NCBI GenBank assembly: GCA_963674745.2
Contig: CAXXDV010000003.1
Coordinates: 2,208,001 to 2,272,000 of the forward strand
Direction of reading: 5' to 3'
Source: Desulfosudaceae bacterium
GTDB lineage: Bacteria > Desulfobacterota > Desulfobacteria > Desulfobacterales > Desulfosudaceae
Length of the DNA: 64,000 nt
Part shown: positions 1 to 64,000 of the stretch, one piece after another
How positions within the stretch are numbered: position 1 is the first letter of the stretch
Layout: each line of letters opens with the position of its first letter
The notes under the pieces: generated by a model
Told to the model about the DNA's origin: nothing
What the model saw: the letters and a program-made list of their open reading frames with translations, nothing else
The model's database searches: none
Position numbers and translations under genes: made by a program

Positions 1-64
1 TTGATTAAAGCCATAGTATTACCGGAAACCCTTGGTTGTCTATCCTTTTTAGTATCACGTATTA

Positions 65-208
65 AGGGCACCTCTAAAAATTGCCTTTTGGCCCGATCTC
101 GGCGTTGTGCTCAAATTTTAATCCTCGAAATACGTCTATGTATTCCTCCGGTTAAAATTTTCGCACGCCTTGACCTCGAACCAAAATTCTAATTTTTAGA
201 GATACCCT
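65..208. mobile_element. MITE-like element with 18-bp imperfect terminal inverted repeats
   Basis: AGGGCACCTCTAAAAATT (65-82) and AATTTTTAGAGATACCCT (191-208) are 16/18 inverted complements; no transposase inside. Confidence 0.6.
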
Positions 209-320
209 GAAGTTTATACGATTTGACAAACCCTCCGACTGGCTGTAAAAAGTAGAATGATTTGCCCGGCGACACACTTGCCATGATTTGCCGGATAACG
301 GAAACCGACAACAAAAATAT

Positions 321-392
321 AGGGTGTTTCTAAAAATTGGAACCTGAGCACAATCCCGACATCGGGCAAAAGGGATTTTTTAGAGGTGCCCT
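321..392. mobile_element. Shorter, inverted, internally deleted copy of the same MITE-like element
   Basis: Ends AGGGTGTTTCTAAAAATT and ATTTTTTAGAGGTGCCCT; internal TGAGCACAATCCCGACATCGGGCAAAAGG is close to the reverse complement of 84-113. Confidence 0.55.
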
Positions 393-405
393 GAAGAGAG
401 CGTTC

Positions 406-1128
406 ATGAAAAAATCAGTTGGATTGTATATTTTAGCTTTTTTTATGTGCCACATATTTGCCTGTTCTGATGAAAACAGGGATATTAAACTTGACACCAC
501 CGATAAAAAATTCAGCTATGTCATGGGCTATGAAGCAGTTGGCGTGATCGACAATCTTGAAGCCGTAGCCATCGACAAAGACGCTTTCATAAAAGGCATC
601 AGGGATGCTTTTGATAATGAACTGCCTCTTTTGACCCAGCAGGAAGGCCTGGAAATCAAGGCGCTGGTCTTTGAAAAGGAGCGCGCCCTTAAAAACCAGC
701 AGATCATGAAAGACACGAAAAAAAATCTGGATGAGCAGAAGGCGTTCCTGGAGCACAATAAAACGCTGGACGGGATTGAGGCGACCGCCGGTGGGTTGCA
801 ATACAAAATACTTGAAAAAGGAGACGGCCCGCGGCCCTCACCAGAAAGTGCCGTCCGTCTTCACTCCCGGGCAAGGCTTCTGGATGGTACATTGGTTGAA
901 TCCCTGTCCACCCGGGACACATCTGTTGTTGTTCCGGTTAAAGGCAATCTGCCTTTCTGGGAAAAGGTACTCGCGGTCATGCCCGCAGGAAGCCGGTACC
1001 GTTTTTTTGTCCCCTCAGCCCTTGCCTATGGCGAGATGGGTAATTTCGTTGACGGCGGCCGCGTCGGCCCAAACCAGTTGATCATTATTGACATTGAATT
1101 GCTGGAGATTATCAAACCAGCAGGTTAA
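406..1128 (+). CDS. FKBP-type peptidyl-prolyl cis-trans isomerase (FkpA/Mip-like), probable lipoprotein
   Basis: KFSYVMG N-domain, GLQYKILEKGDG, FFVPSALAYG, DIELLEI motifs; lipobox-like IFAC; start moved to ATG 406 because the upstream ORF part is MITE sequence. Confidence 0.88.
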   Translation: MKKSVGLYILAFFMCHIFACSDENRDIKLDTTDKKFSYVMGYEAVGVIDNLEAVAIDKDAFIKGIRDAFDNELPLLTQQEGLEIKALVFEKERALKNQQIMKDTKKNLDEQKAFLEHNKTLDGIEATAGGLQYKILEKGDGPRPSPESAVRLHSRARLLDGTLVESLSTRDTSVVVPVKGNLPFWEKVLAVMPAGSRYRFFVPSALAYGEMGNFVDGGRVGPNQLIIIDIELLEIIKPAG

Positions 1129-1171
1129 TGAGTCAGATGACAACCACATCGGCTATAAATGGCAGGCGGCT

Positions 1172-2608
1172 GTGAAACGACCTCGACTATTTCTGACAAA
1201 TATCGGCAAAAGACAGTACGAATTTTCGTTAATCACGCCGCCCCTCGGCATTATGTACCTGGCGGCTTATATCCGGTCCCGGTTCGATGCCGATATCATG
1301 CTGGTCAATCAAAAGGTCGCCGGCTATTCCAATGACCAGCTCATCAGTAAAGCGATTGAATTCAAAGCGGATATAATCGGCTTAAGCGTGTTGACGCCCA
1401 CTGCGCACAATCTTCCCTACCTGACCCGCATACTGAAAAAAATGATGCCCCGGGCACTGGTCATTATCGGTGGCCCTCATGTGTCTGCCTTTGAGGCGAG
1501 GTCACTTGAAAACAACATGGCCGACATCGCCGTTCCCAGAGAGGGTGAACTGGCCCTGGAGCAGATCGTGCGGGCTTATCTGGAAGGCGACTCTAACGCC
1601 TTTGAAGCAATACCGGGAATATTCCGACGATGCCCGGACGGTCAGGTTATCACCAATCCGGGCAGCATCCCTTTTATCAAGGATATTGATTCACTGCCGC
1701 CACCGGCCTACGACCTGATAGACCTTAAACCATACTGGAAAACACAGTCCATGCCGCCGCTGCCGCACCGGAGATACGCCTCCCTTTTTTCCAGCCGCGG
1801 ATGCCCCTACCATTGCATTTACTGTCACAGGGTCTTCGGAGATGCCTTCCGCAGCCATTCAGCCGAGCGCATTGCCGATGAAATGGCCTGGCTGCAGAAA
1901 AAATTTAACGTCCGGGATTTCGAATTTCTGGATGATATTTTCAATCTGAATAAAAAACGAATACGGCGTTTGTCCGAACAGATTTCAAAAAAACAAATCA
2001 AAACAAAACTGGTCTTCCCCAACGGGGTTCGAACCGATATCCTTGATAAAGAAGATATTGACTTGCTTTTTCGTATGGGTATGTATTTCGCCAGTTTTGC
2101 CCTGGAGTCAGGATCGCCCCGGATTCAAAAGCAGATCGGCAAAAACCTGAATATCGACAAATATATCGAAAATGTGAATTACGCAGCCTCTCTGGGGGTC
2201 GTCTGCAACGGATTTGCCATGATGGGGTTCCCCACAGAGACCGAAGAAGATCTCCGGATGACAATAGATGTAACCTGCGGATCCCGACTCCACACGGTGT
2301 CTTTTTTTACCACCACCCCGTTTCCCAACACGGAAATGTATCGCCTGGCGCAGGAGAAATTCCCGGAACGATTACAGGGACTGGTCTATAATGACATGGA
2401 ATATGCCGGCCTGGCCGTCAACCTGTCGGATGTGCCGGACCGGGTACTGTTTGCTTATCAGCGTCAGGCCAACAGACGCTTTTTCCTCAATCCCAATCGA
2501 TTGGCCCGGTTAATAAAAGACTATCCTCAACCCTATAAATTGCCGCTCTACCTTCCGGTTTTTGCCCGTCGCGCCCTGAAAGGCCTTTATCGACACCGGC
2601 CTGAATGA
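1172..2608 (+). CDS. B12-binding domain radical SAM protein
   Basis: PPLGIMYLAA, IIGGPHVS, SRGCPYHCIYC (CxxxCxxC), ALESGS, MMGFPTET; probable GTG start at 1172 (ORF track starts 1088). Confidence 0.9.
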   Translation: MKRPRLFLTNIGKRQYEFSLITPPLGIMYLAAYIRSRFDADIMLVNQKVAGYSNDQLISKAIEFKADIIGLSVLTPTAHNLPYLTRILKKMMPRALVIIGGPHVSAFEARSLENNMADIAVPREGELALEQIVRAYLEGDSNAFEAIPGIFRRCPDGQVITNPGSIPFIKDIDSLPPPAYDLIDLKPYWKTQSMPPLPHRRYASLFSSRGCPYHCIYCHRVFGDAFRSHSAERIADEMAWLQKKFNVRDFEFLDDIFNLNKKRIRRLSEQISKKQIKTKLVFPNGVRTDILDKEDIDLLFRMGMYFASFALESGSPRIQKQIGKNLNIDKYIENVNYAASLGVVCNGFAMMGFPTETEEDLRMTIDVTCGSRLHTVSFFTTTPFPNTEMYRLAQEKFPERLQGLVYNDMEYAGLAVNLSDVPDRVLFAYQRQANRRFFLNPNRLARLIKDYPQPYKLPLYLPVFARRALKGLYRHRPE

Positions 2609-2692
2609 ACTATGGCTTAACAGATTTTTTTTACTGCCTTAGGGCAACGGCCTGATTTTGAACAATAACGCAAAAAAATTATCAGCCTCGCG

Positions 2693-3673
2693 TCAGCGCT
2701 CCTGATCCTGAAGACCGGCCACAACCGCAGGATAAATTTTACTGTAAATCGCTTTGGCCACCAGGTTATGACCGGCCGGAGACCAGTGATGGTCATCGTA
2801 ATATAATGACGATGGGGCATGACCACTGGCACTGAGTACTGAAAAAATATCGATTCGTGGATTTTTCGACCAACCCGACAACTGGAACAATTTTCCTTCC
2901 AGGCACCAGGTCGGCGTAATAAAAAAAGTTTTAATACCGGATCGCCATGCGCATTTCTCAATTTCCTTTAAATTATTATAGCAATCCCAGAGAGAAGCGC
3001 GTTCCACTTTTTCTCGATATGTTTTGCTCTGGTCATAAAAGAATTTTTTGAACCCAAAATACAGGCCATACATGGTCTGGTAAAACTCGGATTTCAACAG
3101 AATCGGATGAGCCCGGAGAAAAAACCCGGAAAAAGACTGCCGGTGATTATTTCCGCCTTCCCCGTCGTTTTCTCCGTATTGGACGATCAGCATATCCGGA
3201 TCGAACCCGAGGATATTTTCCTTTAAATAACGCAACTCCTGGAGCGAAGAATATCCGGGCACACCGGCGTTAATCACTTCAACCGTCCCCTGACCGAAGG
3301 CGGTATCAAACATCTGTTGTAATCGAGCAGGATAAGTGGATTCGTATGGACACCCCACGCCAAACGTACAGGAATTACCCAGGCAAAATATTTTGTATGC
3401 ATTATTCGTTTTCTTTTCATACAAATCCGGCCCCCGGAACCCCTGGGCGTTAACCTCCGTCTGGGCACAAGACGGCGTCAGGCGCCAGAACCGGGTCGAA
3501 TGAGGCTCAAAAAGGCCCAGTTCAACCGTCCTGTGGCCGACACCGATAAGGGGTTTTGGAAAATCAATATCGGAAACTCTCAAGCCGACTTCGCACAACA
3601 CAAGGGCAATCAACAGAACCAAACAGACAGAACCTGTTTTTTTAATCATTCTCATACGCCCGCAACTGTTCAA
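2693..3673 (-). CDS. SGNH/GDSL hydrolase-family protein with N-terminal membrane anchor
   Basis: Block I CLGNSCTFG, block II INAGVPGYSS, block III GEND, block V DDHHWS; start may be a few codons downstream. Confidence 0.85.
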   Translation of the reverse strand: MNSCGRMRMIKKTGSVCLVLLIALVLCEVGLRVSDIDFPKPLIGVGHRTVELGLFEPHSTRFWRLTPSCAQTEVNAQGFRGPDLYEKKTNNAYKIFCLGNSCTFGVGCPYESTYPARLQQMFDTAFGQGTVEVINAGVPGYSSLQELRYLKENILGFDPDMLIVQYGENDGEGGNNHRQSFSGFFLRAHPILLKSEFYQTMYGLYFGFKKFFYDQSKTYREKVERASLWDCYNNLKEIEKCAWRSGIKTFFITPTWCLEGKLFQLSGWSKNPRIDIFSVLSASGHAPSSLYYDDHHWSPAGHNLVAKAIYSKIYPAVVAGLQDQER

Positions 3674-3833
3674 AACATGAATATAAATGCTGTTCCTGCA
3701 GCCCCAGGGCGATCTTTCGCCACATATAAAAGCCGGTCAAACAAAGATTGCCTTCTGATTTTAACACGTATATAGTATTTTTCATTATTTTGAACGAAGG
3801 GGCAACACATTCCTCTTTTTTGAGAAAAACACC

Positions 3834-4625
3834 ATGACGGGGAGAAATGAAATTATCCGGTTGACCATATTGATTACCGTCTATTCCGAAGAGACTGCGC
3901 TGCAACAGACAATTCAACGGCTGACACAAAATGACTGCGGCTACATTCACGAAATTCTCCTGGTTGTATCCCCCTTATCGTCTCTGAAGTGCCTGGAAAT
4001 CTGCCGCAACCTGGCCGAAGAAAATACGCTGGTCAAATTTATGCTTCAAAAAAATGCCGGCGTGGGGCACGCGGTTCGGGAAGGATTCGCCGTCGCTAGC
4101 GGTGACTACATCACCCTTATGTCGGCTGATCTTGAGAATGATCCCGATACCGTCGATCGAATGGTCAGCCGGATCGAACAGACCGGCTGTCAGGCGGTTC
4201 TTGCCAATCGCTGGCTGAAAAACGGCGGGTTTCAAAACTATCACCCGCTGAAACTGGCCTTAAACTTTTGTTTTCAGCAGGTATTCAAACGCATATATGC
4301 CACCGATGTAGGCGATTTGACGTTTGGTTTCAAGACCTTGAAAAAAGACATGGTCGATGCCATCAACTGGGAAGGGACCTTCCATGAAATTTTCATTGAA
4401 ACGACCTTGAAACCGTTGCTTCAGAATGCATCCATTTACCAGGTCCCCACGGTCTGGACGGGACGAAAAGAAGGGGTCAGTAAAAACAGTTTTTTTATTA
4501 ATTGCCGATACGTCTGGCTGGCCGTCAAGCTGATCCGTCACATTCCGGCGCAACGAAAAAAAGCGCACGAGGCGACAGGAAAACCCGCCATTGCCGTTCC
4601 CCGGCGGGAACACAACGAACTGTAG
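3834..4625 (+). CDS. Glycosyltransferase family 2 (DPM1-like)
   Basis: ITVYSEE, NAGVGHAVREGF, MSADLENDP, DLTFGFK, GRKEGVSK. Confidence 0.85.
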   Translation: MTGRNEIIRLTILITVYSEETALQQTIQRLTQNDCGYIHEILLVVSPLSSLKCLEICRNLAEENTLVKFMLQKNAGVGHAVREGFAVASGDYITLMSADLENDPDTVDRMVSRIEQTGCQAVLANRWLKNGGFQNYHPLKLALNFCFQQVFKRIYATDVGDLTFGFKTLKKDMVDAINWEGTFHEIFIETTLKPLLQNASIYQVPTVWTGRKEGVSKNSFFINCRYVWLAVKLIRHIPAQRKKAHEATGKPAIAVPRREHNEL

Positions 4626-4687
4626 CACATGCGGTTCCAACAAGACCGGTTGGCAAAAGACGGATCTTCAGGCATAGGAGTGCCGAT

Positions 4688-6193
4688 GTGCATGTTACCC
4701 TGATTAACCCGCCGGCTCTTGTCGGGCGGTTTAATTATTCCGCTTTTACCCACCCGCCAATGGGACCGGCCTACCTGGCCGCCTGCCTGCGGCAGAAAGG
4801 GCACACGGTAAGCATTATTGACGCCGTAGGCGAGGCGATATCAGAGTTCGCTCCCTATCCGCCTTCAAACCGTTTCCTGGTACAGGGATTGCGATTTGAT
4901 GACATTATCCACCGGATCCCCCCCGAGAACGCGCTTACCGGTATTTCCTGCATGTTTTCACATACCTGGCCGCTGGTCAGGGGACTGATCCGGCAAATAA
5001 AATCCGCTTTCCCCGATGTGCCCGTTATTGCAGGCGGTGAACACCCCACCGCCCTGTACGCGTATTGTCTCCGCCAGGCGCCCCTGGAGGCCTGTGTTCT
5101 GGGGGAAGCAGAAAATACGATCGTCGAAATCGCCGACGCCCTGGAAAACGGATGCCCCCTGTCTGAAATCGAAGGGATCGCCTGGATAAACAAGGAAACC
5201 CGGGAAGTGGTGAGAACCGGAGAGAGAAAGGTGATTACCGACCTTGACACCCTGCCCTCACCGGCCTGGGACCTGATTCCCTGGAAAGAATACAGGCTTT
5301 TTGACGGGCCGGTGCTGTCGCAGCCTTTTGCCATTTTGGCGTCCCGAGGATGCCCTCACAATTGCGCCTTCTGTTCTGCCCCGAACATGTGGCAACGGGT
5401 ATGGCGGAAACGGACACCGGAGAACATCATTCAGGAGATGATGGATTATATCTCAGCCCACCGGATTGCGGAGTTCCAATTCAGGGACATCAGTCCGCTG
5501 ATCCAACAAGAATGGATCCAGGATTTATGTATGACGATCCGTGAGCAACTCCCGGGCATCCGCTGGCAGATGCCGGTCGGCGGCCGGCCGGAAGTGATAG
5601 ACGAAACAACGGCCGGGTTACTGGTCAGTTCCGGATGCCGGCATATCCAGTTCGCCCCGGAAAGCGGCAGTCCGGCCGTATTGGCGGCCATGAACAAACA
5701 TTTGGATTTAAACCGGTTCAAACAGGCCGTGGTAGTGGCAAAAAATGCGGGCATGCGCATCAGCGTGCTGTTTATCATCGGTTTTCCCGGTGAAACCCGT
5801 CGGGACATCATGCTGACCTACCGCCTGATACGCTGGCTGGCAAGACATGACGTCGAAGAAATCGCGGTTTCCTCTTTTGTACTGCTGCCGGGAACACAGA
5901 TATTTAATCGAATAACCGCTTCACGGACATTAAAAATAGACGATGCCTTTTTTTATCAAGCGGCGGGCGCAACTGCCTTTACCCCCTCGGCTTCCTGGAA
6001 CCCGGATATGGGGAAATTTTCCCTGCTGATATACAAATGGCTGGGACTGATTCAATTTTACGCCATTGCTTTTTTCCGCCACCCCTCGAGGCTGACACGG
6101 ATACTATCAAACCTGAGAAGGGGGCGGCAGGAGACCAAAATCGACCGTGTTATGGCGGAAATCGTCACCAAAATCAAACGACGTGCTTTTTAA
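4688..6193 (+). CDS. B12-binding domain radical SAM protein
   Basis: PPMGPAYLAA, IAGGEHPT, SRGCPHNCAFC, APESGS, IIGFPGET; GTG 4688 follows AGGAG (ORF track starts 4502). Confidence 0.9.
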   Translation: MHVTLINPPALVGRFNYSAFTHPPMGPAYLAACLRQKGHTVSIIDAVGEAISEFAPYPPSNRFLVQGLRFDDIIHRIPPENALTGISCMFSHTWPLVRGLIRQIKSAFPDVPVIAGGEHPTALYAYCLRQAPLEACVLGEAENTIVEIADALENGCPLSEIEGIAWINKETREVVRTGERKVITDLDTLPSPAWDLIPWKEYRLFDGPVLSQPFAILASRGCPHNCAFCSAPNMWQRVWRKRTPENIIQEMMDYISAHRIAEFQFRDISPLIQQEWIQDLCMTIREQLPGIRWQMPVGGRPEVIDETTAGLLVSSGCRHIQFAPESGSPAVLAAMNKHLDLNRFKQAVVVAKNAGMRISVLFIIGFPGETRRDIMLTYRLIRWLARHDVEEIAVSSFVLLPGTQIFNRITASRTLKIDDAFFYQAAGATAFTPSASWNPDMGKFSLLIYKWLGLIQFYAIAFFRHPSRLTRILSNLRRGRQETKIDRVMAEIVTKIKRRAF

Positions 6194-6277
6194 CGACAAT
6201 GTCCCTCAAAAAATCAGTTATCATTTTATAGTGAAAGGGCACAAACGGGGGGGGGCGAGTGGACGTGACGCACAAGC

Positions 6278-6301
6278 GGGCACGGCACGCCGTGCCCCTA
6301 C
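6278..6301 (-). repeat. GTAG-type REP-like palindrome
   Basis: Minus strand GTAGGGGCACGGCGTGCCGTGCCC: GTAG tetramer followed by a GC-rich hairpin, between convergent genes. Confidence 0.6.
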
Positions 6302-6333
6302 ATGAATTCGTAACCAGCACCGTGAAGAAGGGA

Positions 6334-8643
6334 TCAAAAGCCCGGGCCCTCATCAACCCGTGAGATATTCAGGTCAATCCGCTTGAGCATGTTTTTGAAT
6401 TTCGCATTATCCGGTTCGTATGCCATGGCTCTGCGAATAAAAGCCAGAGACCGTTCCGGATTGTCCAGCCATAACATCAAATCCGCGGCCCGATAGTACG
6501 CCTCACCATCGGGCAGACCGATTGTAAGGGCCTGCTGCATCAGTTTCATTGTCATACGCCGATCTCCCGCAGACAGCCATTTTTCGGCCCTGTTCATCGT
6601 CTGAATGGCATAGTCAATGCGTTCGGTTACGGTCCGAACGTGTGTATCGTTAAACCAGCCATCCGACGGTCCTGCAGGCTCCTTGAACAGCACGGGATCA
6701 TAAACGGGAAAATAAGGCACGATATATCCGGCGCAGGCCGCTTTTTCCTTGTCTGAGTCCAGGACCTGAAAAATCTGATAATACCTGTTCCGGTACACCA
6801 GCCTCAGCCGCCGGAAACTGTCCGGCGCAAAGTGCAGCCGGTAGGTCAGGTTGTTCCGGGGTACTTTAGACAGCCCCGCCAGATAACGTTTACCGTCAGG
6901 GTCGGCCTTTAAGAGGTTCCGGATGGGATAAAGATAATAATCGGTCTCCAGATCATCAAGCATTCGGTAAAGGGCATCTTCATCCTGGCCGAAAAGGGTC
7001 AGCAATATTTTCCGGTGCTTTTCCCTGATATCTTCGGCTTCCATCTTGGGATGCTGATTAATGGCCCGTCCGGTATAGGCCAAAATCGAGGGGCTGTTCT
7101 CTATATTACTTAAAAATACGGCCGTATCAGGGGTATGATGCCTTATCCAGTCCAGCATGTGCTTCTCATCTCCGGCATAAACCGCCAGACGCGGTCGTGA
7201 ATTATCGGCGCCAAGTTGTCTGGCCGTTTTCGCCAGATATGTGTTGTCCCACAACACCGCTTCCCGAACCTGAAAAATCAGGCACGCGGCCAGCATGATA
7301 CCCGATAGCCGGTTTTGATTAAAATAAACAGCCCGGTCCGGGGCAGCCCCTGTTTTTGTCCTGTCGGAGAGGAAAAGAAAGGCAACCGCCGTTCCCAGAA
7401 AAAAGGCGCTGAAGATAATCAGCCGCTGCGCCATGATGTTTGCCCCCAGAAACATGACGGCCAGAAAAATGACCATGAGCTCATCAAAACGGGCTTGACG
7501 CCGTTTGGTTTTAATAAAGCAGGCAAATGCCATCAGGGCCAGCGGCAGCAGCAGGCCGAAACGATAAATCAGAAAAAAAAACGGCGGGCTATTAAACGGA
7601 CCGTTCCAGAGAATGCGCCCTTCAAAGGGTAACATCCCCGGATTGTCGGGCTTGACCAGGAGGTTGGACAATTTGTATTTAAACAGCGCCCAGACATGGC
7701 CATAAACGGAATTTTCGGTTCCCAGAGAAAAGATCAGAAGGATGAGAACAACACCGGACGCCAGCAAAAACAGGCGAGAAAAAAAATTCAGGCCGATTTT
7801 CGTATCAATGAACAATACGATTACCACCAGAACGCCGGTCAGCACGGCCGGTGAAAAAAGCAGCGCGCTGGTTCGCATGACCGGTGACACCACACCGGCC
7901 GCCGCGACAAACACCAGGACCACAACCGCCGTGTTAAATTGATGCCGTTTGCCGCCGGTAAAAAGAAAGGCCCAGGCCATGGCGGCCCAGAACATCAACA
8001 GATAAAAGCGGGTAAAATGCCAGCAGACCAGGGCGGCGGTCAGGCAGACACCGGACAAGGCGGCCGAGACCATTGGATATGGCCGGCCCCGCAGGGCATA
8101 CAGGCAGGCGGCAAAAGACAGTGCCATCAACGGAAAAGCCGTGGCCTCGAGTTCATAAAACTGCACCCGCCCGAATGCCGCACCGGAAAAGGCATACAGG
8201 GCGGAAATATACAGGGCCGGCCAGGACCGGCCGCCAAGCGCCCGTACACACAAAAACACCGCCGGAACCGTCAGGCAGGAAAAAAAAGCGATAAAATAAA
8301 CCAGAAACGTGTACAGGGAAACATTTGGGAAAAAACCGGAAAACAGGCGGAAGGACAGGCCATGCAGATATTCCTGAAACAGCGTCAGCTCCCGGAAAGG
8401 GGTTATCCCTTCCGGCCATTGCGGTTTTTTATCAAACAGAGGGATCGGTTCGTCATCGGCCACCATCCGGGTATGCCGGAATTGAAACGCCTCTTCGGTA
8501 TAAAATGACCCGATATCCGCATCAATGTCATAATATGACAGTTCTTTGAACCGTTCCGCCCGATGAAACGCGGCACCGGTGATGATAACCGCCAAACACA
8601 GCCAAACAAAAAATGGCCGGTATTTTTCCTGGGGTATATTCAT
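6334..8643 (-). CDS. GT-C fold membrane glycosyltransferase, DPY19-like (STT3 superfamily), with C-terminal TPR
   Basis: Many TM helices; SFYTEEAFQF, RVQFYELEATAFP, WHFTRFYLL, WIRHHTPDTAVF...TGRAINQHPKME resemble DPY19 blocks; no WWDYG motif. Confidence 0.7.
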   Translation of the reverse strand: MNIPQEKYRPFFVWLCLAVIITGAAFHRAERFKELSYYDIDADIGSFYTEEAFQFRHTRMVADDEPIPLFDKKPQWPEGITPFRELTLFQEYLHGLSFRLFSGFFPNVSLYTFLVYFIAFFSCLTVPAVFLCVRALGGRSWPALYISALYAFSGAAFGRVQFYELEATAFPLMALSFAACLYALRGRPYPMVSAALSGVCLTAALVCWHFTRFYLLMFWAAMAWAFLFTGGKRHQFNTAVVVLVFVAAAGVVSPVMRTSALLFSPAVLTGVLVVIVLFIDTKIGLNFFSRLFLLASGVVLILLIFSLGTENSVYGHVWALFKYKLSNLLVKPDNPGMLPFEGRILWNGPFNSPPFFFLIYRFGLLLPLALMAFACFIKTKRRQARFDELMVIFLAVMFLGANIMAQRLIIFSAFFLGTAVAFLFLSDRTKTGAAPDRAVYFNQNRLSGIMLAACLIFQVREAVLWDNTYLAKTARQLGADNSRPRLAVYAGDEKHMLDWIRHHTPDTAVFLSNIENSPSILAYTGRAINQHPKMEAEDIREKHRKILLTLFGQDEDALYRMLDDLETDYYLYPIRNLLKADPDGKRYLAGLSKVPRNNLTYRLHFAPDSFRRLRLVYRNRYYQIFQVLDSDKEKAACAGYIVPYFPVYDPVLFKEPAGPSDGWFNDTHVRTVTERIDYAIQTMNRAEKWLSAGDRRMTMKLMQQALTIGLPDGEAYYRAADLMLWLDNPERSLAFIRRAMAYEPDNAKFKNMLKRIDLNISRVDEGPGF

Positions 8644-8659
8644 AAAATATAAATTCAGC

Positions 8660-10210
8660 CTATTGCGTCTCAGGGACGGCTTGACCCGCCCCCCCCCGGT
8701 TGTCCGGCGGCCGGGTCAGCACCTTTTGTTTCAGGTACAGATTAACCAGGTTGTTTTGTGCCGGCGTAAAACCGGGTGACAGCGCTAAAGCCGCTTTAAA
8801 ATGATTTTCCGCCCCCGCCCGGTCGCCCTTAGCTGCCAGAACCAGGCCCAGGTTGTTGTGAGCACCGGGTGAATCGGGCTTGATGGTAACCGCTTTTCTG
8901 AAATATCTTTCGGCCAGGTCCATGCGCGACTGCTTGCGCCAGGCATTTCCCAACCCGATAGCGGCCAGAAAATTCTGCGGATTCAATGACAGGGCCCGGG
9001 AAAACAGGGTCACACTGTTTCTGTAGTCGGCAACATGGAAATAAGCGGTTGTCGCAAAAAAAGCGACCAGCGTAAGGGCTGTCACCGTCATGACGCTTCT
9101 GCCCCCCGGTGAAACGACCCTTCTTGCCGGAACGATCCAGACCAGGGCGGACATCAGTCCCATCAGCGGTATATACATGTAGTGATCGGCCCGGGCCGGC
9201 CAGGGCCCGGATCTGACCACCCCGAAGGAAGGGATTAAAAATACCAGGAACCAGATCCATCCTAAAAAAACCATCGGCCGGCGATGACGATACCGGATGG
9301 CCGCCACCGTTAACAGCAGGATAAGAGTGCCGGAGACAACCGGCTGCCAGAGGGGAATGGACTCGGGGAAAGGGTAATAAACGGACAGTTGAAAGGGGCA
9401 TAAAACCTGGATCAAATAAATGCTAAACGAAACCAGAGCGTTGGCTGCCAGCATCCCGAATGTCATGACACCGTCGGACACCACCGGGCTGCCCCCCTGC
9501 CTTGCGGCCAGCACAGCCAGCAAACGGAGTATGGACAGCATAATGAACGGCAACAGGGTCATCATTTTTTGGCGGGCATTGGCGTCTAGGCATACGGGCA
9601 CGGGCGGGCTGTTGTCCTGAGCGTTAACCAGAAAAAAAAGGATAACCGGAACCATTACCGCCGTTGGTTTGGCCAGCAGCGCCAGGACAAACAGCACCAG
9701 GCTGAGCCCATACCCGCTTTTTCTCCGAGCCGTCAAGTAGCGCCTGAAGGCCAGCAGGGTAGCAATGATCAGCAGGGCGCACAGAAGGTTGGAGCGTTCC
9801 GCCACCCAGGCCACCGAATCCACGCCCAGGGGATGAACGGCAAAAAAGCCGGCCGCCAGCCCCGGCCGCCAGAACGCGCCGGTCAGTTGTACCAGCAGAG
9901 CGAAAAAAGACAACGTCACCAGGGCGTGAACAGCAACGCTGGTCAGGTGATGACGGCCGGCATTAAAGCCGGCCCAGGTCACATCGGCCATGTGGGAGAT
10001 TAAAGACAGGGGATAAAAGAAGACATTCTCCCGCCAGGCGGATGAGACGGCCCACTTTAAACCTTGCCGGGTTAAGCCCTGCCGGACATGAATATTTTCA
10101 GTCACCAGTTGGGGATCATCAAATCCCACAAATTCGAATTGCCGGGTCTGAAAATAAACCACCGCCACCAGCATCGCCAGGCAGGCGCTCATCAACAGGT
10201 ATCGCGTCAT
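8660..10210 (-). CDS. TMTC-like membrane glycosyltransferase with TPR repeats (divergent paralog)
   Basis: FVGFDD, HPLGVDSVAWVAER, ALLAKP, ADHYMYIP, C-terminal TPRs (AHNNLG, AQNNL). Confidence 0.85.
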   Translation of the reverse strand: MTRYLLMSACLAMLVAVVYFQTRQFEFVGFDDPQLVTENIHVRQGLTRQGLKWAVSSAWRENVFFYPLSLISHMADVTWAGFNAGRHHLTSVAVHALVTLSFFALLVQLTGAFWRPGLAAGFFAVHPLGVDSVAWVAERSNLLCALLIIATLLAFRRYLTARRKSGYGLSLVLFVLALLAKPTAVMVPVILFFLVNAQDNSPPVPVCLDANARQKMMTLLPFIMLSILRLLAVLAARQGGSPVVSDGVMTFGMLAANALVSFSIYLIQVLCPFQLSVYYPFPESIPLWQPVVSGTLILLLTVAAIRYRHRRPMVFLGWIWFLVFLIPSFGVVRSGPWPARADHYMYIPLMGLMSALVWIVPARRVVSPGGRSVMTVTALTLVAFFATTAYFHVADYRNSVTLFSRALSLNPQNFLAAIGLGNAWRKQSRMDLAERYFRKAVTIKPDSPGAHNNLGLVLAAKGDRAGAENHFKAALALSPGFTPAQNNLVNLYLKQKVLTRPPDNRGGAGQAVPETQ

Positions 10211-10302
10211 GAAAAAAGGGTAACAGATCTTGTTAAGAAGGAACAGGATAAAATTCAGGCGCTTTTCATATCAGGAAGGGCTCATGTGCTTGAGGCCGAC
10301 GG

Positions 10303-12012
10303 CTATCGCCAGGTAGAACCGGCACGGTTAATATCCGTGCCGAAATTAGACTGGGGGTTAGCGGCAGTACCGTTAAACGGCGTGGCGATGTTCATGCTCC
10401 GGGTCCTGCAGGAGGCCGGAGAAGCACTAAACGTCAATCGCGCGTTACTGCCAGCGGTGCCATTATCGCCATAATCGAGATTGGGGATGATCCATTCTTC
10501 ACTGGCAGAGGATACTTCATCCACCAGGCTGCGGTTGCCGCAAAGCACGATTTTCGTGTAGGGAACGGATATATCATTTATAGCCCAGCCACCGGTATGA
10601 TCCGCCCCAGCAACGTCGGCGAAGCCGTCCGCATCCCTGTCCGGATCGGCCTCCCGGAAGCGGCCGACACGCAGCTCACCGAGAATATATTCTTTCCTTG
10701 ACGGGGTCGTGCGCACGGCTCCTGAGGTCGATGTTCCCATGGACGATACCCCGCTGTCCGGATAATAAACCGTCCGGGAATAATGGCCGCAGAGATAAGC
10801 GATCAGATAGGTATCATTACCGTTTCTGCCATCGCAGTTTCTGCTAGACGTGGCCACTTCAATACGCATGGGGCGGGTGGGGCTGGTATAGCCGATCTGA
10901 TTTTGAATGTAATTTTGGGTATTCATGTTAAAGTTACCGCCTCCGGCGCTGGCGGCGTACTGTCCGATATAATTGGCGCGGGTATAGCTTCGTTGATGAT
11001 GAACACCCTGAACAAATTCTCCCGAGATATTCCAGTCCGTGAGAAAAGCATCCGGATCGGTGGTATCGGTATATGTATAATAATACGTGGAATTAAAAGA
11101 TTTCCAGTTGGGGTATGGCGTTGTCGAATCGCCTTTGTCGATGATGTCGCCGGCAAACATAACGCCGTTGGCCGTGGCCTCCTGGCCCTGTAAACCGAAA
11201 AAGCCCAGGGTACCGCCGCCGGGCCGCAACCCCAGCTCGCCCCCGATACCGGTATTGCCGCGGATAATATCTGAGGTATAAGGGTTATAAACAGCATTTC
11301 CGGCGGTGCGATGCCAGTTTAACCCATCGCCGTTCATGTCGGCATTGGAGTCAACAAAGGGACTGGCGCTGGCGGAGCCAACAAAAAAAAGGCGCTGAAA
11401 AGATGAAAGGGGTGAAATAATGGAGTACATGAATTTGTGTTTGTTCGGATCGACATATTTTTCCGCCCAGAAAAGCTCGCCCAATTTTAAACCAAACACA
11501 TCGTAGGCCGTATCGCCGGCCGTGCCGGGCACCACGAACTGACATAAATCCCAGTTCCAGAACATGGCGGTACTACCGTAACCTGTCATGGAAATAATAA
11601 CGGCATCCGTCGCAAGGCCGGTTAAAGCAGTTGCCTGGCTGCCGACATCTATGTCAAAACCCAGCCAGTTCACGTTAATCGGCGTGTTCTCATCTTCAAA
11701 ACTGCCGCAGAAGGCCATGGAATGGGCACCGGCATCATTAGTGCCTAAATTCAGATATTGGGCATTGCTGTCATCGGTAATCACAAACTTGGCATCCCAG
11801 GTCGTATCGGGGGTCAGGTCCAGCAGGAAATCATCGACCTGTAACAGGGTGGCGTCAAGGTCCGTGAAGTAAAGGTTGACGCCGCTCTGGCCCATTACAC
11901 TCCCCAGGTCCTCGTTGGACAGGGGCTTCATGGCGTCAGCCCGGTTAACGGTAACGGCAACCGTGAACACCATCATTCCCACCATGATAAGTCTTTTGAA
12001 TAAACCAGTCAT
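10303..12012 (-). CDS. Secreted protein with DUF6160/FilA-like N-terminal motif (large putative minor subunit)
   Basis: Signal peptide ending ADA, then MKPLSNEDLGSVMGQSGV; G/N/T/D-rich body. Confidence 0.7.
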   Translation of the reverse strand: MTGLFKRLIMVGMMVFTVAVTVNRADAMKPLSNEDLGSVMGQSGVNLYFTDLDATLLQVDDFLLDLTPDTTWDAKFVITDDSNAQYLNLGTNDAGAHSMAFCGSFEDENTPINVNWLGFDIDVGSQATALTGLATDAVIISMTGYGSTAMFWNWDLCQFVVPGTAGDTAYDVFGLKLGELFWAEKYVDPNKHKFMYSIISPLSSFQRLFFVGSASASPFVDSNADMNGDGLNWHRTAGNAVYNPYTSDIIRGNTGIGGELGLRPGGGTLGFFGLQGQEATANGVMFAGDIIDKGDSTTPYPNWKSFNSTYYYTYTDTTDPDAFLTDWNISGEFVQGVHHQRSYTRANYIGQYAASAGGGNFNMNTQNYIQNQIGYTSPTRPMRIEVATSSRNCDGRNGNDTYLIAYLCGHYSRTVYYPDSGVSSMGTSTSGAVRTTPSRKEYILGELRVGRFREADPDRDADGFADVAGADHTGGWAINDISVPYTKIVLCGNRSLVDEVSSASEEWIIPNLDYGDNGTAGSNARLTFSASPASCRTRSMNIATPFNGTAANPQSNFGTDINRAGSTWR

Positions 12013-12046
12013 GCGATTATCCTGTTTTCGGCCATCAAAGCCGGCT

Positions 12047-13282
12047 TTAATCGACGCTATTCAACCGCCAGGTGATGAACTCGTTTTCAAAATAGTGGTC
12101 GGGATCCTGCTCCAGGGGCGGCCAGTTGCGGTATTCGTTTACGCCGGCAATAACGTTCCAGCCGGAAAACCGCCGGTCGGTAATATCGACCATCAAAAAA
12201 AAGCCATGGTTCTTGTCCTGGAAATTACCCACAATGTTGTTGATCGATGTACCGTCGCCTCCGGACTGGATCTGGTTCATGTTGGTGTTGAACCAGAACT
12301 GTCGAAACGACCCCTGACTGGAGGTATCGGGATTAAACTGAAAACTTGAAAGCGACCAGAATTGATCAAGAATGGGATCCCGCTGCAATTGAAAACACAC
12401 CATATTGGTCAGGTCCGTGGCCTCGGGGGACAGCTTGGACATTTCGGCGTTCATCCAGCCGCTGGAAACAAGTGGCCTGACCGAAGAGTAACCATAAAGG
12501 CAGTTGGAGCCGAGGGCAAACCGCCTCAGCAGCTGGTCACTTTCCCCCCAGTTACTGAACTCGGCCCGGAGCACAAGGCCGTATATCCGCATGGGGTACT
12601 CTTCGCTGAAACCCATTTTGAGATTTTCCCAGTTAATGTCCCATTGGGTTTCCGGATGGTCACTGCATTGGGTTGAACCGAAATAATTCCATGGGCGAGT
12701 GGCTGACAAATTAACATATTGACCCAGAGTGATCCGGTTGCCGGTGCGGGCAGAGGAACTATAACGATCATGGATCCTGTCTTCCCGGTTACTGTTTGTA
12801 GATTCATATGGGTTATCACCAGCTGAGCCACCATAAGTAGCTGATATCTCTTGATTACCTCTGGTGTTTGATCTGTTCTGGGGGCCATAGACCATGGTGT
12901 AATCGGAATCCATGGAAGCCATATCACCCAGTTCCGAGACGGTCCGGGGATAATTCCCCATCTTGAGGGCGCCGATTTCGCCATAATTTTCAAGGTAGAT
13001 ATCACTGGAAAAACGGACTACGGTAACACTCTCGCCCATACCGGTATTTACGGAATCGTAAAAATCGTCCTGGCTGATGGCCATTTCAAGGAGATGTCCG
13101 CCTTCAAGCTCGCCCAGCTCGTGGTTGGTCATGGCATTAAGACCGGCCGATACTGGTAGAGACGAAAAAATCATCATCAAAATACCCAGAAGCGCCAGCA
13201 AACCGGGCTGAACGCTGCAACGGGCACATACGACATGTTTCTTTTTTACTGCACGACCTTCGATCTGAACCCCCATATTCAA
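12047..13282 (-). CDS. Secreted protein with double-glycine-like pro-leader
   Basis: Hydrophobic segment ending PVSA, then GLNAMTNHELGELEGG; start codon uncertain (TTG 13282 or ATG 13276). Confidence 0.65.
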   Translation of the reverse strand: MNMGVQIEGRAVKKKHVVCARCSVQPGLLALLGILMMIFSSLPVSAGLNAMTNHELGELEGGHLLEMAISQDDFYDSVNTGMGESVTVVRFSSDIYLENYGEIGALKMGNYPRTVSELGDMASMDSDYTMVYGPQNRSNTRGNQEISATYGGSAGDNPYESTNSNREDRIHDRYSSSARTGNRITLGQYVNLSATRPWNYFGSTQCSDHPETQWDINWENLKMGFSEEYPMRIYGLVLRAEFSNWGESDQLLRRFALGSNCLYGYSSVRPLVSSGWMNAEMSKLSPEATDLTNMVCFQLQRDPILDQFWSLSSFQFNPDTSSQGSFRQFWFNTNMNQIQSGGDGTSINNIVGNFQDKNHGFFLMVDITDRRFSGWNVIAGVNEYRNWPPLEQDPDHYFENEFITWRLNSVD

Positions 13283-13300
13283 CCGCCTGAAATTGTATCC

Positions 13301-13349
13301 GCAAACAGTGTTTACTAAAAGAATCTACCAGATATGGAACCAATGTCAA
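13301..13349 (-). promoter_or_regulatory. Sigma70-like promoter with downstream palindromic operator
   Basis: TTGACA (13349-13344), 16 nt, TGG-TAGATT (-10 at 13327-13322), then GTAAACACTGTTTGC (13315-13301). Confidence 0.6.
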
Positions 13350-13392
13350 GTATAATTTAGCCGTCCATCAGAAATGTTGACAAGGAATATGA

Positions 13393-13432
13393 TTCAGTGG
13401 TTATGTGATTATGTGGTTATGTGATTATGTGG
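13393..13432. repeat. 8-bp tandem repeat array (TTAWGTGD), 5 units
   Basis: ttcagtgg ttatgtga ttatgtgg ttatgtga ttatgtgg. Confidence 0.85.
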
Positions 13433-13679
13433 TTTCAGGGCCATGAGCCTTGTTTACGATTCCGTTATTATTCTATTCATATTGCTCATCACATAGACAC
13501 AAACTCGTAAATATCTTAAATCATAAAATTTAGGAAAAAATTCTGGCTGCGAAACGAAGATGACAAGATCAAAGCGTCACGAATCTAATACCGTGCGCTA
13601 AACAACATTGAGATTTCAAGGGACGCGGCGCAACACTGACATGGGGCTTTTTGTGAAGCCATCAAGAGCACTAACGATA

Positions 13680-13719
13680 GCACCTAAACACTTAATCACA
13701 TAACCTCCTAATCACATTT
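13680..13719. repeat. 8-bp repeat array, opposite orientation, degenerate
   Basis: cacctaa acacttaa tcacataa cctcctaa tcacattt. Confidence 0.7.
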
Positions 13720-13731
13720 GTTGTCCGAAAT

Positions 13732-15981
13732 ATGTCGCACTGGCTTCACAAACATACCGGGGCATTGATCAAGGTCCGCGATCCATGGCGGACCTTGCTG
13801 GTGCTGTCAGTGTTGGGGATGATATGTGTAACTGTTTACGGCAACACGTTAAACGCGCCGTTTATGTTTGACGATGTGACCAACATCACCAAAAATCCCC
13901 GGATTTACATCCAGGCGCTGACCTTGGATTCCCTATCAGATTTTCTCAAGGATGATACGCTGAACCGTCCCCTGGCATATTTTACCTTTGCCCTGGATTA
14001 TTACGTTCACCGTTTTGACGTCACCGGATATCACATCGTTAACTGGCTGATCCATCTTGCAAGCGGTCTGCTGGTCTATTTTCTGACACGTCAGACGCTG
14101 CGGTTAATGAACAAAAACATTCCGGGCGCCCCATTTCTGGCAGCAGCCCTATGGATGACCAATCCCGTGCATACCCAGTCGGTCACCTACATCGTTCAGC
14201 GGATGAACGCCTTGTCGGCCATGTTCTACCTCGCCTCCCTGGTGTTTTACATCCGGGCCCGGACCGGCCAATTGATGGGTAAACGTCCGAAAAAAAAGTC
14301 ATTTATCTTATTTTTCCTGAGCGCGGGAGCGGGCATCTGCTCGCTGGCGTCAAAACAGATTGCCGTCACCCTGCCGCTGGTCCTGTTTCTGTATGAGTGG
14401 TTTTTTATCCAGGACCTGCGCAAAACCTTTGTTAAAAAGCAAACGGCCTGGATATTAACCATCGTTGCGGGCATCACCCTTTTGGCACTGATTTTTTTGA
14501 AAGGCAACCCGGTCTCGGCCATCATGTCCGACTATGACAAGCAGCCCTTTACCATGGGCGAACGTCTGCTGACCCAGCCCCGGGTGATTGCTCAATATCT
14601 TTCATTACTGCTGCTGCCCTTGCCGGAGCGCTTGAGCCTCGAGCACTGGGTGCCCGTCTCGAGAACCCTGACAAGCCCCGCCACCACCTTGCCGGCCCTC
14701 GGCCTGTTGATGCTGATAACGCTCACAGCCGTTCTCAGAGCCAAAAAAAACCGCCTGTTCGCCTTTACCGTGTTCTGGTTCCTGATCACCCTGGCCGTGG
14801 AATCTTCTTTTATCGGCCTGGCCTTAATGTTTGAACACCGCACCTATCTGCCCTCGGTCTTTCTGTTCATCACCATCACCTGCGGCCTGCGGCAACATGT
14901 CCGGCCCGGCTGGCTGGCAACGGCAACAATGATCGTGCTGATCGCTGTCTCCGGGTTTTGGACCCGGCAGCGAAATGATGTCTGGGCCGATGAGGTCCGG
15001 TTCTGGCAGGACAACATCAAAAAATCGCCCAAAAGCATCCGGCCCTACAACAATCTGGGTGTCGCCCTGGCTGTAAATGGCCGTTATGAGGAAGGTATCG
15101 CCGCCTGCCTGCAATCCATCGCCCTGTCGTCGCCGGCGACCAACACCGCCAACGCCTACAACAACATCAGCAGGATGTATCAAAAACAGGGCGACAGCAC
15201 CAGGGCCATTGCCTACGGCAGGCGGGCCATCGAGATTGATCCGGGTCTGGGCGAGGCGCACCTGAACCTGGGTAAAGCGCTGCTGGCAGAGAACGATCTG
15301 GACGAAGCCGTCACCCACCTTGAAAAAGCGATTGAACTGGCACCCCTTTTGACACCGGCATACACCATACTGGCGCAGGCGTATTACAGCAAGGATGGTA
15401 ATGTGGACAACGCCATCAATATCTGCCGCCAGGCCCTTCTGACTGATCCCGAAAATGCGGCTGCTGAAGTTTTCATGGCCGGCCTGTTACAGCAATCAGG
15501 GAAACCGCAGCAGTCACTGGCACACCTGCAGCGCGTTCTTGACAAGCACCCGGTAAATCCGCAGGCCAATCTCTATGCCGGCATAGCGTTCAATATGATG
15601 GGAAAACCGGACCGGGCGATCGCCCATCTCCTCCGGGCCGCAAAGGCCATACCGGACAACGCCCGGATTGAAAATGAGCTGGCATCGGCCCTGACGGCCG
15701 TCAACCAGCAGGCCATGGTGCTTGCCGGTCAAGGGCAGTTCAAAAAAGCCGCCGGCATTCTGGAAACGCTTGAAGCGCTAATGCCGGGGTCACCGACCGT
15801 CTCTTACAACCTGGCCTGCCTCTATGCCCTGCAAAATCAGGTTGATCAGTCGGTCCGTCATCTGAAAAAAGCACTAAAAAAAGGATACGACGACTGGGAA
15901 ACCCTGCGGACGGACTCAGACCTGGAGACTATTCGGGGGACAGCGATCTATCAGGAACTGGTTTCGCCCCAGGAGAGATAA
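13732..15981 (+). CDS. TMTC-like GT-C glycosyltransferase with TPR repeats
   Basis: PFMFDD, NPVHTQSVTYIVQR, ASKQ, FEHRTYLPS, TPRs, terminal YNLAC..GY..W...D.DL motif. Confidence 0.88.
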   Translation: MSHWLHKHTGALIKVRDPWRTLLVLSVLGMICVTVYGNTLNAPFMFDDVTNITKNPRIYIQALTLDSLSDFLKDDTLNRPLAYFTFALDYYVHRFDVTGYHIVNWLIHLASGLLVYFLTRQTLRLMNKNIPGAPFLAAALWMTNPVHTQSVTYIVQRMNALSAMFYLASLVFYIRARTGQLMGKRPKKKSFILFFLSAGAGICSLASKQIAVTLPLVLFLYEWFFIQDLRKTFVKKQTAWILTIVAGITLLALIFLKGNPVSAIMSDYDKQPFTMGERLLTQPRVIAQYLSLLLLPLPERLSLEHWVPVSRTLTSPATTLPALGLLMLITLTAVLRAKKNRLFAFTVFWFLITLAVESSFIGLALMFEHRTYLPSVFLFITITCGLRQHVRPGWLATATMIVLIAVSGFWTRQRNDVWADEVRFWQDNIKKSPKSIRPYNNLGVALAVNGRYEEGIAACLQSIALSSPATNTANAYNNISRMYQKQGDSTRAIAYGRRAIEIDPGLGEAHLNLGKALLAENDLDEAVTHLEKAIELAPLLTPAYTILAQAYYSKDGNVDNAINICRQALLTDPENAAAEVFMAGLLQQSGKPQQSLAHLQRVLDKHPVNPQANLYAGIAFNMMGKPDRAIAHLLRAAKAIPDNARIENELASALTAVNQQAMVLAGQGQFKKAAGILETLEALMPGSPTVSYNLACLYALQNQVDQSVRHLKKALKKGYDDWETLRTDSDLETIRGTAIYQELVSPQER

Positions 15982-15985
15982 ACGT

Positions 15986-18145
15986 ATGATTACCGTAAAT
16001 CATAATGAAGAATTAACCTTCCGCAAAACGGCCCTGGCTGTTTTTCTGCTGATCTACGCCATTGGCGCCCTGATTTACGGCCATTGTCTTTCAGCCCCGT
16101 TTTATTTCGATGACATGGAAAGCATCGTTGAAAACCCCCACGTTCGAATTACCCGGCCGGTCTCATCCGAAAAACTGGAAAAAATCGTGAAAGAGGAACC
16201 CGGCAGTCGCCTGCTGCCCATAATAACCTTTGGTCTCAACCACTATTTTGATCAATACCAGCCCGGCGGCTATCGCCTGGTCAACATGATCATTCATTTA
16301 ATAAACAGCTGGCTGGTTTTCTGTCTGGCATGGCAGACATTACGTCTATGCGGTAAGGCCCCTTTTTTCATTTCCCTGGCGTCAGGCCTGATCTGGCTGA
16401 CCATACCGGTACATACCCAGTCCGTTACCTACATCGTTCAACGCATGAACAGCCTGGCCGCCATGTTTTATCTGCTGGCCCTCTTATGCTATATTCAGGC
16501 CCGTCAGCACCGGCTTAATGGCACCGGGGTACGCGTTATACTATTCTGGTCCGGCGGATGCCTGCTGGCCGGTATCCTGGGATTGGCCTCCAAGGAAACA
16601 ACCGCCACCCTGCCCCTGTTTATTCTTCTGTATGACCGGTACTTCTTTTACGGCAGTAAGCGTTCCGGGCTGACAAAGAACTGGCGTATCCCGGCACTGG
16701 TGGTCTTACTGTTCGGTTTAATCGCCATTGTCTACCTTGGCTGCGACCCCGTGGAGAAACTTGCCGCCACCTATGCCGACAAGCCTTTTTCGCCGGTTCA
16801 GCGGCTTCTGACCGAACCCCTCGTTATTGTTTACTATCTTTCATTGCTGGCTTTTGCCCATCCGGACAGGCTCACCCTGGATTACGATTTTCCCCTTTCC
16901 AATGCAGTGACGGACCCCACCGTCAACCTGTTGGCGTATACCGCCCTGACGTTTCTGTTCATAATGATGTTTTACGCAACACGTAAAAACCGGTTGATAT
17001 CTTTTGCGCTTTTATGGTTTTTCGGCAATCTGCTCATCGAATCTTCGGTTGTCGGCCTGGCCCTGATTTTCGAACACCGGACCTATCTTCCCTCGATCTT
17101 CCCCGTTATTGCCCTGGTTGTTTACCTGACGGACCGTCTTTCTCCCCGCCCGCTGGCAATAGCCGTTATCAGCGCCATCATCATCTGCAACAGTTTCTGG
17201 ACATTTCAGCGCAACATTACCTGGCAGAACCGAACCGCTTTCTGGGAAGACGGGTGCAAGAAAGCCCCGATGCTGACCCGTCCTCATAATAATTTCGGAC
17301 TGGCACTGGCTAAAGCAGGCGACCAGGAAGCGGCAAAGGTTGAATATCAAAAAGCCATCGCCCTGAGCGGCGGAAAAAAAGCACCGCCTTATAACAATCT
17401 GGGAATGCTTTTATACCTTGCGGGGAATACGGACAATGCCATTGAGCATTTTTTAAAGGCCATAGAAACGGAACCGGATTTTGCCAAGGCATACATGAAC
17501 CTGGGCGTCATCAGGGGTGAACAAAAAAGCTACCGACAGGCCATCCGGTTGTTGGAAACGGCCATTGCGCTGCACCCCGACAATTCGGAAGCGCATAATG
17601 CCCTGGGAAAAATCTACTATGAGTCCGGACAGACGCATGACGCCATCCGACACTGTCAACTTGCGCTTAAGCTCGACCAGAGCAATGCCAATGCTGAGAA
17701 CAACCTGGGCGCTATTTTGCTGGGTACCGGCCGCGCTGAACAGGCCCTGCCGCATTTAACCCGGGCCATTTCCCTGTCACCCGAGGTCCCGGAAACCAAT
17801 ATCAATATCGGCCTTGCGTATAAGCAGCTGGGCAATCCGATCATGGCCGTTTTTCATCTTTTCCGAGCGGTTTACCTGGCGCCGGAATACGCGGCGGCCA
17901 GGGCCGAACTCGGGCTCTTCCTGCTGGATGAAGGCAAATACCAGGACGCACGAACGCATCTTGAAAAAGCGATAGCGCTTCAACCCGACCTTGTCAAGGC
18001 GCGTCTGGGACTGGCATCCGTTTTTGAAAACCAGAACCTGACGGATGAAGCGATCAGGCAATATCAAAAAATTATTGCCGACCATCCGGATATTGATATT
18101 GCGCATGAACGATTAAAAGCGCTGGAGAAGAAAACGGAAAACTGA
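15986..18145 (+). CDS. TMTC-like GT-C glycosyltransferase with TPR repeats
   Basis: PFYFDD, PVHTQSVTYIVQR, ASKE, FEHRTYLPS, multiple TPRs; lacks the terminal YNLAC motif. Confidence 0.88.
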   Translation: MITVNHNEELTFRKTALAVFLLIYAIGALIYGHCLSAPFYFDDMESIVENPHVRITRPVSSEKLEKIVKEEPGSRLLPIITFGLNHYFDQYQPGGYRLVNMIIHLINSWLVFCLAWQTLRLCGKAPFFISLASGLIWLTIPVHTQSVTYIVQRMNSLAAMFYLLALLCYIQARQHRLNGTGVRVILFWSGGCLLAGILGLASKETTATLPLFILLYDRYFFYGSKRSGLTKNWRIPALVVLLFGLIAIVYLGCDPVEKLAATYADKPFSPVQRLLTEPLVIVYYLSLLAFAHPDRLTLDYDFPLSNAVTDPTVNLLAYTALTFLFIMMFYATRKNRLISFALLWFFGNLLIESSVVGLALIFEHRTYLPSIFPVIALVVYLTDRLSPRPLAIAVISAIIICNSFWTFQRNITWQNRTAFWEDGCKKAPMLTRPHNNFGLALAKAGDQEAAKVEYQKAIALSGGKKAPPYNNLGMLLYLAGNTDNAIEHFLKAIETEPDFAKAYMNLGVIRGEQKSYRQAIRLLETAIALHPDNSEAHNALGKIYYESGQTHDAIRHCQLALKLDQSNANAENNLGAILLGTGRAEQALPHLTRAISLSPEVPETNINIGLAYKQLGNPIMAVFHLFRAVYLAPEYAAARAELGLFLLDEGKYQDARTHLEKAIALQPDLVKARLGLASVFENQNLTDEAIRQYQKIIADHPDIDIAHERLKALEKKTEN

Positions 18146-18222
18146 AGTGACAATTGATCGTCATCCCGGTTTTGCCGAAAAACCCTTTTTACATCTTTGC
18201 CGACTTCGACTAAAATAGCCGC

Positions 18223-20496
18223 ATGCTAAAATACTGTTGCTCTAAATCCGGGTATCTCTTTGCCGCAGCCATCCTCGCCGTTGTCGGCTGGTACCTGTAT
18301 GCCCCCGCTTTCCATGCGCCGTTCGTGTTTGACGATCTGCCCCAGATCATTGAAAACCCCCATATCCGAATAACCGGATATTCATCGGATATTCCGGCAC
18401 GTTTGATGAACTGCCGCAATCCCAACCGGTTTCTGGCCTATGCCACCTTTGCCCTGAACTATTATGTTCATCAATACGACGTAGCCGGATACCGTGTCGT
18501 CAACGTCGTTATCCATATCATTACGGCTTTCCTTGTTTTTCTGACCGCCAGACTGACCTTAGACCCGGATGGCCGCAAGCGGTCCGTGTTACTGCCGTTT
18601 CTGGCCGCCGCCCTGTGGATGGTCAACCCGGTCCACACCCAGTCGGTGACCTATATCGTTCAGCGCATGAACGCCATGGCCGCCATGTTTACCCTTCTGG
18701 CGCTGTGCTGCTTTGTCCGGGCAAGATTAATGCAGAGGTCCGGCAAACACGGTCTCAAGCCGATCCTGTTTTATGCCGGGGCCGGGGTTTCCGGCCTGTG
18801 CGGCCTGGCCGCCAAGGAAACCACCGCCATCCTGCCGGTCGTGATGATGCTTTACGAATGGTATTTTTTCCAGGACCTGAGCCGTAACTGGATGAAAAAA
18901 CAGCTGGCCCGGATAAGTATCGTACTGGTATTGCTGGTCATCATCAGCCTGGTGTACATGGGCGGACATCCCGTTGACAAGCTGACAGGCATATATGAAA
19001 GTCAGGACTTCACCCCGGGCCAGCGCCTGCTGACCGAGCCGCGGGTGGTCCTGTACTACCTGACCCTGCTTTTTTTCCCTCATCCGACCCGGCTCAACCT
19101 GGATTATAACTTCCCCCTGTCCCTGTCCCTGCTCAATCCGGCCACGACCCTGCCGGCCATCCTGGCCCTGCTGGGCCTGGTCGTTGCCGCCGCCTACACG
19201 GCCAAAAAGCACCGGCTGTGTTCATTTGCCATTGCCTGGTTTCTGGTTACCCTGGTCATTGAATCATCGTTTATCGGGCTGGCCCTTGTTTTTGAGCACC
19301 GCACCTACCTGCCATCCGTGTTCCCGGCCATAGCCGTCACCTGTTTTCTCGTCCGCCAGGTCAAACCGCTCCCGGTGGGCGTCATGATCGTTATCGCGGC
19401 CATTATTTTATGCGGTTACAACACCTACCAGCGAAACCGTGTCTGGGACAGCACCCTGGCTTTCTGGCAGGATTGCCGTGCCAAATTCCCCAACAAACCC
19501 CGTATCCTCAACAATCTGGGGATGGCATACAAAGAAATCAATAAAACCGTTGAAGCCCGCCGGGCATTCGAAGCTGCCCTCGCCAGTGATCCCGAATGGA
19601 TATATGCACTTAACAACCTGGGTACGATTGTGCTCGAAGAGGATAACCCCGAACAAGCCGCAGGATTTTTTGAAAAAGCAATTCTAATTGAACCGGGTTA
19701 TTACGAAGCCCATTATAATCTTGGATTGGCCCTGATGGAAATGAATCGGGTCGGACCGGCGATCCAGTCGTTTAAGAAGGCACTGGAATTCAACCCCTTT
19801 TACGAAAAAGCACACAACAATCTGGGAGCAGCCTTGATACAGCGACTTGACCTTGACCTGGCAATTGAGCATTTTCAGCGCACCCTTTCCCTGGATCCGT
19901 TCTTTAGCCAGGCATACAGCAATTTGGGCGTCGCTTTTTATAAAAAAGGCATGGTTGACAAGGCCATTGAGTGCTTCAACAAGACTCTGGATATCGACCC
20001 CTTTCATCTTGACGCTTATAACAATATGCGATGGGTAAAATCAAAATCAAAAAAATACCGGGATACCATTATCGGCCTCAAAAAACGCCTTGCCCGCGAT
20101 CCGGATAATCCCCGGTTGTGTTTCCGTCTTGCCGAAACCTATAACCGGGCCGGCATGACCGGACTCGCCCTGGAATACTATGAGAACGCCTTAGCCCTGC
20201 AACCGAATGCGATCGACGCCCTGCTCATCATGGGCGATTTCTACGCCGCCCATTATCGATACCAGCTGGCAGCCGATATTTATGAACGGCTGGCGGACCT
20301 GCGGCCGGAGTCCGCGAATGTGCATTATAATCTTGCATGCCTTTATGCGCTTCAAAACAAGCCGGAGAAAGCCGTAGCCGAACTGAAAGCGGCCGTTAAC
20401 AAGGGTTATGGCGACTGGGGGAAAATCGCCTCGGATAAAGATCTTGAAAATATCCATGACACAGCGTATTTTAAAAAAATTGTGAATAACCTTTAA
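18223..20496 (+). CDS. TMTC-like GT-C glycosyltransferase with TPR repeats
   Basis: PFVFDD, NPVHTQSVTYIVQR, AAKE, FEHRTYLPS, TPRs, terminal YNLAC motif. Confidence 0.88.
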   Translation: MLKYCCSKSGYLFAAAILAVVGWYLYAPAFHAPFVFDDLPQIIENPHIRITGYSSDIPARLMNCRNPNRFLAYATFALNYYVHQYDVAGYRVVNVVIHIITAFLVFLTARLTLDPDGRKRSVLLPFLAAALWMVNPVHTQSVTYIVQRMNAMAAMFTLLALCCFVRARLMQRSGKHGLKPILFYAGAGVSGLCGLAAKETTAILPVVMMLYEWYFFQDLSRNWMKKQLARISIVLVLLVIISLVYMGGHPVDKLTGIYESQDFTPGQRLLTEPRVVLYYLTLLFFPHPTRLNLDYNFPLSLSLLNPATTLPAILALLGLVVAAAYTAKKHRLCSFAIAWFLVTLVIESSFIGLALVFEHRTYLPSVFPAIAVTCFLVRQVKPLPVGVMIVIAAIILCGYNTYQRNRVWDSTLAFWQDCRAKFPNKPRILNNLGMAYKEINKTVEARRAFEAALASDPEWIYALNNLGTIVLEEDNPEQAAGFFEKAILIEPGYYEAHYNLGLALMEMNRVGPAIQSFKKALEFNPFYEKAHNNLGAALIQRLDLDLAIEHFQRTLSLDPFFSQAYSNLGVAFYKKGMVDKAIECFNKTLDIDPFHLDAYNNMRWVKSKSKKYRDTIIGLKKRLARDPDNPRLCFRLAETYNRAGMTGLALEYYENALALQPNAIDALLIMGDFYAAHYRYQLAADIYERLADLRPESANVHYNLACLYALQNKPEKAVAELKAAVNKGYGDWGKIASDKDLENIHDTAYFKKIVNNL

Positions 20497-20507
20497 CAGA
20501 TTCGGGG

Positions 20508-21509
20508 GTGCAAATGAAAGTACTGGTAACCGGTGGAGCAGGCTATATCGGGAGTCTGGTCGTAGAGGAGTTATTGAAAAGCGGTCACCGACCGGTTATA
20601 TTTGATCTTTTTAACTGGGGTCGTGAATCCATTGGATCCTTCGGCGACAAAATCGATATTTATGAAGGGGATTGTCGCAACTCCAGGGATATTATTTATG
20701 CCCTGGAGGGGGTCGATGCCATCATTCACCTGGCCGGTATCGTGGGGGAGTTCGCCTGCCAGAGCAACCATAAAGCTCACTTTTCCATCAATGTGGAAAG
20801 TACCCGCACGCTCATCAACTGCTGTACCGACCCGGAACTGGATCTTGTAAGGGATTTTATTTTTGCCTCTTCCTGTTCAGTATACGGAAATGTTAAGGGC
20901 CTATATCGGGAAGTAACCGAAGACACGCCGACAGCCCCTCTTTCCGAGTACGCCCATGCCAAACTCCGGGCGGAAAAAATCATTTTTGACAGGGCCGCAG
21001 AAATACCGCACTTCCATCCTACCGTGCTGCGGCTGACCACCGTTTTCGGCTGGTCGCCCCGGCCCCGACTGGACCTGGTAACCAACCTGTTTGCATACAA
21101 GGCATGGAAAGAAGGGAAAATGACCATCTTCGGAGACGGTCAGCAGTATCGTTCGTTGATTCATGTGCGCGACATCGCCTGCGCCCTGGTACAGACATTA
21201 AATGCCCCCCGGTTCATGCGGGATCGGAAAATTTTTCACCTGGGCGAAGAAAAAAACAACAAAACGGTCCGGGAAGTAGCTGAAATCGTTCAGCAACGTA
21301 TCCCTCAGGCAACTATTGAAATCAGTGAAGCCAAACCGACCGACCGACGGGATTACCAGATCAACTGTCAACGGCTTAAAAACACCATCGGTTGGGAAGC
21401 GCAATACAGCGTGGCGGACGGCATTAATGAACTGGTGGAAAAATTTGAAACCATGAATCTGGATTGGGATTCGTGGAAATATCGAAACAATAATTTTAAA
21501 TATGTATAA
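20508..21509 (+). CDS. NAD-dependent epimerase/dehydratase (extended SDR)
   Basis: VTGGAGYIGS, ASSCSVYG, YAHAK (YxxxK), IHVRD. Confidence 0.92.
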   Translation: MQMKVLVTGGAGYIGSLVVEELLKSGHRPVIFDLFNWGRESIGSFGDKIDIYEGDCRNSRDIIYALEGVDAIIHLAGIVGEFACQSNHKAHFSINVESTRTLINCCTDPELDLVRDFIFASSCSVYGNVKGLYREVTEDTPTAPLSEYAHAKLRAEKIIFDRAAEIPHFHPTVLRLTTVFGWSPRPRLDLVTNLFAYKAWKEGKMTIFGDGQQYRSLIHVRDIACALVQTLNAPRFMRDRKIFHLGEEKNNKTVREVAEIVQQRIPQATIEISEAKPTDRRDYQINCQRLKNTIGWEAQYSVADGINELVEKFETMNLDWDSWKYRNNNFKYV

Positions 21510-21518
21510 GGCACAGCT

Positions 21519-22628
21519 ATGAACAAACCGCTCGTCAAAGTAGCCGAACCCATTGTCGGCGAAGCGGAAGTCGAGGCCGTGCGGCAGGTACTGCTCTCAG
21601 GCAACTATGTCTCTGGAGCTACAGTTGCTGCATTTGAAGCCGCTTTTGCCAAATATATCGGTACCGAATATGCCGTGGCCGTCAGCAACGGAACGTCGGC
21701 CCTGCATATTGCCCTGGAGGCCATGGGCATCGGTAAAGGTGACGAAGTCATCGTGCCGCCGTTGACCTTTTTCGCCACGGTATCTTCAGTATTATACCTT
21801 GACGCCATACCCGTCTTTGCCGATCTTGACCTGGACGATCTCTGCCTGTCCCCGGACGGCGTCAGAGATAAAATAACATCCCGAACCAGGGCTATCCTAC
21901 CGGTGCATCTGTTCGGCGCAGCAGCCAAAATGGACCAATTGCTGGGACTTGCCGATCAGCACGGCATATCCATCCTGGAAGACTGCGCTCAGGCCCACGG
22001 CACGGAATATAAAAACCGGAAAGTGGGCGGCATCGGCCGGGCCGGCGCCTTTTCCTTTTTCGCGACCAAACATATGACCACCGGTGAAGGCGGCATGATC
22101 ACCACCAATGACGAAACAATCGTCGAGACCGCTAAAATCCTTCGCAGTCATGGCATGTCCGGCCGTGACGATCATGTCCGGCTGGGCTACAACAACCGCA
22201 TGACTGAACTGGAGGCGGCTATGGGCCTTGTTCAGCTTCAAAAACTCGATGATTTGAACCGTCGGCGGATCAAAAATTCCGAGTACCTGTTAAGTAAGGC
22301 GAGAGAATTACCCTGGGCCCATATTCCGGTACCTGAAAACAATGTCACACATACTTATTTCTGGTGTCCGATAATGGTGAAAGCGGCTTCCGGTAAGACC
22401 ATCGATGATCTGAAAAACCATTTGAAGCAACACAAGATCGGCTTTCGCCAACGTTATCAGGAACCGCTCTACAAACAAACCGTATTAAAAAAAATAAACC
22501 CTGATTACGCCGATCTTCATCTGCCCAACGTGGAACAGGTCGCCGGCCAGGTCATCGGTCTGCCCAACCATCCGGGACTGGATACAGAAACGCTGGAACA
22601 TATCTTGACGGTGTTGCAAAAATTCTGA
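21519..22628 (+). CDS. DegT/DnrJ/EryC1/StrS PLP-dependent sugar aminotransferase
   Basis: SNGTSALH, PVHLFG, EDCAQAHG, SFFATKHMTTGEGG, GYNNRM. Confidence 0.95.
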   Translation: MNKPLVKVAEPIVGEAEVEAVRQVLLSGNYVSGATVAAFEAAFAKYIGTEYAVAVSNGTSALHIALEAMGIGKGDEVIVPPLTFFATVSSVLYLDAIPVFADLDLDDLCLSPDGVRDKITSRTRAILPVHLFGAAAKMDQLLGLADQHGISILEDCAQAHGTEYKNRKVGGIGRAGAFSFFATKHMTTGEGGMITTNDETIVETAKILRSHGMSGRDDHVRLGYNNRMTELEAAMGLVQLQKLDDLNRRRIKNSEYLLSKARELPWAHIPVPENNVTHTYFWCPIMVKAASGKTIDDLKNHLKQHKIGFRQRYQEPLYKQTVLKKINPDYADLHLPNVEQVAGQVIGLPNHPGLDTETLEHILTVLQKF

Positions 22629-22652
22629 CCCATCAAAATTATTCGCTGACTC

Positions 22653-23300
22653 ATGAAACATACCGATACACGTCATATCATCATTGGATGCGGTGCACAG
22701 TGCAAATACATTCTTGATATTTTTTCCAAAACAGGGGCTATTGTAGAGACAATCCTGGACCCGATCGGCAGAAAAGTCGGCCACGAGATTAATGGACTGC
22801 CGATCCAAAGCTTTAACAGGGAAAGAATACAAAAATGGCTCAAAACTGGTAATTATTCCGTTATCATCGGCATCAGCGACAATTTACTAAAACGAAAGAC
22901 ATATAAACTTTTGGAATTTGATGTTCAATTCGAAAATGCCATTCACCCTGCCGGTGTCATTTCCACCTTTGCGGTTATCGGCCGCAATGTCATTATCAAC
23001 TCCGGCGCGATCATTCAGCCATTCGCCACGATAGGTAACGGTGTCATGGTTCATGCCAACGTCATCGTTGAGCACGACAATCATATCGCCGACTTTGTCA
23101 ACCTGGCGCCAGGAGTAATACTGGCCGGCGGCGTCAAGGTTGGAGAAGGAACAACTATTTATTCCGGTGCGGTTGTGGCACCCAACGTCTCCATTGGCGC
23201 CAACACAATCGTTGGCGCAGGATCTTTAGTACTCAACGACCTTGCCGACAATATTGTCGCTTATGGGGCTCCGGCTAAATACGTTAGGAAAAGAGATTAA
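22653..23300 (+). CDS. Hexapeptide-repeat sugar acetyltransferase (PglD/NeuD-like)
   Basis: IIGCGAQ, AIHP, VEHDN, hexapeptide repeats, YGAPAK. Confidence 0.92.
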   Translation: MKHTDTRHIIIGCGAQCKYILDIFSKTGAIVETILDPIGRKVGHEINGLPIQSFNRERIQKWLKTGNYSVIIGISDNLLKRKTYKLLEFDVQFENAIHPAGVISTFAVIGRNVIINSGAIIQPFATIGNGVMVHANVIVEHDNHIADFVNLAPGVILAGGVKVGEGTTIYSGAVVAPNVSIGANTIVGAGSLVLNDLADNIVAYGAPAKYVRKRD

Positions 23301-24022
23301 TGAAAGTCATTGTTACCCTGACGGCCCTCAATGAGGCCCAGAATATCGGCCCATTAATCACGACAATTATGGAAAAAGGTTATGGGTGCATCCTGGTGGA
23401 CGACGGATCTACTGACGGAACTCCGCAAATCGCGACCTCACTTGGGGCTTCAGTGATTAGCCATAGCACCAACCTTGGCCAAGGATACGCCGTTCTGACA
23501 AGTTTTAAAGCCGCACTGAAGGAGGATTGCGATATTATAATTGAAATGGATGCCGATGGACAGCATAACCCCGATCAAATCCCCCTGTTTATTGAAAAGA
23601 TGCGAGAAACTGGATCGGATATTGTTGTGGGTTCCAGGATACTCGGTTCAAACTACGAAAATGCGCCGTTTTTTCGAAAAACGTTTCTTCCTCACTTTAC
23701 CTGGATCATCAACAGCCTTACCGGATATCATATGACAGATTCCATGTGCGGTTTCAGGGCCTTTAAAAAGGAATCATTATTGCGGGTAGGCCACCTGCTG
23801 GATGACATGCTGGAACCGCAGTACCTGGCAGCCGAAATGTTTCTGCGATTCGCTAAAGCCGGATTGACCATAACAGATGTTCCCATCCATCTTAAAGAAC
23901 GCACCAGCGGTAAATCTTATAAAGGGCTGGCGCGCTATGGGTTCGGCGTTATGAAAGCCATCACCCGCGTGCTGGTTGATAAATCTTACCGAAAATCCTA
24001 TCGAAATTTGAGGCAACCATGA
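23300..24022 (+). CDS. Glycosyltransferase family 2 (DPM1-like polyprenol-phosphate sugar synthase)
   Basis: ALNEA, VDDGSTDGT, NLGQG, MDADGQH, VVGSR, DSMCGFRAF. Confidence 0.9.
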   Translation: MKVIVTLTALNEAQNIGPLITTIMEKGYGCILVDDGSTDGTPQIATSLGASVISHSTNLGQGYAVLTSFKAALKEDCDIIIEMDADGQHNPDQIPLFIEKMRETGSDIVVGSRILGSNYENAPFFRKTFLPHFTWIINSLTGYHMTDSMCGFRAFKKESLLRVGHLLDDMLEPQYLAAEMFLRFAKAGLTITDVPIHLKERTSGKSYKGLARYGFGVMKAITRVLVDKSYRKSYRNLRQP

Positions 24023-24384
24023 AAATAACACCACTCTCGATCTTTTTTACCTTTTTTGCCGTATTCATGATCTTTGTTATTCTCTCTGGGATCAAAAAAG
24101 AAACCATTGGTCTCCGCTCTGCTCTAATGTGGGTTTGCCTGATGCTCGGCATTGGGTTCTTTAGCCTTTTCCCCGAATGTCTGGACGGCGTCATACGTTT
24201 CTTCCGAATGAAAGAACGCATGATATTCATCCTCCTGACAGCTGTCTTTGTTCTGCTGGCGTTAATCTTTAATTTGAATGCCAAGCATGAACGGTTGCAA
24301 CGGGACTTGGCAAAAACCATCCAGGAACTGGCGTTGATAAAATACCGCCTGGATAAAGAAAAGAAAGGACAGGAGGCTTCGTGA
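24019..24384 (+). CDS. DUF2304-like small membrane protein
   Basis: Three hydrophobic segments, SLFP, C-terminal coiled segment IQELAL; ATGA overlap with the GT2. Confidence 0.8.
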   Translation: MKITPLSIFFTFFAVFMIFVILSGIKKETIGLRSALMWVCLMLGIGFFSLFPECLDGVIRFFRMKERMIFILLTAVFVLLALIFNLNAKHERLQRDLAKTIQELALIKYRLDKEKKGQEAS

Positions 24385-25829
24385 AAATTTTATTGGTTGT
24401 TAATGGTGTATTTTTCAATGAGAACATGGGTGTTTTATCTCTGTCTGCTGTTCTTAAAAAAGCCGGCCATCAGACAAAGCTCATGATTCTTAATGCCCAT
24501 AATATATTAAATATGCTAAGCGATTATTGTCCTGATGTGATTGCCTACAGCGCAATGACCCCGAATATTTCCAATTTTGAAGAAGCCGATCTCATTGTTC
24601 AGAAATGGATAAAATCTCAAAAAAAACAAGTTATCAGAATAATGGGGGGGCCTCACCCGACATATTTTCCTGAGATACTGAACACCATGGGATTAGATGC
24701 CATTTGTGTAGGTGAAGGCGAATTTGCTTTACTCAAACTGGTTACAGCTTTTGAAAAAAGCAGCCCTTTCCAGGGGATCAATAATATCGTGCCACGTGGC
24801 GCTTCAATTAAAGACATCACGCTTGAAATAATTAATGATTTGGATGAATTGCCATGGATTGACAGAGACCTGTTTTATGATGCGGTGCCTTCTTTCAGGT
24901 ACTTTAAAATCAGGGGATTTATGACGACGCGCGGATGCCCATATAATTGTGCGTATTGTTTTAATAACGTTTTTAATAAAATGTTTGCAAAATGCGGTAA
25001 GATTGTGGGACGGCGTAGATCTGTCGATGACGTAATTAAAGAAATTTTACATGTCATAAAAAACTATGGGCCCGTGAAAATGATACGTTTTTCAGATGAT
25101 ACCTTTGTCTATCGAGTAGATGATTGGTTGCGCAGCCTGTTGAAGAGGTACAAAAAGGAGGTTGGCTTGCCTTTTTTATGCCATTTGCGCTCTAACCTGG
25201 TAACGGATGAAATGGTCAGGCTCTTAAGAGAAGCCGGATGTTGCAGTGTTGGAATGGCCATTGAGACCGCCGATGAAAAATACCGCATTGATGTTTTAAA
25301 TCGAAAAATTACCGATGAGGACATTTTCAGATCATATAACATACTAAAAAAATACGGGATCCGTTTTCAAGCCAACTGCATGCTGGCACTCCCCGGCACC
25401 ACACTTGATGATGATATGAAAACTTTTGAGTTCAGTAAAAAAATCCGGCCCGACATTGCCACATTTGGTATATTTACACCCTTTCCCAGCTTACAACTTA
25501 CGGAGCACGCGCTAAGCATCGGGGTGCTTGACAAAGACTATAAATTCAGTGGGTTCAGAAAAAAAAGTGTTTTAAATGCCTATCAGGAGGAAGAGAAAAA
25601 AATTCAGCAGAATATGGTTCGACTGGGCTCTATTTTTTGCCATTTACCAGATTATTGTATGCCGCTTTTTAAAAAACTAATTCGTTTACCCAATAATCCA
25701 TTTTATTTTGTTGTTGGGATGAGTTACATGTTTTATTGCTACTACCGGCATCTTTATTGGCCCGCCGTCCCGAAGAGCCCCTTTCAAATCATTTCATTCT
25801 GGCGTGCTTCACTGAAATATACGGATTAA
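24381..25829 (+). CDS. B12-binding domain radical SAM protein
   Basis: MGVLSLSAVLK, IMGGPHPT, TRGCPYNCAYC, FSDDTF; AT-rich coding sequence. Confidence 0.9.
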   Translation: MKILLVVNGVFFNENMGVLSLSAVLKKAGHQTKLMILNAHNILNMLSDYCPDVIAYSAMTPNISNFEEADLIVQKWIKSQKKQVIRIMGGPHPTYFPEILNTMGLDAICVGEGEFALLKLVTAFEKSSPFQGINNIVPRGASIKDITLEIINDLDELPWIDRDLFYDAVPSFRYFKIRGFMTTRGCPYNCAYCFNNVFNKMFAKCGKIVGRRRSVDDVIKEILHVIKNYGPVKMIRFSDDTFVYRVDDWLRSLLKRYKKEVGLPFLCHLRSNLVTDEMVRLLREAGCCSVGMAIETADEKYRIDVLNRKITDEDIFRSYNILKKYGIRFQANCMLALPGTTLDDDMKTFEFSKKIRPDIATFGIFTPFPSLQLTEHALSIGVLDKDYKFSGFRKKSVLNAYQEEEKKIQQNMVRLGSIFCHLPDYCMPLFKKLIRLPNNPFYFVVGMSYMFYCYYRHLYWPAVPKSPFQIISFWRASLKYTD

Positions 25830-25885
25830 ATTATGTCATAGGCACGCGAAGAACAATTTCTACTCTATCAGGACAAAAAGCTATA

Positions 25886-26794
25886 ATGAAATATAAAGTC
25901 GATTTTTTTATAGCTGGATTCAGTTCCAGCGGTTCCACGGCAATAGCCCATTATCTCTCGCTGCATCCGGAAATCTGTTTTTCTATTCCGAAGGAAACAC
26001 ATTTTTTTCTACCACGCACTTCGAATCGGATAAAAAATATTTTAACCTGGCGTCAATATGAAAATTGTTTTTCGCATACCAAAGACAATCAAATCTTAGG
26101 TGAAGCCTCTATTTACTATGTCCATTTTCCCGAATCATTCAATAAAATATTACAACACAACAAAAATGCAAAATTTATCATATTATTAAGGCATCCTATT
26201 GAAAATCTCATTTCCTCCTATGAACAGCTTGTATTTACAGGGAATGAAAATGCGTCATCTTTTGAAGAAGCATGGCAATTACAGGAAAAGCGCTTCCAGA
26301 GCAACAAATTCCCACCGTTCTGCAGGGATCCGATTCAATTAAATTATAGAAAACGAGTCCATCTGGGGCAAGCTGTGGAAGACATGCTTCAAATTGTTCC
26401 TCGGGATCAGGTTTTATTTATTAATTTTGATGAAATCCGGAATAACATAGAAACGGTCTACAATAAGATTCAAAATTTTCTTGGGGTTTCCTTGTTTCGC
26501 TTGAAGGAATACCCTGTTATTAACTCGAGGGCAAAACAAAGGAATGTCATTTCAAAATACACCTATTTGGTATTAAGGCGTAACCGATATTTTATGAGTG
26601 GTGTTTATAAAATTCTAAGGACCTTAAAAAAATTTGATCTGGACATTCCGGAAGTCAATCGAATGTTTAAATCCCGTAATTATGCAAAAGTCACAATTGA
26701 TGAAAAATTAAAGGATTGCATTTTTGATGAATTAAAAAGTGACATAAAACTTTTAGAAAAGTTAAGCGGCATCAGTTTTTCTCAGAGGGATTGA
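25886..26794 (+). CDS. Sulfotransferase-domain protein
   Basis: DFFIAGFSSSGST, HPEI, PKETHFF, GEASIYY, IILLRHP...SSY; start at ATG 25886 (ORF track 25736). Confidence 0.8.
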   Translation: MKYKVDFFIAGFSSSGSTAIAHYLSLHPEICFSIPKETHFFLPRTSNRIKNILTWRQYENCFSHTKDNQILGEASIYYVHFPESFNKILQHNKNAKFIILLRHPIENLISSYEQLVFTGNENASSFEEAWQLQEKRFQSNKFPPFCRDPIQLNYRKRVHLGQAVEDMLQIVPRDQVLFINFDEIRNNIETVYNKIQNFLGVSLFRLKEYPVINSRAKQRNVISKYTYLVLRRNRYFMSGVYKILRTLKKFDLDIPEVNRMFKSRNYAKVTIDEKLKDCIFDELKSDIKLLEKLSGISFSQRD

Positions 26795-26883
26795 TTACGG
26801 TAAAATTTGAAAATCCAGAGATCACCGGCAGTCTTACTGAAACAAACTGAATATCTGAAAAACCACTTCCGATAAAACAATCC

Positions 26884-27819
26884 ATGGCCAAACACGTAAA
26901 CCGCATATTGTTTTCAATCCTGCTCCTCGTATATGTCGGTCTGAAGGTTGACCGACAGACCATGGTTGAGGCTTTTGGGGGAATCAGTATTGGCTGGTAT
27001 CTTTTATCCACGGCCATCACCCTTTCCAGTAGTGTTTTCATGGCCATCAAATATCATCTTCTGATACGCGATACGACGTTGTCTCTTAGCCTGTCCCGTC
27101 TGCTGGTGATTCAGTATATCAGCCGCTTTTATGCCCTGATCCTGCCGACGGCTCTTGGAACGGAAGCGGTTCGCTGGTATAAAATCACCCGGGACAAACA
27201 GGGGAAAAGTTTCTTTCTGGCTGTTACAGCCTATGAACGCATGCTATTTCTTTTAACGTTAGTCTGTTGCGGCATGATCCCGCTGCTGCTAAGCCGGAAC
27301 CACCCGGAAATCAATGATCTGCGTAACCGGCTCTGGCCGATGGCATCTATCTGTGTGGCTGCCTTATTGGCCGGGATACTCTATTTGCTTAACGAAAAAA
27401 CACATACCACGGTTTTTTCTTTTCTAAAAAACCATTTACGGTTAAATAAATACGTCAGACTGAATTTATTACTCAATAATATTGCGCTTAAAGACAGATC
27501 CCCGGCATTACTCGCCCAACTTGTTTTTTATACGCTCTGCTGGCAACTGTTCTTCATCACCCGGATTTATTTTTTGTTCCGATCAATGGCGCTTCCCCTC
27601 GACATCGTTGAAGCTGCCTGGATGGGGTCCCTGGTTATGCTGCTGCAGGTATTACCGGTTTCCTTTGCCGGGCTGGGCATCCGCGAAGGTGCTTACGCCT
27701 ACTTATTTACTCTTTGCGGATTGCCGGCTGAAAAAGGTGTCGTCCTGGGCTTGCTATTTTTCTCTCAGATGCTCATCCTGTCCGGTATCGGTGCCATATT
27801 GAACGTGTTTGAGAAATAG
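26884..27819 (+). CDS. Lysylphosphatidylglycerol-synthase TM domain / flippase-like membrane protein
   Basis: ILPTALGTEAVR, ER, LPVSFAGLGIREG. Confidence 0.85.
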   Translation: MAKHVNRILFSILLLVYVGLKVDRQTMVEAFGGISIGWYLLSTAITLSSSVFMAIKYHLLIRDTTLSLSLSRLLVIQYISRFYALILPTALGTEAVRWYKITRDKQGKSFFLAVTAYERMLFLLTLVCCGMIPLLLSRNHPEINDLRNRLWPMASICVAALLAGILYLLNEKTHTTVFSFLKNHLRLNKYVRLNLLLNNIALKDRSPALLAQLVFYTLCWQLFFITRIYFLFRSMALPLDIVEAAWMGSLVMLLQVLPVSFAGLGIREGAYAYLFTLCGLPAEKGVVLGLLFFSQMLILSGIGAILNVFEK

Positions 27820-27900
27820 TAGCCGGCTGCCTGCTTTAAAACTGAGAAACCTGGCTTGCGAAAAAGAATAAGCCACCACCGCCATCCCAAACACATGAAC

Positions 27901-28902
27901 TTACAGGAACGCTTCTTTGCGGGGGAGTTTTATGAAGGGGACAAATATCCCCCCTAACAAAAGGCCCCAATATGAAAACAAAAAACGGTCCAAAAAAACG
28001 GCGGGGAAAGCTATTTCCGGTGAGATACCAATAGCTTGAAGAACAATGATACCACTCAGCTCGGCTACGCCCAGACCACCCAGGCTGACCGGCAAAACAG
28101 TTACCGAATAAATCAGGCTGGGGACTATTAAAATAAGCCAAAAATTGAAAGAAACGCCGAAAGCAAAAAGCACAAGCCACAACCTGAAGCCTTCCAGCAG
28201 AACATCAGATATGATCAATAAGACTAGTAAAAGATATGTTTTTTTGTTTTTGAGAAACAAACGGAAGCTTTCCCTGATTTTATCCGGGAAAGACTTCATT
28301 TCAGGAGAAATCCTTTTTTGAATAAAGCCTTTGAACAATTTATCAAAAATCAAGGCGAATGGTTTCAGGGAAAAGACCGGTATGCGGTCATGAAAAACAA
28401 GCAGCACGAAAATGACTGTATATGCGATATAAACCAAAAGCGCCAAACCAATAACGCCTATATATTCTTTGGGAAGCAATCTATAAAAAAGCATCAAAGC
28501 GCCTACCGACAACACGATACGCCTGACATTTTGCATAATTGTCGATAGAATAACAAGAGCCAAACCTTTGGACAGGGGGATTGCTCCCCGGCTGAAACTG
28601 TAAAAGCCCCAGGGCTCTGCAAGCAGTCCACCCACATTTGCCGGTATAATGTTATTGATATAATTGGCCGTAAAATTTGATTTGAGAATTATCGCAAAAG
28701 ATACTTCTGAAATTATATTCAACAGGTGTTTCCTTAACCACAAAAGCCAGAATAATCCGCCGAAAGAAACTGCCGCCGCAGCCATCAGGAGAACAAACTC
28801 GCATCCTTTAATATTTTCTAAAATCTTATGAAAATCGATGGTGAACAGTGCAATAAATAAAAGGATACCCCCGAGGGTACCCCTGATGATGATATTTTTC
28901 AT
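27901..28902 (-). CDS. Lysylphosphatidylglycerol-synthase TM domain / flippase-like membrane protein
   Basis: NNIIPANVGG, LPVSLGGLGVAE, LDR. Confidence 0.85.
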   Translation of the reverse strand: MKNIIIRGTLGGILLFIALFTIDFHKILENIKGCEFVLLMAAAAVSFGGLFWLLWLRKHLLNIISEVSFAIILKSNFTANYINNIIPANVGGLLAEPWGFYSFSRGAIPLSKGLALVILSTIMQNVRRIVLSVGALMLFYRLLPKEYIGVIGLALLVYIAYTVIFVLLVFHDRIPVFSLKPFALIFDKLFKGFIQKRISPEMKSFPDKIRESFRLFLKNKKTYLLLVLLIISDVLLEGFRLWLVLFAFGVSFNFWLILIVPSLIYSVTVLPVSLGGLGVAELSGIIVLQAIGISPEIAFPAVFLDRFLFSYWGLLLGGIFVPFIKLPRKEAFL

Positions 28903-29046
28903 CCTGCATTCTCGTTTCGTGCTTATGCCATAGCAGGGGAGGCTGACGCTATGGCCATAGCTTCATTTTTTAACGATTTTATCTTTGGGCATGAATATTG
29001 TTCGGTTCACTCACCGTGTGTGTTCTTACGCGTCTTGAGCTTTTTT

Positions 29047-29532
29047 TCAACCGCCCACAGAACTGACGATCATCTGACGGATTGCATGTATCAACTCATC
29101 CCTGGTTTGCGCCCTTGGTGATGGAACCGGAATCGTTTCTATCTGACGAACAAGATCATCCAGTTCATTAATGTCGTAGACGACTTTTATACCCAGCCGC
29201 TCGCCCCACCCTTTTATATGCTCGAGCTGATGGTCGTTAAGATGCTCTCTGAACTTTTTCATCCTGGGGACGAGTATGCACCGCTTTTGACTTAATATCA
29301 AATCCATTGTTGTGCCGGCGCCGGCATGACTGACCACCAGGTCCGCCTGCTGCATATACGTCAAATATTCTTTCCGGGTTAATATGGGCACATGTTGCGC
29401 GTTCCTCGGCTTATAACCGTTATAACCGGTTTGCATAAAAACCGGGGCCCGATAAGTGGCTGCGATCTCGTCCATTTTTTTGATCAGGCGATCAAAAGGG
29501 ATGGATGAAACACCGGTCGTCACAAAAATCAT
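29047..29532 (-). CDS. Alg13/PssE-like glycosyltransferase (GT28 C-terminal)
   Basis: MIFVTTG, FDRL, VVSHAGAGT, VPR...EHLNDHQLE; ATGA overlap with the upstream gene. Confidence 0.9.
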   Translation of the reverse strand: MIFVTTGVSSIPFDRLIKKMDEIAATYRAPVFMQTGYNGYKPRNAQHVPILTRKEYLTYMQQADLVVSHAGAGTTMDLILSQKRCILVPRMKKFREHLNDHQLEHIKGWGERLGIKVVYDINELDDLVRQIETIPVPSPRAQTRDELIHAIRQMIVSSVGG

Positions 29533-30014
29533 ATCACGGCTCCATGATATTCCGCTTTTTTCCCGTAGCAACGCAACAACGCCTTGCTCTGCACAAAAAA
29601 TCGATCAGAAAGATAGTAAAGAACCTTACCGGTTGAAGAGGGGGTGAAAAAGCGGCCGACATTCTCAATATACAATAATTTAACACGAAGCAGTCGTCCC
29701 ACAAGAAAAAAGGGGATGGCCAGATCCCCCCCCCCGGTAGACACCATCAAGGTCGGCTGCTGTTCCTGAACAGTATTGTATGCGATAACAAGACATCGAA
29801 AAAACCAAGTTGTTTTTTTCAGAATCGAATAGTCACTGTTATATCTGGGCAAAAAGTGTACATCAGGAATAATTCGTGTATTGTCAGATTCGTAGGTCAC
29901 AAAAAAATGAGAAAAATCCTGATATGCTTCTCTTAAAAGATTCATCTCCGTCAAATGCCCTCCCGGGGAACAGATTAACCCTACTTTTGGTGTTCTTGCT
30001 AAACGCTTTGCCAT
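29529..30014 (-). CDS. Alg14/PssD-like glycosyltransferase subunit
   Basis: SPGGHLTEM, VSTGGG, YIE, PSSTGK, FFVQ; contains a G10 tract. Confidence 0.9.
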   Translation of the reverse strand: MAKRLARTPKVGLICSPGGHLTEMNLLREAYQDFSHFFVTYESDNTRIIPDVHFLPRYNSDYSILKKTTWFFRCLVIAYNTVQEQQPTLMVSTGGGDLAIPFFLVGRLLRVKLLYIENVGRFFTPSSTGKVLYYLSDRFFVQSKALLRCYGKKAEYHGAVI

Positions 30015-30176
30015 ACTGATTTAAACCCTTAACTCCGTAAATCCATTAAATGTTCGCGAACAGTCCATATTCAAAACATTGAATCAAATTCAAGGTCCGT
30101 CCCATCGCCTGACAGTCGATTAACAGGATTTCATTCCGGGAGTCGCCACAGACACGGCAAAAAGAGGCTCCCATTT

Positions 30177-31154
30177 TCATATCTGCCAGTCAAAAAAAGA
30201 AAGGGTTTCAATCATCGGTTTTCGAATTGCTTGTGCTCTCTTATTTCTGTAAATCCAGTAGGGTATTAAGATAACAAATAATGGGCATGTCATGGCCGCC
30301 ACAAGCATGGCCTTCCGCTTCATTTTCTCAGGCATGGATAAAAAATTAATTTTTTTGAAAATTCCGTAAAAGAGGCGTGGCAGGGCCAGCAGGAAACAGG
30401 TAGATGACAGATTGCCGGCATAAACCGAAATCCGGTTGACGCTTACCCGGACAAATTTTTTTACTTGCTCCCAACCTGTCGTCTGGATCGAACGCTGATT
30501 ATGATAAAGAATTGCCCCGGGTTCAAAAAACAGCCGCCACCCCTTGGCCAGCAATCGCAAGGAAAGATCCAGGTCCTCGCAATAAGCGGTTCCCCCCCAA
30601 AGATCTTCAGTAAACGGATCTTCTTTACTAAGAGCCTCCCGACGCACAAAACAACCGCCACCGCTCAAAAACGTGGTTTCACAAGGATATGGTCTTACCT
30701 CCCGGTAGTATGCAAAACCCGATTTGTTCAACAGGTAAGCATACCCGGAGGATGTTCTTTTCCCTTCAAGAAAGTCACCGACATCCATCACCCTTGGCAT
30801 TATTGTATTGGTATTCAATCCACCCACATGGGAATTTTTGTCAAAAACTGCCAGCCCCACGGCAATAAACCCTTGATCCAGAATCGTATCGGCATTAATA
30901 AAAACAAAGATGTCGCCGGTTGCCCGGCGAACGGCAATATTGTTGCTTCTGGAAAAGCCGACATTCTCTCCCGCAATGACCGTAATCCAGGGATAATGCA
31001 TTTTTACCCAGGCACAGGTGCCGTCATGGGAGCCGTCATCCCGCATAATGACTTCCATTTCATAGTCGCCCAACGTCTGTTGTGCCAGGCTTGGCAGCAG
31101 CAGAGCGAGATCGTTCAGATTGTTATACACCGAAATAATCACGCTGGCCTTCAT
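30177..31154 (-). CDS. Glycosyltransferase family 2
   Basis: SVIISVYN, DDGSHDGT, NVGFSRSNN, INADT, YCEDLDLSLR. Confidence 0.9.
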   Translation of the reverse strand: MKASVIISVYNNLNDLALLLPSLAQQTLGDYEMEVIMRDDGSHDGTCAWVKMHYPWITVIAGENVGFSRSNNIAVRRATGDIFVFINADTILDQGFIAVGLAVFDKNSHVGGLNTNTIMPRVMDVGDFLEGKRTSSGYAYLLNKSGFAYYREVRPYPCETTFLSGGGCFVRREALSKEDPFTEDLWGGTAYCEDLDLSLRLLAKGWRLFFEPGAILYHNQRSIQTTGWEQVKKFVRVSVNRISVYAGNLSSTCFLLALPRLFYGIFKKINFLSMPEKMKRKAMLVAAMTCPLFVILIPYWIYRNKRAQAIRKPMIETLSFFDWQI

Positions 31155-31156
31155 GT

Positions 31157-32200
31157 CTATCTACACCAGCTTTTAATTACGATTTTGGCAAAGCTCAATC
31201 CGTAACGCCAGTTTCTGCCCTTTTTACTTTTGCCGTATTTTCGTTTCAGGATGGTAATGGGCACCTCTTGAATGCGAAAACCGCCTTTGGCGGCGTTGAT
31301 GATTAACTCACTGGTATGAAACTGATCTTCATCCAGCGGGATCCGCCGCACCACATCCATTTTAAAGGCCCGGAATCCGCTGGAAGGGTCGGTGATGCTC
31401 AAACCGGTCAGCCGGTTAATGACAAAGCTGAAAAAATAGACGCCGGCCAACCTGAAAAGGCTGTCTTTTTCCCGCCCACCGATAATGCGCGATCCGATAA
31501 CAATATCAGACTGATCTTTCAACAGGGGCGATAAAATAAGCGAAAGCTCTTCAGGATTATGCTGACCGTCGGCGTCCATGGTAATACAGATATCAATATC
31601 GGCCTTTTGAAGAATATCATATCCTAATCTCAAAGCGGCTCCGCCTCCGCGGTTAATCAGGCTGCGAACCGCGACAGCCCCGGACGAAATCGCGCAATCA
31701 TAGGTTTCATCATCGCTGCCGTCATCCACCACGACGACGCCCAGGCTTACACCATCAATTTCTTCAGGGATGCGGGGAAGTACCTCACGCAGGTTATCTG
31801 CCTCATTGTAGGCCGGAATAATGACAGCAGCGTCGCAGTCCGCAAGTTCTTGTCGAATCTTCTCAAAATACCCGTCCACAGAAACAGCCCGCACAAACCG
31901 GTCAAATTGGTACTTGTGTTTCAGGAAAGAGGATCGCAAAAGGATAAGCGAAAACCAGACAATCAGAACGGAAAAAATCAGCAGAGCCAAGATTCGGCCC
32001 CGCTCGGTGTCATCCAGAGCCATCATCCGCTGCAAAACATCAATCAAAGCCGGATTCAGGGAAAAAGAGAACAGGAACAGTCCTGATGCGGCAAACAGAA
32101 AAAAATTAAACCTGTTCCATTTTTGTCCGCGAAAAACACGAAAGCTAAAAACAAAAAACAGAATCCCGACAATCATGCCGATCAGCCTGAGACTAGACAT
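31157..32200 (-). CDS. DUF2304-like membrane domain fused to DPM1-like GT2
   Basis: N-terminal three TM segments, then IIPAYNEA, VDDGSDD, MDADGQH, IGSR, DPSSGFRAF. Confidence 0.88.
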   Translation of the reverse strand: MSSLRLIGMIVGILFFVFSFRVFRGQKWNRFNFFLFAASGLFLFSFSLNPALIDVLQRMMALDDTERGRILALLIFSVLIVWFSLILLRSSFLKHKYQFDRFVRAVSVDGYFEKIRQELADCDAAVIIPAYNEADNLREVLPRIPEEIDGVSLGVVVVDDGSDDETYDCAISSGAVAVRSLINRGGGAALRLGYDILQKADIDICITMDADGQHNPEELSLILSPLLKDQSDIVIGSRIIGGREKDSLFRLAGVYFFSFVINRLTGLSITDPSSGFRAFKMDVVRRIPLDEDQFHTSELIINAAKGGFRIQEVPITILKRKYGKSKKGRNWRYGLSFAKIVIKSWCR

Positions 32201-32580
32201 GCCGCATCCTTTATAATCTAGATTTCCGGTACATCAAAATTTGCGTGCCTTGATCCTGAACGTTTAACTTTGTCTATTAAAGTACAATTTCTTACAAGCT
32301 TAAAGCATCTTAATGTCAAAAAAAAATGAAGTCAACCAGCCGGGCGTCTTCAAAGGGCTAATATCACTATAAAATATAATTCTAAGGCAACCGGCAAATA
32401 ATTCTTTTCTTTAGTTAACCGCTTTTGTATCCTTAATCTATAAAGATTACAGCCATCGTCCGTCATTTTTGTCTGACTTCGTTTTTTGAAAGAATCAGAG
32501 CCAGGGCAATATTTTCCGGTATACGCGCCAGGGGAAAAACCAGGGTTGGAACAAGCAGAGAAAAAGAGAACACGACATTC

Positions 32581-34800
32581 ATGAAACATCTGTTGGTGGG
32601 AATATTTCTCAAGCGTCAAATCTTTTCGGCAGCCGTCGTTCTGACGGTTCTGGCCCTGCTGACTTACGCCAACATCTTTAAATCACCGTTCATATTTGAC
32701 GACGACCGCAACATCACCGAAAATCCGCTTATCCGGATGACCGAAATTACGCCGGAAGCCCTGACCCGGGTTTTAACCCGGGTTTTAAAATGCCCGTCAC
32801 CCTTTCGCCCGCTGGCCAACCTCAGCTTTGCGGCCAACTATTTTCTCCACGGTTATGACGTCTGGGGCTATCATGCGGTCAATCTGATAATCCACATGAT
32901 TACGGCGCTTATGGTCTTTCTGGTAACCAGACAGACCCTGGCGCTTTGCCAGGCAGATGAAAGGCTTGTCCCTTTTTTCGCCGCGGCCCTTTGGCTGGTC
33001 AACCCCCTGCATACCCAGTCGGTCACATATATTGTTCAGCGAATGAATTCCATGGCCGCCATGTTTTTCATGCTGGCACTGTTCTGCTTCATCCGGGGAC
33101 GAATAAATGCTGAGACCGGACAGCCCCGCTACCGCTCAGTCATGATGTACATTTTCTGCCTGATGGCCACTGTATCCGGGCTGGCCTCAAAGCAGATTGT
33201 GGCTGTCCTGCCGCTTATCCTGCTGCTTTATGAATGGTTTTTCTTTCAAAATCTGGATCGTGCCTGGCTGAGAAAACAGCTTCCCTGGATGGGTATTTTA
33301 ATTCTGGCCTTTGTTGTTCTGATCATTATTTACCTTGGCCACAATCCGCTTGAAACACTCGGCGAGATGTACGAAAAAAAGCCGTTCACCATGAAGCAGC
33401 GCCTGCTGACCGAAGCCGGTATTGTGATCTACTATATTTCACTGCTGGTCTTTCCCTATCCCGGCAGGCTGATCATGGATTACGACTTTCCCCTGGCACA
33501 CTCGCTGATGGATCCGATGGCGACCATCCCGGCCATCGTCGCCTTAATAATGCTGCTTATCGCAGCCGCAAACACGGCTCGGAGAAACCGCCTGATCTCT
33601 TTTGCCATATGCTGGTTCCTGATTACGCTCTTGATTGAATCTACAGTCATCGGAGTGGCCCTGATTTTCGAGCACCGCACTTATCTGCCCTCGGTCTTTC
33701 CGATAATCGGGCTGACGTTTCTGATATCCCGCCTGATCCGGCCCAGGGGACTGGCCCTGGCGTCACTCAGCCTCACTATTGTCGTCTGCGGCCTGTGGAC
33801 ATACCAGCGCAATACCACCTGGCAGAACGCCCTTGACATGTGGCGGGACAATATCGCCAAAAGCCCGTCTAAGGCCAGGCCATATGACGCGCTTGGATCC
33901 GAATATACGGATCTTGATGAATTTGACACGGCAATGACGTATTTTAAGCGATCTCTTGCTCGATCAACCCCACAGGAATATCAACACGCGGTTGCGTTGT
34001 GTAAAATCGGGGAATTATTAGTGCTGATGGATCAGCCTCGAGAAGCAGCGGCTTATTTAAAAAATGCCGTCATGGCGTTCCCTGAATACTGCCAGGCCCT
34101 CATTAATTATGGCGCAGCCTTGATTCTCCTGGGACAAACGGATGAAGCCATCATGTACAACCAACGAGCCCTGGCAATCAACCCTTATCTGGAAAAGGCA
34201 TACAATAACCTTGGTAACGCCTGGTTCAAAAAAGGAGAAGTACCCCTGGCCGTCAGTGCTTTACGCCAGGCAATGGCCCTCAACCCGACCTATTCAAAAG
34301 CCAGTAACAATCTTGCGACAATTCTGAGCATCAACAAACGATACGGCGGCATGATCGACCTGCTGAAACAAGCCGTCCGGCAAGACCCCCAAGATCCGCA
34401 TTTAGCCTATCAGCTGGCGCGGACCAGCCAGGCCTCCGGCATGACGGATCAGGCTATTCTCTGGTATAAACAGGCGCTATCTCTTGATCCGGATCAACCG
34501 ACATATTTGAACGCCTTGGGAGAAAGCTATGTTTCCGCCGGCAGGCTCGCGGACGCGGCAAAGGCACTGGAACGACTGGCCCGACAGCTACCGGATAATC
34601 CCACCGTGTTTTACAACCTGGCCTGCCTCTATGCCCGCCAGGAGGACCGGTATAATGCTGTTGAAAACCTGAAACGTGCCGTTGAGAACGGTTATGACAA
34701 CCGGGAGCATTTGCGGAACGATAAAGACCTGGAAAAAATTCATGATACGGATTATTATAAAAATTTTATCCAAAAATCTTTACCGACACCGCAGAAATAA
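32581..34800 (+). CDS. TMTC-like GT-C glycosyltransferase with TPR repeats
   Basis: PFIFDD, NPLHTQSVTYIVQR, ASKQ, FEHRTYLPS, TPRs, terminal YNLAC motif. Confidence 0.88.
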   Translation: MKHLLVGIFLKRQIFSAAVVLTVLALLTYANIFKSPFIFDDDRNITENPLIRMTEITPEALTRVLTRVLKCPSPFRPLANLSFAANYFLHGYDVWGYHAVNLIIHMITALMVFLVTRQTLALCQADERLVPFFAAALWLVNPLHTQSVTYIVQRMNSMAAMFFMLALFCFIRGRINAETGQPRYRSVMMYIFCLMATVSGLASKQIVAVLPLILLLYEWFFFQNLDRAWLRKQLPWMGILILAFVVLIIIYLGHNPLETLGEMYEKKPFTMKQRLLTEAGIVIYYISLLVFPYPGRLIMDYDFPLAHSLMDPMATIPAIVALIMLLIAAANTARRNRLISFAICWFLITLLIESTVIGVALIFEHRTYLPSVFPIIGLTFLISRLIRPRGLALASLSLTIVVCGLWTYQRNTTWQNALDMWRDNIAKSPSKARPYDALGSEYTDLDEFDTAMTYFKRSLARSTPQEYQHAVALCKIGELLVLMDQPREAAAYLKNAVMAFPEYCQALINYGAALILLGQTDEAIMYNQRALAINPYLEKAYNNLGNAWFKKGEVPLAVSALRQAMALNPTYSKASNNLATILSINKRYGGMIDLLKQAVRQDPQDPHLAYQLARTSQASGMTDQAILWYKQALSLDPDQPTYLNALGESYVSAGRLADAAKALERLARQLPDNPTVFYNLACLYARQEDRYNAVENLKRAVENGYDNREHLRNDKDLEKIHDTDYYKNFIQKSLPTPQK

Positions 34801-34937
34801 AATCATATCAAAAACAGATATGACGATTTGGTAAAATTCCTGGCCCGGATTGAGGCCCAGAAAGAGATGATGGAGAATGACGACAAAAAATCTTCTACGG
34901 GTATACGACATGACGACAGGGAGAAGCTAATCGATCC

Positions 34938-37133
34938 ATGAATCTTCCTTTATTTGGCAGCCACTCCCGGTGGCGGGTTCTCTTGATGCTTGTTTTTTTG
35001 ACGGCTGTATCGATTCCGGCTTACGTCAACATCCTTGACGCACCGTTTGTTTTTGACGACCTGCCCAACATCGTCAATAGCCCCCATATTCGATTGACAG
35101 AACTTACTTTAGACGGAATCATTAATGGCACCAAGGGGCAGTCTCCATTTCGACCGGTTGCTTATCTCTCTTTCTCATTAAACTATTATTTTTCCCGTTA
35201 TAACGTCACCGGTTTTCATCTGACCAATATTACCATTCATATCGCCGTCGCCTTTATGGTGTTTCTGATCGCCGGCCACACCCTGAGACTGGCTGGTATA
35301 ACCAGAGGTGTTATTCCGGAACTTTCAGCCATAGCCTGGCTGGTACACCCGCTCCATATCCAGTCCGTTACTTATACAGTACAACGCGTCAACAGCCTGG
35401 CCACCCTGTTCTTCCTGCTCAGTCTTTATCTGTATATCCTGGCCAGGCTGGCGCAGCGAACAGGCAAAAACAATCGCCTCAGAGCTGGTATGCTGTTTTC
35501 TGGATGCCTGGTTTCCGGGTTGCTGGCGCTGTTTTCAAAAGAAATTGCGGCGACACTGCCGGTATGCATCCTTCTTTACGAAATATTCTTTTTCCAGGGC
35601 CTGAGTCTTTCACGGCTTAAAAGGCCGGCCGAATGGCTGATCCTGATCTTCGTGATCTTAATACCCATCGCTATTCTCTATATTAAAGCGTCCCCCGTGG
35701 ACAGGGTTCTGGATTCCTATACCAATAAAGATTTTACCCTCGGCCAGCGCTTGCTAACCGAACCCAGGGTGATTGTCTATTATCTATCGCTCCTTTTTTT
35801 CCCGCACCCGGCCCGGTTAAATGTGGATTATGATTTTCCGATATCCAATTCACCGCTAGACCCGATCATGAGCCTGCTGGCGATAACGGCCATTATCGCC
35901 CTGCTGATAAAAGCCTTTTACCGGCCGAAACATCAACAGTTGTTGTCATTTGCCATTCTCTGGTTTCTGGGCAACCTGATCATCGAGTCTTCTTTTATCG
36001 GGCTGGCGATAATATTCGAACATCGGACCTATCTCCCCTCCACCTTCCTGATATTTGCTCTGGTAACAATTCTCATAAAAAAATTATCCCCTTCGATTGC
36101 CGCCGTTATTATCAGTTTGGCCATCATCACAGGAATGATCTGGACGCATCAGCGCAACGCCGTCTGGGAAGATACGCTCTCCCTGTGGCGGAACTGCGCC
36201 GAGAAAACACCCGGGAAAGCCGGCCCGGCCAACGGGGTGGGGTTGGGTTATCAACTGCACCAGCAACCGGAAAAGGCCCTTAAATGGTTTCTTAAAGCCG
36301 TGCAATTGAATCCGGGCTACCATGAGGCATACAGCAATGTCGGGGGAATCCTTATCAATCTGGGTCGTGCCGCCGAAGCCGTGCCCTATCTGGAAAAGGC
36401 CATCGCCTTGAACCCGGCAAACCATGCGGCCTTCAGCAACCTGGGGTCGGCCATGCAACGGATGAACCAACTCGAAAAAGCCGCCGGATATTATCGAAAA
36501 TCTATCAGCATCTATCCGGATTACGAAACCGCGCACAACAATCTCGGGGCCGTTCTGGTGGACATGGGGGATGTCGATCTAGCCCGGCACCACCTTAATC
36601 AGGCCATTCGCATCAACCCCGGATATCCAGACCCTTTTAACAACCTGGGACGGGCCATGATGCGGCTGGGGCGGACCGCGGATGCCATCAGCTATTATCA
36701 AAAAGCAATCGCCTTGAACCCGGAATACGCCATGGCCCATTTCAACTTGGGCACGGCCTGTTTCGAGGAACAGGACCTGGACTGCGCTCGTCGACACCTG
36801 GAACAGGCGGCCCGGTTTGCGCCGAACCCCGTGCTGGCCTTGAATAATCTGACGGCCGTACTGGTCATGCAGAAAGAATACGGGAAGGCGGCCGAAACCC
36901 TGGTCGAATTAATCGGGCTGCTCCCTGAAAGCGCCACCGTGCGTTACAACCTGGCCTGCGTTTACGCCATGGACGACAAAAAAGGGGACGCGATAAAATA
37001 TCTCAAACAAGCCGTCAATCTGGGTTATGACCACTGGGAGAACATGAGAAAAGATCCGGATCTGAAAAAAATTCGTGATACGGACTATTATCAAAACCTG
37101 GTACATGAGAATACCAGGAAGACTGAACAATGA
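34938..37133 (+). CDS. TMTC-like GT-C glycosyltransferase with TPR repeats
   Basis: PFVFDD, HPLHIQSVTYTVQR, FSKE, FEHRTYLPS, TPRs, terminal YNLAC motif. Confidence 0.88.
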   Translation: MNLPLFGSHSRWRVLLMLVFLTAVSIPAYVNILDAPFVFDDLPNIVNSPHIRLTELTLDGIINGTKGQSPFRPVAYLSFSLNYYFSRYNVTGFHLTNITIHIAVAFMVFLIAGHTLRLAGITRGVIPELSAIAWLVHPLHIQSVTYTVQRVNSLATLFFLLSLYLYILARLAQRTGKNNRLRAGMLFSGCLVSGLLALFSKEIAATLPVCILLYEIFFFQGLSLSRLKRPAEWLILIFVILIPIAILYIKASPVDRVLDSYTNKDFTLGQRLLTEPRVIVYYLSLLFFPHPARLNVDYDFPISNSPLDPIMSLLAITAIIALLIKAFYRPKHQQLLSFAILWFLGNLIIESSFIGLAIIFEHRTYLPSTFLIFALVTILIKKLSPSIAAVIISLAIITGMIWTHQRNAVWEDTLSLWRNCAEKTPGKAGPANGVGLGYQLHQQPEKALKWFLKAVQLNPGYHEAYSNVGGILINLGRAAEAVPYLEKAIALNPANHAAFSNLGSAMQRMNQLEKAAGYYRKSISIYPDYETAHNNLGAVLVDMGDVDLARHHLNQAIRINPGYPDPFNNLGRAMMRLGRTADAISYYQKAIALNPEYAMAHFNLGTACFEEQDLDCARRHLEQAARFAPNPVLALNNLTAVLVMQKEYGKAAETLVELIGLLPESATVRYNLACVYAMDDKKGDAIKYLKQAVNLGYDHWENMRKDPDLKKIRDTDYYQNLVHENTRKTEQ

Positions 37134-37139
37134 CATTTC

Positions 37140-39593
37140 TTGCGGCAGCATCATATGCTGATATCAAACAAAAAACACGAATACACGATGCCCGGCAATA
37201 ACCCAAGTTTAACAATTCGTTCTTCAAGCGACTTCCCGGCATTCCACTTCCTTCTATCAGCCGCGGTAATGGCCCTGATCACCTTATTCGCTTATGCCGA
37301 TACCTTCAACGTCCCGTTTATTTACGATGATGTCAATAATATCACCTTAAACCGCCATATCCGGATGACAGCCGTCACTTTTGACAGCATTGCAGCCGTA
37401 TCCGAAAGCCCCAGTCCGCGCCCCTTCGCCAACCTGACGTTGGCCTTGAATTACTATTTCGGCCGTTATGACGTCCGGGGCTACCATGCCGTCAATCTGA
37501 CCATTCATATTCTGACGGGCCTTCTGCTGTTTCTGGTCGCCCGGTCCACCCTGCGGCTCTGCGGAACGGAGGACGTGATAGCACCGCTTCTGGCCGCGGC
37601 CCTGTGGCTGGTCAACCCGGTTCACACCCAGTCGGTGACCTACACCGTTCAGCGCATGAGCTCTCTGGCCACCCTGTTCTACCTTTTGGCCCTGTCATGT
37701 TATATCCGGGCGCGAATAACGGCTTTATCCGGACAAGGCCGCATTCCGCAAGTGCTTCTTTACGCGCTCTGCCTGGCCTCCGGTATACTCGGGCTGCTTT
37801 CCAAGCAGACAACGGCCACCCTGCCGGTGATGCTGTTTTTATATGAATGGTATTTCTTTCAGGACCGGAATCCGGGCTGGCTGAAAAAACAGGTACCCTG
37901 GATCGGTCTGACCGCCCTCCTGGTTCTTGTCGTGGCTGCCCCCTACCTGGGTACCAGCCCGCTGGATAAAATGCTGACAATCTATGAAAAGCAGCCGTTC
38001 ACCCCGGCCCAGCGGCTGCTGACCGAGCCGGCCGTGGTGATCTATTATATCAGCCTGCTGTTGTTTCCCCATCCGGACCGGCTGACCCTGCTTTACGATT
38101 TTCCGATTTTTTCATCGATGACCACCCCGATGACGGCCCTGGCAGGTATCATGGGTGTTTCCGTCCTGGTCCTGGCCGGTCTGATGCTGTCAGGGAAACA
38201 CCGCCTGCTGTCTTTCGCCGTTTTCTGGTTTCTGGGTAACCTGGTCATCGAATCCTCGGTCTTAGGCCTGGCAATTGTTTTTGAGCACCGGACCTACCTG
38301 CCGTCGGTTTTTCCCTTGATCGCCCTGACCGCGCTGGGGGTATCGGCATTCCGAAAACGGTGGCCGGCCGTAGTGATTGCCGGTTTCCTGATCCTCATCT
38401 GCGGCTTCTGGACACACCAGCGCAACACGGTCTGGAATGATACTGTCGGCTTCTGGCAGGACAATGTCGCCAAGGCCCCTGATATGCCGGAAGTCAACAA
38501 CAACCTGGGACAGGCCCTGCTGAAAAAAGGAGAAACCGAACAGGCGGCCGATTACTTCAAAATTGCCATGAAAAAAGATCCCGACCTGGAATCAGCCCGA
38601 GTCAACCTGGGGGTAACCCTGCAGCGAATGGGACAATCAGAATTAGCGGCCTCCCTCTACCGGACAATACTGACAACCAATCCCGCCAATACCAAGGCCC
38701 GGTTCAACCTGGCGATGCTTTTCAAAGAGGGCGGCCATACAGAAGCCGCTGTCAGGCAGTTAAAAAAAATAATCGCCGTCGACCCCCATGACACCAGCAC
38801 CATGCTCAATCTCGGCACGATCCTGCTGGAACAGCAGCACAACGCTCAAGCACTCATGTGGTTCAGAAAAGCCCTTACCCTGGATGCCGATGACCCCAAG
38901 CTCCTCAACAATCTGGGTGTTGTGCTGCACCGCCTGGACCGGACCGAAGAAGCCATAAGCGTACTGCGGCAGGGACTGACGCTGGCCCCGCACAACCCCA
39001 TGCTTCATAATAGCTTGGGATTGGCGCTGCTGGATTGTGGTCGATACGAAAAGGCCATGGAACATTTTCAACTGGCCCTGGCCGCCGATCCCGAAATGGC
39101 TGACGCCGTCAACAACCTCGGACTGGCGGCCGAAAAACAGGGAAAAACTGATCAGGCCATTGATTATTACCGGCAGGCCATGGGACTATCCCCGGCATAC
39201 GATCTGGCCCGCTACAATCTCGCGAATCTTCTCCTGAAAACGGGTCAGCCCGACAGCGCCATTTCCCTGCTGAACGACATCACCACCGTAAGTCCGGAAC
39301 ATCAGCCGGCCCTGCATCGGCTCATCGTTGCCCTGGTTGACGCACGGGCAATAGGCCCGGCAACCAGGCTGGCCGAAAAAACAGCGGCGGCATTACCCGA
39401 AGAGGCTGTTGCGCACTACAACCTGGCCTGCCTTTACGCGAGGCAGAACGATACAGACAAGGCTGTTAATGCCCTGCGAACAGCGATCGACAGAGGATAT
39501 GACCGCTGGGATTATCTGTGCGACGATAAAGACCTTGAGAATATTCACTATACGGAATATTATAAACTATTGACGCGGCAATGTGATCAATGA
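37140..39593 (+). CDS. TMTC-like GT-C glycosyltransferase with TPR repeats
   Basis: PFIYDD, NPVHTQSVTYTVQR, FEHRTYLPS, long TPR array; true start probably a downstream ATG. Confidence 0.88.
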   Translation: MRQHHMLISNKKHEYTMPGNNPSLTIRSSSDFPAFHFLLSAAVMALITLFAYADTFNVPFIYDDVNNITLNRHIRMTAVTFDSIAAVSESPSPRPFANLTLALNYYFGRYDVRGYHAVNLTIHILTGLLLFLVARSTLRLCGTEDVIAPLLAAALWLVNPVHTQSVTYTVQRMSSLATLFYLLALSCYIRARITALSGQGRIPQVLLYALCLASGILGLLSKQTTATLPVMLFLYEWYFFQDRNPGWLKKQVPWIGLTALLVLVVAAPYLGTSPLDKMLTIYEKQPFTPAQRLLTEPAVVIYYISLLLFPHPDRLTLLYDFPIFSSMTTPMTALAGIMGVSVLVLAGLMLSGKHRLLSFAVFWFLGNLVIESSVLGLAIVFEHRTYLPSVFPLIALTALGVSAFRKRWPAVVIAGFLILICGFWTHQRNTVWNDTVGFWQDNVAKAPDMPEVNNNLGQALLKKGETEQAADYFKIAMKKDPDLESARVNLGVTLQRMGQSELAASLYRTILTTNPANTKARFNLAMLFKEGGHTEAAVRQLKKIIAVDPHDTSTMLNLGTILLEQQHNAQALMWFRKALTLDADDPKLLNNLGVVLHRLDRTEEAISVLRQGLTLAPHNPMLHNSLGLALLDCGRYEKAMEHFQLALAADPEMADAVNNLGLAAEKQGKTDQAIDYYRQAMGLSPAYDLARYNLANLLLKTGQPDSAISLLNDITTVSPEHQPALHRLIVALVDARAIGPATRLAEKTAAALPEEAVAHYNLACLYARQNDTDKAVNALRTAIDRGYDRWDYLCDDKDLENIHYTEYYKLLTRQCDQ
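37355..38599 (+). repeat. Near-identical 1.25-kb direct repeat, copy 1
   Basis: Matches 39848-41092 at offset 2493 with only scattered substitutions. Confidence 0.9.
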
Positions 39594-39680
39594 AGCTTAA
39601 GCAGTCACTGAAATATACCAATCCTGTCCCGGATGCCCGATCAATGGCAATGACGGGCGGAGGGGCTCCCGACGTCCGGA

Positions 39681-41675
39681 ATGCGAGGGCATAAAACAGC
39701 CATGACGACCGTTCTTTTAAACAGCCATCCCGGGCGCCAGACCGTTCTTGCGGTCGCTGTCATGACGTTACTGGCTTTACTGGTTTACGCTAATACTTTC
39801 AATGTTCCTTTTAATTACGACGACACCAACAACATTCTCACGAACACCCATATCCGGATGACAGCCGTCACTTTTGACAGCATTGCAGCCGTATCCGAAA
39901 GCCCCAGTCCGCGCCCCTTCGCCAATCTGACGTTGGCCTTGAATTACTATTTCGGCCGTTATGACGTCCGGGGCTACCATGCCGTCAATCTGACCATTCA
40001 TATTCTGACGGGCCTTCTGCTGTTTCTGGTCGCCCGGTCCACCCTGCGGCTCTGCGGAACGGAGGACGTGATAGCACCGCTTCTAGCCGCGGCCCTGTGG
40101 CTGGTCAACCCGGTTCACACCCAGTCGGTGACCTACACCGTTCAGCGCATGAGCTCTCTGGCCACCCTGTTCTACCTTTTGGCCCTGTCATGTTATATCC
40201 GGGCGCGAATAACGGCTTTATCCGGACAAGGCCGCATTCCGCAAGTGCTTCTTTACGCGCTCTGCCTGGCCTCCGGTATACTCGGGCTGCTTTCCAAGCA
40301 GACAACGGCCACCCTGCCGGTGATGCTGTTTTTATATGAATGGTATTTCTTTCAGGACCGGAATCCGGGCTGGCTGAAAAAACAGGTACCCTGGATCGGT
40401 CTGACCGCCCTCCTGGTTCTTATCGTGGCTGCCCCCTACCTGGGTACCAGCCCGCTGGATAAAATACTGACGACCTATGTAAAACAGCCGTTCACCCCGG
40501 CCCAGCGGCTGCTGACCGAGCCGGCCGTGGTGATCTATTATATCAGCCTGCTGTTGTTTCCCCATCCGGACCGGCTGACCCTGCTTTACGATTTTCCGAT
40601 TTTTTCATCAATGACCACCCCGATGACGGCCCTGGCAGGTATCATGGGTGTTTCCGTCCTGGTCCTGGCCGGTCTGATGCTGTCAGGGAAACACCGCCTG
40701 CTGTCTTTCGCCGTTTTCTGGTTTCTGGGCAACCTGGTCATCGAATCCTCGGTCTTAGGCCTGGCAATTGTTTTTGAGCACCGGACCTACCTGCCGTCGG
40801 TTTTTCCCTTGATCGCCCTGACCGCGCTGGGGGTATCGGCATTCCGAAAACGGTGGCCGGCCGTAGTGATTGCCGGTTTCCTGATCCTCATCTGCGGCTT
40901 CTGGACACACCAGCGCAACACGGTCTGGAATGATACTGTCGGCTTCTGGCAGGACAATGTCGCCAAGGCCCCTGATATGCCGGAAGTCAACAACAACCTG
41001 GGACAGGCCCTGCTGAAAAAAGGAGAAACCGAACAGGCGGCCGATTACTTCAAAACTGCCATAGAAAAAGATCCCGACCTGGAATCAGCCCGTCTTAACC
41101 TGGGCGTGGTAATGCTGATGACCGGAAAAATAAAACAGGCCGAAGCGCACCTTGAACAGGCCGCTTTGCTGGTTCCGGATTGCGGTCACTATAACAATCT
41201 GGGACTGACCGTCATGAAAACAGGCGACATTGAACGGGCCATTGCCTTTTTCAACCAGGCCCTTTATTTCAATCCCCATGATGCCAATACTCACTTCAAT
41301 CTGGGTACGGCCTGGTTTCAGCAAAAAAATCTGGATCGGGCCCGGAAACATCTGCAGCAGGCGGCCCGGTTGGCACCGGATCCTGTACTGGCACTGAATA
41401 ACCTTACAACTGTTTTGGTCATGCAAAAAAAATACGAGGAAGCCGCTAATACACTTCGCCACCTCTCCCGACTGAAACCGCATAATCCTGCGATCTATTA
41501 CAACCTGGCCTGCGTTTACGCCCTTAAAAACGAAAAGGAAACGTCCGTAGAAACGCTTAAAAGGGCCGTGGATTTGGGTTACAACCGCTGGCATCATCTG
41601 AAAAACGATCCCGACCTCGCCAACATACATGACACGGCTTACTTTAAGCGCCTGACAGGAACCGGAGGCATGTGA
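39681..41675 (+). CDS. TMTC-like GT-C glycosyltransferase with TPR repeats (mosaic)
   Basis: Membrane domain nearly identical to 37140-39593; different, shorter TPR tail. Confidence 0.88.
   Translation: MRGHKTAMTTVLLNSHPGRQTVLAVAVMTLLALLVYANTFNVPFNYDDTNNILTNTHIRMTAVTFDSIAAVSESPSPRPFANLTLALNYYFGRYDVRGYHAVNLTIHILTGLLLFLVARSTLRLCGTEDVIAPLLAAALWLVNPVHTQSVTYTVQRMSSLATLFYLLALSCYIRARITALSGQGRIPQVLLYALCLASGILGLLSKQTTATLPVMLFLYEWYFFQDRNPGWLKKQVPWIGLTALLVLIVAAPYLGTSPLDKILTTYVKQPFTPAQRLLTEPAVVIYYISLLLFPHPDRLTLLYDFPIFSSMTTPMTALAGIMGVSVLVLAGLMLSGKHRLLSFAVFWFLGNLVIESSVLGLAIVFEHRTYLPSVFPLIALTALGVSAFRKRWPAVVIAGFLILICGFWTHQRNTVWNDTVGFWQDNVAKAPDMPEVNNNLGQALLKKGETEQAADYFKTAIEKDPDLESARLNLGVVMLMTGKIKQAEAHLEQAALLVPDCGHYNNLGLTVMKTGDIERAIAFFNQALYFNPHDANTHFNLGTAWFQQKNLDRARKHLQQAARLAPDPVLALNNLTTVLVMQKKYEEAANTLRHLSRLKPHNPAIYYNLACVYALKNEKETSVETLKRAVDLGYNRWHHLKNDPDLANIHDTAYFKRLTGTGGM
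39848..41092 (+). repeat. Near-identical 1.25-kb direct repeat, copy 2
   Basis: Matches 37355-38599. Confidence 0.9.
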
Positions 41676-41826
41676 TGACGACAAAGATCAGACATGACGT
41701 TTTTTGGCAAAAAAAAGACAAAAAAGGGCAAACGCCGGTTCTGCGTTGTTGCACCGGAAAAATAAAAAACATGCAACTATTTTATAATATTATAATTTAA
41801 GCCAAAGACGGCCTTTAAAATAAAGC

Positions 41827-41842
41827 TGGCATTTTATTTGCT
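41827..41842 (+). promoter_or_regulatory. Candidate sigma54 (-24/-12) promoter
   Basis: TGGCATTTTATTTGCT: GG-N10-GC with TGGCA and TTGCT. Confidence 0.5.
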
Positions 41843-41901
41843 TTTTTATTTTTGATACGCTTTTGCTTCATCAGCTTATTTGTTGGCGGGGAAAAAAAAT
41901 A

Positions 41902-41957
41902 TTGACAGGTTTATTTTGTCAGTGTTATGAGTTGATGACGTAAACACTGTTTACGTC
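41902..41957 (+). promoter_or_regulatory. Sigma70-like promoter followed by a perfect 21-bp palindromic operator
   Basis: TTGACA 41902-41907, weak TGT-TATGAG -10, then GACGTAAACA-C-TGTTTACGTC (41937-41957). Confidence 0.65.
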
Positions 41958-42125
41958 TGTGAAAGGGGGTGATAAGGGCAAACTGGTTCTATCCAGACTC
42001 TGTTTTTTAGAGTCGACTATCGTCGGACTACCGTGCAAAACCCAAGCACATCCTTGGTCGGCGAAAAAGTTAAAAGTACTCAATTTAGTAAACCAAACGC
42101 TCAATCAACTTGTGGAGGAAACAGA

Positions 42126-42662
42126 ATGAAGAAGTTAATCGTTAGTTTAGTTGTCGGCGCTTTACTGGTATTGCCGCTTTCCGCTATGGCCATGGACGCC
42201 ATCAGCAATGCTGAGCTTGACGGCGTAGCCGGTCAGGCCGGTGTTACCATCGGCTTTGGCGGTACCACCACCACCACCATCGATTTCAGCGAGCTGAGCT
42301 GGGGAGATCCGGACGGCCTTGGTGCCGGTTGTGGCGCTAATCAGGGCTGGCTGATCATTGACGGTGATATCAGCATACAGCAGATAATTGCCGACGGCCA
42401 GACGCTGACACTGGATGTCGGTACCACCAACGCGGACAGCTGTAGCCCGGGCACAGACGCCGTTGTGATTCCCACTTCCGGAACCACCTTTGTCGCGGTG
42501 GGGCTGCCGTCTACCACAATGAACATCAGTGTTGCCAATCAGCTGACCATCGGGATGGGCACCGCAGCCGGCACCATTGCCGGTACAGTCGGCCTGCTGA
42601 ATCTGGAAAGCCTGTCAGTTGATGCGGGTACCCCAACTACCCTTTACATCTGGGCGCACTAA
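42126..42662 (+). CDS. Secreted DUF6160/FilA-like subunit (putative major subunit, copy 1)
   Basis: GGAGGA RBS; signal peptide ending SAMA; MDAISNAELDGVAGQAGV; G/T-rich beta pattern; ends LYIWAH; 178 aa. Confidence 0.8.
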   Translation: MKKLIVSLVVGALLVLPLSAMAMDAISNAELDGVAGQAGVTIGFGGTTTTTIDFSELSWGDPDGLGAGCGANQGWLIIDGDISIQQIIADGQTLTLDVGTTNADSCSPGTDAVVIPTSGTTFVAVGLPSTTMNISVANQLTIGMGTAAGTIAGTVGLLNLESLSVDAGTPTTLYIWAH

Positions 42663-42696
42663 TTCGTTTTTCAATCTCAGTACGTTTCGGGGGAAT

Positions 42697-43299
42697 ATGT
42701 CTGCTTCAACGGGCATAAATCAAAAAAAAGAGTGGTTAAGACGGATTACCTTTGCCGGCCTTATCCTGATGTTCGGCTTTGCCGTTGTTTCACCGCTACC
42801 CTGCTCGGCAATGGAAGCCCTGACCCAACAGGAACTGGGTGATTTATCCGGAAGGAGCGGTATCAGTATGGGATTCGCCAGCCCTGCGACCGTCAGGGCG
42901 ACGTTTACCTCGCTGAGCTTCGGGGACTCAGATGGCTGGGGCGATGGCACAGGCGGAACTAATAATGCCGGCTGGCTGGTACTCACCGGCAACGGTGCCG
43001 AGTTAAACATTGAGATTCCTGCTAACGCGCAACTTGACATTGATGTCGGCCACACCGTAAGCACCTGCGCCCCCAAGAGTGGCGCAGCTTACGCCGGGTT
43101 AAAAATTCCGGCCGACTCCACTTTTTTTACTTTCAGCCTGACCGAAACCAATATTGTCCTGGTGGTTCCGGATACTGTCTATATTGGTCTCAGCCAATCG
43201 GGCAGTTCAGTAGGTGATTATATGGGTTATATGCGGGCGGACAATGTCGCCATCGATAAAGCGAACAAGAAAAGCTCCTGCTATATTTGGACGCATTAA
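42697..43299 (+). CDS. Secreted DUF6160/FilA-like subunit (divergent paralog)
   Basis: Signal ending PCSA; MEALTQQELGDLSGRSGI; SFGDSDG..GWLV, LDIDVG, ends YIWTH. Confidence 0.78.
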   Translation: MSASTGINQKKEWLRRITFAGLILMFGFAVVSPLPCSAMEALTQQELGDLSGRSGISMGFASPATVRATFTSLSFGDSDGWGDGTGGTNNAGWLVLTGNGAELNIEIPANAQLDIDVGHTVSTCAPKSGAAYAGLKIPADSTFFTFSLTETNIVLVVPDTVYIGLSQSGSSVGDYMGYMRADNVAIDKANKKSSCYIWTH

Positions 43300-43359
43300 C
43301 GATAGCGCCCCCGTACTGAAAAAAAGAGGTATTACAACAACCAACATAAGGAGAAAGAA

Positions 43360-43896
43360 ATGAAAAAACTCGGATTAATTTGTTTAATCGTTAGTTTACT
43401 GGCCCTTCCGATGTCGGCCATGGCCCTGGAAAAAATGTCCGGAGAAGATCTGGGCGGCGTTACCGGTCAGGCCGGTGTTACCATCGGCTTTGGCGGTACC
43501 ACCACCACCACCATCGATTTCAGCGAGCTGAGCTGGGGAGATCCGGACGGCCTTGGTGCCGGTTGTGGCGCTAATCAGGGCTGGCTGATCATTGACGGTG
43601 ATATCAGCATACAGCAGATAATTGCCGACGGCCAGACGCTGACACTGGATGTCGGTACCACCAACGCGGACAGCTGTAGCCCGGGCACAGACGCCGTTGT
43701 GATTCCCACTTCCGGAACCACCTTTATCGCGGTGGGGCTGCCGTCTACCACAATGAACATCAGTGTTGCCAATCAGCTGACCATCGGGATGGGCACCGCA
43801 GCCGGCACCATTGCCGGTACTGTCGGGCTGCTGAATCTGCAGAGCCTGACCGTTGATGCGGGTACCCCGAGTACCCTTTACATCTGGGCTCACTAA
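43360..43896 (+). CDS. Secreted DUF6160/FilA-like subunit (putative major subunit, copy 2)
   Basis: AAGGAG RBS; signal ending SAMA; LEKMSGEDLGGVTGQAGV; mature part nearly identical to 42126-42662. Confidence 0.8.
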   Translation: MKKLGLICLIVSLLALPMSAMALEKMSGEDLGGVTGQAGVTIGFGGTTTTTIDFSELSWGDPDGLGAGCGANQGWLIIDGDISIQQIIADGQTLTLDVGTTNADSCSPGTDAVVIPTSGTTFIAVGLPSTTMNISVANQLTIGMGTAAGTIAGTVGLLNLQSLTVDAGTPSTLYIWAH

Positions 43897-43938
43897 GATC
43901 CCTGTGTCCGTTTGATGTATTATAACGGATAACAATAT

Positions 43939-43990
43939 GGATGTTTTTGGGCAGGCGGTAAAATAAATATACCCCTGCCCGAAAACATCC
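43939..43990 (+). terminator. Long intergenic stem-loop (terminator or mRNA-stabilising element)
   Basis: GGATGTTTTTGGGCAGG ... CCTGCCCGAAAACATCC inverted repeat; no clear U-tract. Confidence 0.55.
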
Positions 43991-44009
43991 CTTATAATAA
44001 TGCGCTATT

Positions 44010-45119
44010 ATGCAACCATTTAGAACCTTTACCCTCAATCCCAGCCTTATCAGGCAGACGTTCACCTGCTTTCTTTTTCTTTTGATTACCGTTTCTGCTT
44101 ACGCCGGCACAACTGAATTGTTGTCCGACGCCTGCATAGCAGACATTACAGCCGGTGCCGGTGATACGGTAATAACGGCTTTTTATGAGACCCCGACCAC
44201 AGCCTACATTGATAATACGCCCCGCTGGTGGGGGGATATGGATGGTGCTGCCGGTGCCGGATGCGGTAACGCACCCGGATTTATCGTCACCAACCTTCCC
44301 TACAATGATTTCCAGCATGATAATTTTAAGTATTCATTTAACAGTCAGGCTGAATTGGATGCGTTCATAAATGATCTGGCTACGTTGCCGGGCAGCCCAA
44401 TTAATGTGCTTGCCACTGACTATATCAAAAGCAACCCCGGTACCGACCATATTTTTTCCAATGACGGCAGGCCCCCCCGTGTCCAGGAAATCATCATTAC
44501 CACTGACCAGAAAATAAACGGAGATTTTGTCCGTACCCATAACGGCCAGGTCATTACCCAGAACGTGCGTTTTGACCTTGAATTCCTGCCGCCTTACGCG
44601 AGATCTTACACTACTGAAACAACGGAGCAAACAGCTGAGGGCAGGGACGGGAAAACCGGTCGCCTGCTCCCCTCCAGATCTTTCAGACAGTACAATCAAT
44701 ATGAATGGGTGCAACGAAATAATTCCGGCGTTGAAATCATACGGAATGCGGACGGAACATTCTACTTTACCCAGCGTCAGCCACACACGTTTAATTTCGG
44801 TGCGATTTATCTGGAATGTACGACTACGGGCGATCAGCCCATACTTTCATCTTCTGGTTATGTTGTCGTACCGCCAAACACCACTTTTCTGAGAAACACC
44901 ATTTATAATGATTTGAATGTTTACAGCCCTGCTTTGGGCATGACGATCGGCCTTGCCCCTGCCGGAGAAACCGATCCGGAAACCGGGGAAATTTCTCCCG
45001 ACCTTGATCACTATCAGGAACTGGGAATACTTGATATAAGAAATTTGAATATTTCGCTAAAAGGCGGCAACGATATTTATGTTTATGCCAATGAGGATCT
45101 GGATGTGCGCTGCCCCTAA
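44010..45119 (+). CDS. Secreted FilA-like paralog with large insertions (putative minor subunit)
   Basis: Signal ending SAYA; LLSDACIADITAGAG; WGDMDG..GAGCG, VVPPNTTF, MTIGL, GILDIRNLNI, IYVYA align with the small subunits. Confidence 0.7.
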   Translation: MQPFRTFTLNPSLIRQTFTCFLFLLITVSAYAGTTELLSDACIADITAGAGDTVITAFYETPTTAYIDNTPRWWGDMDGAAGAGCGNAPGFIVTNLPYNDFQHDNFKYSFNSQAELDAFINDLATLPGSPINVLATDYIKSNPGTDHIFSNDGRPPRVQEIIITTDQKINGDFVRTHNGQVITQNVRFDLEFLPPYARSYTTETTEQTAEGRDGKTGRLLPSRSFRQYNQYEWVQRNNSGVEIIRNADGTFYFTQRQPHTFNFGAIYLECTTTGDQPILSSSGYVVVPPNTTFLRNTIYNDLNVYSPALGMTIGLAPAGETDPETGEISPDLDHYQELGILDIRNLNISLKGGNDIYVYANEDLDVRCP

Positions 45120-45260
45120 AAAAGACTTCCAGATCATCGACTTCTATTATCACATTTCCTCTTTGATTATCTCTTATTTTAAGCAAGCGGTTATTACCAA
45201 ATTTATTTACACGGTTTTAATAAACGGAACCAGAACATTCGTGTGTTTTTTAATTTTTTC

Positions 45261-45312
45261 TTTACAAAACAAGTTTCATATGATTAAGCTTAATACGATA
45301 AACAATGTTCAC
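45261..45312 (+). promoter_or_regulatory. Sigma70-like promoter with a third copy of the operator
   Basis: TTTACA (45261-45266), 18 nt, TAAGCT (45285-45290), then ATAAACAATGTTCAC (45298-45312). Confidence 0.5.
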
Positions 45313-45353
45313 CAGTTGATTTTGCTTAAACCGGTGCCTGGGGGAGACTAATT

Positions 45354-46136
45354 ATGCACGTACTTATTGCTTTCTTAATCAGTACTGCCTTGCTTTCCGG
45401 TTTTCTCCCCTCAAGGGAGATACCTGACAATGAGGTGCGTTTTATTTATGCCCCTATTGACGGTATAACAACCAACACGGATTACTATCTTCCCCACGCT
45501 CTCCAGCCGGTCGAACTGCATTTTGAGATGAGAAACGCGTCGGATATAGAAAAATCACGCATTATTTCTCAGAAATATGACTATAGTTGCGGATCTGCTG
45601 CCCTGGCCACACTCTTAAGATACCACCTTGCTGAAGATTTTGAGGAAACGCACATTATTCACGGCCTGCTGAAATACGGGGACAAGGAAAAAATTATAGA
45701 GAGAAGGGCGTTCTCCCTTCTGGATATGAAAAAATTTGTTAATGCCATCGGATACCAGGGCGTGGGCTACAAGGCTGAAATAGAGGACCTTGAAACGCTG
45801 AACATGCCCTGCATTCTACCCATGGAACTTTACGGTTATCGCCATTTTACCGTGTTCAAAGACGTTTATAAAGGCCATGTTTTTCTGGCTGACCCGTTTC
45901 AGGGAAACACCAGCTACCCGATAGAACAATTTAAAAAGTTGTGGCATGAAAATGTTATTTTTGTCGTTTATCCTTCAGGAGAAGAGCAATTGGCCTTATT
46001 AAAATTGAAAAACGACGATCTCCGTTTTATGGATGAAGATCGGACACTGGATATCATGTTTCGAGACAGAATGTTAGAGAAAGAACCAATGCCGATTGAG
46101 ACAGATCCTAAAACACGACAATACTATAAAAGATAA
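45354..46136 (+). CDS. Stand-alone C39-family cysteine peptidase (FapD/FilB-like)
   Basis: QKYDYSCGSAALATLL, FSLLDMK, HFTV, LADP; hydrophobic N-terminus; no ABC domain. Confidence 0.92.
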   Translation: MHVLIAFLISTALLSGFLPSREIPDNEVRFIYAPIDGITTNTDYYLPHALQPVELHFEMRNASDIEKSRIISQKYDYSCGSAALATLLRYHLAEDFEETHIIHGLLKYGDKEKIIERRAFSLLDMKKFVNAIGYQGVGYKAEIEDLETLNMPCILPMELYGYRHFTVFKDVYKGHVFLADPFQGNTSYPIEQFKKLWHENVIFVVYPSGEEQLALLKLKNDDLRFMDEDRTLDIMFRDRMLEKEPMPIETDPKTRQYYKR

Positions 46137-46160
46137 ACCGCAATGCGCCTCAGGAGGTAC

Positions 46161-48092
46161 ATGTTGAAGGCAAATATAAAAATTATTTTCATGGCGGCGT
46201 TATTACTGACAGCCCTGGTAATAAATGGAAACGGTCAGGAAAACCAGACAGGTACCAAGGCCAGCGACCAGGCTGAAACCGGTTTTTCAAAAAGCCTCAC
46301 CTCGAGAGAGTTGGAGCGGCAAACCGCTGCCGGCCTGAAAAAGGACCTGGCCCCTGAAGCACTTGAGGCAGCCACTGGTGCCGGCCTGAAAAAAAATCTG
46401 GACAGTGATGAACTGCAGGAGTCCACGGCCGCCGGCCTGAAAAAAGACCTGACCACTGAAGAGTTAAATTCATCCATTGGAGCGGGCATCAGGCGTGTCT
46501 CATCGCTGGAACTGGATAAAGCATCCGGCCGGGGATTTATGACCGACATGACCCGGGCGGAGCTGGAAAATCTTGTCGGTAAGGGCTTTATCGGCAAGCT
46601 TACACCTGATGAAATTGAACAAATCAGCGCCCGGGGAACATTATCTGATGAACAGGCGCGAATGACCATCAAAGACCTTGCTTCTGTTTTCGCTCAGGGC
46701 GTTAAATTCATCATTGACACATCAAAATTTTCAGAAGAGGAGCTGGGCGAAATTAAAGGCCGGGGCACCCTTCAGGATATCGGTAAATTCCCCTACTCGA
46801 TCCAGGTGGGGGTTTTCAGGGACAAAGCCAATGCCATTGCCATGCTGGAAACCATTAAAGGACAAGGCTATGATCCTTATATTTTCAGAACCCGTGATGA
46901 CCTCGGCAATTCGCTGTTTGCCGTTCGCCTCGGCGATTATGAATCCATTCAGGAAGCTTATGCCGAAGTGACACATTACAAGGGCAAAGAACACAAGGAA
47001 GCTTTTGTCACCTACATCAACTCTACCAAAAGTGTGGATGAAAAAGACATCGTTAATGAAAAAGATGAAAGCGCACGTCCGGATCTTTCTAATCAGCTTG
47101 ATTTTGACAAAGAATACGCCAGCGAGGATCTGAGGGCTCTTTACAAACAGATTCAAGCACTTGAAGGTGAAGTTGATAAATTACGGACTGAGTCGCAAGC
47201 CAGGAAAAAACTCAAGATGACAGAAGCCGAGCAGCAAAAGGAGGAAGAAGAAATCCTCTCCGCTGCCGGGCGTGAGTATGTGCTGTCGCCGGCCGGAACT
47301 TTAAGCTTTGATTATAATTTCGGATACACCCATAACAGTTATGACGAGGCTGAATGGAACGTTTCCCGCATCAAGCATACAGCTGATCATACACTGACGA
47401 ACACCCTGTCAACCACTTACGCTCTGTTCGACAACCTTTCTTTGTCCGCGTCCATTCCGTTCAAATATAAGTATCACGATCTGGGTGTCAGCGGGTCAAA
47501 AGATGTCAGCGATTTAGGCGACCTTTCTTTAAGCTTCAGCTGGCAGCCTACCAAATCCCAACAGTCGATACCGCCTATCATTGTTACTACCAGTGTTTCC
47601 GCGCCTACCGGTCGGGGACCGTATGAAATCAACCCGGAAGTTGATTTATCAACCGGTTCCGGTATTTATTCGTTTTCACTTGGTGTCAACACCAACAAAA
47701 AAGTCGATCCGGTAGTGGTTTACGGGGGGCTTGCTTATTCCTTTCTGTTAAAGGAAAAAGACTTGGACTACTATCTGGGAACAGGCGCTGTTCTTAATGA
47801 AGTAGAACCGGGCGGGGGGGTTGCCTTGAGCCTGGGGCTTGGTTATGCCATGTCCTATGCGGCAACTATCAACGTAGGCATCAGTATGACTTATTCCTTC
47901 GGGTCAACGTATTATTATCTGGACGGCAGTAAGTCGGAAACCGGTGATGCGGTCAGCGCCAGCCTCAGCCTGGGTACCGGCTGGCGTTTTTCAAGCCAGC
48001 GGACAATCAGTTTTTCCGTTGGCATCGGCCTGACCAATGATGCTTCGGACTTCTCATTTTCCTTTAGAATACCCTTTGATTACGCACTGTAA
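46161..48092 (+). CDS. Outer-membrane transporter (FapF/FilC-like barrel) with N-terminal repeats, SPOR domain and coiled coil
   Basis: AGGAGG RBS before ATG 46161; signal peptide; 17-aa repeats; SPOR-like YSIQVGVF...AVRLGDY; coiled coil; LGDLSL, APTGRGPY, STGSG, DPVVVYG, GIGLT.DA.DF.F.FRIPF. Confidence 0.8.
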   Translation: MLKANIKIIFMAALLLTALVINGNGQENQTGTKASDQAETGFSKSLTSRELERQTAAGLKKDLAPEALEAATGAGLKKNLDSDELQESTAAGLKKDLTTEELNSSIGAGIRRVSSLELDKASGRGFMTDMTRAELENLVGKGFIGKLTPDEIEQISARGTLSDEQARMTIKDLASVFAQGVKFIIDTSKFSEEELGEIKGRGTLQDIGKFPYSIQVGVFRDKANAIAMLETIKGQGYDPYIFRTRDDLGNSLFAVRLGDYESIQEAYAEVTHYKGKEHKEAFVTYINSTKSVDEKDIVNEKDESARPDLSNQLDFDKEYASEDLRALYKQIQALEGEVDKLRTESQARKKLKMTEAEQQKEEEEILSAAGREYVLSPAGTLSFDYNFGYTHNSYDEAEWNVSRIKHTADHTLTNTLSTTYALFDNLSLSASIPFKYKYHDLGVSGSKDVSDLGDLSLSFSWQPTKSQQSIPPIIVTTSVSAPTGRGPYEINPEVDLSTGSGIYSFSLGVNTNKKVDPVVVYGGLAYSFLLKEKDLDYYLGTGAVLNEVEPGGGVALSLGLGYAMSYAATINVGISMTYSFGSTYYYLDGSKSETGDAVSASLSLGTGWRFSSQRTISFSVGIGLTNDASDFSFSFRIPFDYAL

Positions 48093-48110
48093 AACGTGAC
48101 AGGAGAATTG

Positions 48111-49928
48111 ATGCGATCACGACCACAGGCCAGACCGGGATGGTTATTTTTAATTGCCTGTTTTATATTCAGCCTCGGCGGCAGTATCAACTGCCAGGCA
48201 GCCCTTTTTGAAAACATGGCCATCTGTGCCAAGGCCATCTCGCTGGCAAACTCCTGTACCGCCTATCCTCCGGATCAAATGTCCATTCACTATAATCCGG
48301 CCGGGCTATCCACTGTTCATGACGGTCTCCAATTGAGCCAGGGGCTTCTCACCGCCTCGTTTGCATTAAAATCAAGGTTTGATCCGGATCCGGACTTTCC
48401 CGGATGGCTGGGCGGAATTTACAGCGGGGAGCCGGGTGATTCTGATTATTACGACTACCGCCCCGAAGCCGATCCGGTTGCCGGCCAAAGCGGTACCAGT
48501 TCAGGTGTTCATCTTTACCTTCCCCTGATGGGCTCCCAGGACATGAGTTCTGTCGGTATGCCGACGCCGTTTGGTTTTTCTCTGGCCGCAGCCCCTTTCC
48601 CTTTTGGCCTGTCTTACCGGAAACCGAATTCACGCGTAACCTTCGGATTCGGTTTATATGCCCCTGCCATGGGCGGGTTTTACCGTGATGACGATGACCC
48701 CGCCCGGTACAACGGACGGGCGCTTTCCATGCAGCACATTGTTTACGCCGCACCAGCCGTCAGCTATCAACTGACGGATACCCTTTCCGTAGGGGTTACC
48801 CTGGGGCTTGGTCAGGGTGCCACCGAGATTGACACGGACATGCGATTGCCCAACGACATGACCGCATTGACGGAAATTCTCGGTATATCAACGCAAGGAT
48901 TGAACATCCCCGTTATTTCTCAATTGACCCTCCCCCCGCCATGGATGGGCGGCGGTGTCGGCCCTTATGACGATATCGGCAACATGTCTCTTGCTGTCCG
49001 TGATGACTATACACCGAGCTACAATCTTGGTCTTCTTTGGGAACCGTCCAACTGGTTTTCATTCGGTCTCTGTTATCAAAGTGAAGTCAAAATGGAATAT
49101 AGCGGCAGCTTCAAATTCACCTACAGCGAGGAATTTCAAGGTTTTGTCGCCTGGATGGGCAGTTCGCCACTACTCCTGGCCGTTTCCCAGCTGCTGGATC
49201 TTCCCTACCGATCCACACCTTACCAGCAAGGGGCAGTCAACTTGACAGGTGGAGACTTCCCGGAGAGAATCCAGACCGGTATCATGCTTCGCCCCATCCG
49301 CCGTCTTAGGCTGATGTGTGATCTGCACTGGATAAACTATTCCAAGACCAAGGCCTATACCATAATCTTTGACCAGGACATCCAGGCTTTAATGATATCC
49401 AAATTCATCGGGCACCTGGATGGGAATAACAGATTAAAGATTGACATGAACATGAAGGATGAAGTCCATCTCAGCTTCGGCCTTGAATACCAACTGCTGG
49501 ACTGGCTGTCCTTAAGATGCGGTTATGAAGACAGAAAAACATCTGTAAACATGGACTATTTCTCGTTGCTGGCACCGCTGGCCGATATAGACTACTATGG
49601 TGTCGGCCTGGGCATTCAATTAAAAAGCGGCCTGAAAATCGATCTGGCCGCCGGGTTTCTCAAGTCCGACTCATGGGAGGTGCCCAACAATTCCAGTAAG
49701 AATCTGAACTCTACGGAATTTATCGATGCAGTGTACAACCCCTATGGGGGTATGGATGTTTCGGGCAGCATGGAAGCCACCCTCATTGCCGCCAATTTTT
49801 CCCTGCCGTTCGAATATCTTTACCGGGTCGGCGACTTGTTAAAAGATACCGGGCAAAAAATCAAAGAGAATATGCCTTTTATGAAAAAATCGAAAAAGCC
49901 TGAAACACAGGACCCGATCAATAAGTAA
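48111..49928 (+). CDS. OmpP1/FadL/TodX-family outer-membrane protein (FilD-like)
   Basis: Signal peptide; AISLAN, HYNPAGL, FGFGLYAP, PAVSYQLTD.LSVG, NLGLLWE, FGLEY, LRCGY; AGGAG before ATG 48111. Confidence 0.85.
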   Translation: MRSRPQARPGWLFLIACFIFSLGGSINCQAALFENMAICAKAISLANSCTAYPPDQMSIHYNPAGLSTVHDGLQLSQGLLTASFALKSRFDPDPDFPGWLGGIYSGEPGDSDYYDYRPEADPVAGQSGTSSGVHLYLPLMGSQDMSSVGMPTPFGFSLAAAPFPFGLSYRKPNSRVTFGFGLYAPAMGGFYRDDDDPARYNGRALSMQHIVYAAPAVSYQLTDTLSVGVTLGLGQGATEIDTDMRLPNDMTALTEILGISTQGLNIPVISQLTLPPPWMGGGVGPYDDIGNMSLAVRDDYTPSYNLGLLWEPSNWFSFGLCYQSEVKMEYSGSFKFTYSEEFQGFVAWMGSSPLLLAVSQLLDLPYRSTPYQQGAVNLTGGDFPERIQTGIMLRPIRRLRLMCDLHWINYSKTKAYTIIFDQDIQALMISKFIGHLDGNNRLKIDMNMKDEVHLSFGLEYQLLDWLSLRCGYEDRKTSVNMDYFSLLAPLADIDYYGVGLGIQLKSGLKIDLAAGFLKSDSWEVPNNSSKNLNSTEFIDAVYNPYGGMDVSGSMEATLIAANFSLPFEYLYRVGDLLKDTGQKIKENMPFMKKSKKPETQDPINK

Positions 49929-50093
49929 CACTTTTTTTAGAAGGACAAAATAAGCTCAATATCAGCTTTTTAATTCAAAAGGCCAAAACTCCTGATAGAA
50001 TTCACATTGCAGTGTAGTGTCAGGATGCGTTCTTGCGATGTGCTGATATTGAATTTTTTTTTGCGGTCTTTAATCACATGGGAAAGAGGAAAA

Positions 50094-51764
50094 ATGAGAT
50101 TACTGCTGTTTTCTTTACTGCTTGTCACATCACCGGGCATTTTATTCGCAAACCAGGCAAAAACCACGATAGAAGAAAGGATGGTTCCTCTAGGTCATGG
50201 CATCAGCGGAGAAGAGATATATGTCAACTCACTTGAAATAAGCCCCGATTTTAAACATATCGGCTATGTTTCCAGAATTGGTGGGACATTCCGGGTGTGG
50301 CTGGACGGAGTGTCCAAGAAAAGCCACAGTGGTGTTACCAGGCAGTCTCCGTTCTTCTCTCCCGAACAGAACCGGCTGGCATATATTGCCAATGAAGGGG
50401 ACAACATGTTTGTTGTCATTGATAACCACGAACATGACCGATATAAACAAGTCGGAACCCTGACGTTCAGCCCTGACGGTTCTCGAGTCGCGTATCGGGC
50501 CGAAGATGCCAAGGGAAGTCAGTTTGTCGTTATTAACGGTAAAGAGGGGCCGAAATTCGATGTGGGAATTACTAATGATATCGGCATTGTCTTCAGCCCT
50601 GATTCAAAGCATGTGGCTTATGTCGGTATCAACGACAAGGACTCCGTTATATTTGTTAAAGACAACAAAAAAATAGACAGTTTTAAACAAATCAAGCAGG
50701 TCAAATTTTCCCCTGACTCAAATCACCTTGCCTATTCTGCCATGAAAGACGATGGATGGGTCGTTGTCCTGGATAATAAATCTGGCCAAACGTATATAAT
50801 GGTCGACAACCTGATGTTTTCTCCTGACAGCACTCAGCTGGTTTATATGGCTCAAAAAAGCCGCCGCTCGATTATCGTAATAAACAACAAAGAAATCAGT
50901 GAGGGAATCGGTGTGCTTTTCCCCTCCTTTTCGCCCCATAAGGGACGGTTTGCGTACATCATTGCTGAAAAGAATAATAAATTTTGCTATGTCCTGGATG
51001 GGGAAAAAGAACTTTTAGTGGATAAACCCGGCCGGATGATTTTCAGCCATGATGATACCAGCGCGGCCTATGCCGCTTTGATAAAGGACAAGTGGCATGT
51101 TTTAAAAGACGGTGTTAAGGGCCCGGCTTTTAAAAAGATCTACGCTTTTTCCTATTCCCCTGCCAGCAATGATATTCTGTACGCCGCTGAAAATGAAGCG
51201 GGTCAAAAATGTGTTGTAGTCAACCACATTCCGGAAAAATTTTATAACTCAATTGGCGCACCCGTATACAGCAAAAATGGTCAAAAATATGCATACGTGG
51301 CCACGAACAACGACGGGAAGATGTTCATAATCATCAATGGACAGGAGCAAAAAACGACATATCCCATAATCGGGATTCCCGTGGAAGAAGTCAATGAGTC
51401 GGGGGTCAGCGCCCAGCATCCGTATTTCAGTGACACCGGCAAACGGCTGGCTTTTCCGGTTTACGATCCTGACCAAAAGAAAGCCTTCATGGTGGTTGAC
51501 GGAAAAAACCAGCAAACCTTTGACGCGGTTATGGCGCCCTGCTTTTCTCCCGATGAAAAACACATCGCCTATATGGGCAAAAAAGGAAACAGCTGGCACA
51601 TGGTCGTGAATGGGAAACCCGGCCGCCATACCTGCGACGGAATGATTCGCGGTGCAACCATCGCATTTGATCCCGCTAATAACTGCTTTTTTATACTGGT
51701 TGCCAGCAACACTGAATCAGGCCTTTCTTTTTACCGCATGGAGGCTGAGATCAAAAGCCCTTAA
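50094..51764 (+). CDS. Secreted TolB-like/PD40 beta-propeller repeat protein
   Basis: Signal-like N-terminus; more than ten FSPD...AY....VV.DG repeats; start ATG 50094 (ORF track 50007). Confidence 0.75.
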   Translation: MRLLLFSLLLVTSPGILFANQAKTTIEERMVPLGHGISGEEIYVNSLEISPDFKHIGYVSRIGGTFRVWLDGVSKKSHSGVTRQSPFFSPEQNRLAYIANEGDNMFVVIDNHEHDRYKQVGTLTFSPDGSRVAYRAEDAKGSQFVVINGKEGPKFDVGITNDIGIVFSPDSKHVAYVGINDKDSVIFVKDNKKIDSFKQIKQVKFSPDSNHLAYSAMKDDGWVVVLDNKSGQTYIMVDNLMFSPDSTQLVYMAQKSRRSIIVINNKEISEGIGVLFPSFSPHKGRFAYIIAEKNNKFCYVLDGEKELLVDKPGRMIFSHDDTSAAYAALIKDKWHVLKDGVKGPAFKKIYAFSYSPASNDILYAAENEAGQKCVVVNHIPEKFYNSIGAPVYSKNGQKYAYVATNNDGKMFIIINGQEQKTTYPIIGIPVEEVNESGVSAQHPYFSDTGKRLAFPVYDPDQKKAFMVVDGKNQQTFDAVMAPCFSPDEKHIAYMGKKGNSWHMVVNGKPGRHTCDGMIRGATIAFDPANNCFFILVASNTESGLSFYRMEAEIKSP

Positions 51765-51790
51765 CCCGGATATTTCTTGCGGCCAGATTA

Positions 51791-52570
51791 TCAATCCTTC
51801 AATTGCCGGCTGATTTCAGCGGCCACCTTTTCACCGGACAGCAGCATACCACCGAAAATCGGTCCCATACGGGGACCGCCAAAGGTGGCGTTGCCGGCCA
51901 TTCCGGTTACATAAAGGCCGGGATAGACCTCCCGCGTGTTCTCCAGGGTCAATGATTCAGCCCGTTCCGACCACATGGATTTTTCACCTTCTATGCCGCC
52001 GCTGGCGGTATTCAATGTTCCGGGGGTTTTCTCGGATACCACCCGGACCACTTCAGTAGCATGGCCGGTGGCGTCAATCACAAAACCGGACCTGATGGCC
52101 AATGGATCGATGTGTAACCCGGCCATCTCGACCGGAGACCAGTTAAGCACCAGGCCGGTCACCCGTCCCGGCCGGATGAGCACGTCCTCCACGCTGACGC
52201 AGTTAAAAACCGTCAGACCCGCTTTAACCGCCCGGCTGGTCAGGGTCGAAACAGCTTCCACGGCATCAGTGGTGTAATAATCATCCTGATATTGACGATA
52301 ACCGACACCTGTTTCATCCAGGATGTGCAGCGCGCTCTTTTGTACCACGATTTCGTTGAACATCATGCCGCCGCCCCACATGCCGCCGCCGATACTTAAT
52401 TTACGTTCATACATAGCCACCTTGTGACCGGCCCTGGCCAGATAAAAACCGGCCACCAGTCCGGACGGTCCACCGCCGACAATGGCCACGTCTATCTCCA
52501 GATTGGCTGTCAATTTTTCATAATACCGGTCGATAATTGCCCGGGTGATGATGACTTCATTGAGTTCCAT
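51791..52570 (-). CDS. thi4: Sulfide-dependent thiazole synthase (Thi4 family)
   Basis: [44 protein letters not shown]. Confidence 0.93.
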
Positions 52571-52573
52571 GTA

Positions 52574-53863
52574 TTATTTTCCTTTTATCTCCGAAATCGT
52601 GTTATGCAGCTTAACCGCGCACAGATCGCCGCACATGGTGCATATCTCTTTTTCTCCGGCTTCGCTCTCCTCACGGCGCTTTCCGGGTAAAACCGGATCC
52701 AGAGCAAGGCGGTACATGCCTTTCCAGTCCAGTGCTTTCCGACATGCCGACATCTCAATATCCCGTTCTATTGCGCCCGGCACGCCTTTGGCAATATCAC
52801 CGGAATGAGCGGCAATCCTTGCCGCAATCACGCCCATACGGACGTCTTCCATGTCCGGCAGGCACAAGTGTTCGGCCGGGGTGACATAACAAAGAAAGTC
52901 CGCCCCGGCAGCGGCCGCCACCGCTCCTCCGATGGCGGCGGTAATATGATCATATCCCGGGGCGCAATCCGTGGTCAACGGGCCGAGCACATAAAACGGC
53001 GCGCCATCACAAAGCTCTTTTTCGAGCTGCATGTTGGCTGCAATCTGGTTCAGGGGAACATGTCCCGGCCCCTCGATCATCACCTGAACCCCGGCCGCTC
53101 TGGCGCGCCGCGCCAGTCCGCCCAGGACCACCAGCTCTTCGATCTGGGCAGCATCCGTGGCATCGGCTATGGCACCGGGGCGCAGCCCGTCGCCCAGGCT
53201 CAACGTCACATCATATTTGAAAGCAATGGCCAGTAAACGTTCAAAATCCGCATACAGGGGGTTCTCCTGCTGATTATGGTGCATCCACGAAGCCAGAAGC
53301 GCGCCGCCCCGGCTGACAATACCGGCCACCCGATCGCCTTCTCTGGCCAGACGACTCGCCTTCTGGGTCACGCCGCAATGAACGGTAATATAATCTATCC
53401 CCTGTTGACACTGCTCTTCGATAACTTCGAATAACCTGTCCGGCACCATTTCATAAAAAGCCCGTGCCTGGCAACTCATCTCGGACGCCACCGCGTAAAT
53501 GGGGACCGCCCCTACCATGACCGGTGAATTTTCCAGAACGAGCTTCCTGACGGCTTGCAGGTCGCCTCCGGTGGACAAATCCATCACACTGTCGGCCCCG
53601 GCGTTAACGGCTATTTTCAATTTTTTAAGTTCTTCAGCCGTATCAAAATGCTCCGGAGAAGTGCCGATATTGGCATTGACTTTCGTCCTCAGGCCGTTAC
53701 CGATTCCCATGGCCGGAAAATCCCGGTTAATATTCTTCGGGATAACAATCCTGCCGGAAGCGACCCCTTCCCTGATCATTTCAGGCGAACGGTTTTCACT
53801 TGCCGCGACAAGCTTCATCTCGTCCGTTACAACGCCCTGTCTGGCCTGGCTTAACTGTGTCAT
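52574..53863 (-). CDS. thiC: Phosphomethylpyrimidine synthase
   Basis: [58 protein letters not shown]; next to thi4 and downstream of a TPP riboswitch. Confidence 0.93.
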
Positions 53864-54000
53864 AATACAGCCTCCTTTTTATAGCCCCGGTGATTCAAAA
53901 GCTCAAAATTGTTTTCCAACTGTTCTTTTTTTAAAAGCCCGCCGGTAACTGCTGCTTTCTCAAGAACGATTATTCCACAACCCTGGTTTATCGTCGGCAG

Positions 54001-54030
54001 ATCTGGATTCTGACGTTCGCCAGAATGACG
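54001..54030 (-). repeat. CGTCATTC-type REP-like palindrome
   Basis: Minus strand CGTCATTCTGGCGAACGTCAGAATCCAGAT hairpin. Confidence 0.5.
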
Positions 54031-54071
54031 AATATGGAGATAATGTTTCATACCAGAAATTGCGAGTTCCA

Positions 54072-54110
54072 TCACTTAATCACCTAAACACATAATCACA
54101 TAATCACTAA
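54072..54110. repeat. 8-bp repeat array (CA-rich orientation)
   Basis: tcacttaa tcacctaa acacataa tcacataa tcactaa. Confidence 0.8.
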
Positions 54111-54279
54111 GCATTAACCACCAGATCACACGCCAAGGCTGAAGCGAATTGTCACCTTAACACCTAAAACATTAACACCCTGATATGATTGACAGTTGTC
54201 AAATGGAAAATAGTTCTCCTGCCAGTTTTTAATCTGGTCTCCTTGCATTTATGAAATTCCAGGGTACCCGGAGGGGCGG

Positions 54280-54430
54280 AACCTTTAATGCGACGGTTGT
54301 TCACTCTGATATACGCGGGTTGGATACCGCATGACTTTTCTTCGTCGCGGAGCTGCCTCTGTCTAAAATCTGGAGTTAGGCCGAAAGGCTTATCCTATAG
54401 GGTGTCCGAGGGTTCTCCTTTCCGTGGCTG
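54280..54430 (-). ncRNA. Putative bridge RNA / seekRNA (boundaries approximate)
   Basis: Segments match the target and donor junction sequences: 54399-54405, 54360-54368, 54302-54312, separated by hairpins. Confidence 0.7.
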
Positions 54431-54521
54431 CGCCCCCGCGGCTGCCCTGGAATATGATGTTGTAAATGGTCTATCGAACCTCCTGTTGATCATGTTTTTG
54501 TATTTTGCCTTTTGATTGGCT

Positions 54522-55637
54522 CTAATTTGTCAAAGATGCTTCGGATTCAATGGCGATTGCCCAGATAAAACCGCAAAGTTCCCGGGCGATAGCGGTTATA
54601 ATGACCTGCTTGGTTTTTCCTTTGGCCCAAAAATGCCGGTAGCGTCCACAGAGTCTTAATTGTGCTTTCCAGGAAATATCACGGATGCTTTGCGGTAATC
54701 CTTCCTGTTTCTTCAGTAATGCTCGAGTAACCCGTGCTCTGTGCCGGTACGACCAGGCCGCTTCAACCAGTATGCGGCGCACATGCGAATTACCGGTTTT
54801 GGTGATCGGGCCGCGCTTGATATTTTCGCCGGTGGAATATTCTGATGGCACCAGGCCAAGATAGCTCATCAGTTGATCCGGGTGGTCAAAACGATTAAAA
54901 CTTCCGATCTCCACGGTGATTATAGCGGCAGCGAGTAACGAGATGCCGCGCAGGCTCTGGAGCGCTTGAACGACAGGAAACATCCGCCATTGCGGTATGA
55001 GCTGATGTATCTGCTCGGTGAGCCGCTGAACACGCAGGCTGCAATGATCCAGATGGTCGACATATTCTTGCAGGACAATTTGCTGGGACTCATGGGGCAT
55101 TTTGATATCGGCAATCCAGCGCCGATGAGCCTGGGTCCACGGCGTACGTCCGGTATACGTAAAACCGCTACGCAGCAGAAAAGCCGACAATCGCTGCTTG
55201 CAACGTTTTTCATCCTGCTTGATATCACTACGCGCTCTGACCAGGTCTCGCAAGGCCTCGTCTTCGGCAAGGGGAACATGAACGGAAGTCAAGTCGCCGG
55301 ATCGATGCAAACGCGCCAGCATAAGAGAATCGCGCCGGTCATTTTTAATCCGGTTCCCGCTCTGCTTGGGAATCAGCGAAGGCGCTACCACCTTACAGTC
55401 AAAACCCTTGGCAGTAAGATGACGATAGATCTGATAACCGCAGGGACCGGCCTCATACACAAAATGCAGATCGGCATTTTTACTGACCATCTTACGTGTC
55501 ACCTTGTCCAGTGCCGCCAATGTTCCATCGATTTGACCATAGTGTACAACTTCACCATTACACCCGCCTTGGGCGATGGAAATATCAATACTTTTTTTGT
55601 GGACATCCATACCGATAAATATGCTATTCTTCTTCAT
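54522..55637 (-). CDS. IS110-family (DEDD) transposase/recombinase
   Basis: IGMDVHK, YEAGPCG, KNDRRDS, SYLGLVPSEYSTG, ITKTGN, AIAREL. Confidence 0.95.
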   Translation of the reverse strand: MKKNSIFIGMDVHKKSIDISIAQGGCNGEVVHYGQIDGTLAALDKVTRKMVSKNADLHFVYEAGPCGYQIYRHLTAKGFDCKVVAPSLIPKQSGNRIKNDRRDSLMLARLHRSGDLTSVHVPLAEDEALRDLVRARSDIKQDEKRCKQRLSAFLLRSGFTYTGRTPWTQAHRRWIADIKMPHESQQIVLQEYVDHLDHCSLRVQRLTEQIHQLIPQWRMFPVVQALQSLRGISLLAAAIITVEIGSFNRFDHPDQLMSYLGLVPSEYSTGENIKRGPITKTGNSHVRRILVEAAWSYRHRARVTRALLKKQEGLPQSIRDISWKAQLRLCGRYRHFWAKGKTKQVIITAIARELCGFIWAIAIESEASLTN

Positions 55638-55787
55638 GACCTGCCTCCTTGGTATTGGCTCTGTGCCAGGTTAATGTAGGTTGACCTTTAGCATAACCCA
55701 CGTTTGCAAGGATGGCAGGTCATTTCCTTCTATTTTAACTGTCAATCATTATGTCTAAAACGTTATTTAACCACTTAACCACATTCG

Positions 55788-55826
55788 AAAAAAAAAGGCT
55801 GGTCCCGCAACAGGAACCAGCCTTTT
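55788..55826 (-). terminator. Intrinsic terminator of the TPP riboswitch expression platform
   Basis: Minus strand AGGCTGGTTCC-TGTTGCG-GGACCAGCC followed by a T9 run. Confidence 0.85.
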
Positions 55827-55843
55827 AAAATACATCAAAATCA

Positions 55844-55922
55844 CTGACTGTTCCCTTCGCTGGCATTATCCAGATCAGGTTCAAAGGGTATAATCTCAGG
55901 CAAATCTGCCACCCCCGGTCAG
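55844..55922 (-). ncRNA. TPP riboswitch
   Basis: Minus strand GGGGTG...CTGAGATTATACCCTTTGAACCTGATCTGGATAATGCCAGCGAAGGGAA; P1 CTGAC/GTCAG. Confidence 0.95.
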
Positions 55923-55950
55923 AACAAGAAGCATGAGCGCTTGTTCGTTT

Positions 55951-56027
55951 TGGTGGGCCGTGAAGGAATCGAACCTTCAACCTACTGATTAAGAGTCAGG
56001 TGCTCTGCCTAGTTGAGCTAACGGCCC
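55951..56027 (-). tRNA. tRNA-Lys (CTT)
   Basis: GGGCCGT acceptor stem, anticodon loop CTCTTAA, GGTTCGATTCC T-arm, encoded CCA; 77 nt. Confidence 0.95.
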
Positions 56028-56068
56028 ATCGGCACGCGGCCATTACCATGGCCGCCAATTACGGTGTC

Positions 56069-56097
56069 ACTATAATAATCGTTAAAATGCAAGTCAA
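56069..56097 (-). promoter_or_regulatory. Sigma70 promoter for tRNA-Lys
   Basis: TTGACT-N17-TATAGT. Confidence 0.75.
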
Positions 56098-56143
56098 GGA
56101 GAAAATGGGCCTGTTTTTCACTCTGAATTTCCAACCTTAAGCA

Positions 56144-56172
56144 TTGACGATATTCTTTGGCTGCGTTATATT
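56144..56172 (+). promoter_or_regulatory. Sigma70 promoter for the AmmeMemoRadiSam operon
   Basis: TTGACG-N17-TATATT. Confidence 0.65.
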
Positions 56173-56205
56173 ATCAACCATTAATCCAATAATATCCACA
56201 GCTAT

Positions 56206-57663
56206 ATGATGAAATCATTTTTAAAAACCACCTTCTTTGTGTTGATCGTTCTCATTGCGGCAACCGGCCCGATGATTGCGGAAACCCGTGATCCGGCGGT
56301 GGCCGGCATGTTTTATCCCGGGGATGAGGCCACACTCAGGCAGATCATTTCCGACCTGACCGAAAAGGCCGCAAAATCCCGGCTCACATTCCCGGCTGAC
56401 CAACCGCTCCGTGCTTTAATCATGCCCCACGCCGGGTATTCCTACTCCGGGTATACCGCGGCCCATGCCGCCCCCCTGCTTGAGAAAAAACGATTTAATA
56501 AGATCATCATCATGGGGCCGGATCACCGGGTCGGATTTAACGGTTGTGCCATCAGTAACGTAACGGCTTATCAGACGCCCCTGGGCAAGATCGCTCTTCA
56601 CCCGGACAGTCAGGCGCTGCGGAAGAATAAAGAACTGTTTATTACCCCGCCGCCGGTTTCAGAGACAAAAGAACATGCCATTGAGGTTATTCTCCCGTTT
56701 CTACAGGCATGGCTCCCCCCATTCGAACTGATTCCGATAATCGTCGGCAACGCCCCGGTAGATGCCATCAGCCGTGCGATTTCGCCCGTTTTGGATGATA
56801 AGACCCTGCTCATCGCCAGCAGTGATCTGTCCCATTATCTGCCGTATTCCCAGGCTGTGGCACGCGACCGGGAAACCATAGAATGGATTTTAAACCTTCA
56901 GCCGGACAACCTGATCAGGAGCCGCAACCGGGCCTGTGGAAAAATACCGATTGCGGTTGTGATTAATCTGGCGAAGACCTATAATTGGCAACCGAAATTA
57001 ATACATTGCTCAAACAGTGGCGACACCTCGGGACAACGGGACCGTGTCGTCGGATACTCAGTCATCGCATTTTACGGAGGGCAGTTCATGGCCAAAAAGA
57101 TTACCAAAAAGCAGGGCGGCGCACTGGTTCAACTGGCCCGCAAAACCATTTTTGAACGGCTTGGCCTTAAAGCGGAAAGCCCGGAGCTCAACCTGGAAAA
57201 AGAACCCGCGCTTCAGGAAAACGCCGGTACGTTTGTGACGCTGACGATTGACGGTATGCTCAGGGGATGCATCGGAAGCCTGACGGCTGACGAGCCCATC
57301 GTTTCCAGCATCAAACGCAATGCGGTCAACGCCGCTTTCCAGGACCCCCGGTTTCCCCCGCTGACACCGGAAGAGGCCGAGCAGGTAGCCGTGGAAGTCA
57401 GTATTCTGACCCAACCCGAACCGCTTGGCTATAAAAACCCCAAGGACCTGCTGGCCCAACTGAACCCCAATGTTGACGGTGTCATTATCCAGAAAGGTCT
57501 GGCCAGGGCGACATTCCTGCCCCAGGTATGGGAGCAGCTTCCGGAGAAGGAGGCTTTTCTGGAACACCTGTGTACCAAAGCCGGATTACCTCCGAACGCA
57601 TGGGAGCACCAGGATCTGAAAGTCTTTACCTATCAGGTTCAGAAATTTGAGAACAAAAAATGA
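56206..57663 (+). CDS. amrB: AmmeMemoRadiSam protein B (MEMO1-like) fused to protein A (AMMECR1-like)
   Basis: PAVAGMFYP, MPHAGYSYSG, EHAIEV, ASSDLSHY, ACG; then GTFVTL, LRGCIG, DPRFPP, ATFLPQVW. Confidence 0.92.
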   Translation: MMKSFLKTTFFVLIVLIAATGPMIAETRDPAVAGMFYPGDEATLRQIISDLTEKAAKSRLTFPADQPLRALIMPHAGYSYSGYTAAHAAPLLEKKRFNKIIIMGPDHRVGFNGCAISNVTAYQTPLGKIALHPDSQALRKNKELFITPPPVSETKEHAIEVILPFLQAWLPPFELIPIIVGNAPVDAISRAISPVLDDKTLLIASSDLSHYLPYSQAVARDRETIEWILNLQPDNLIRSRNRACGKIPIAVVINLAKTYNWQPKLIHCSNSGDTSGQRDRVVGYSVIAFYGGQFMAKKITKKQGGALVQLARKTIFERLGLKAESPELNLEKEPALQENAGTFVTLTIDGMLRGCIGSLTADEPIVSSIKRNAVNAAFQDPRFPPLTPEEAEQVAVEVSILTQPEPLGYKNPKDLLAQLNPNVDGVIIQKGLARATFLPQVWEQLPEKEAFLEHLCTKAGLPPNAWEHQDLKVFTYQVQKFENKK

Positions 57664-59758
57664 ACGTGCCATAATACGTATCATTCTGGCCACCGGGGTC
57701 GCCTCGGTGGCCACTCAACTGCTGACCATCCGGGAATTTCTGGCTCTGTTTGCCGGGAATGAATTCGTAATTGCCGTTATTTTCTTTAACTGGTTAATTA
57801 TCGGTGGTGCCGGCACCCTGCTGGCATACCGGGCCGCCGATTCTTTTTTCAGGCCTTCGCCGATCCGTCTGGGATGGCTTTCACTCCTGGCGGCGGCCAT
57901 GCAGCCGGTTAATCTTCTGACCATTCGCCTGCTCCGAAACGTTGTATTCATACCCGGCAGCGAGACCGGATTTTATCAGACGTTTGTCTATACCCTTTTA
58001 ACAACAGCTCCCTACTCATTGCTGATCGGTTTTCTGCTCCCTTTCAGCCTTTTTGTTATCAGGCGTGAGTCCCCGGCTTATCCGGGCACCACGATTTACA
58101 TTATGGACAACATCGGTGATGTTGCCGGTGGCGCGCTTTTTTCCTTTGTGCTTCTGTTTATCGCCACACCTATGCAAAGTATCGCCTTTTCCGGATTGAT
58201 ACTGATGGTGGCGGCCATCCCTCTGTTGATGCCCAATCGCGGCGTTTCCGTCTACTTGTTGACAGCCGCGATACTGGCCGCAACAACGATTCTAACGGTC
58301 CCTGTTTTCATAGAAATCAGGACGCTGGAAGTTACCGGCGGAAACCTGGTATGGTACCGGGAAGCCCGAACCGGCAGAATCCAGGTTACGCATCAGGCCG
58401 ACCAGTATACCCTGTACCTGGACGGCAGCCCCATCGCCAGTTCTTATAATCTTCGGCAAGCGGAGGCGGCGGCGCACTATCCCCTTTGTCAGAGGGCCCA
58501 TTCCGAGCGGGTCCTGATCATTTCGGCAGTAACGGGCATCATGAACGAAATCAAGAAGCACCAACCGCGGGAAATAGATTATGTTGAGCTGTCCCCTGAA
58601 CTGGCCGAGACCATGCTTCGTTTCAACCTGATCCAAAAAAATGACCGGATGAGCGTCATTCATGATGATGCCAGGGCCTTTTTATCCCGGACAAAAAAGC
58701 GATATGATACCGTTATCATGTGCCTGCCGGAACCGGATACATATCAGCTTAACCGTTTTTATACACAGTCCTTCTTCTCCCTGGTCAGGAAGCGTTTGAC
58801 CGAAAACGGCGTTTTTTCCTTCATGTTGATGGGATTTGACAACTATCCGACCGAAGCTGATCGTCAGAAACTGTCTTCCGTGCATAACACGGCCGCCGCC
58901 TGCTTCCCGAATATAACCATGATTCCCGGTGAAGACATCTTTTTTCTGTGCGGCGAGAAGCCGTTAACCACGGATATTCCGACCCGGTTGGAACAAAAAG
59001 GGATCAAAACCGCTTTTATCAAAGATTATTTTGCCGGAGACGTTACCCATGACCGGCTGGCGTACCTTGAAAACATGATCGACCCGGACGCTCCGATAAA
59101 CAAGGACATCCGTCCCCGGCTGATGCGTTTGATGTTTGCCCGGTGGTTTGCGCTGTTTGACACTTCTCCGGCTTTTTTTTACGCGGCCGGCGGCCTTATT
59201 CTGCTGGGTTACTTGCTGTTCGCCTCACGTGGCGAATTTATTCTTTTTTCCACCGGGTTCGCCAATATGGCGACAGAGATCCTGACCATATTTGCTTTCC
59301 AGATTTTTATCGGTTATATTTATTATCAAATCGGACTTATTGTAACCGTATTTCTGGCCGGTCTGTTACCCGGTGCCTGGACCGGCGGTCATGTGCGATA
59401 CCATTCCCGGCGGACACTCATGCTCCTGGACGGTGCCATCATCATGTTGACCGGTTTTTTTGCCGTTGCCGTGATAACCGCGGAAACCCGACTTCCGGCC
59501 GTGTTTTTTCTTGCCTATGGATTTATCTTTTCCTTTGTCTGCGGTTTTCAATTCCCGGTAATTTTGCACCTGTTCGGCGATAAAAACAGACAGACCAGTG
59601 GCGCTTTTACCGCTGACCTGGTCGGCGCCGCCTTCGGCGCGCTGCTGACCAGTATCCTGTTAATCCCTTATGCCGGTCTGGCGGGGACCGCAATGGCCAT
59701 TATCGGATTAAAAACGATCAGCCTGATCCTCATCGGAGTTATCCATGGCACCCATTGA
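57647..59758 (+). CDS. Multi-TM membrane protein with a spermidine-synthase-like domain
   Basis: TM blocks flanking LYLDG, YVEL, DDARAFL, YDTVI, NRFYT; ends ADLVGAAFG. Confidence 0.8.
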   Translation: MRTKNERAIIRIILATGVASVATQLLTIREFLALFAGNEFVIAVIFFNWLIIGGAGTLLAYRAADSFFRPSPIRLGWLSLLAAAMQPVNLLTIRLLRNVVFIPGSETGFYQTFVYTLLTTAPYSLLIGFLLPFSLFVIRRESPAYPGTTIYIMDNIGDVAGGALFSFVLLFIATPMQSIAFSGLILMVAAIPLLMPNRGVSVYLLTAAILAATTILTVPVFIEIRTLEVTGGNLVWYREARTGRIQVTHQADQYTLYLDGSPIASSYNLRQAEAAAHYPLCQRAHSERVLIISAVTGIMNEIKKHQPREIDYVELSPELAETMLRFNLIQKNDRMSVIHDDARAFLSRTKKRYDTVIMCLPEPDTYQLNRFYTQSFFSLVRKRLTENGVFSFMLMGFDNYPTEADRQKLSSVHNTAAACFPNITMIPGEDIFFLCGEKPLTTDIPTRLEQKGIKTAFIKDYFAGDVTHDRLAYLENMIDPDAPINKDIRPRLMRLMFARWFALFDTSPAFFYAAGGLILLGYLLFASRGEFILFSTGFANMATEILTIFAFQIFIGYIYYQIGLIVTVFLAGLLPGAWTGGHVRYHSRRTLMLLDGAIIMLTGFFAVAVITAETRLPAVFFLAYGFIFSFVCGFQFPVILHLFGDKNRQTSGAFTADLVGAAFGALLTSILLIPYAGLAGTAMAIIGLKTISLILIGVIHGTH

Positions 59759-60932
59759 CAGACGGAAATTTCTAAAAGCAGGCGCCGCCGGCGTCATGCT
59801 GCTCTGCTACGGTCCACCGGCAGCCGGTTTTTCCCTGTTGGGACCAAAACGGGCGACCTCGGGCCGGGATGATATCAGCGGTCAGGTCTTTACCGGTGAC
59901 GCGCCCGAAAAGCCCTGGAAATGGTCCCGGGAGGCAAAACATTACGAAATATTCCGGGGTGAACAGACCGTATGCGGGCTTTGCCCCAATGTCTGTCGTC
60001 TTTCACCGGGAGATCGCGGTGTCTGCCGTTCCAGGGTCAATATTGGCGGTGTTATGTACACCCTGTCTTACGGTAATCCCTGTGCCGTCCATATCGACCC
60101 CATTGAAAAAAAACCGCTGCTTCATTTCAAGCCCCTGTCCCGGGCCTTTTCCATTGCCGCCGCGGGATGTAATTTCCGGTGTCTGAACTGCCAGAACTGG
60201 CAGATCTCCCAGGCCAGGCCGGAAGACGTCCGTCATTACGAACTTTTCCCCGAAGATGTGGTCAGGGCGGCCGAACAATCCGGGTCGGCGTCGATTGCCT
60301 ACACCTATTCGGAAGCCACCACATTTTTTGAGTACATGATCGATACGGCAACCATCGCGCACACGAAAAACCTGTCCAACCTCTGGATCTCCAATGGCTT
60401 TATCAACCCCGGCCCCCTGGCAGACCTTTGCCGGGTGATCGATGCCGCCAACGTCAATCTGAAAGCATATGATGACGCCATCTACAAAAAATTAAACGGC
60501 GGGCGTCTGCAACCGGTCCTGGATACCTTCTGCACACTGCACCGGCAGAAAATCCATTTTGAGATCACCAACCTGGTTGTTCCCGGGTATACGGATGACG
60601 AAAAAATGGTCAAAAAAATGTGCGCCTGGATTGTTGAAGCCCTGGGACTTGACCATCCGCTTCATTTCTCCCGCTTTTCACCCCAGTACAAGCTCAAACG
60701 ACTGCCGCCGACGCCGGTCGCCACCCTCAGCCGTTTTCGACAAATCGCCATGGCGGCCGGTATCCGTTACGTTTACGTGGGCAATGTACCGGGTCACGAT
60801 GGGGCCAATACCTATTGCCATAACTGTAAAAAGCTGTTGATTGAAAGAAACGGATACACCTTCGGCGCCTTCAACCTGAAAGACGGTAAATGCCGGTTCT
60901 GCGGCACACCGATCCCGGGGGTATGGGTTTAA
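59745..60932 (+). CDS. amrS: AmmeMemoRadiSam system radical SAM enzyme
   Basis: CGLCPNVC, DPIEKKPL, GCNFRCLNCQN, AYTYSE, YVYVGN, C-terminal CxxC pairs; N-terminal DRRKFLK. Confidence 0.93.
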   Translation: MAPIDRRKFLKAGAAGVMLLCYGPPAAGFSLLGPKRATSGRDDISGQVFTGDAPEKPWKWSREAKHYEIFRGEQTVCGLCPNVCRLSPGDRGVCRSRVNIGGVMYTLSYGNPCAVHIDPIEKKPLLHFKPLSRAFSIAAAGCNFRCLNCQNWQISQARPEDVRHYELFPEDVVRAAEQSGSASIAYTYSEATTFFEYMIDTATIAHTKNLSNLWISNGFINPGPLADLCRVIDAANVNLKAYDDAIYKKLNGGRLQPVLDTFCTLHRQKIHFEITNLVVPGYTDDEKMVKKMCAWIVEALGLDHPLHFSRFSPQYKLKRLPPTPVATLSRFRQIAMAAGIRYVYVGNVPGHDGANTYCHNCKKLLIERNGYTFGAFNLKDGKCRFCGTPIPGVWV

Positions 60933-60940
60933 CGACGTGA

Positions 60941-61036
60941 TTATGTGGTTATGTGGTTAAGTGTTTATGTGGTTAAGTGGTTATGTGATTAAGTGATTAA
61001 GTGATTAAGTGTTTATGTGGTTATGTGGTTATGTGG
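60941..61036. repeat. 8-bp tandem repeat array (TTAWGTGD), 12 units
   Basis: ttatgtgg/ttaagtgt/ttaagtgg/ttatgtga/ttaagtga units in perfect 8-bp register. Confidence 0.95.
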
Positions 61037-61053
61037 TTTGTATAGGTATATGC

Positions 61054-61359
61054 GTGGTTAAAAAGTCGATATTATTTTTAGATGCTTTAGCTTTTTTCAC
61101 TATTATTTTCGCTCCTGCGCTCTTTGTTCCGGCTTACTTTTTCGACAAAGAAGTTAGCACCGTGGCCATTATTGACGGAGAACAATCTTTTGTAATAATG
61201 ACAGTTGAAAAGGCAAAATGGGGGAATGTTTTATTCCCGATTCTCATTTTATTGGTAATATATAATTTTTGTTTATTATTCGTTTTCGTCAAAAAGCGGA
61301 TAAAAATAAATCGCAATAAAGGCACGTCAGAACACTTTAAACCGGATGATGATCAATGA
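61054..61359 (+). CDS. Small AT-rich hypothetical membrane protein
   Basis: Two hydrophobic segments; probable GTG start, since the ORF-track N-terminus is translated repeat. Confidence 0.5.
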   Translation: MVKKSILFLDALAFFTIIFAPALFVPAYFFDKEVSTVAIIDGEQSFVIMTVEKAKWGNVLFPILILLVIYNFCLLFVFVKKRIKINRNKGTSEHFKPDDDQ

Positions 61360-61526
61360 TGTTTGGTGTTTATGGGTTTGTTTCTGTGCGTCAGGGTTTT
61401 CGGCCTTCAGGAATTTATGTCCTCAGGCTGAACTATAAATTACCACAAAGTGATAAATGATTGCCCCCCTTCTAAATAACAAAACCATGATTCTTTTAGA
61501 ACGTATTCCAAAAAAATAGCCGGCCA

Positions 61527-61660
61527 GGACGCTAATCACATAACCACTTAACCACATAATCACATAAACTTTTAGGTGCCACTGTTACTTGTCGGTTTGG
61601 TTCCGGGCCGTGCCCGGTTGGGACGCTAACCACTTAATCACATAATCACTTAACCACTTT
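61527..61660. repeat. Two 8-bp repeat arrays (CA-rich orientation), each led by GGACGCTAA
   Basis: 61527-61567 and 61621-61660; the second overlaps the stop codon of the downstream gene. Confidence 0.85.
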
Positions 61661-63175
61661 TTTCCGAAAAGCCATCGTCACGGCCTGAAAGGCATGAATA
61701 AAAAAGGTGCGCAGGAATTTCGGGTCCCGGAGCAACTGCCGGGAATAAAAATCCAGAAAGCCCCGGGGGTTGCGGAACGGAAAACGGCAGAGATTGATAA
61801 AATAGGTCACGGCCTGAATCCGGCGCAGGTCTTCAGTAGTAAAATCACCGGTCGCCAGGTCTGACTGGAAATAATTATTGGCTTCATGATAAGCGTAGTC
61901 CCCGTCAATATACCCCTCGTCCAGGCACTTTTCCCAGAGTTCCGATCCCGGCAGGGGGTTGAAAATGAAAGGCATGATGTAATCCAGCTTGAGATCAAGG
62001 GCAAACCGCATGGAACGTTTGATCTCGGTCAGTCGTTCACCGGGAAACCCGACAATAAAATATCCTACCGTGGTAATCCCGTATTTTCCGGCCAGCCGGG
62101 CCACTTCGTGCACCTTTTCAAACGTAAAGGGTTTTTTCACAAAGGCATCAAAAGACTTCCGGCTGCCGGTCTCAACGGCCAGCGTGATCTCATAGCAGCC
62201 GCTGTCCTTCATGAGCCGGACCATTTCCTCATCCAGGGTCCATAGCGCAATCCCGTTGGGTGTGTTCCAGGGCATGACCAGGCCGCGTTCCTTCATGCCG
62301 GAAAAAATCGCCCGGGCCCTTTTCCTGTCAATGGTCAGGTTATCATCCTGCCATTTCAATTCTTCAACGCCATACCTTTGCCGGAGATGCTCTATTTCCG
62401 TCAGCACATTTTCGGCCGACCGCTTGCGGAACCGTTTTCCCCAATGCCGCCAGGAGGAGCAGAACGGGCAGGCATGCGGACACCCGCGGCTGGAAACAAG
62501 GGGCGTATTCCGCTTTTTGCGCCAGTGAATCCCCATGGGGACCATGATGTCGAAATATTTTTCCATGGGAAGCAGGTCCCGGGCCGGCAGTGGCAGCGTA
62601 TCCAGATCTTCAATCCAGCTTGTACGGGGGTTGATTCTGACACTACCGTTTTCCCGCCAGGCGATACCGTCAATGGCCGACCGGTCCTCCCCCCGGTTAT
62701 GCGCTTTGATGATGTCCCGCAGGCCGAGTTCGCCCTCGCCCAGCACTACGTAATCGACATCCATGGTCTTTAAAACAATCTCCGGCAGAAACGAGGGGTG
62801 GGTGCCGCCCGTTACCACGACAATATCCCGGTCGATCTCATTTTTTATTCTACGGCTGATTTCCCGAATGCAGGCCGCCTGGCTCGAAAACATACAGGAC
62901 AAGCCGACCAGGTCCGGCGCACAGGAACGGATGCGATTGATAACATCCCGGTAAGCGAGGCCGACCAGTTCAATATCACGATTAACCGGCTTCCTTCTGT
63001 CCGGCGCTTCGACCAGACAGTCCAGAAGGGAAACGTCGACCTGCTCGCGGACAAAAGCCGCCAGTGAAGCGATACCCATGGGTGGGCACACCATTGAATC
63101 CACCTGCCGGATATCATACATGGGAGGAAAAATCAGCATCACCCGTTTGATCGGTCGCAAACCCTTCTGAGCCAT
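61646..63175 (-). CDS. B12-binding domain radical SAM protein
   Basis: PPMGIASLAA, TGGTHPS, SRGCPHACPFC, QDDNL, TPNG, VGFPGE; AGGAG before ATG 63175. Confidence 0.9.
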   Translation of the reverse strand: MAQKGLRPIKRVMLIFPPMYDIRQVDSMVCPPMGIASLAAFVREQVDVSLLDCLVEAPDRRKPVNRDIELVGLAYRDVINRIRSCAPDLVGLSCMFSSQAACIREISRRIKNEIDRDIVVVTGGTHPSFLPEIVLKTMDVDYVVLGEGELGLRDIIKAHNRGEDRSAIDGIAWRENGSVRINPRTSWIEDLDTLPLPARDLLPMEKYFDIMVPMGIHWRKKRNTPLVSSRGCPHACPFCSSWRHWGKRFRKRSAENVLTEIEHLRQRYGVEELKWQDDNLTIDRKRARAIFSGMKERGLVMPWNTPNGIALWTLDEEMVRLMKDSGCYEITLAVETGSRKSFDAFVKKPFTFEKVHEVARLAGKYGITTVGYFIVGFPGERLTEIKRSMRFALDLKLDYIMPFIFNPLPGSELWEKCLDEGYIDGDYAYHEANNYFQSDLATGDFTTEDLRRIQAVTYFINLCRFPFRNPRGFLDFYSRQLLRDPKFLRTFFIHAFQAVTMAFRKKVVK

Positions 63176-63404
63176 CACAACTCCTTGAAAAAGCAATCCC
63201 CACTTTCGGGAAAAATTACCGGTCTATTACCTGAAGACTCTGTTAATAACGGTTGCCTGTCAAAAAATTACTATACCGCAAAGGGCACCAGATAAAAAAG
63301 GAAAATTATTATTGACAATTGGTAAACAGAAGCATTAAATAAAGAGATTTTAAAAGATAACCAAGCATTTAAGAACGAAACAATTAAGGAGGCAGAATAA
63401 AGCA

Positions 63405-63674
63405 GTGGCCAATCATCAATCAGCGATAAAACGGACAAGACAGAACCTGAAGCGGAATTTACGCAATAAATCCAGGAAAACAGCGGTAAAAAGCGTCACC
63501 AAGCGACTGGAAGCCGCGGTCAATGAAAACAAAACCGAAGAAGCTGTGCTGGAGTTCAAAAAAGCGCAGAAAATGATCGCTAAAACAGCGTCCAAAGGTG
63601 TTTTTCATAAAAAAACTGCCGCCAGAAAAATCTCCCGGCTGGCCAGACTTGTCAATAAAGCCAGCGTCTCTTAA
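63405..63674 (+). CDS. rpsT: 30S ribosomal protein S20
   Basis: ANHQSAIKR, RNKSRKT, KGVFHKKTAARKISRL; AAGGAGG RBS. Confidence 0.97.
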   Translation: MANHQSAIKRTRQNLKRNLRNKSRKTAVKSVTKRLEAAVNENKTEEAVLEFKKAQKMIAKTASKGVFHKKTAARKISRLARLVNKASVS

Positions 63675-63759
63675 TCCGGGTTCTTCCATTCACCGTATAA
63701 TTCATGGGCGCCCAACGCTTCCACACACCTGCGGTAAGCGCCCAGCTTGAAATCCATAC

Positions 63760-64000
63760 TTAAAAATTGACGGTCATCTGGTTATAAATCCGTTGCGCCA
63801 GGTCATCGGCCAGTTTCCTGACCGCCCGCCGCAGGTTTTGATCAGTAGCCGATTTTTCGGCCTCGACCATGTAAACTTCATTATCACGGATATTATCCTC
63901 CGCCCACACGGCTTCCCCTTCACGGTTCACCAGCCGGACGTTCAAGACAACCCGCACCCGTCTTTCCACCGCGACATATTTGTTCCGGTGGCTGACCGTA
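63760..64000 (-). CDS. lptE: LptE-family LPS assembly lipoprotein, 3' part (5' end outside the window)
   Basis: Beta-strand pattern followed by the C-terminal helix RRAVRKLADDLAQRIY; convergent with rpsT. Confidence 0.7.
   Translation of the reverse strand, partial: TVSHRNKYVAVERRVRVVLNVRLVNREGEAVWAEDNIRDNEVYMVEAEKSATDQNLRRAVRKLADDLAQRIYNQMTVNF

Follow-up and report, generated by a model that had tools for sequence, protein, structure and literature searches.

The window (the whole 64,000-nucleotide stretch of DNA analysed here), from a bacterium of sulfate-reducer type, carries at 42.1-51.8 kb a Fil-type operon that is distantly related to Acinetobacter FilA-D and Pseudomonas Fap. The operon comprises four DUF6160 subunit genes followed by those for a periplasmic C39 protease, a barrel resembling FapF, another resembling FadL, and a periplasmic beta-propeller. 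Upstream of this operon lie seven close paralogs of a GT-C enzyme with TPR domains, one shorter GT-C enzyme with TPRs and one DPY19-like GT-C. The same upstream region also encodes three GT2s resembling polyprenyl-phosphate-sugar synthases, two flippase-like proteins, the enzymes of an amino-sugar pathway and tailoring enzymes (Table 1). This composition of a Fil operon plus a periplasm-facing glycosylation toolkit is assigned by homology and synteny. The combination of little-studied genes for a secreted surface fibre with an unusually large set of membrane glycosyltransferases suggests that the fibre is sugar-coated, and the recurrence of the pairing in related bacteria suggests the same, without proving it. 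We put at about 0.5 the probability that the island is a single system for a surface fibre to which a modification module is attached, operating by the mechanism described next.

In this mechanism, the subunits would pass the inner membrane by Sec and lose their signal peptide, while a propeptide of about 13 residues would be retained; it is of the double-glycine type, with the pattern L/M(-12) S x x D/E(-8) L(-7) x x V(-4) x G/A(-2) Q/G(-1). The TPR domains would bind the still-unfolded subunits in the periplasm, where the GT-C enzymes would glycosylate Ser and Thr residues from lipid-phosphate sugars made at the cytoplasmic face and then flipped. The multiple GT-C paralogs may serve different sugars or different sites. 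FilB would then cleave off the propeptide, and FilC, aided by FilD and the propeller, would export the subunits to form a glycosylated fibre or coat.

Table 1. Predicted features of the island, in order along the window
Feature	Position	Strand	Assigned by
FKBP-type peptidyl-prolyl isomerase (FKBP_N+FKBP_C), left island edge	337..1128	+	Pfam, NCBIfam
B12-binding radical SAM enzyme (one of three in the island)	1088..2608	+	Pfam, NCBIfam
GDSL-type acylhydrolase/esterase	2693..3673	-	Pfam
GT2, polyprenyl-phosphate sugar synthase-like (AglJ/ArnC-like)	3834..4625	+	Pfam, NCBIfam
B12-binding radical SAM enzyme	4502..6193	+	Pfam, NCBIfam
DPY19-like GT-C, weak C-terminal TPR	6334..8643	-	Pfam Dpy19
Short GT-C (516 aa), DD motif, about three TPRs	8660..10210	-	GT-C profile, PMT_2
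569-aa secreted protein with Fil leader (signal peptide, then ...LSNEDLGSVMGQ)	10303..12012	-	profile, motif
411-aa secreted protein, Fil leader ending in true GG (...MTNHELGELEGG)	12047..13282	-	regex motif
Three GT-C+TPR paralogs (749, 719, 757 aa)	13732..20496	+	Pfam, profile, AF2 model
SDR epimerase/dehydratase, PseC/ArnB-like aminotransferase, NeuD/PglB/VioB-family N-acetyltransferase (nucleotide-sugar pathway)	20508..23300	+	Pfam, NCBIfam
PpgS-like GT2 and small DUF2304 membrane partner (polyprenyl-phosphate sugar synthase pair)	23300..24384	+	Pfam, NCBIfam
B12-radical SAM enzyme and sulfotransferase	24381..26794	+	Pfam
Two flippase-like LPG_synthase_TM/TIGR00374 proteins	26884-27819; 27901-28902	+; -	Pfam, NCBIfam
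PssE/PssD (Alg13/Alg14-like) pair, GT2, DUF2304-GT2 fusion (PpgS-like)	29047..32200	-	Pfam, NCBIfam
Four GT-C+TPR paralogs (739, 731, 817, 664 aa)	32581..41675	+	Pfam, profile
Four FilA-like (DUF6160) subunits (42123-42662, 42697-43299, 43360-43896, 44010-45119)	42123..45119	+	Pfam, NCBIfam, profile
FilB/FapD-like periplasmic C39 cysteine protease	45354..46136	+	FilB 1e-55, FapD 5.6e-37 (NCBIfam)
FilC: signal peptide, repeats, SPOR domain, coiled coil, FapF-like barrel	46143..48092	+	FilC 6.6e-55, FapF 1.3e-18 (NCBIfam)
FilD: FadL/TodX-family outer-membrane barrel with signal peptide	48096..49928	+	FilD 7.3e-94 (NCBIfam)
Secreted PD40/TolB-like beta-propeller	50007..51764, probable start 50094	+	Pfam, NCBIfam, synteny

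All the parts named in a preliminary description of this DNA were recovered at about the same coordinates by ORF calls, Pfam and NCBIfam. Its starting point, position 406, lies within the FKBP-type isomerase ORF, and a homolog of this isomerase stands at the same edge in the related genome G007 (locus L024).

The NCBIfam models for FilA, FilB, FilC and FilD matched consecutive genes in that order, which bears out both the Fil/Fap assignment and the gene order (subunit, C39 peptidase, barrel, FadL-like barrel) that the preliminary description had given. The best subunit match to the FilA model was 4.4e-9, and a profile built from 48 FilA relatives gave E values of 7.8e-80, 2.7e-54, 6.8e-80 and 2.4e-08 for the four subunits in gene order, the first and third being 87% identical. 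In FilB, the catalytic residues Q73, C79, H164 and D180 were invariant in 11 of 11 homologs, and the nearest solved relatives in a profile search were proteases of the double-glycine motif (6mpz, 3.6e-10). The C-terminus of FilC (residues 453-645) matched the solved FapF structure (PDB 5o65) with an E value of 1e-11, and a beta-propeller gene was found 3′ of FilD in most Fil loci of the Desulfobacterota type. The predicted FilA monomer was poor (pLDDT 61), and this model gave no support to a fibre-forming fold. Contigs from RNA libraries (4 runs of one study), 90-99% alike, span the three short subunit genes; they record presence only and are a hint of expression.

A signal peptide followed by a '...L..V.GQ.G' motif is common to six proteins of the island. 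We newly recognise this leader as a probable Sec signal peptide plus double-glycine-type propeptide that is general to Fil subunits including those of Pseudomonas; the leader profile had 122 matches across the fetched loci, Pseudomonas loci among them. The six had been described as paralogs, which holds for the four homologous subunits, but the two larger proteins have just the leader in common with them. The 569-aa protein matched the FilA profile with an E value of 1.2e-4 and a leader-only profile with 1.7e-5, and the 411-aa protein was below HMM significance (leader E 0.8), its motif being identified by regular expression. Homologs of the latter are transcribed divergently from the GT-C array in G002 and G009, and in five other loci (L073, L079, L086, L087 and L094) they lie immediately 5′ of FilB. 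Since the leader/DUF6160 profile had no other convincing match in the 5.5-Mb genome, and the island holds 7 of the genome's 13 closest GT-C paralogs, the association is not a matter of chance.

The long GT-C enzymes form two blocks, of which the second has the same direction as the subunit genes and stands immediately 5′ of them. Of eight enzymes described as TMTC-like, seven proved to be close paralogs (664-817 aa), and the eighth is shorter and more distant, with a match of 7.6e-17 to the profile of the seven and 22 bits, under the cut-off, to PMT_2; its sequence contains 'GFDD'. The single DPY19-like enzyme was confirmed by Pfam Dpy19 (4.3e-16, 58.7 bits versus a cut-off of 27.2) and matched a C-mannosyltransferase structure (PDB 7zlg) at residues 489-577 with an E value of 2.3e-4. 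Its close orthologs (E ≤ 1e-200) were confined to G001, G002 and G008, and G011 gave a partial match. TPR domains were clear in eight GT-Cs and a weak match in the DPY19-like one. A sequence search of the GT-C domains against PDB gave no match. A fold search (VIA-align) with the AF2 model (pLDDT 87.7) gave Z scores of 19.6-18.8 to STT3, Pmt4, ArnT, AglB and Pmt1/2, which places the modelled domain in the GT-C_A fold. In the alignment, all 31 sequences had D37 and D38, and K198, R360 and Y362 were conserved; the positions resemble those of TMTC motifs M1, M4 and M7 as set out in Table 4 of PMC7801869. The TMTC-like architecture (GT-C_A fold, C-terminal TPRs, invariant DD motif) stands. It is also new that a domain with this predicted fold and several TMTC motifs is yet without a match to Pfam TMTC_DUF1736, which none of the eight gave at E ≤ 10.

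The genes that would supply the donor agree with the proposed lipid-phosphate-sugar logic, for PpgS-like GT2 plus DUF2304 and flippase-like proteins are present. The GT2 near the left edge matched AglJ (1.9e-16) and the ArnC type (3.4e-13), both under the NCBIfam cut-off, and a homolog of the first radical SAM enzyme adjoins a GT2 in G007. The PpgS match of the second GT2 (1.7e-25) was under the cut-off, and its DUF2304 partner scored 58 bits versus 25.5. The nucleotide-sugar genes, whose N-acetyltransferase scored 168 bits versus an NCBIfam cut-off of 160.8, probably form a pathway for a 4-acetamido-deoxy sugar. Overall, donor supply here is similar to the Arn and PpgS routes of bacteria. The epithet 'eukaryote-like' in the preliminary description is thus largely a matter of naming, as the nearest clusters of the GT-Cs are bacterial and the Alg13/14-like pair is an ordinary PssD/PssE.

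This resemblance raises the alternative that the GT-Cs act on a non-protein acceptor, such as lipid A/LPS as ArnT does, peptidoglycan or an exopolysaccharide, and that the Fil operon is a mere neighbour or cooperates only at the cell surface. The set of aminotransferase, GT2, flippase and GT-C is like the Arn pathway, and ArnT scored level with the enzymes that glycosylate proteins when folds were compared (Z 18.9). Further, the PpgS/DUF2304 pair takes its name from polyprenyl-phospho-N-acetylgalactosaminyl synthase, whose mycobacterial product serves a cell-wall polysaccharide, and the island also contains a PssD/PssE pair and another GT2 of the kind usual in polysaccharide synthesis. However, all eight PMT/TMTC-type GT-Cs have C-terminal TPRs, which are protein-binding modules as in TMTC, and Pfam found no initiating phosphoglycosyltransferase, Wzx/Wzy or polysaccharide export genes in the window. 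The array moreover has the direction of the subunit genes and abuts them in several genera, and we regard a non-protein acceptor as improbable.

Linkage was surveyed in related genomes and in the 80 best FilB loci of at least 574. GT-C/TPR genes adjoin the Fil operon in 17 of 57 informative loci, which is a new observation, and none were found in the stretch searched of the other 40. Among the Desulfobacterota-like loci of the best 80, 12 of 58 had such genes, or 10 of 29 given at least 8 kb upstream; gammaproteobacterial loci had none (0/22), nor did 20 kb upstream of the G027 locus. The preliminary description had named an array unlinked from the operon in related genomes as a refutation, and this check did not refute it: the array was syntenic in all four same-family loci with enough flank (G002, G006, G007 and G009), where it lies immediately 5′ of FilA-FilB-FilC-FilD-propeller, and it is divergent from the operon in G017, of another family. 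The share of a genome's close GT-C paralogs at a single Fil locus was 7/13 in G000, 3/4 in G007, 6/10 in G009, 3/6 in G017 and 11/21 in G002. In L079 and L089, PpgS-like GT2 or flippase-like genes accompany the GT-C genes. On the FilB tree, the linked state required at least seven changes, at least five of them forced by starred branches; shuffles had a mean of 14.8 changes, and 0 of 500 were as low as observed. The coupling is real but facultative, because GT-C neighbours occur in just 17 of 57 loci with at least five to seven gains or losses, and because many Fil systems work without the GT-C module, that module is optional in evolution.

The same counts bear on whether there is a functional link, since a fast-duplicating GT-C family may simply have expanded in tandem in a variable region flanking the Fil operon. 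The tandem copies are 41-61% identical in the membrane domain, which indicates local expansion, and the number of GT-Cs per island varies from 3 to 11 across genera; related genomes are not independent evidence, and the loci of the window's own family amount to a single event. Nevertheless, linkage was found in at least four other FilB clades (the Desulfatibacillum type; L050/L053/L055; the Smithella/Syntrophaceae type; L079, L071 and L089). Linkage outside the family is hard to obtain by chance, because the GT-C-bearing relatives searched there yielded just 1 to 6 matches at E ≤ 1e-60 from genomes of 2.8 to 6.5 Mb. We therefore hold the absence of a link to be very improbable.

A broader role of the enzymes has to be weighed as well, namely general periplasmic O-glycosylation of many envelope proteins, with a scope like that of the actinobacterial PMT or Bacteroidota systems, in which the Fil subunits would at most be some clients among many and adjacency would reflect a shared 'cell-surface island'. 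The remaining 6 of the 13 close paralogs are scattered beside housekeeping and other unrelated genes (such as RecD2, UvrA, an RND efflux system, a betaine transporter and VKOR-DsbA), and look-alike clusters occur in many bacterial phyla. In 41 genomes searched, the family was present in 13 of the 14 that match FilB strongly and also in 14 of the 27 that do not; G031, with two Fil loci, had no member at E ≤ 1e-60. Nor do the Fil subunits have a specific acceptor signature for glycosylation. They had been called Thr/Ser-rich, but Ser and Thr make up a fraction of about 0.2 of mature FilA whether the locus is GT-C-linked or, as in Pseudomonas, unlinked. The DPY19-type acceptor motif WxxW is absent from all six leader proteins, in which a single WxxC occurs, in the 569-aa protein. 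On the other hand, the linkage to Fil operons was gained or lost repeatedly, the linked GT-C subtypes differ (the long type and, at Smithella-like and SURF_3-like loci, the short one of 516 aa), and G007 keeps most of its family at the Fil locus. We consider a general role unlikely, and the fibre system with its own modification module, in which subunit glycosylation is inferred, is the reading that we prefer.

Among known systems, Acinetobacter Fil, which NCBIfam lists as a 'putative pilus system', is similar in having a DUF6160 subunit, a C39 peptidase, a FapF-like barrel and a FadL-like barrel in the same order; FilA is a surface fibre protein detected in Acinetobacter sp. Tol 5 (an excerpt of PMC11784438, citing Hori et al. 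2011). Fil-type subunits of Pseudomonas share the leader and the '...W/A-x-H' C-terminus. The scores are far under the curated cut-offs for Acinetobacter Fil, for example 189 bits versus 475 for FilB, and the island is therefore a distant branch of Fil; the 80 fetched FilB loci include no Acinetobacter locus. The island differs further in its extra subunit paralogs, two large leader-bearing proteins, a FilC with SPOR domain and repeats, the beta-propeller gene after FilD, and the GT-C array that all 22 gammaproteobacterial loci examined lack. Fap has, to our knowledge, no FadL-like gene. Its likeness lies in the matches of FilB to FapD and of FilC to FapF, but the island is without FapA/B/C/E-like proteins, and its subunits match only FilA/DUF6160. 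In the sections of PMC5557850 consulted, the periplasmic C39 protease FapD is needed for secretion, its target is not known, FapF is a trimeric barrel with a periplasmic coiled coil, and Fap proteins are without a canonical C39 site, in contrast to the near-canonical double-glycine-type propeptide of the island's Fil subunits.

Animal O-mannosyltransferases TMTC1-4 likewise combine a GT-C membrane domain with lumenal TPRs, as the island's enzymes do with periplasmic ones. Shared features include the DD motif in the first loop, K-E in 'SKEIAATLP' like M4 and 'EHRTY' like M7, judged by the motif section of PMC7801869, a paper that also mentions prokaryotic homologues. A eukaryotic TMTC_DUF1736 cluster is among the Atlas look-alikes (rank 21, score 0.93). 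The M2 motif 'SHKSYRP', however, is cut down to 'RP' in the island, and the nearest Atlas clusters are bacterial PMT_2/TPR families.

TfpW of Pseudomonas aeruginosa, a GT-C enzyme whose gene adjoins that of the pilin, has, as far as we know, no TPR domains. An excerpt of bioRxiv 10.1101/2020.04.19.049825 describes it as a membrane glycosyltransferase acting in the periplasm on pilus subunits, with a lipid-carrier-linked monosaccharide as donor that is made in the cytoplasm and then flipped. The earlier claim that no described system combines these parts has to be qualified by this pilin glycosylation, as far as the excerpt describes it. The fibre of TfpW is a type IV pilus and not of the Fil/Fap type, and one enzyme, whose sugar is D-arabinofuranose, stands against the island's array. 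The Arn system (ArnB/C/E/F/T) and the mycobacterial PpgS-DUF2304-GT-C system follow the same order of logic as the island: after an aminotransferase and tailoring enzymes comes a GT2 loading polyprenyl phosphate, then a small membrane partner or a flippase, and last a GT-C at the outer face. They modify lipid A or arabinogalactan and not proteins, and their GT-Cs have no TPR domains, unlike those of the island.

The gene map was drawn from the ORF listing and from Pfam and NCBIfam scans of the window, and the right-hand part of the window proved to be a single operon with all genes co-directional on the plus strand. The NCBIfam FilA to FilD families occur here in the Fil order given in the preliminary description, and the same order (subunit, C39, barrel, FadL-like) was found in the 80 examined loci wherever the contig extends far enough. 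Pfam DUF6160 was matched by two subunits (30.9 and 38.4 bits, cut-off 27). The NCBIfam Fil models are of the 'exception' type and tuned to Acinetobacter, and although the E-values of 1e-55, 7e-55 and 7e-94 indicate homology, none of the proteins reached the curated scores (FilA 27-36 bits on the subunits against a cut-off of 220, FilB 189 against 475, FilC 187 against 630, FilD 315 against 970). Because these scores are far under the cut-offs, the operon is, as judged from sequence, a distant branch of Fil rather than a set of equivalogs of the Acinetobacter proteins. A FapD-like C39 peptidase and a FapF-like barrel are also present, and residues 453-645 of the FilC-like protein matched the solved FapF structure 5o65 in the PDB (1e-11), while no match to the FapA, FapB, FapC or FapE subunit families in Pfam or NCBIfam was observed in any of the six leader proteins.

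Features of the island and its Fil-type operon (window positions)
Feature	Position	Strand	Remarks
DPY19-like GT-C	6334-8643	minus	Pfam Dpy19 58.7 bits, cut-off 27.2
Shorter GT-C+TPR, 516 aa	8660-10210	minus	
Seven close GT-C+TPR paralogs	13732-20496 and 32581-41675		
Three GT2 of polyprenyl-phosphate-sugar-synthase type	at 3834, 23300, 31157		two with DUF2304 partner or fusion (the next two rows)
PpgS/AglJ-type GT2 + DUF2304 gene pair	23300-24384		Pfam
DUF2304-GT2 fusion	31157-32200		Pfam
Two flippase-like LPG_synthase_TM proteins	left-hand 41 kb		
SDR, aminotransferase and NeuD-type acetyltransferase trio	left-hand 41 kb		
PssD/PssE (Alg14/Alg13-like) pair and one further GT2	left-hand 41 kb		
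Sulfotransferase, GDSL esterase, three B12-radical-SAM enzymes	left-hand 41 kb		
Two large secreted proteins, 569 and 411 aa	left-hand 41 kb	minus	N-terminal leader as in the FilA genes
Four DUF6160/FilA-like genes	42123-42662, 42697-43299, 43360-43896, 44010-45119	plus	Pfam/NCBIfam
C39 peptidase	45354-46136	plus	FilB 1e-55; FapD 5.6e-37 (under curated cut-off)
FilC-like, 649 aa: signal peptide, repeats, SPOR domain, C-terminal barrel	46143-48092	plus	FilC 6.6e-55; FapF 1.3e-18 (under curated cut-off)
FadL/TodX-type barrel	48096-49928	plus	FilD 7.3e-94
Secreted PD40/TolB-like beta-propeller	50007-51764	plus	

Since the FilA monomer model is poor (all-beta, pLDDT 61, low confidence), that the subunits may form a fibre is proposed solely from homology to Fil/Fap. 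This low-confidence model gave no usable match among 48,161 PDB representatives (best Z 3.5), and the predicted homotrimer of mature FilA, with scores of 0.00 and 0.00, carries no weight either way on polymerisation. The subunits at 42123-42662 and 43360-43896 share 87% protein identity, with a divergent paralog (31%) between them, which suggests a recent duplication; both are covered by metatranscriptome contigs. In FilC of the window's family (46143-47500 in the window; loci L022, L026, L029, L030 and L032), N-terminal repeats and a SPOR (peptidoglycan-binding) domain precede the coiled coil and barrel, whereas the match to homologs outside the family is confined to the last ~320 residues. 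This pattern suggests that the SPOR/repeat region may tie the secretion pore to the cell wall in a family-specific way.

In four runs of a single marine-sediment study, contigs 90-99% alike were found for the three short subunit genes, which shows the presence of close relatives' subunit genes in RNA libraries and no more; outside these genes the contigs are sparse, and a gap in cover proves nothing. A scan of 41.5-46.3 kb for sigma-70 promoters and terminators gave fewer sites than in shuffles, and the sigma-54 pattern was matched four times across the window against five expected. A sigma-54-like -24/-12 element with one mismatch lies at 41827-41841 on the plus strand, ~295 bases upstream of the first FilA gene and immediately before the start of the RNA-library cover; it is found at the same distance in a same-genus genome (locus L021) and is absent from the other 20 loci (2/22).

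The shared pro-leader assigned to six secreted proteins in the preliminary description was found in all of them. In each, a Sec-type signal peptide precedes a conserved segment, such as ...SAMA LEKMSGEDLGGVTGQ AGVTI... The consensus of double-glycine leaders is LSxxELxxIxGG, and the segment agrees with it in the hydrophobic residues at -12, -7 and -4, the acidic residue at -8 and G/A at -2. At -1 most of the proteins have Q; the 411-aa protein has G there, giving a true GG. A leader profile detected 122 such proteins across the compared loci, including Pseudomonas Fil-type operons, with a common C-terminus ...(W/A/P)(A/G)H. In the window's own genome (G000), the leader and DUF6160 profiles convincingly matched island proteins only, and a strict leader regex found four of the six island proteins and otherwise only non-N-terminal chance matches. 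Two ORFs of that genome, of 139 and 210 aa (E 7e-4 and 3.5e-3), were borderline matches to the leader profile and are located on contig C1 near 1597580 and contig C3 near 1346961, both on the minus strand.

The putative processing enzyme, FilB, has an N-terminal hydrophobic segment, exceeds the Pfam Peptidase_C39 cut-off (66 bits against 22) and keeps Q73, C79, H164 and D180, which are the oxyanion Gln and the catalytic Cys, His and Asp, in all 11 homologs compared. Its closest solved relatives are double-glycine-motif proteases (6mpz, 3.6e-10; PCAT1, 3.1e-8). According to PMC5557850, FapD is periplasmic and required for Fap secretion, its target 'remains unclear', and the Fap proteins have no canonical site. 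The near-canonical leader of the Fil subunits therefore provides an obvious candidate cleavage site for the FilB/FapD class, where we infer that cleavage would occur. In several Pseudomonas species, Fil-type operons (FilA-B-C-D) are a common feature (L095-L119, which also take in records of other Gammaproteobacteria), and their subunits show the same Sec signal, the segment '...MDD.AL.G(I/V)TGQDGISI' and the C-terminus '...KVWGH'. Because the Pseudomonas subunits carry it too, the double-glycine-type site looks like a general feature of this protease class.

The upstream array encodes GT-C enzymes with TPR domains. In the animal TMTC family, which we take to be CAZy GT105, the same two parts are combined. 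Most of the membrane domains escape Pfam, apart from DUF6056 in two (31 and 27 bits) and PMT_2 in the 516-aa enzyme (22 bits), and the TMTC_DUF1736 loop (PF08409) gave no match at E <= 10 in any of the eight. An alignment of the seven paralogs with 24 homologs from relatives (mean column identity 48%) showed DD at positions 37-38 (D37, D38), in the first extracytoplasmic loop, to be invariant in 31/31 sequences; the 516-aa enzyme has 'FDD'. The AlphaFold2 model from this alignment (pLDDT 87.7) belongs to the GT-C_A class by Foldseek and VIA-align, with Z of 19.6-18.8 in a tie among STT3, Pmt4, ArnT, AglB and Pmt1/2. By sequence, the membrane domain matched nothing in the PDB either as a single sequence (E <= 10) or as a profile (E <= 1), and the full-length protein matched TPR proteins only. 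Compared with the TMTC motif table of PMC7801869, the family keeps M1 (DD), the K-E in 'SKEIAATLP' resembles M4, KE(T/Q)xxT, and 'EHRTY' resembles M7, ERxxY, whereas M2 has shrunk to 'RP'. The label 'TMTC-like' thus holds for the GT-C_A fold, the C-terminal TPR and the DD motif and fails at the DUF1736 loop, so that the enzymes are TMTC-like in architecture and catalytic loop and at most putative members of the animal family.

The name 'DPY19-like' for the ninth enzyme is upheld by its Pfam Dpy19 score, and PDB entry 7zlg was matched over residues 489-577 only (E 2.3e-4). Close orthologs occur only in the own genus (G001, G002) and in the relative G008, with a partial match in G011 and weak ones in G004, G009 and a second copy in the own genome. 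The designation 'eukaryote-like' was mainly a matter of naming. The Atlas look-alikes of the GT-C are bacterial PMT_2/TPR clusters, a eukaryotic TMTC_DUF1736 cluster appearing at rank 21 (score 0.93), and the donor side of the island resembles the bacterial Arn and PpgS/DUF2304 routes; NCBIfam PpgS gave 89.7 and 105 bits on the gene pair and the fusion, under the cut-off of 370.

Our main reading, to which we assign a probability of about 0.5, is that the Fil subunits would be exported by Sec with their double-glycine-type propeptide, that periplasmic GT-C/TPR enzymes would put sugars on them from flipped polyprenyl-phosphate donors, and that FilB would trim the propeptide before the subunits leave through FilC/FilD. 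The likeness of the donor side to Arn and PpgS routes also accords with a pathway of the ArnT or PpgS kind, in which the sugars would go onto acceptors other than proteins; with the TPR domains and the recurrence of the arrays beside Fil operons set next to it, we consider this quite improbable.

Linkage of the arrays to Fil operons was examined by tblastn of the window proteins on 20-kb stretches of relatives. FilB was matched in 17/41 genomes at E <= 1e-3, own genome included (16/40 relatives), and in 10 of the 12 other genomes of the window's family; 14 matches were strong, and two weak ones, in frames of 1015-1049 aa, are probably transporter domains. GT-C arrays lie directly upstream of FilA-FilB-FilC-FilD-propeller in G002 (11 GT-C), G007 (three long, three to four short) and G009 (six), the contig of G006 begins inside a GT-C at this place, and G017, from a different family, has the array 2 kb away from FilA in divergent orientation. 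Fil loci hold 3/4 of the GT-C family members in G007, 6/10 in G009 and 3/6 in G017. None was seen in the 20 kb upstream in G027 or in the short stretches of G024 and G031, except for one short-type gene 6.5 kb off.

For a wider sample, the best 80 of at least 574 FilB loci in the species collection were compared. Among these 80, GT-C or short-GT-C domains lay within the compared stretch in 12/58 Desulfobacterota-like loci (10/29 where the upstream flank measured 8 kb or more) and in 0/22 gammaproteobacterial loci, and a polyprenyl-phosphate-synthase-like GT2 was present in 4/58 Desulfobacterota-like loci. In a FilB tree of 87 rows (the 80 loci, six loci of the relatives' genomes and the window; L036, from G017, was omitted since it probably duplicates one of these 80), 17 rows were linked, 40 informative and unlinked, and 30 uninformative owing to short flanks. 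The linked state requires at least seven changes, at least five of them forced by well-supported branches, against a mean of 14.8 in shuffles (0/500 as low as observed). Among the clades that show linkage are the window's family, a Desulfatibacillum-type pair, a Desulfobacteraceae/Desulfonema-type clade and, with the short GT-C type, a Smithella/Syntrophaceae-type clade. A further example of the linked arrangement is L099, with three GT-C genes, four FilA genes and FilBCD. Two results speak against coupling being obligatory. In G031, with its two Fil loci, there is no GT-C family member at E <= 1e-60, and the family is present in 13/14 genomes with strong FilB and also in 14/27 others. The association is recurrent, non-random and optional, and the preliminary proposal survived its comparison with relatives, with linkage now seen as optional. 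That array and operon have no functional link runs counter to the tree, and appears to us highly improbable.

Of the 28 matches that the GT-C profile gave in the own genome, 13 reached E <= 1e-100. Inside the window are seven of these, and the other six are beside unrelated genes elsewhere; the genome has a single FilB gene. Two close paralogs (L120:8170-12981; contig C1, ~919-924 kb) flank a gene of the TANGO2 family (Pfam 9.8e-74), named for a eukaryotic secretory-pathway protein. In another locus (L123; contig C3, 465-485 kb), which lacks Fil-type genes, a GT-C+TPR paralog is accompanied by two sulfotransferases, a GT4, an SDR-ferredoxin fusion and a B12-radical-SAM enzyme, making up a second and smaller glyco-island.

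S/T content, T-runs, WxxW and sequons were compared between GT-C-linked and unlinked subunits, and none of them set the two groups apart as an acceptor signature. The S+T fraction of mature FilA is ~0.2 with GT-C neighbours or not, and the 'GGTxTTT' run is conserved and specific to the window's family. No leader protein among the six contains WxxW, and a WxxC is present only once, in the 569-aa protein, so an obvious C-mannosylation site for the DPY19-like enzyme is lacking. These features, like the paralogs outside the island, fit a general envelope protein-glycosylation system for which the Fil proteins are incidental clients; with the non-random linkage on the other side, we hold this to be somewhat unlikely.

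Glycosylation of the Fil subunits themselves might also follow a leader in the RiPP sense, placed in the periplasm. The TPR domains would read the propeptide, the GT-Cs would decorate the unfolded subunit, and the C39 cut would then license export by FilC/FilD. Each paralog would have its own sugar or site. Several kinds of lipid-phosphate-derived sugar would be used, the sulfotransferase and radical-SAM enzymes of the island might sulfate or methylate some of them, and the fibre would be combinatorially glycosylated. We regard this version as distinctly doubtful; if true, it would give the first natural substrates of bacterial TMTC-like enzymes and the long-sought cleavage site of the FapD/FilB protease class.

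Downstream of the operon, on the minus strand (52574-56027), a TPP riboswitch (55833-55926, 69.8 bits) and thiC (52574-53863) are parted by an IS110-family transposase gene (54522-55637), an insertion that probably uncouples thiC from the riboswitch. A tRNA lies at 55954-56027, followed at 56206-60932 by a block of a Memo-AMMECR1 fusion, a spermine-synthase-like 703-aa protein and a radical SAM enzyme. The Memo-AMMECR1 block is downstream of the Fil operon in all same-family loci reaching that far (G002, G005, G007) and also in L041 and L044; in G002 the Memo gene follows thiC within ~500 bases with no insertion.

The island makes three matters testable. Six candidate substrates are offered for the abundant bacterial GT-C+TPR (TMTC/PMT-like) proteins, a near-canonical double-glycine-type site right after the Sec signal peptide is offered as target of the periplasmic FapD/FilB-class C39 proteases, and the nature of the Fil fibre, widespread (at least 574 FilB loci in the species collection) and almost unstudied, becomes accessible. 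If the fibre is glycosylated by the paralog array, this would be a bacterial counterpart of the domain-specific O-mannosylation of animals and a possible way to vary the surface against phages or grazers.

Fil-type operons, Fap and pilin glycosylation by GT-C are each already known singly. In the literature searched, which excluded subscription journals, we found no description of large TMTC-like GT-C/TPR arrays that recur next to Fil operons together with a lipid-phosphate-sugar supply of their own, or of a double-glycine-type propeptide behind a Sec signal in Fil subunits, and nothing relevant on DUF6160. Among the papers listed, none gave the Fil mechanism, dealt with bacterial TMTC-like enzymes or used the phrase 'Fil pili'. 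The statement that no described system combines these parts thus agrees with this literature, but the concept has a precedent in TfpW. TfpW is reportedly of the GT-C type, with a gene that adjoins a pilin gene. It is described as a membrane glycosyltransferase for type IV pilins that uses a lipid-linked D-arabinofuranose donor (bioRxiv 10.1101/2020.04.19.049825), and by analogy it is the closest precedent for the concept proposed here.

Follow-up and report, generated by a model that had tools for sequence, protein, structure and literature searches.

P0001, a 769-residue DPY19-like protein with C-terminal TPR repeats from a bacterium of sulfate-reducer type, belongs to the DPY19/STT3 branch of the GT-C glycosyltransferases, and Pfam files it under Dpy19. 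Its open reading frame starts with ATG and occupies 6334..8643 on the reverse strand of the 64-kb window, that is, the whole stretch of 64,000 nucleotides analysed here; the assignment draws on Pfam, AF2, Foldseek and VIA-align. As judged from aligned positions, the bacterial family retains the catalytic and donor-binding residues of DPY19. With slightly better than even confidence, we propose that P0001 is a periplasmic protein glycosyltransferase that uses a polyprenyl-phosphate sugar made by a GT2 enzyme, and that its most likely acceptors are P0003 and P0004, two secreted proteins encoded in its operon. C-glycosylation of tryptophan by P0001 is possible.

P0001 belongs to the DPY19/STT3 branch of GT-C glycosyltransferases

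The likeness of P0001 to DPY19 is far beyond chance. P0001 matched the Pfam family Dpy19 (PF10034) at 58.7 bits (E 4.3e-16; gathering cut-off 27.2), as did 61/61 aligned relatives, of which 5/61 also matched STT3; P0001 itself gave no STT3 match in the Pfam scan at E up to 1. The best phmmer match in the PDB was C. elegans DPY-19, or CeDPY19 (7zlg, E 2.3e-4). A PDB profile search with the full P0001 alignment was swamped by TPR proteins and was rerun with TPR-free relatives, whose profile matched 7zlg at E 2.1e-18 over residues 105-565. Moreover, the AF2 model of P0001 (pLDDT 92, pTM 0.92) had the CeDPY19 structures 7zlg, 7zlh and 7zli as its top three Foldseek matches (E about 1e-16, best 9.6e-17; TM 0.73), at an identity of ~15%. 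The first-pass annotation had assigned the gene to the DPY19 family and had proposed a structural comparison with DPY19 versus PglB/AglB; the Pfam score, the Dpy19 matches of all relatives and the first rank of CeDPY19 in Foldseek support the assignment, and a best match to STT3, ArnT or PMT without conservation of the DPY19 active site was not what we found. All four DPY19 motif blocks that it quoted are present in the translation, in the segments SFYTEEAFQF (aa 46-55), RVQFYELEATAFP (aa 159-171), WHFTRFYLL (aa 208-216), WIRHHTPDTAVF (aa 499-510) and AYTGRAINQHPKMEAEDIR (aa 522-540). It was also right about the missing WWDYG motif: WWD and WW[DE][YWF]G occur in 0/61 family members, P0001 among them.

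The protein divides into two parts. The membrane GT-C module with a periplasmic "dome" comprises aa 1-640 (6724..8643, reverse strand), and structural alignments cover model residues 5-628. This module holds the key residues E50, D71, R159, E166, W208, H316, W346, F350, R407 and H531-P532-K533-M534-E535. TPR-like helical repeats follow at aa ~667-764 (6352..6645, reverse strand), corresponding to model helices 667-764. Pfam matches of P0001 to TPR_19 and TPR_2 were weak and under cut-off, residues 675-766 aligned with TPR proteins in VIA-align at a Z of about 12-13, and TPR_2 was matched in Pfam by 50/61 relatives. The repeats are presumably periplasmic.

The predicted model shares its fold with both DPY19 and STT3, and the structural ranking between them is about a tie. 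VIA-align gave a Z of 33.5 for STT3 (8pn9_A, 554 residues aligned) and 31.8 for CeDPY19 (7zlh, 584 aligned), with the lower rmsd for CeDPY19; AglB (Z 28.7) and PglB (Z 22.9) scored below both. In addition, an N-terminal profile of the first 160 residues matched STT3 alone in the PDB (6/6 matches, best E 1.5e-6), and D71..P77.G79 aligns with the STT3 stretch FDDRAWYPLG. Because the STT3 score is nominally higher in VIA-align and the first 160 residues match STT3 only, P0001 stands between DPY19 and STT3 and is not cleanly DPY19. It looks like a mosaic, in which loop 1 fits best with STT3, and the R..E of EL2, W208, R407 and the HPxxE dome loop fit with DPY19.

The slightly higher STT3 score and the STT3-like N-terminus would suit an oligosaccharyltransferase-like enzyme, which would transfer a glycan from polyprenyl pyrophosphate to Asn or another residue, with a metal at E50/D71, E166 and H316 and the dome loop in place of WWDYG. 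Further points in its favour are the alignment of E50 with STT3A Asp49, the spacing of R159-x6-E166, which equals that of STT3A R160-x6-D167 (STT3A residues from excerpts of PMC6801728), and D71 and H316, which are near-invariant among 158 relatives and have no described role in DPY19. We nevertheless consider this activity improbable. Beyond the absence of WWDYG from all 61 family members, the Pfam STT3 model missed P0001 and had no match in the whole genome, which thus shows no STT3-type OST, while the control was positive in 4 archaea. From residue 105 on, the sequence is nearer to DPY19. Pfam scans of the window ORFs gave no match to an initiating phosphoglycosyltransferase or a Wzx-type flippase, and the GT2s are of the monophosphate-sugar type. 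Finally, no conserved N-x-S/T stood out in the candidate acceptors.

DPY19 active-site residues have counterparts in the bacterial family

In CeDPY19, the catalytic residue is Glu71, where Asp is tolerated, and loop 2 carries an Rx6LRE motif with Arg211 and Glu220. The donor phosphate is bound by Arg471 and Trp262; the aromatic groove for Trp(0) is formed by Tyr395, Phe401 and Tyr578, with Pro576, and the Trp(+3) pocket by Lys473 with Arg211 over a floor of Leu474 (these assignments are from excerpts of PMC10154233 and PMC6801728). The conservation of the corresponding P0001 residues was counted over 158 relatives.

E50, the Glu of the FYTE segment, aligns with Glu71, as the first-pass annotation had anticipated; the alignment at this position is low-scoring (-1.2 bits, TPR-free profile), and E50 also aligns with the equivalent Asp49 of STT3A. 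The position is acidic in 149/158 relatives (141 E and 8 D). R159 and E166, the equivalents of Arg211 and of Glu220 in Rx6LRE, are kept in 143/158 and 150/158 relatives, respectively; they lie in RVQFYELE of P0001, which reads R..(I/M)RED in wider relatives, and CeDPY19 has two more residues between the equivalent positions. For the donor phosphate, W208 (Trp262) is kept in 155/158, and R407 (Arg471) is R in 151 and K in 6 of the relatives.

At the position of the catalytic Glu, the Pirellulales paralogue L010 has Gln, and non-enzymatic roles of human DPY19L2 have been discussed in the literature. Both would fit a catalytically dead P0001 that assists fibre subunits, as scaffold or chaperone, by means of its TPR repeats and peptide groove. 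We regard this as highly improbable for P0001, in which every mappable catalytic and donor-binding residue is kept.

Tryptophan-pocket positions of CeDPY19 in the bacterial family

Conservation of the catalytic Glu, the two arginines and the Trp that binds phosphate is consistent with a true Trp C-glycosyl (C-mannosyl) transferase, which would attach a hexose to Trp C2 of P0003, P0004 or further exported proteins, sharing the mechanism of DPY19 but recognising another sequon. The loop-1 acid and the arginines do not by themselves point to Trp, because they are also common in STT3: its loop-1 Asp, loop-2 Rx6D and loop-6 Arg have their counterparts in E50, R159-x6-E166 and R407, all features shared with DPY19.

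Across the family, aromatic residues occupy two of the three Trp(0) groove positions, namely F350 (Phe401 equivalent, aromatic in 140/158) and position 534 (Tyr578 in CeDPY19, aromatic in 141/158), and W346, invariant in 158/158 relatives, adjoins the third. P532 corresponds to Pro576, E535, aligned with Glu579, is kept in 153/158, and the dome loop H-P-K-x-E resembles H-P-H-Y-E of CeDPY19. On the other hand, position 534 is Met in P0001 and Met or Leu in P0001 and its close clade, where the residue aligned with Tyr395 is likewise Leu (L345 of P0001), and Phe401 lines the lipid groove of CeDPY19 as well (excerpts of PMC10154233). In the Trp(+3) pocket, Lys473 lacks conservation: P0001 has Ile at the aligned position 409, where S, T, V, A, E, G and M are the most frequent residues among the 158 relatives, with no Lys in those seven. 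The floor position 410 is Ile/Val in the family. Weighing these points together with those from the donor enzyme and the candidate acceptors below, we judge Trp C-glycosyl transfer unlikely. The DPY19-type reading of the first-pass annotation stands for the family and the catalytic residues; it is weakened by the nominally higher STT3 score in VIA-align, the missing Lys473, Met in place of Tyr578 and a variable WxxC in the proposed acceptor.

P0001 is the last gene of an operon with two secreted proteins

The operon lies on the reverse strand in the order P0004-P0003-P0002-P0001, with gaps of 16-92 nt between genes and 16 nt between P0002 and P0001. P0004 (12047..13282) is a secreted protein of 411 aa in which a leader (LNAMTNHELGELEGG) comes after the signal peptide, and P0003 (10303..12012) is a secreted protein of 569 aa whose Sec signal peptide precedes a Fil-type leader (MKPLSNEDLGSVMGQ); as read from their translations, both are candidate acceptors. 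P0002 (8660..10210) is a multi-pass membrane protein with a C-terminal TPR and an invariant FDD after TM1, according to its translation and TPR families, and is the second candidate transferase of the operon; its D31 and D32 are invariant in 11 paralogues/orthologues. Upstream of P0004, a consensus scan found a promoter-like site on the same strand (13322..13349; TTGACA-16-TAGATT with TG before the -10, 10/12 matches), which is a pattern match only.

A search for related loci with a 15-sequence P0001 alignment returned 11 loci. The gene order is kept in two related genomes, G002 (54% identity) and G008 (46%), and in G007 and G009 a second P0002-like protein occupies the P0001 slot of the cassette. 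The membrane part of P0002 had no PDB match in phmmer, and a profile search with the P0002 family was swamped by TPR proteins. Kinship of the P0002 family with DPY19-like proteins was considered and dropped, as the hhalign match (40% probability over about 110 columns) is too weak.

On the forward strand, a GT2 of the polyprenyl-phosphate-sugar synthase type (3834..4625; Pfam Glycos_transf_2) is a candidate maker of the lipid-linked donor. Its best PDB matches are Pyrococcus dolichol-phosphate mannose synthase (5mlz, E 8.1e-14) and ArnC (E 8.7e-12), and its matches to NCBIfam AglJ and ArnC are both under cut-offs. That its closest PDB relative is a dolichol-phosphate mannose synthase also speaks for Trp C-glycosyl transfer. 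The GT2 adjoins the operon cassette in G002 and G008 too. A role as the specific partner of the DPY19-like gene was rejected, because orthologues also occur in genomes without such a gene. A B12-binding radical SAM enzyme identified by Pfam (4502..6193, forward strand) is convergent with P0001, and its place beside the cassette is conserved, with synteny in G002, G007 and G009. Divergent from the operon, three paralogous membrane proteins with Pfam TPR matches (749, 719 and 757 aa; 13732..20496, forward strand) are supported by paralogy and synteny; the first matched DUF6056 at 30.0 bits and the second at 25.2 bits, under the cut-off of 27. No c-di-GMP riboswitch was found in the whole window at gathering thresholds or in 13200-13800 at E up to 1.

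The window as a whole holds nine membrane TPR proteins, three GT2s resembling polyprenyl-phosphate-sugar synthases and a FilB/C/D export locus. It also has the make-up of a glycan island, with an epimerase/dehydratase, a DegT aminotransferase, a NeuD/PglD-type acetyltransferase, a sulfotransferase, five GT2s, an Alg13/14-like pair and flippase-like proteins.

Candidate acceptors and a Fil-type fibre locus

A Fil-type fibre locus on the forward strand (42033..49928) encodes two FilA-like subunits (42033-42662 and 42619-43299), the C39 peptidase FilB (45354-46136), FilC (46143-48092) and FilD (48096-49928). Pfam matches in the locus are DUF6160 (30.9 bits), Peptidase_C39 and Toluene_X; the NCBIfam scores of FilB (189 bits), FilC (187 bits), FilD (315 bits) and FilA (26-27 bits) are all under the curated cut-offs. 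Direct reading of the sequences showed the leader ..L-S/T-x-x-E/D-L-x-x-V/L-x-G-Q/G behind the Sec signal peptide in P0003, P0004 and the FilA-like P0191 and P0192. The FilB/C/D machinery, which lies 30 kb away, probably exports P0003 and P0004 as parts of a surface fibre.

Both proteins are single-copy and restricted to the same lineage, P0003 belonging to a narrow family of 11 proteins and P0004 to one of 17. P0003 matched DUF6160 weakly (18.7 bits, cut-off 27), P0004 had no Pfam family match, and neither matched NCBIfam. Their look-alikes in the Atlas are DUF6160 clusters at 0.92-0.94, which we note as a lead only. An AF2 model of P0004 with 17 relatives had a pLDDT of 36 and no usable fold.

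Invariant Trp residues occur in each of the two families, which would suit Trp C-glycosyl transfer. The first-pass annotation had pointed to WNWDLC in the secreted neighbour as a WxxC acceptor. The motif is indeed present in P0003, at aa 152-157, and its Trp is kept in 11/12 family members; the +3 position, however, varies (C5, A4, V2, N1). WxxW/C is found in only 5/12 P0003 relatives (as WDLC) and 1/17 P0004 relatives, which argues against Trp C-glycosyl transfer.

Distribution of the family

The bacterial DPY19-like family is sizeable but sparse, with 749 clusters at 50% identity and a presence in ~1% of the sampled genomes of the source phylum. Its distant members (Pirellulales, Elusimicrobia, Eisenbacteria and an unclassified MAG) have no common gene neighbours, so that the family overall is not tied to Fil-type proteins. 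Conversely, the fibre proteins do not need P0001, because homologues of P0004 occur in 11/12 genomes of the same family and Pfam Dpy19 had no match in 5/5 of the P0004-bearing genomes examined (G003, G006, G007, G010 and G012).

The occurrence of the fibre proteins without P0001 in sister genera, the distant relatives without protein-type neighbours and the large glycan island around the operon are the points in favour of a non-protein acceptor, namely a polysaccharide, lipopolysaccharide or other envelope glycoconjugate of the island, with P0001 acting like an ArnT or YfhO-type GT-C. Set against these are the tight, conserved operon with two secreted proteins and the TPR fusion in 50/61 relatives, as is typical of protein-directed GT-Cs such as TMTC1-4 and Pseudomonas TfpW. 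Moreover, both nearest solved relatives use unfolded polypeptides (excerpts of PMC10154233). A non-protein acceptor thus seems quite unlikely to us.

Our literature search found no paper on bacterial DPY19 relatives and, in the literature searched, no connection between Fil systems and glycosylation. PMC6801728 describes C-mannosylation of tryptophan as confined to metazoa and alveolates, which also weighs against Trp C-glycosyl transfer by P0001.

Proposed mechanism and significance

For the preferred reading, a periplasmic protein glycosyltransferase, we infer the donor type, the topology, the use of a protein acceptor and the identity of that acceptor as follows. A cytoplasmic GT2 of the dolichol-phosphate-mannose-synthase/ArnC type would load a sugar onto polyprenyl phosphate, and the lipid-linked sugar would then be flipped to the periplasm. 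P0001, with 13 predicted membrane helices, would present its catalytic loops, "dome" and TPR repeats on the periplasmic side. The donor phosphate would be held by R407 and W208, and E50, close to R159 and E166, would act as the catalytic acid/base. P0001 would move the sugar onto Sec-exported, still unfolded proteins, most likely P0004 and P0003, the secreted proteins of its operon with Fil-pilus-type leaders. Several points weigh against this reading: the fibre proteins occur without the enzyme, a second P0002-like protein takes its slot in G007 and G009, the GT2 has orthologues where the DPY19-like gene is missing, distant family members share no gene neighbours, and the alignment of E50 with Glu71 scores low.

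The conserved small operon with its two secreted proteins offers a concrete enzyme-substrate pair for co-expression and mass spectrometry. If the product is an ordinary O- or N-linked sugar, P0001 would be a new bacterial enzyme of protein glycosylation, serving a fibre system that has received little study, which is useful and unsurprising. If P0001 instead adds a C-linked hexose to Trp in the surface-fibre proteins while they are in the bacterial periplasm, this would be the first case of C-glycosylation of proteins beyond the eukaryotes and would make the family the prokaryotic stock of the eukaryotic C-mannosyltransferases, an outcome that we hold to be rather unlikely. In addition, the mixed STT3/DPY19 character of the family bears on the divergence of these two eukaryotic ER enzymes.

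Comparison with known systems

DPY19 comprises C. elegans DPY-19 and human DPY19L1-L4 (PF10034; CAZy GT98, from excerpts of PMC6801728; PDB 7ZLG/7ZLH/7ZLI). P0001 resembles it in the 13-helix GT-C fold with a luminal/periplasmic dome, in the equivalents of Glu71, Arg211, Glu220, Trp262, Phe401, Arg471, Pro576 and Glu579, and in the absence of WWDYG. It differs from DPY19 in the low identity, the C-terminal TPR fusion, a loop 1 nearer to STT3 and the additional near-invariant D71 and H316, as well as in the missing Lys473, Met for Tyr578, Leu for Tyr395 and likely acceptors in which WxxW/C is not conserved. As a bacterial protein, P0001 is therefore expected to work at the periplasmic face with polyprenyl instead of dolichyl donors, unlike DPY19.

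With STT3/AglB/PglB (PF02516), P0001 shares a structural match equal to that with DPY19, the loop-1 acid and the D..(W/Y)P.G stretch, and with human STT3A the loop-2 R-x6-acid and the loop-6 Arg at almost the same residue numbers. Unlike these enzymes, it lacks WWDYG and a Pfam STT3 match, and its dome loop and residues 105-565 are DPY19-like; unlike in their systems, no genes of a pyrophosphate-carrier pathway were seen nearby in the Pfam scans of the window.

Three-component periplasmic glycosylation combines a polyprenyl-phosphate-sugar GT2, a flippase and a GT-C, as in ArnC/ArnT, GtrB/GtrA/GtrC and CsbB/YfhO. The locus appears to work in a similar way, having ArnC/DPMS-like GT2s, flippase-like membrane proteins and GT-C-like TPR proteins side by side. 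Unlike the ArnT, PMT and YfhO types, P0001 is a GT-C of the DPY19/STT3 branch, and nine TPR membrane proteins in 64 kb are unusually many. With respect to the fibre, the window has relatives of FilB, FilC, FilD and FilA-like/DUF6160 proteins, for comparison with the Acinetobacter Fil pilus (NCBIfam NF050077-NF050080, "putative pilus system" FilA-FilD) and Pseudomonas Fap (FapD/FapF). P0003 and P0004 resemble the Fil subunits in the leader behind the signal peptide; they differ in being much larger than the FilA-like proteins and in matching no family model above its cut-off.

The DPY19-like protein P0001 and its family

P0001, a DPY19-like GT-C glycosyltransferase with a C-terminal TPR region, is encoded by an open reading frame at 6334-8643 (minus strand, 769 aa, ATG start). 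All motif blocks quoted in the first-pass annotation, which had proposed a bacterial DPY19-like protein of the tryptophan C-mannosyltransferase family, were found in the translation: SFYTEEAFQF (aa 46-55), RVQFYELEATAFP (aa 159-171), WHFTRFYLL (aa 208-216), WIRHHTPDTAVF (aa 499-510) and AYTGRAINQHPKMEAEDIR (aa 522-540). A Pfam-A scan matched P0001 to Dpy19 (PF10034; E 4.3e-16, 58.7 bits, the curated cut-off being 27.2) but not to STT3, even with E up to 1; no NCBIfam model covers it, the sole match being an archaeal STT3 model at 18 bits against a cut-off of 450. The best phmmer match among all PDB chains was C. elegans DPY-19 (CeDPY19; 7zlg, E 2.3e-4, residues 489-577). The proposed family placement was therefore correct. 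The reported absence of WWDYG, the motif of the oligosaccharyltransferases (OST), was also upheld, as none of 61 aligned relatives has a WWD or WWDYG-like motif. The gene is real and well conserved, and its product is a DPY19 family member.

Searched exhaustively, 1.84 billion cluster representatives yielded 749 proteins at E<=1e-3, 572 at 1e-10 and 240 at 1e-30. A word-indexed search gave 11 relatives, each with a precomputed PF10034 match; the named ones, which come from Thermodesulfobacteriota and Desulfosudaceae MAGs, are called "tetratricopeptide repeat protein". When 61 aligned members were compared with Pfam, all 61 matched Dpy19, 50 matched TPR_2, five also matched STT3 and one PMT_2. 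The bacterial family is sparse: any Pfam Dpy19 match at E<=1e-3 was seen in five of 401 sampled genomes of the phylum, and only the window's own genome exceeded the cut-off. Close orthologues (46-60% identity) are present in four of the 12 same-family genomes (G001, G002, G008 and G011, the last truncated at a contig end), G004 and G009 have more distant DPY19-like genes, and no relative was found in 48 genomes from other families of the order. Further DPY19-like loci were retrieved from Pirellulales, Elusimicrobia, Eisenbacteria and one unclassified MAG. Literature searches found no paper on bacterial DPY19 relatives; in excerpts of a 2026 review (PMC12990085), bacteria figure only in the degradation of C-mannosyl-tryptophan and as the origin of a lectin.

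The window's own genome encodes a second DPY19-like paralogue on the same contig, P0016 (G000:C3:831041-832669; L001:1303-3243; minus strand), with 646 aa, no TPR and 28% identity. Asp takes the place of the catalytic Glu in P0016, whose loop-2 motif reads MRED, and a gene of this type is present in G009 (locus L028). One Pirellulales MAG also has two paralogues (L010:7707-10403 and L007:7896-10397), one retaining the Glu (YWSESAF) and the other with Gln at that position (YWAQNAF). In L010 and L011, the gene immediately upstream of the DPY19-like one is a fused MsrB-MsrA gene.

Active-site residues

Residues of CeDPY19 were mapped to P0001 from HMMER alignments and counted in a MAFFT alignment of all 158 retrieved relatives of at least 550 aa. 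As described in excerpts of the CeDPY19 paper (PMC10154233), Glu71 is catalytic, Trp262 and Arg471 have a phosphate role, Glu220 belongs to an Rx6LRE motif, and Lys473 is part of the Trp(+3) pocket, with Leu474 at its floor. The Glu of FYTE (E50), which the first-pass annotation had singled out for comparison with the DPY19 catalytic Glu, probably does correspond to Glu71, given collinearity and a match to STT3 Asp49, although the alignment itself is low-scoring (-1.2 bits). This column holds E in 141 relatives, D in eight, V in one and a gap in eight. The counterparts of Arg211 (R159, 143/158), Glu220 (E166, 150/158), Trp262 (W208, 155/158) and Arg471 (R407; R 151, K 6) are conserved, and that of Phe401 (F350) is aromatic in 140. 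That P0001 might be catalytically dead is very improbable beside these counts. Tyr578 maps to M534, in a column of F 119, Y 16 and W 6, Met or Leu occurring only in the close clade of P0001. Tyr395 maps to L345 in a column mostly of L or M, adjoining W346, which is invariant (158/158). Pro576 maps to P532 (P 78, S 64).

Around the Trp(+3) pocket, Lys473 is replaced by I409, at a position not conserved among the 158 relatives, and Leu474 by I410, mostly V or I. Three other residues, D71, H316 and E535, are near-invariant (153 of 158 each), and we found no described DPY19 role for them. We speculate that they could make an OST-like metal site together with E50 and E166. An OST-like mechanism, which such a site would suit, is nonetheless improbable in our estimate, the WWDYG motif being missing. 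The dome loop reads H-P-K-M-E in P0001 and H-P-H-Y-E in CeDPY19, where STT3 has WWDYG.

The operon and its conservation

P0001 is the last of four minus-strand genes, preceded by those for the secreted proteins P0004 (12047-13282) and P0003 (10303-12012) and the membrane+TPR protein P0002 (8660-10210), with gaps of 34, 92 and 16 nt in order of transcription. A putative promoter upstream of P0004 is a pattern match only. G002, of the same genus, keeps the order P0004-P0003-P0002-P0001 (54% identity in P0001), as does G008, from another genus (46%). On one side the flanking genes are for a B12-radical-SAM protein, a GT2 and an FKBP isomerase, and on the other for paralogous membrane+TPR proteins.

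The cassette in G007 and G009 consists of P0004-like, P0003-like and P0002-like genes, a second P0002-like gene in the slot of the DPY19-like gene, and then the radical-SAM gene. G007 has no Pfam Dpy19 match in its genome, and the distant DPY19-like gene of G009 is on a different contig. Of the 12 same-family genomes, 11 have a P0004 homologue (as does, weakly, one of 48 others); Pfam Dpy19 was absent from all five tested same-family genomes without a P0001 homologue. Therefore, the DPY19-like enzyme is an exchangeable module of the cassette, and the secreted proteins do not require it. An acceptor other than protein is a reading that we consider quite unlikely; this independence of the secreted proteins leaves some room for it, and the shared operon in G002 and G008 speaks for the proteins.

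Secreted proteins and the proposed acceptor motif

In P0003 and P0004, a Sec signal peptide precedes a short conserved stretch, MKPLSNEDLGSVMGQ and LNAMTNHELGELEGG, respectively. Two small proteins at 42033-43299 have a stretch in common with them (MDAISNAELDGVAGQ and MEALTQQELGDLSGR); they match FilA (NCBIfam, 26-27 bits), and one passes Pfam DUF6160 (30.9 against 27). Nearby are a C39 peptidase at 45354-46136 (FilB, 189 bits, E 1e-55; FapD, 127 bits), FilC at 46143-48092 (187 bits) and a FadL-type FilD at 48096-49928 (315 bits, E 7e-94); all these NCBIfam scores are under the curated cut-offs, so the Fil-type locus is a distant one. P0003 and P0004 have no family match over threshold in Pfam or NCBIfam, and their Atlas look-alikes are DUF6160 clusters (0.92-0.94, a lead only). 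Both are single-copy and of narrow families (11 and 17 proteins). The Fil-type fibre system probably carries both as cargo.

The locus as a whole (42033-51764) resembles a fibre export locus and also encodes a secreted protein (44010-45119) and a PD40 propeller protein. Its FilC-like protein has a SPOR domain, its FilB/FapD-like C39 peptidase is stand-alone, and its FilA-like/DUF6160 subunits have a double-glycine-like leader after the signal peptide.

The WNWDLC sequence, proposed as a WxxC acceptor, is present in P0003, but its +3 position is C in only five of 12 family members (A 4, V 2, N 1), while the second Trp is kept in 11. A WxxW/C of any kind occurs in only one of 17 P0004 relatives. 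Both families have invariant Trp residues (those of P0004 at W212, W274, W307, W373 and W385), none within a canonical sequon, which is consistent with the loss of Lys473 in P0001; were Trp the target, it would have to be recognised in another way than by DPY19. Support for C-mannosylation does not go further than the conserved general catalytic residues, and we regard Trp C-glycosylation as unlikely.

Neighbouring genes

Seven further membrane+TPR proteins are encoded between the operon and the Fil-type locus, nine in the window counting P0001 and P0002. The interval also contains an epimerase/dehydratase, a DegT aminotransferase, a NeuD/PglD-type acetyltransferase, a sulfotransferase, two flippase-like LPG_synthase_TM proteins, an Alg14-like/Alg13-like pair and more GT2s. 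Three GT2s of the window are of the polyprenyl-phosphate-sugar-synthase type; for the one adjoining the operon, the best PDB relative is Pyrococcus dolichol-phosphate mannose synthase (E 8.1e-14), followed by ArnC, and orthologues of this GT2 also occur in genomes without a DPY19-like gene. Pfam scans of the window gave no match for an initiating phosphoglycosyltransferase or a Wzx flippase, and Pfam STT3 was not found in the window's own genome (the control was positive in four archaea).

The nine multi-pass membrane proteins with C-terminal TPR are P0001 and those at 8660-10210, 13732-20496 and 32581-41675; they look like a large paralogous set of putative GT-C-type transferases. In the P0002-type proteins, the first helix is directly followed by an invariant F-D-D (both D31 and D32 kept in 11/11). 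Against the DUF6056 cut-off of 27, 13732-15981 passes (30.0 bits) and 15986-18145 falls below (25.2 bits). At 29047-30014, the eukaryotic Alg13/Alg14 GlcNAc transferase is matched in split form, small adjacent genes encoding an Alg14-like membrane anchor and a Glyco_tran_28_C (Alg13-like) catalytic half. The window has four B12-binding radical SAM genes (1088-2608, 4502-6193, 24381-25829 and 61646-63196), two of which border the operon and keep their synteny in relatives; the ORF at 4502-6193 overlaps the GT2 ORF at 3834-4625 by 124 nt, and its TTG start is probably too far upstream. Additionally, thiC (52574-53863, minus) is parted from a TPP riboswitch (55833-55926, minus, 69.8 bits) by an IS110-family transposase gene (54522-55637, minus), whose insertion may have severed the two. 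A tRNA lies at 55954-56027.

Discussion

With its family, fold, residue conservation and synteny established, P0001 is best interpreted as a protein glycosyltransferase from the DPY19/STT3 branch that faces the periplasm, a topology that follows from homology to CeDPY19 and STT3. As the neighbouring genes suggest, the donor would be a polyprenyl-monophosphate sugar and the acceptors would be proteins from its own operon that Sec exports unfolded. P0003 and P0004 make up a testable pair of candidate substrates.

The structural comparison of P0001 with DPY19 and STT3 came out divided. An AlphaFold2 model from a 61-sequence alignment is confident (mean pLDDT 92, pTM 0.92). In a Foldseek search of the PDB, three CeDPY19 entries led (E 9.6e-17 to 2.9e-16, target TM 0.73), ahead of human and yeast OST STT3 (1e-14 to 1e-11), AglB (3e-12) and PglB (1e-9), with AftD, Pmt4, ALG9 and ArnT far lower, but VIA-align placed STT3A (8pn9_A; Z 33.5, 554 residues, rmsd 3.4 Å) above CeDPY19 (7zlh; Z 31.8, 584 residues, 3.1 Å), followed by AglB (Z 28.7), PglB (22.9) and ArnT (21.2). 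We read this ranking as a tie; the modelled fold is common to STT3 and DPY19, and structure alone does not assign P0001 to either.

Profiles divide along the chain. A TPR-free profile of 18 relatives matched CeDPY19 over positions 105-565 (E 2.1e-18) and STT3 chains only over the first 250 positions (6.9e-13 to 4.1e-12). A profile of the first ~160 residues from 11 loci matched six PDB sequences, every one of them an STT3 (E 1.5e-6 at best), CeDPY19 being absent with E up to 10. In these N-terminal alignments, E50 falls on STT3A Asp49, among the proposed catalytic residues in excerpts of PMC6801728, and D71..P77.G79 on STT3 FDDRAWYPLG, which makes loop 1 STT3-like. The sequence therefore reads as a mosaic, STT3-like in loop 1 and DPY19-like from loop 2 onward and in the dome loop, and P0001 is a bacterial, TPR-fused DPY19 variant of mixed STT3/DPY19 make-up.

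Follow-up and report, generated by a model that had tools for sequence, protein, structure and literature searches.

The functional amyloid (Fap) system of Pseudomonas exports the amyloid-repeat substrates FapB, FapC and FapE, and this export depends on FapD, a periplasmic C39 peptidase whose substrate and recognition motif are left undefined in the available parts of the reports on it (PMC5557850; PMC6173795; a 2026 bioRxiv preprint). The Fil proteins of Acinetobacter (FilA–FilD, NCBIfam NF050077–NF050080) are assigned to a putative pilus system and appear, in the accessible portions of the literature, as a vaccine antigen or an adhesin. The double-glycine leaders associated with C39 ABC transporters have, in their canonical form, glycine at position -2, glycine, alanine or serine at -1 and hydrophobic residues at -4, -7 and -12. 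Non-catalytic C39-like domains, found in type 1 secretion ABC transporters, bind their substrate without cutting it, according to the relevant part of PMC5557850.

This report describes a locus in a window of 64,000 nucleotides (the whole stretch of DNA that was analysed) from a Desulfosudaceae genome. The locus is Fil/Fap-like and includes DUF6160 subunits, a periplasmic C39 peptidase, a FilD/FadL-like protein, a beta-propeller protein and a FilC/FapF-type pore. Between its signal peptide and a SPOR domain the pore protein carries nine tandem units that resemble the pro-leaders of the secreted substrates. Sequence comparison suggests that these units may be pseudo-leaders recognised by the C39 peptidase of the same operon, a reading to which a probability of roughly 0.4 is given. 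An initial annotation of this DNA had proposed that the units either tether the peptidase at the pore or act as a cleavable gate or decoy, in an architecture of which it knew no description; none was found in the literature searched, and the interpretation as a whole is partly supported.

Gene Organization and Leader-Bearing Substrates

Three subunit genes lie on the forward strand. The first (42126–42662) encodes a DUF6160 protein (Pfam 31.3 bits against a threshold of 27) with a Sec signal peptide followed by MDAISNAELDGVAGQAG; the second (42619–43299; FilA E 6.2e-6), whose true start is probably internal, contains AMEALTQQELGDLSGRSG; and the third (43360–43896; Pfam DUF6160 38.4 bits) has a signal peptide followed by LEKMSGEDLGGVTGQAG. 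On the same strand, a 369-aa secreted protein (44010–45119) has the variant leader LLSDACIADITAGAG, no family match in Pfam or NCBIfam and syntenic homologues in three other loci (L001, L002 and L033). Two further secreted proteins are encoded on the reverse strand: one of 569 aa (10303–12012), with the leader MKPLSNEDLGSVMGQSG (15.6 bits under the leader HMM) and a weak DUF6160 match (E 0.00145), and one of 411 aa (12047–13282), with no Pfam or NCBIfam family, whose translation shows the canonical double-glycine leader MTNHELGELEGG with its textbook ending ELGELEGG. All six secreted proteins that the initial annotation had counted as leader-bearing are thus present, each with a pro-leader of double-glycine type immediately behind the Sec signal peptide.

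This pro-leader spans 15 residues, with hydrophobic residues at -15 and -12, a serine or threonine, an acidic residue (E/D) at -8, leucine at -7, valine or isoleucine at -4, glycine at -2 and glutamine or arginine at -1. Its start coincides with the predicted signal-peptidase site in 20 distinct leaders of DUF6160 proteins, taken from 14 other genomes. The leader of subunit 3 is conserved and common to 55 close homologues, 49 of which have it at the same position under a strict pattern; of the six misses, five keep the conserved G-Q-A-G end after a residue that is not acidic, and the N-terminus is missing from the sixth (P0203). An AF2 model of subunit 3 from 40 sequences gave no usable fold (mean pLDDT 54).

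The C39 cysteine peptidase (45354–46136, forward strand), which is FilB/FapD-like and has an N-terminal hydrophobic segment, scores 66.3 bits with Pfam Peptidase_C39 (cut-off 22) and matches FilB at E 1e-55 and FapD at E 5.6e-37. Its catalytic residues Q73, C79, H164 and D180 do not vary across the 14 sequences aligned. Immediately upstream of the transporter gene stands a catalytically intact C39 gene, both in the window and in the loci of all 14 distinct repeat-bearing relatives (L103, a duplicate of L001, is not counted among these), a gene order that counts in favour of leader mimicry. Downstream of the transporter, also on the forward strand, are the genes for a FilD/FadL-family outer-membrane protein (48096–49928; NCBIfam FilD E 7.3e-94, Pfam Toluene_X 134 bits) and for a periplasmic beta-propeller protein with TolB/PD40-like repeats (50007–51764), which is syntenic in relatives. 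An Rfam search over 41600–54600 gave no match.

The Outer-Membrane Transporter

The transporter gene (46143–48092, forward strand) encodes 649 aa; a wrong frame or a translation artefact was rejected, since the frame is open over all 649 codons and the array region has close matches in other proteins (see below). The database copy of the protein (P0206) starts 7 codons downstream and has 642 aa. NCBIfam FilC matches residues 293–647 (E 6.6e-55; 187 bits against a curated cut-off of 630) and FapF only residues 456–645 (E 1.3e-18; 67 bits against 700), so that the protein, which misses both curated scores, is only distantly related within the superfamily and is no FilC or FapF equivalog. Because the FilC profile covers residues 293–647 only, the signal-proximal 290 residues, array and SPOR domain included, are regarded as an addition.

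The protein starts with a signal peptide of about 31 residues (46143–46235; AF2 helix 2–27) which, judging from the translation, is probably cleaved at VINGNG/QENQ. The initial annotation had placed a SPOR domain, a coiled coil and a barrel behind the repeats; the protein indeed has there a SPOR domain, then a long helix, then a barrel of FapF fold. The SPOR domain occupies residues 217–289 (46791–47009; PF05036, E 1.4e-10, 41.8 bits against a cut-off of 21) and is modelled by AF2 at pLDDT 93–97. The long helix (residues 328–357, 47124–47213) and a second one (361–375) precede the barrel in the AF2 monomer; by analogy with the topology of FapF, as given in the available part of PMC5557850, helix 328–357 is read as corresponding to the periplasmic coiled coil of FapF, and a coiled coil in a trimer would be expected here as well. 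The beta-barrel (residues 386–649, 47298–48089) has AF2 strands with pLDDT 83–97, and Foldseek places it with FapF in the PDB (5o67, 5o65 and 5o68; best E 2.5e-21, TM(target) 0.80–0.86); the best 10 chains listed are all FapF, with E from 2.5e-21 to 4.5e-19 and TM(target) from 0.78 to 0.86. Owing to the SPOR domain and the FapF topology, as far as the latter is described in the same part of PMC5557850, the array is assigned to the periplasm.

The Nine-Unit Array

The array covers residues 52–208 (46296–46766, forward strand), as read from the translation and from regular-expression searches, and its units follow the pattern h-[ST]-x-x-E-L-x-x-x-x-[GA]-x-G. They are R1 (46296–46334), R2 (46347–46385), R3 (46398–46436), R4 (46449–46487), R5 (46497–46535), R6 (46548–46586), R7 (46599–46637), R8 (46662–46700) and R9 (46728–46766), all on the forward strand, with starts at residues 52, 69, 86, 103, 119, 136, 153, 174 and 196. 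The nine peptides listed in the initial annotation all occur in the translation of 46143–48092, and the mostly 17-aa spacing it reported holds for five of the eight gaps (17, 17, 17, 16, 17, 17, 21 and 22 aa). The strict form of the regular expression finds eight of the nine units and a looser form all nine.

At the DNA level, the 14-mer GCCGGCCTGAAAAA occurs three times at exactly 51-nt spacing (46329, 46380 and 46431), as had been noted, against an expectation of 0.09 and with none of 100 shuffles reaching three. A 51-nt tandem repeat extends over 46326–46462 (forward strand, units R1–R4); since TRF counts just 2.7 copies of this unit (74% matches) and repeat finding three (family D1, 71–75% identity), only the four N-terminal units are recognisable as DNA repeats.

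Residues at -12 and -7 are hydrophobic in all nine units, -2 is glycine in five and alanine in four, -1 is alanine in four and arginine, lysine or glutamine in five, and -4 is hydrophobic in three of nine (L, I, I), with valine in R8 in addition. The units thus fail the canonical double-glycine rule. They also end in [GA]-x-G, whereas the leaders all end in G-Q-x-G, so that the register at the putative scissile bond differs; in this respect the claim that the repeats copy the leader motif of the substrates did not hold. Scans of the array alone against Pfam and NCBIfam gave sub-threshold matches only, to be taken as hints: the lacticin-481 family (E 0.029) for the array in the window, and Lactococcin (E 0.027) and Bacteriocin_IIc (E 0.98) for the array of P0219, a transporter of the second lineage described below. 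These matches include leader parts of double-glycine bacteriocin and lantibiotic precursors. A look-up of residues 45–215 in the ESM Atlas returned no usable match.

AF2 models the array mostly below pLDDT 50, read as disorder with short helices (88–100, 105–111, 121–127, 138–145, 155–163, 169–182 and 198–204). The main rival to the pseudo-leader reading, given somewhat less weight, is that the array is a generic periplasmic spacer of short capped helices that sets how far SPOR domain and pore reach across the periplasm and has no specific partner. The low-confidence, disordered model fits such a spacer, and the pattern h-[ST]-x-x-E-h ... G, which is also that of a generic helix capping box, would account for the leader likeness and weighs against pseudo-leaders. 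The scores of the repeats bear on this choice.

Scoring of Repeats Against Leaders

The check named in the initial annotation, a scan of the transporter with an HMM of the subunit leaders, gave a negative result: with a 17-position leader HMM, hmmsearch ranked the transporter 57th of 63 listed (E=86, 5.2 bits), the repeats were not scored, and the transporter P0002 of the second lineage reached E=11 at best. A failure of the repeats to score against the leader profile was half of what had been named as refuting the claim, and, because the full leader HMM fails on them, that half was observed. It argues against pseudo-leaders and is in keeping with a spacer. HMMER is poor on such short, repeated motifs, and the analysis therefore turned to position-weight scans, controlled both across the genome and with regex-matched windows.

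The leader profile was built on positions -12 to -1 of 20 DUF6160 leaders from 14 other genomes. Under this foreign profile three windows of the transporter exceed 10 bits (10.5, 10.4 and 16.5), the highest number in any of the genome's 50,290 six-frame segments; genome-wide, 164 windows score 8 bits or more. Three units being above 10 bits, four are weakly positive and two negative, so that only a third of the array scores well, a point against the pseudo-leader reading; unit 4 has 1.0 under the foreign profile and 6.2 under that of its own lineage. In the reverse direction, a profile of the repeats run over about 5.5 million windows ranked the leaders of subunit 2 (18.7 bits), subunit 3 and the 569-aa protein 8th, 11th and 26th among non-self windows. 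Seven unrelated genome windows score above every subunit leader, as might be expected if the likeness were a capping pattern, and this too counts against pseudo-leaders.

The regex-matched control speaks against a mere spacer. The 1,991 genome windows matching the same loose expression score -8.3 +/- 6.3 with the leader profile of this test, far below the nine repeats (0.4, 0.5, -6.4, 6.2, 8.6, 12.7, 4.6, 7.5 and 9.7), and at the positions that the expression leaves unconstrained the observed mean was not attained in any of 100,000 resamples, each of nine control windows. Information content in 101 distinct units of the window's own lineage (type A) peaks at -12, -11, -8, -7, -2 and +1, and conservation of repeats and leaders coincides at -12, -8, -7 and -2. 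The claimed identity of the repeats with the leader motif is supported in part by both scoring directions and by the control; unit by unit the support covers R5–R9, and R1–R3 score near or below zero. The resemblance appears to be real but loose, lying mainly in the five SPOR-proximal units, and the claim is partly confirmed.

Co-variation between the repeats and their cognate leaders was absent: type-A units score 7.21 bits with the leaders of their own lineage and 6.81 with those of the other (difference 0.40 +/- 0.44), and units of the second lineage score higher with the non-cognate profile (9.80) than with the cognate one (6.39). This absence favours a spacer over pseudo-leaders. A comparison of leader-coding DNA with the repeats for gene conversion gave chance words of 7–12 nt only; the array thus has no DNA-level similarity indicating a recent, undecayed copy of leader DNA, which counts against the spacer. 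When the C39 domain (residues 60–235, alignment A2) was modelled in complex with R5–R9 (residues 112–215, alignment A3), ipSAE was 0.19 and 0.19 against a mark of 0.32, values obtained without controls that weigh neither way.

Distribution of Arrays and a Second Lineage

About 800 genomes were sampled; a metagenome scan for the P0002 locus gave no match, and relatives of this locus came from GTDB genomes. Nine proteins, one of them the window transporter itself, match the array region with E values of 6e-38 or below, and close relatives of the window transporter have between 4 and 10 units, a variation that suits a spacer. Arrays are rare: they occur in only 2 of 150 representatives of FilC-like transporters and in none of 30 FilC-like ORFs from other genomes of the phylum sample. 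Most transporters of this type therefore function without them, an argument against the pseudo-leader reading. Some array-less FilC-like proteins have linkers rich in P, A, E and K at the place of the array, with PAPVSEKAEV and PPKAVEE repeats beside the SPOR domain in L008 and L010, and such unrelated low-complexity linkers again favour a spacer.

A second lineage of Desulfobacterales (type B: P0002 and P0215–P0222, in genomes G545, G500, G618 and G718) has the SPOR domain first and then 7–13 units of the form I-x-S-D-E-L-A-x-I-D-G-Q-T-G, which brings the range across the two lineages to 4–13 tandem copies. The type-B unit is nearly exact to a DUF6160 leader, its G-Q-T-G agreeing with the G-Q-x-G end of the leaders, and eight windows of P0002, spaced by 16 aa, reach 6.8–19.4 bits under the leader profile. 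Judged from the sequences, the second lineage is an independent recurrence and the strongest support for leader likeness. Both this DUF6160-specific signature and the conservation of the motif positions, beyond composition, in 101 and 73 distinct units count against a spacer.

The second lineage also bears on the idea that the units are true cleavage sites, at which stepwise trimming of the arm by the C39 peptidase would activate or retire the transporter. Rouse et al. (2017) proposed FapD-promoted cleavage of FapF and pointed to GG/GA motifs in its linker, according to the available part of PMC5557850, and R1–R4 carry G-A-G or A-A-G, nearer to canonical GG/GA sites. Units with arginine, lysine or glutamine at -1, however, do not fit the known specificity of C39 peptidases. 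Cutting would moreover remove only SPOR-distal units in type A and would separate SPOR from barrel in type B; because it would act so differently, one common mechanism is not obvious, and this idea is considered unlikely.

Arrays were looked for beyond the transporter and found on the transporter only. This restriction would suit pseudo-substrates of the pore itself, which would fill a leader receptor or plug site and keep the channel shut or primed until subunits compete. The available part of PMC5557850 reports that the N-terminal region of FapF controls plug and secretion, and a loosely leader-like motif, EEEEILSAAGREY, lies at the helix/barrel junction (residues 367–379, 47241–47279, forward strand) in 37 of 37 aligned FilC-like proteins, with columns E367–Y379 invariant or near-invariant in alignment A3 and the consensus EILxAAGREY in alignment A1. 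The leader signal at this junction is inconsistent, since the motif scores 0.5 bits in the window transporter and 12.4 bits in P0002; no leader receptor is known on FapF or FilC, and the C39 peptidase is the only protein of the locus with a known leader-binding fold. A receptor on the pore is accordingly thought improbable.

Possible Role of the Array

If the units are pseudo-leaders, the following sequence of events may be envisaged. Subunits would enter the periplasm via Sec, and removal of the signal peptide would expose the 15-residue pro-leader of double-glycine type. The periplasmic arm of the pore would consist of nine short capped helices along a disordered chain, each copying the leader core, and these would be recognised by the C39 peptidase of the operon; with three arms per trimer, up to 27 sites would be offered. 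The peptidase would thereby be concentrated beneath the pore, with anchorage to peptidoglycan through SPOR, and arriving subunits would displace the pseudo-leaders, be clipped and enter the channel. The C39 peptidase would be the reader of the motif in repeats and leaders alike, and the repeats may be bound only or also cut; the residue at -1 in the units (R, K, Q or A, against G, A or S in canonical C39 substrates) tells against their recognition as pseudo-leaders.

In a more specific and more tentative form, the leader copies on the pore would act as a multivalent pseudo-substrate scaffold that captures the peptidase, perhaps tethered to the inner membrane through its N-terminal hydrophobic segment, and forms a processing station at the channel mouth, where real subunits would compete for it, be clipped and pass on into the pore. 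Such a scaffold would amount to a principle of docking by substrate mimicry undescribed for any secretion system, and it would reveal the recognition code of the FapD/FilB-type peptidases, a group whose substrate has stayed undefined since 2017, as hydrophobic -12, E -8, L -7, hydrophobic -4, G -2 and Q/R -1. Should the array prove to be no more than a spacer, what is left is a linker, specific to the lineage, on a transporter of known type.

The window system offers an explicit candidate motif, a minimal leader of double-glycine type exposed on removal of the Sec signal peptide, which makes the question of FapD-type substrates approachable at the peptide level. The array suggests a way of coupling a soluble or inner-membrane-tethered protease to an outer-membrane pore, and the leader-like string hints at how a dedicated protease finds its pore.

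Comparison with Known Systems

The window transporter shares with FapF (5O65, 5O67 and 5O68) the barrel fold and the periplasmic N-terminal helix ahead of it, and the window locus, like the fap operon, includes a Sec-exported C39 peptidase. FapF lacks both the SPOR domain and the leader-like array of the window transporter, and the window substrates are DUF6160 proteins instead of amyloid-repeat proteins. The gene set is the same as that of the Acinetobacter Fil system, with scores far below the curated cut-offs (27–36 against 220, 189 against 475, 187 against 630 and 315 against 970).

With the double-glycine leaders of C39 ABC transporters the motif has in common the hydrophobic positions -12, -7 and -4, glutamate at -8, glycine at -2 and a short helix. 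In contrast to those systems it is periplasmic and stands behind a Sec signal peptide, its residue at -1 is Q, R, K or A, the peptidase is free-standing, and the copies on the transporter are tandem, internal and without cargo. Non-catalytic C39-like domains provide a precedent for the C39 fold as a docking module, whereas the window peptidase keeps its catalytic residues and the repeats sit on the outer-membrane partner and not on the substrate.

Architecture of the Transporter and its Repeat Array

The transporter, a FilC/FapF-type outer-membrane protein of 649 aa (46143–48092, forward strand), begins with an N-terminal signal peptide followed by an array of nine units (residues 52–208), a SPOR domain (residues 217–289; Pfam 41.8 bits, cut-off 21), a long helix (328–357), a second helix (361–375) and, C-terminal to both, a beta-barrel (AF2 pLDDT 83–97; mean of the model 75). 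The units are LTSRELERQTAAG, LAPEALEAATGAG, and LDSDELQESTAAG (R1–R3, starting at residues 52, 69, and 86), LTTEELNSSIGAG, VSSLELDKASGRG, and MTRAELENLVGKG (R4–R6; 103, 119, and 136) and LTPDEIEQISARG, MTIKDLASVFAQG, and FSEEELGEIKGRG (R7–R9; 153, 174, and 196). The nine tandem units proposed in the initial annotation were all located in the translation, and the SPOR domain and barrel that it placed after them were confirmed by Pfam and AF2. At the DNA level the repeat is recognizable only in the first four units; TRF gives a 51-nt unit in 2.7 copies with 74% matches, a repeat search returned three copies of 71–75% identity, and the 14-mer reported to recur every 51 nt does so three times at exactly this spacing (0.09 occurrences expected). 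AF2 predicts a disordered array in which most units form a short helix.

Leaders of the Secreted Proteins

Six proteins of the window carry a Sec signal peptide immediately followed by a leader-like motif: three DUF6160/FilA-like small proteins (subunits 1–3; 42126–42662, about 42700–43299 and 43360–43896), a 369-aa secreted protein (44010–45119) and two minus-strand products of 569 aa (10303–12012; MKPLSNEDLGSVMGQSG) and 411 aa (12047–13282; MTNHELGELEGG, with a textbook double-glycine end). DUF6160 proteins of 14 other genomes in the phylum (20 distinct leaders) also have the motif start at the predicted signal-peptidase site, the consensus of these leaders being h-x-x-h-[ST]-[DE]-x-[EDQ]-[LM]-x-x-[VI]-[TS]-G-Q-x-G. 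Under a strict pattern the motif is present in 49 of 55 close homologs of subunit 3; of the other six, five retain G-Q-A-G but are not acidic at −8, and one is without its N-terminus. Outside the window, contig C3 of the same genome (G000; six-frame segment C3_-1373892) encodes a seventh leader-bearing small secreted protein, with a signal peptide followed by ...IPDAKLDSITGQSG (leader HMM 8.7 bits).

Similarity of the Repeats to the Leaders

A leader position-weight profile covering −12 to −1 was scanned over 50,290 six-frame segments of the genome and gave three windows above 10 bits in the transporter (10.5, 10.4, and 16.5), more than in any other segment. The reverse profile, built from 24 repeat units and scanned over ~5.5 million windows, gave, with self-matches set aside, rank 8 to the subunit 2 leader, rank 11 to that of subunit 3 and rank 26 to that of the 569-aa protein; the subunit 1 leader was absent from the 45 best windows listed. 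Scored against a control of 1,991 genome windows satisfying the same loose regex (leader-profile mean −8.3, sd 6.3), R1–R9 gave 0.4, 0.5, −6.4, 6.2, 8.6, 12.7, 4.6, 7.5, and 9.7, and at the regex-free positions no set of nine control windows drawn in 100,000 resamplings had a mean as high as that of the nine units. In the six frames of the 64-kb window the strict motif regex had seven matches, four of them subunit leaders and the other three units of the transporter.

By these sequence comparisons the similarity is significant; it is not unique, since h-[ST]-x-x-E-h...G is a capping motif of helices in general and seven unrelated windows outscored every leader under the repeat profile. A generic spacer, the main rival reading of the array, is judged rather unlikely. 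On whether the repeats are the substrates' leader motif the results are mixed: the position-weight tests both ways and the regex-matched control support it; against it are the full 17-position HMM of the 20 foreign leaders, the scan suggested in the initial annotation, which left the repeats unscored (transporter not detected, E = 86; 57th among the 63 matches listed), the scores of R1–R3 (around zero or negative with either leader profile; R4, 1.0 and 6.2 bits), the lack of tracking between repeats and cognate leaders across lineages, and the motif end, [GA]-x-G in the repeats vs. G-Q-x-G in the leaders. That the units are true cleavage sites at which the arm is trimmed is judged improbable.

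Relatives With and Without Arrays

Few FilC-like transporters carry the array; it occurs in none of the 30 barrel-matching ORFs from other genomes of a 401-genome phylum sample and in only 2 of the 150 best representatives of 1,256 matches, and it defines two lineages. Type A, that of the window, consists of 9 clusters (the window's own among them), the MAG loci L001 and L002, the metagenome locus L033, which encodes transporter P0001, and genomes of the same family. Its order of parts is signal peptide, 4–10 units and SPOR; the SPOR-proximal units (R5–R9 in the window) are positionally conserved, while it is the number of LKKD-type units that varies. The transporter of locus L102 (G630:C88; ORF 4266–6617, minus strand, 784 aa) carries the whole module, four units and a SPOR domain, as a tandem duplication, and some type-A transporters (P0001, at 4728–6755 of L033, and those of L099, L104, and L105) have an extra bacterial SH3 domain N-terminal to the units (Pfam SH3_3, 42.5 bits).

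Type B (transporters P0002 and P0215–P0222; genomes G545, G500, G618, and G718) has SPOR first and then 7–13 units of 16 aa, I-x-S-D-E-L-A-x-I-D-G-Q-T-G, which reproduce the DUF6160 leader down to its G-Q-x-G end; P0002 shows eight windows at 16-aa spacing with 6.8–19.4 bits under the leader profile. DUF6160 subunits are also encoded in type-B loci, with the C39 gene directly upstream of the transporter. That the array lies on the other side of SPOR speaks for a separate origin or else a rearrangement; in both cases the motif has been kept. Leader mimicry, a plausible reading, gains an independent second example. Over 101 distinct units of type A and 73 of type B, information content peaks at −12, −8, −7, and −2, with further peaks at −4, −1, and +2 in type B. 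No nucleotide similarity of the repeats to leader-coding DNA was found, and the likeness is therefore maintained at the protein level.

Proposed Role of the Array

The SPOR domain and the FapF topology described in passages of PMC5557850 place the arm in the periplasm, which it shares with the Sec-exported leader-bearing subunits and the C39 peptidase (45354–46136; FilB E 1e-55, FapD E 5.6e-37). The peptidase keeps Q73, C79, H164, and D180 in 14/14 aligned sequences, and its N-terminal hydrophobic segment may serve either as signal peptide or as anchor. It is the sole component of the locus whose fold is known to read such leaders, and its recruitment by the array is therefore the best explanation; the array would consist of pseudo-leaders, which may also be cut, that bring the peptidase to the pore mouth, anchored to peptidoglycan by SPOR (probability about 0.4). 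An array acting in cis as a pseudo-substrate for the pore or plug is considered improbable. The C-terminal 40 residues of the peptidase form a tail outside the Pfam domain (DLRF-x-DED ... QYYKR), conserved in 14/14 relatives, that could be a docking element.

Surroundings of the Locus

At least nine large membrane proteins surround the locus (13732–20496 and 32581–41675, forward strand; 6334–10210, minus strand), all of them having a polytopic N-terminal half, TPR repeats at the C-terminus, or both. Pfam matches of the three compared with that database are TPR repeats and DUF6056 (13732–15981), Dpy19 and TgpA_N (6334–8643) and TPR repeats alone (37140–39593); a glycosyltransferase-like role in modifying the Thr-rich subunits is possible for these membrane proteins. 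The adjacent paralogs 37140–39593 and 39681–41675 share ~430 almost identical aa and duplicated antisense ORFs, which points to a recent tandem duplication. The locus and thi4/thiC (51791–53863, minus strand) are followed closely downstream by an IS110-family transposase (54522–55637, minus strand; Pfam DEDD_Tnp_IS110 and Transposase_20); neither a TPP riboswitch nor any other Rfam family was found in 41600–54600.

Comparison with Fil and Fap Systems

The initial annotation knew of no such architecture, and leader-like arrays on a transporter were likewise not found in the literature searched on DUF6160, FilA-D/Acinetobacter, FilF (vaccine and adhesin papers) and periplasmic C39 peptidases with double-glycine substrates. 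According to passages of Rouse et al. (2017; PMC5557850), FapD is a C39 peptidase of the periplasm whose catalytic activity is required and whose target, then unknown, was speculated to be FapE or GG/GA motifs in the FapF linker; its role is still undefined in portions of later papers (PMC6173795; a 2026 bioRxiv preprint). The helix/barrel junction of the transporter, where these authors speculated that FapD might cut FapF, bears EEEEILSAAGREY (residues 367–379; window 47241–47279), a motif with little or no variation among FilC-like proteins, array-less ones included, and with a loose resemblance to the leader pattern (E-8, I-7, A-4, G-2, R-1; 0.5 bits under the leader profile in the transporter, 12.4 in P0002).

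A FilD/FadL-family protein and a beta-propeller are encoded downstream of the transporter, and all the best structural matches of its model are FapF chains (E 2.5e-21, TM(target) 0.80–0.86). Every NCBIfam score at the locus is far under the curated cut-off, and the locus is therefore a distant Fil/Fap-type system that is an equivalog of neither Fil nor Fap.
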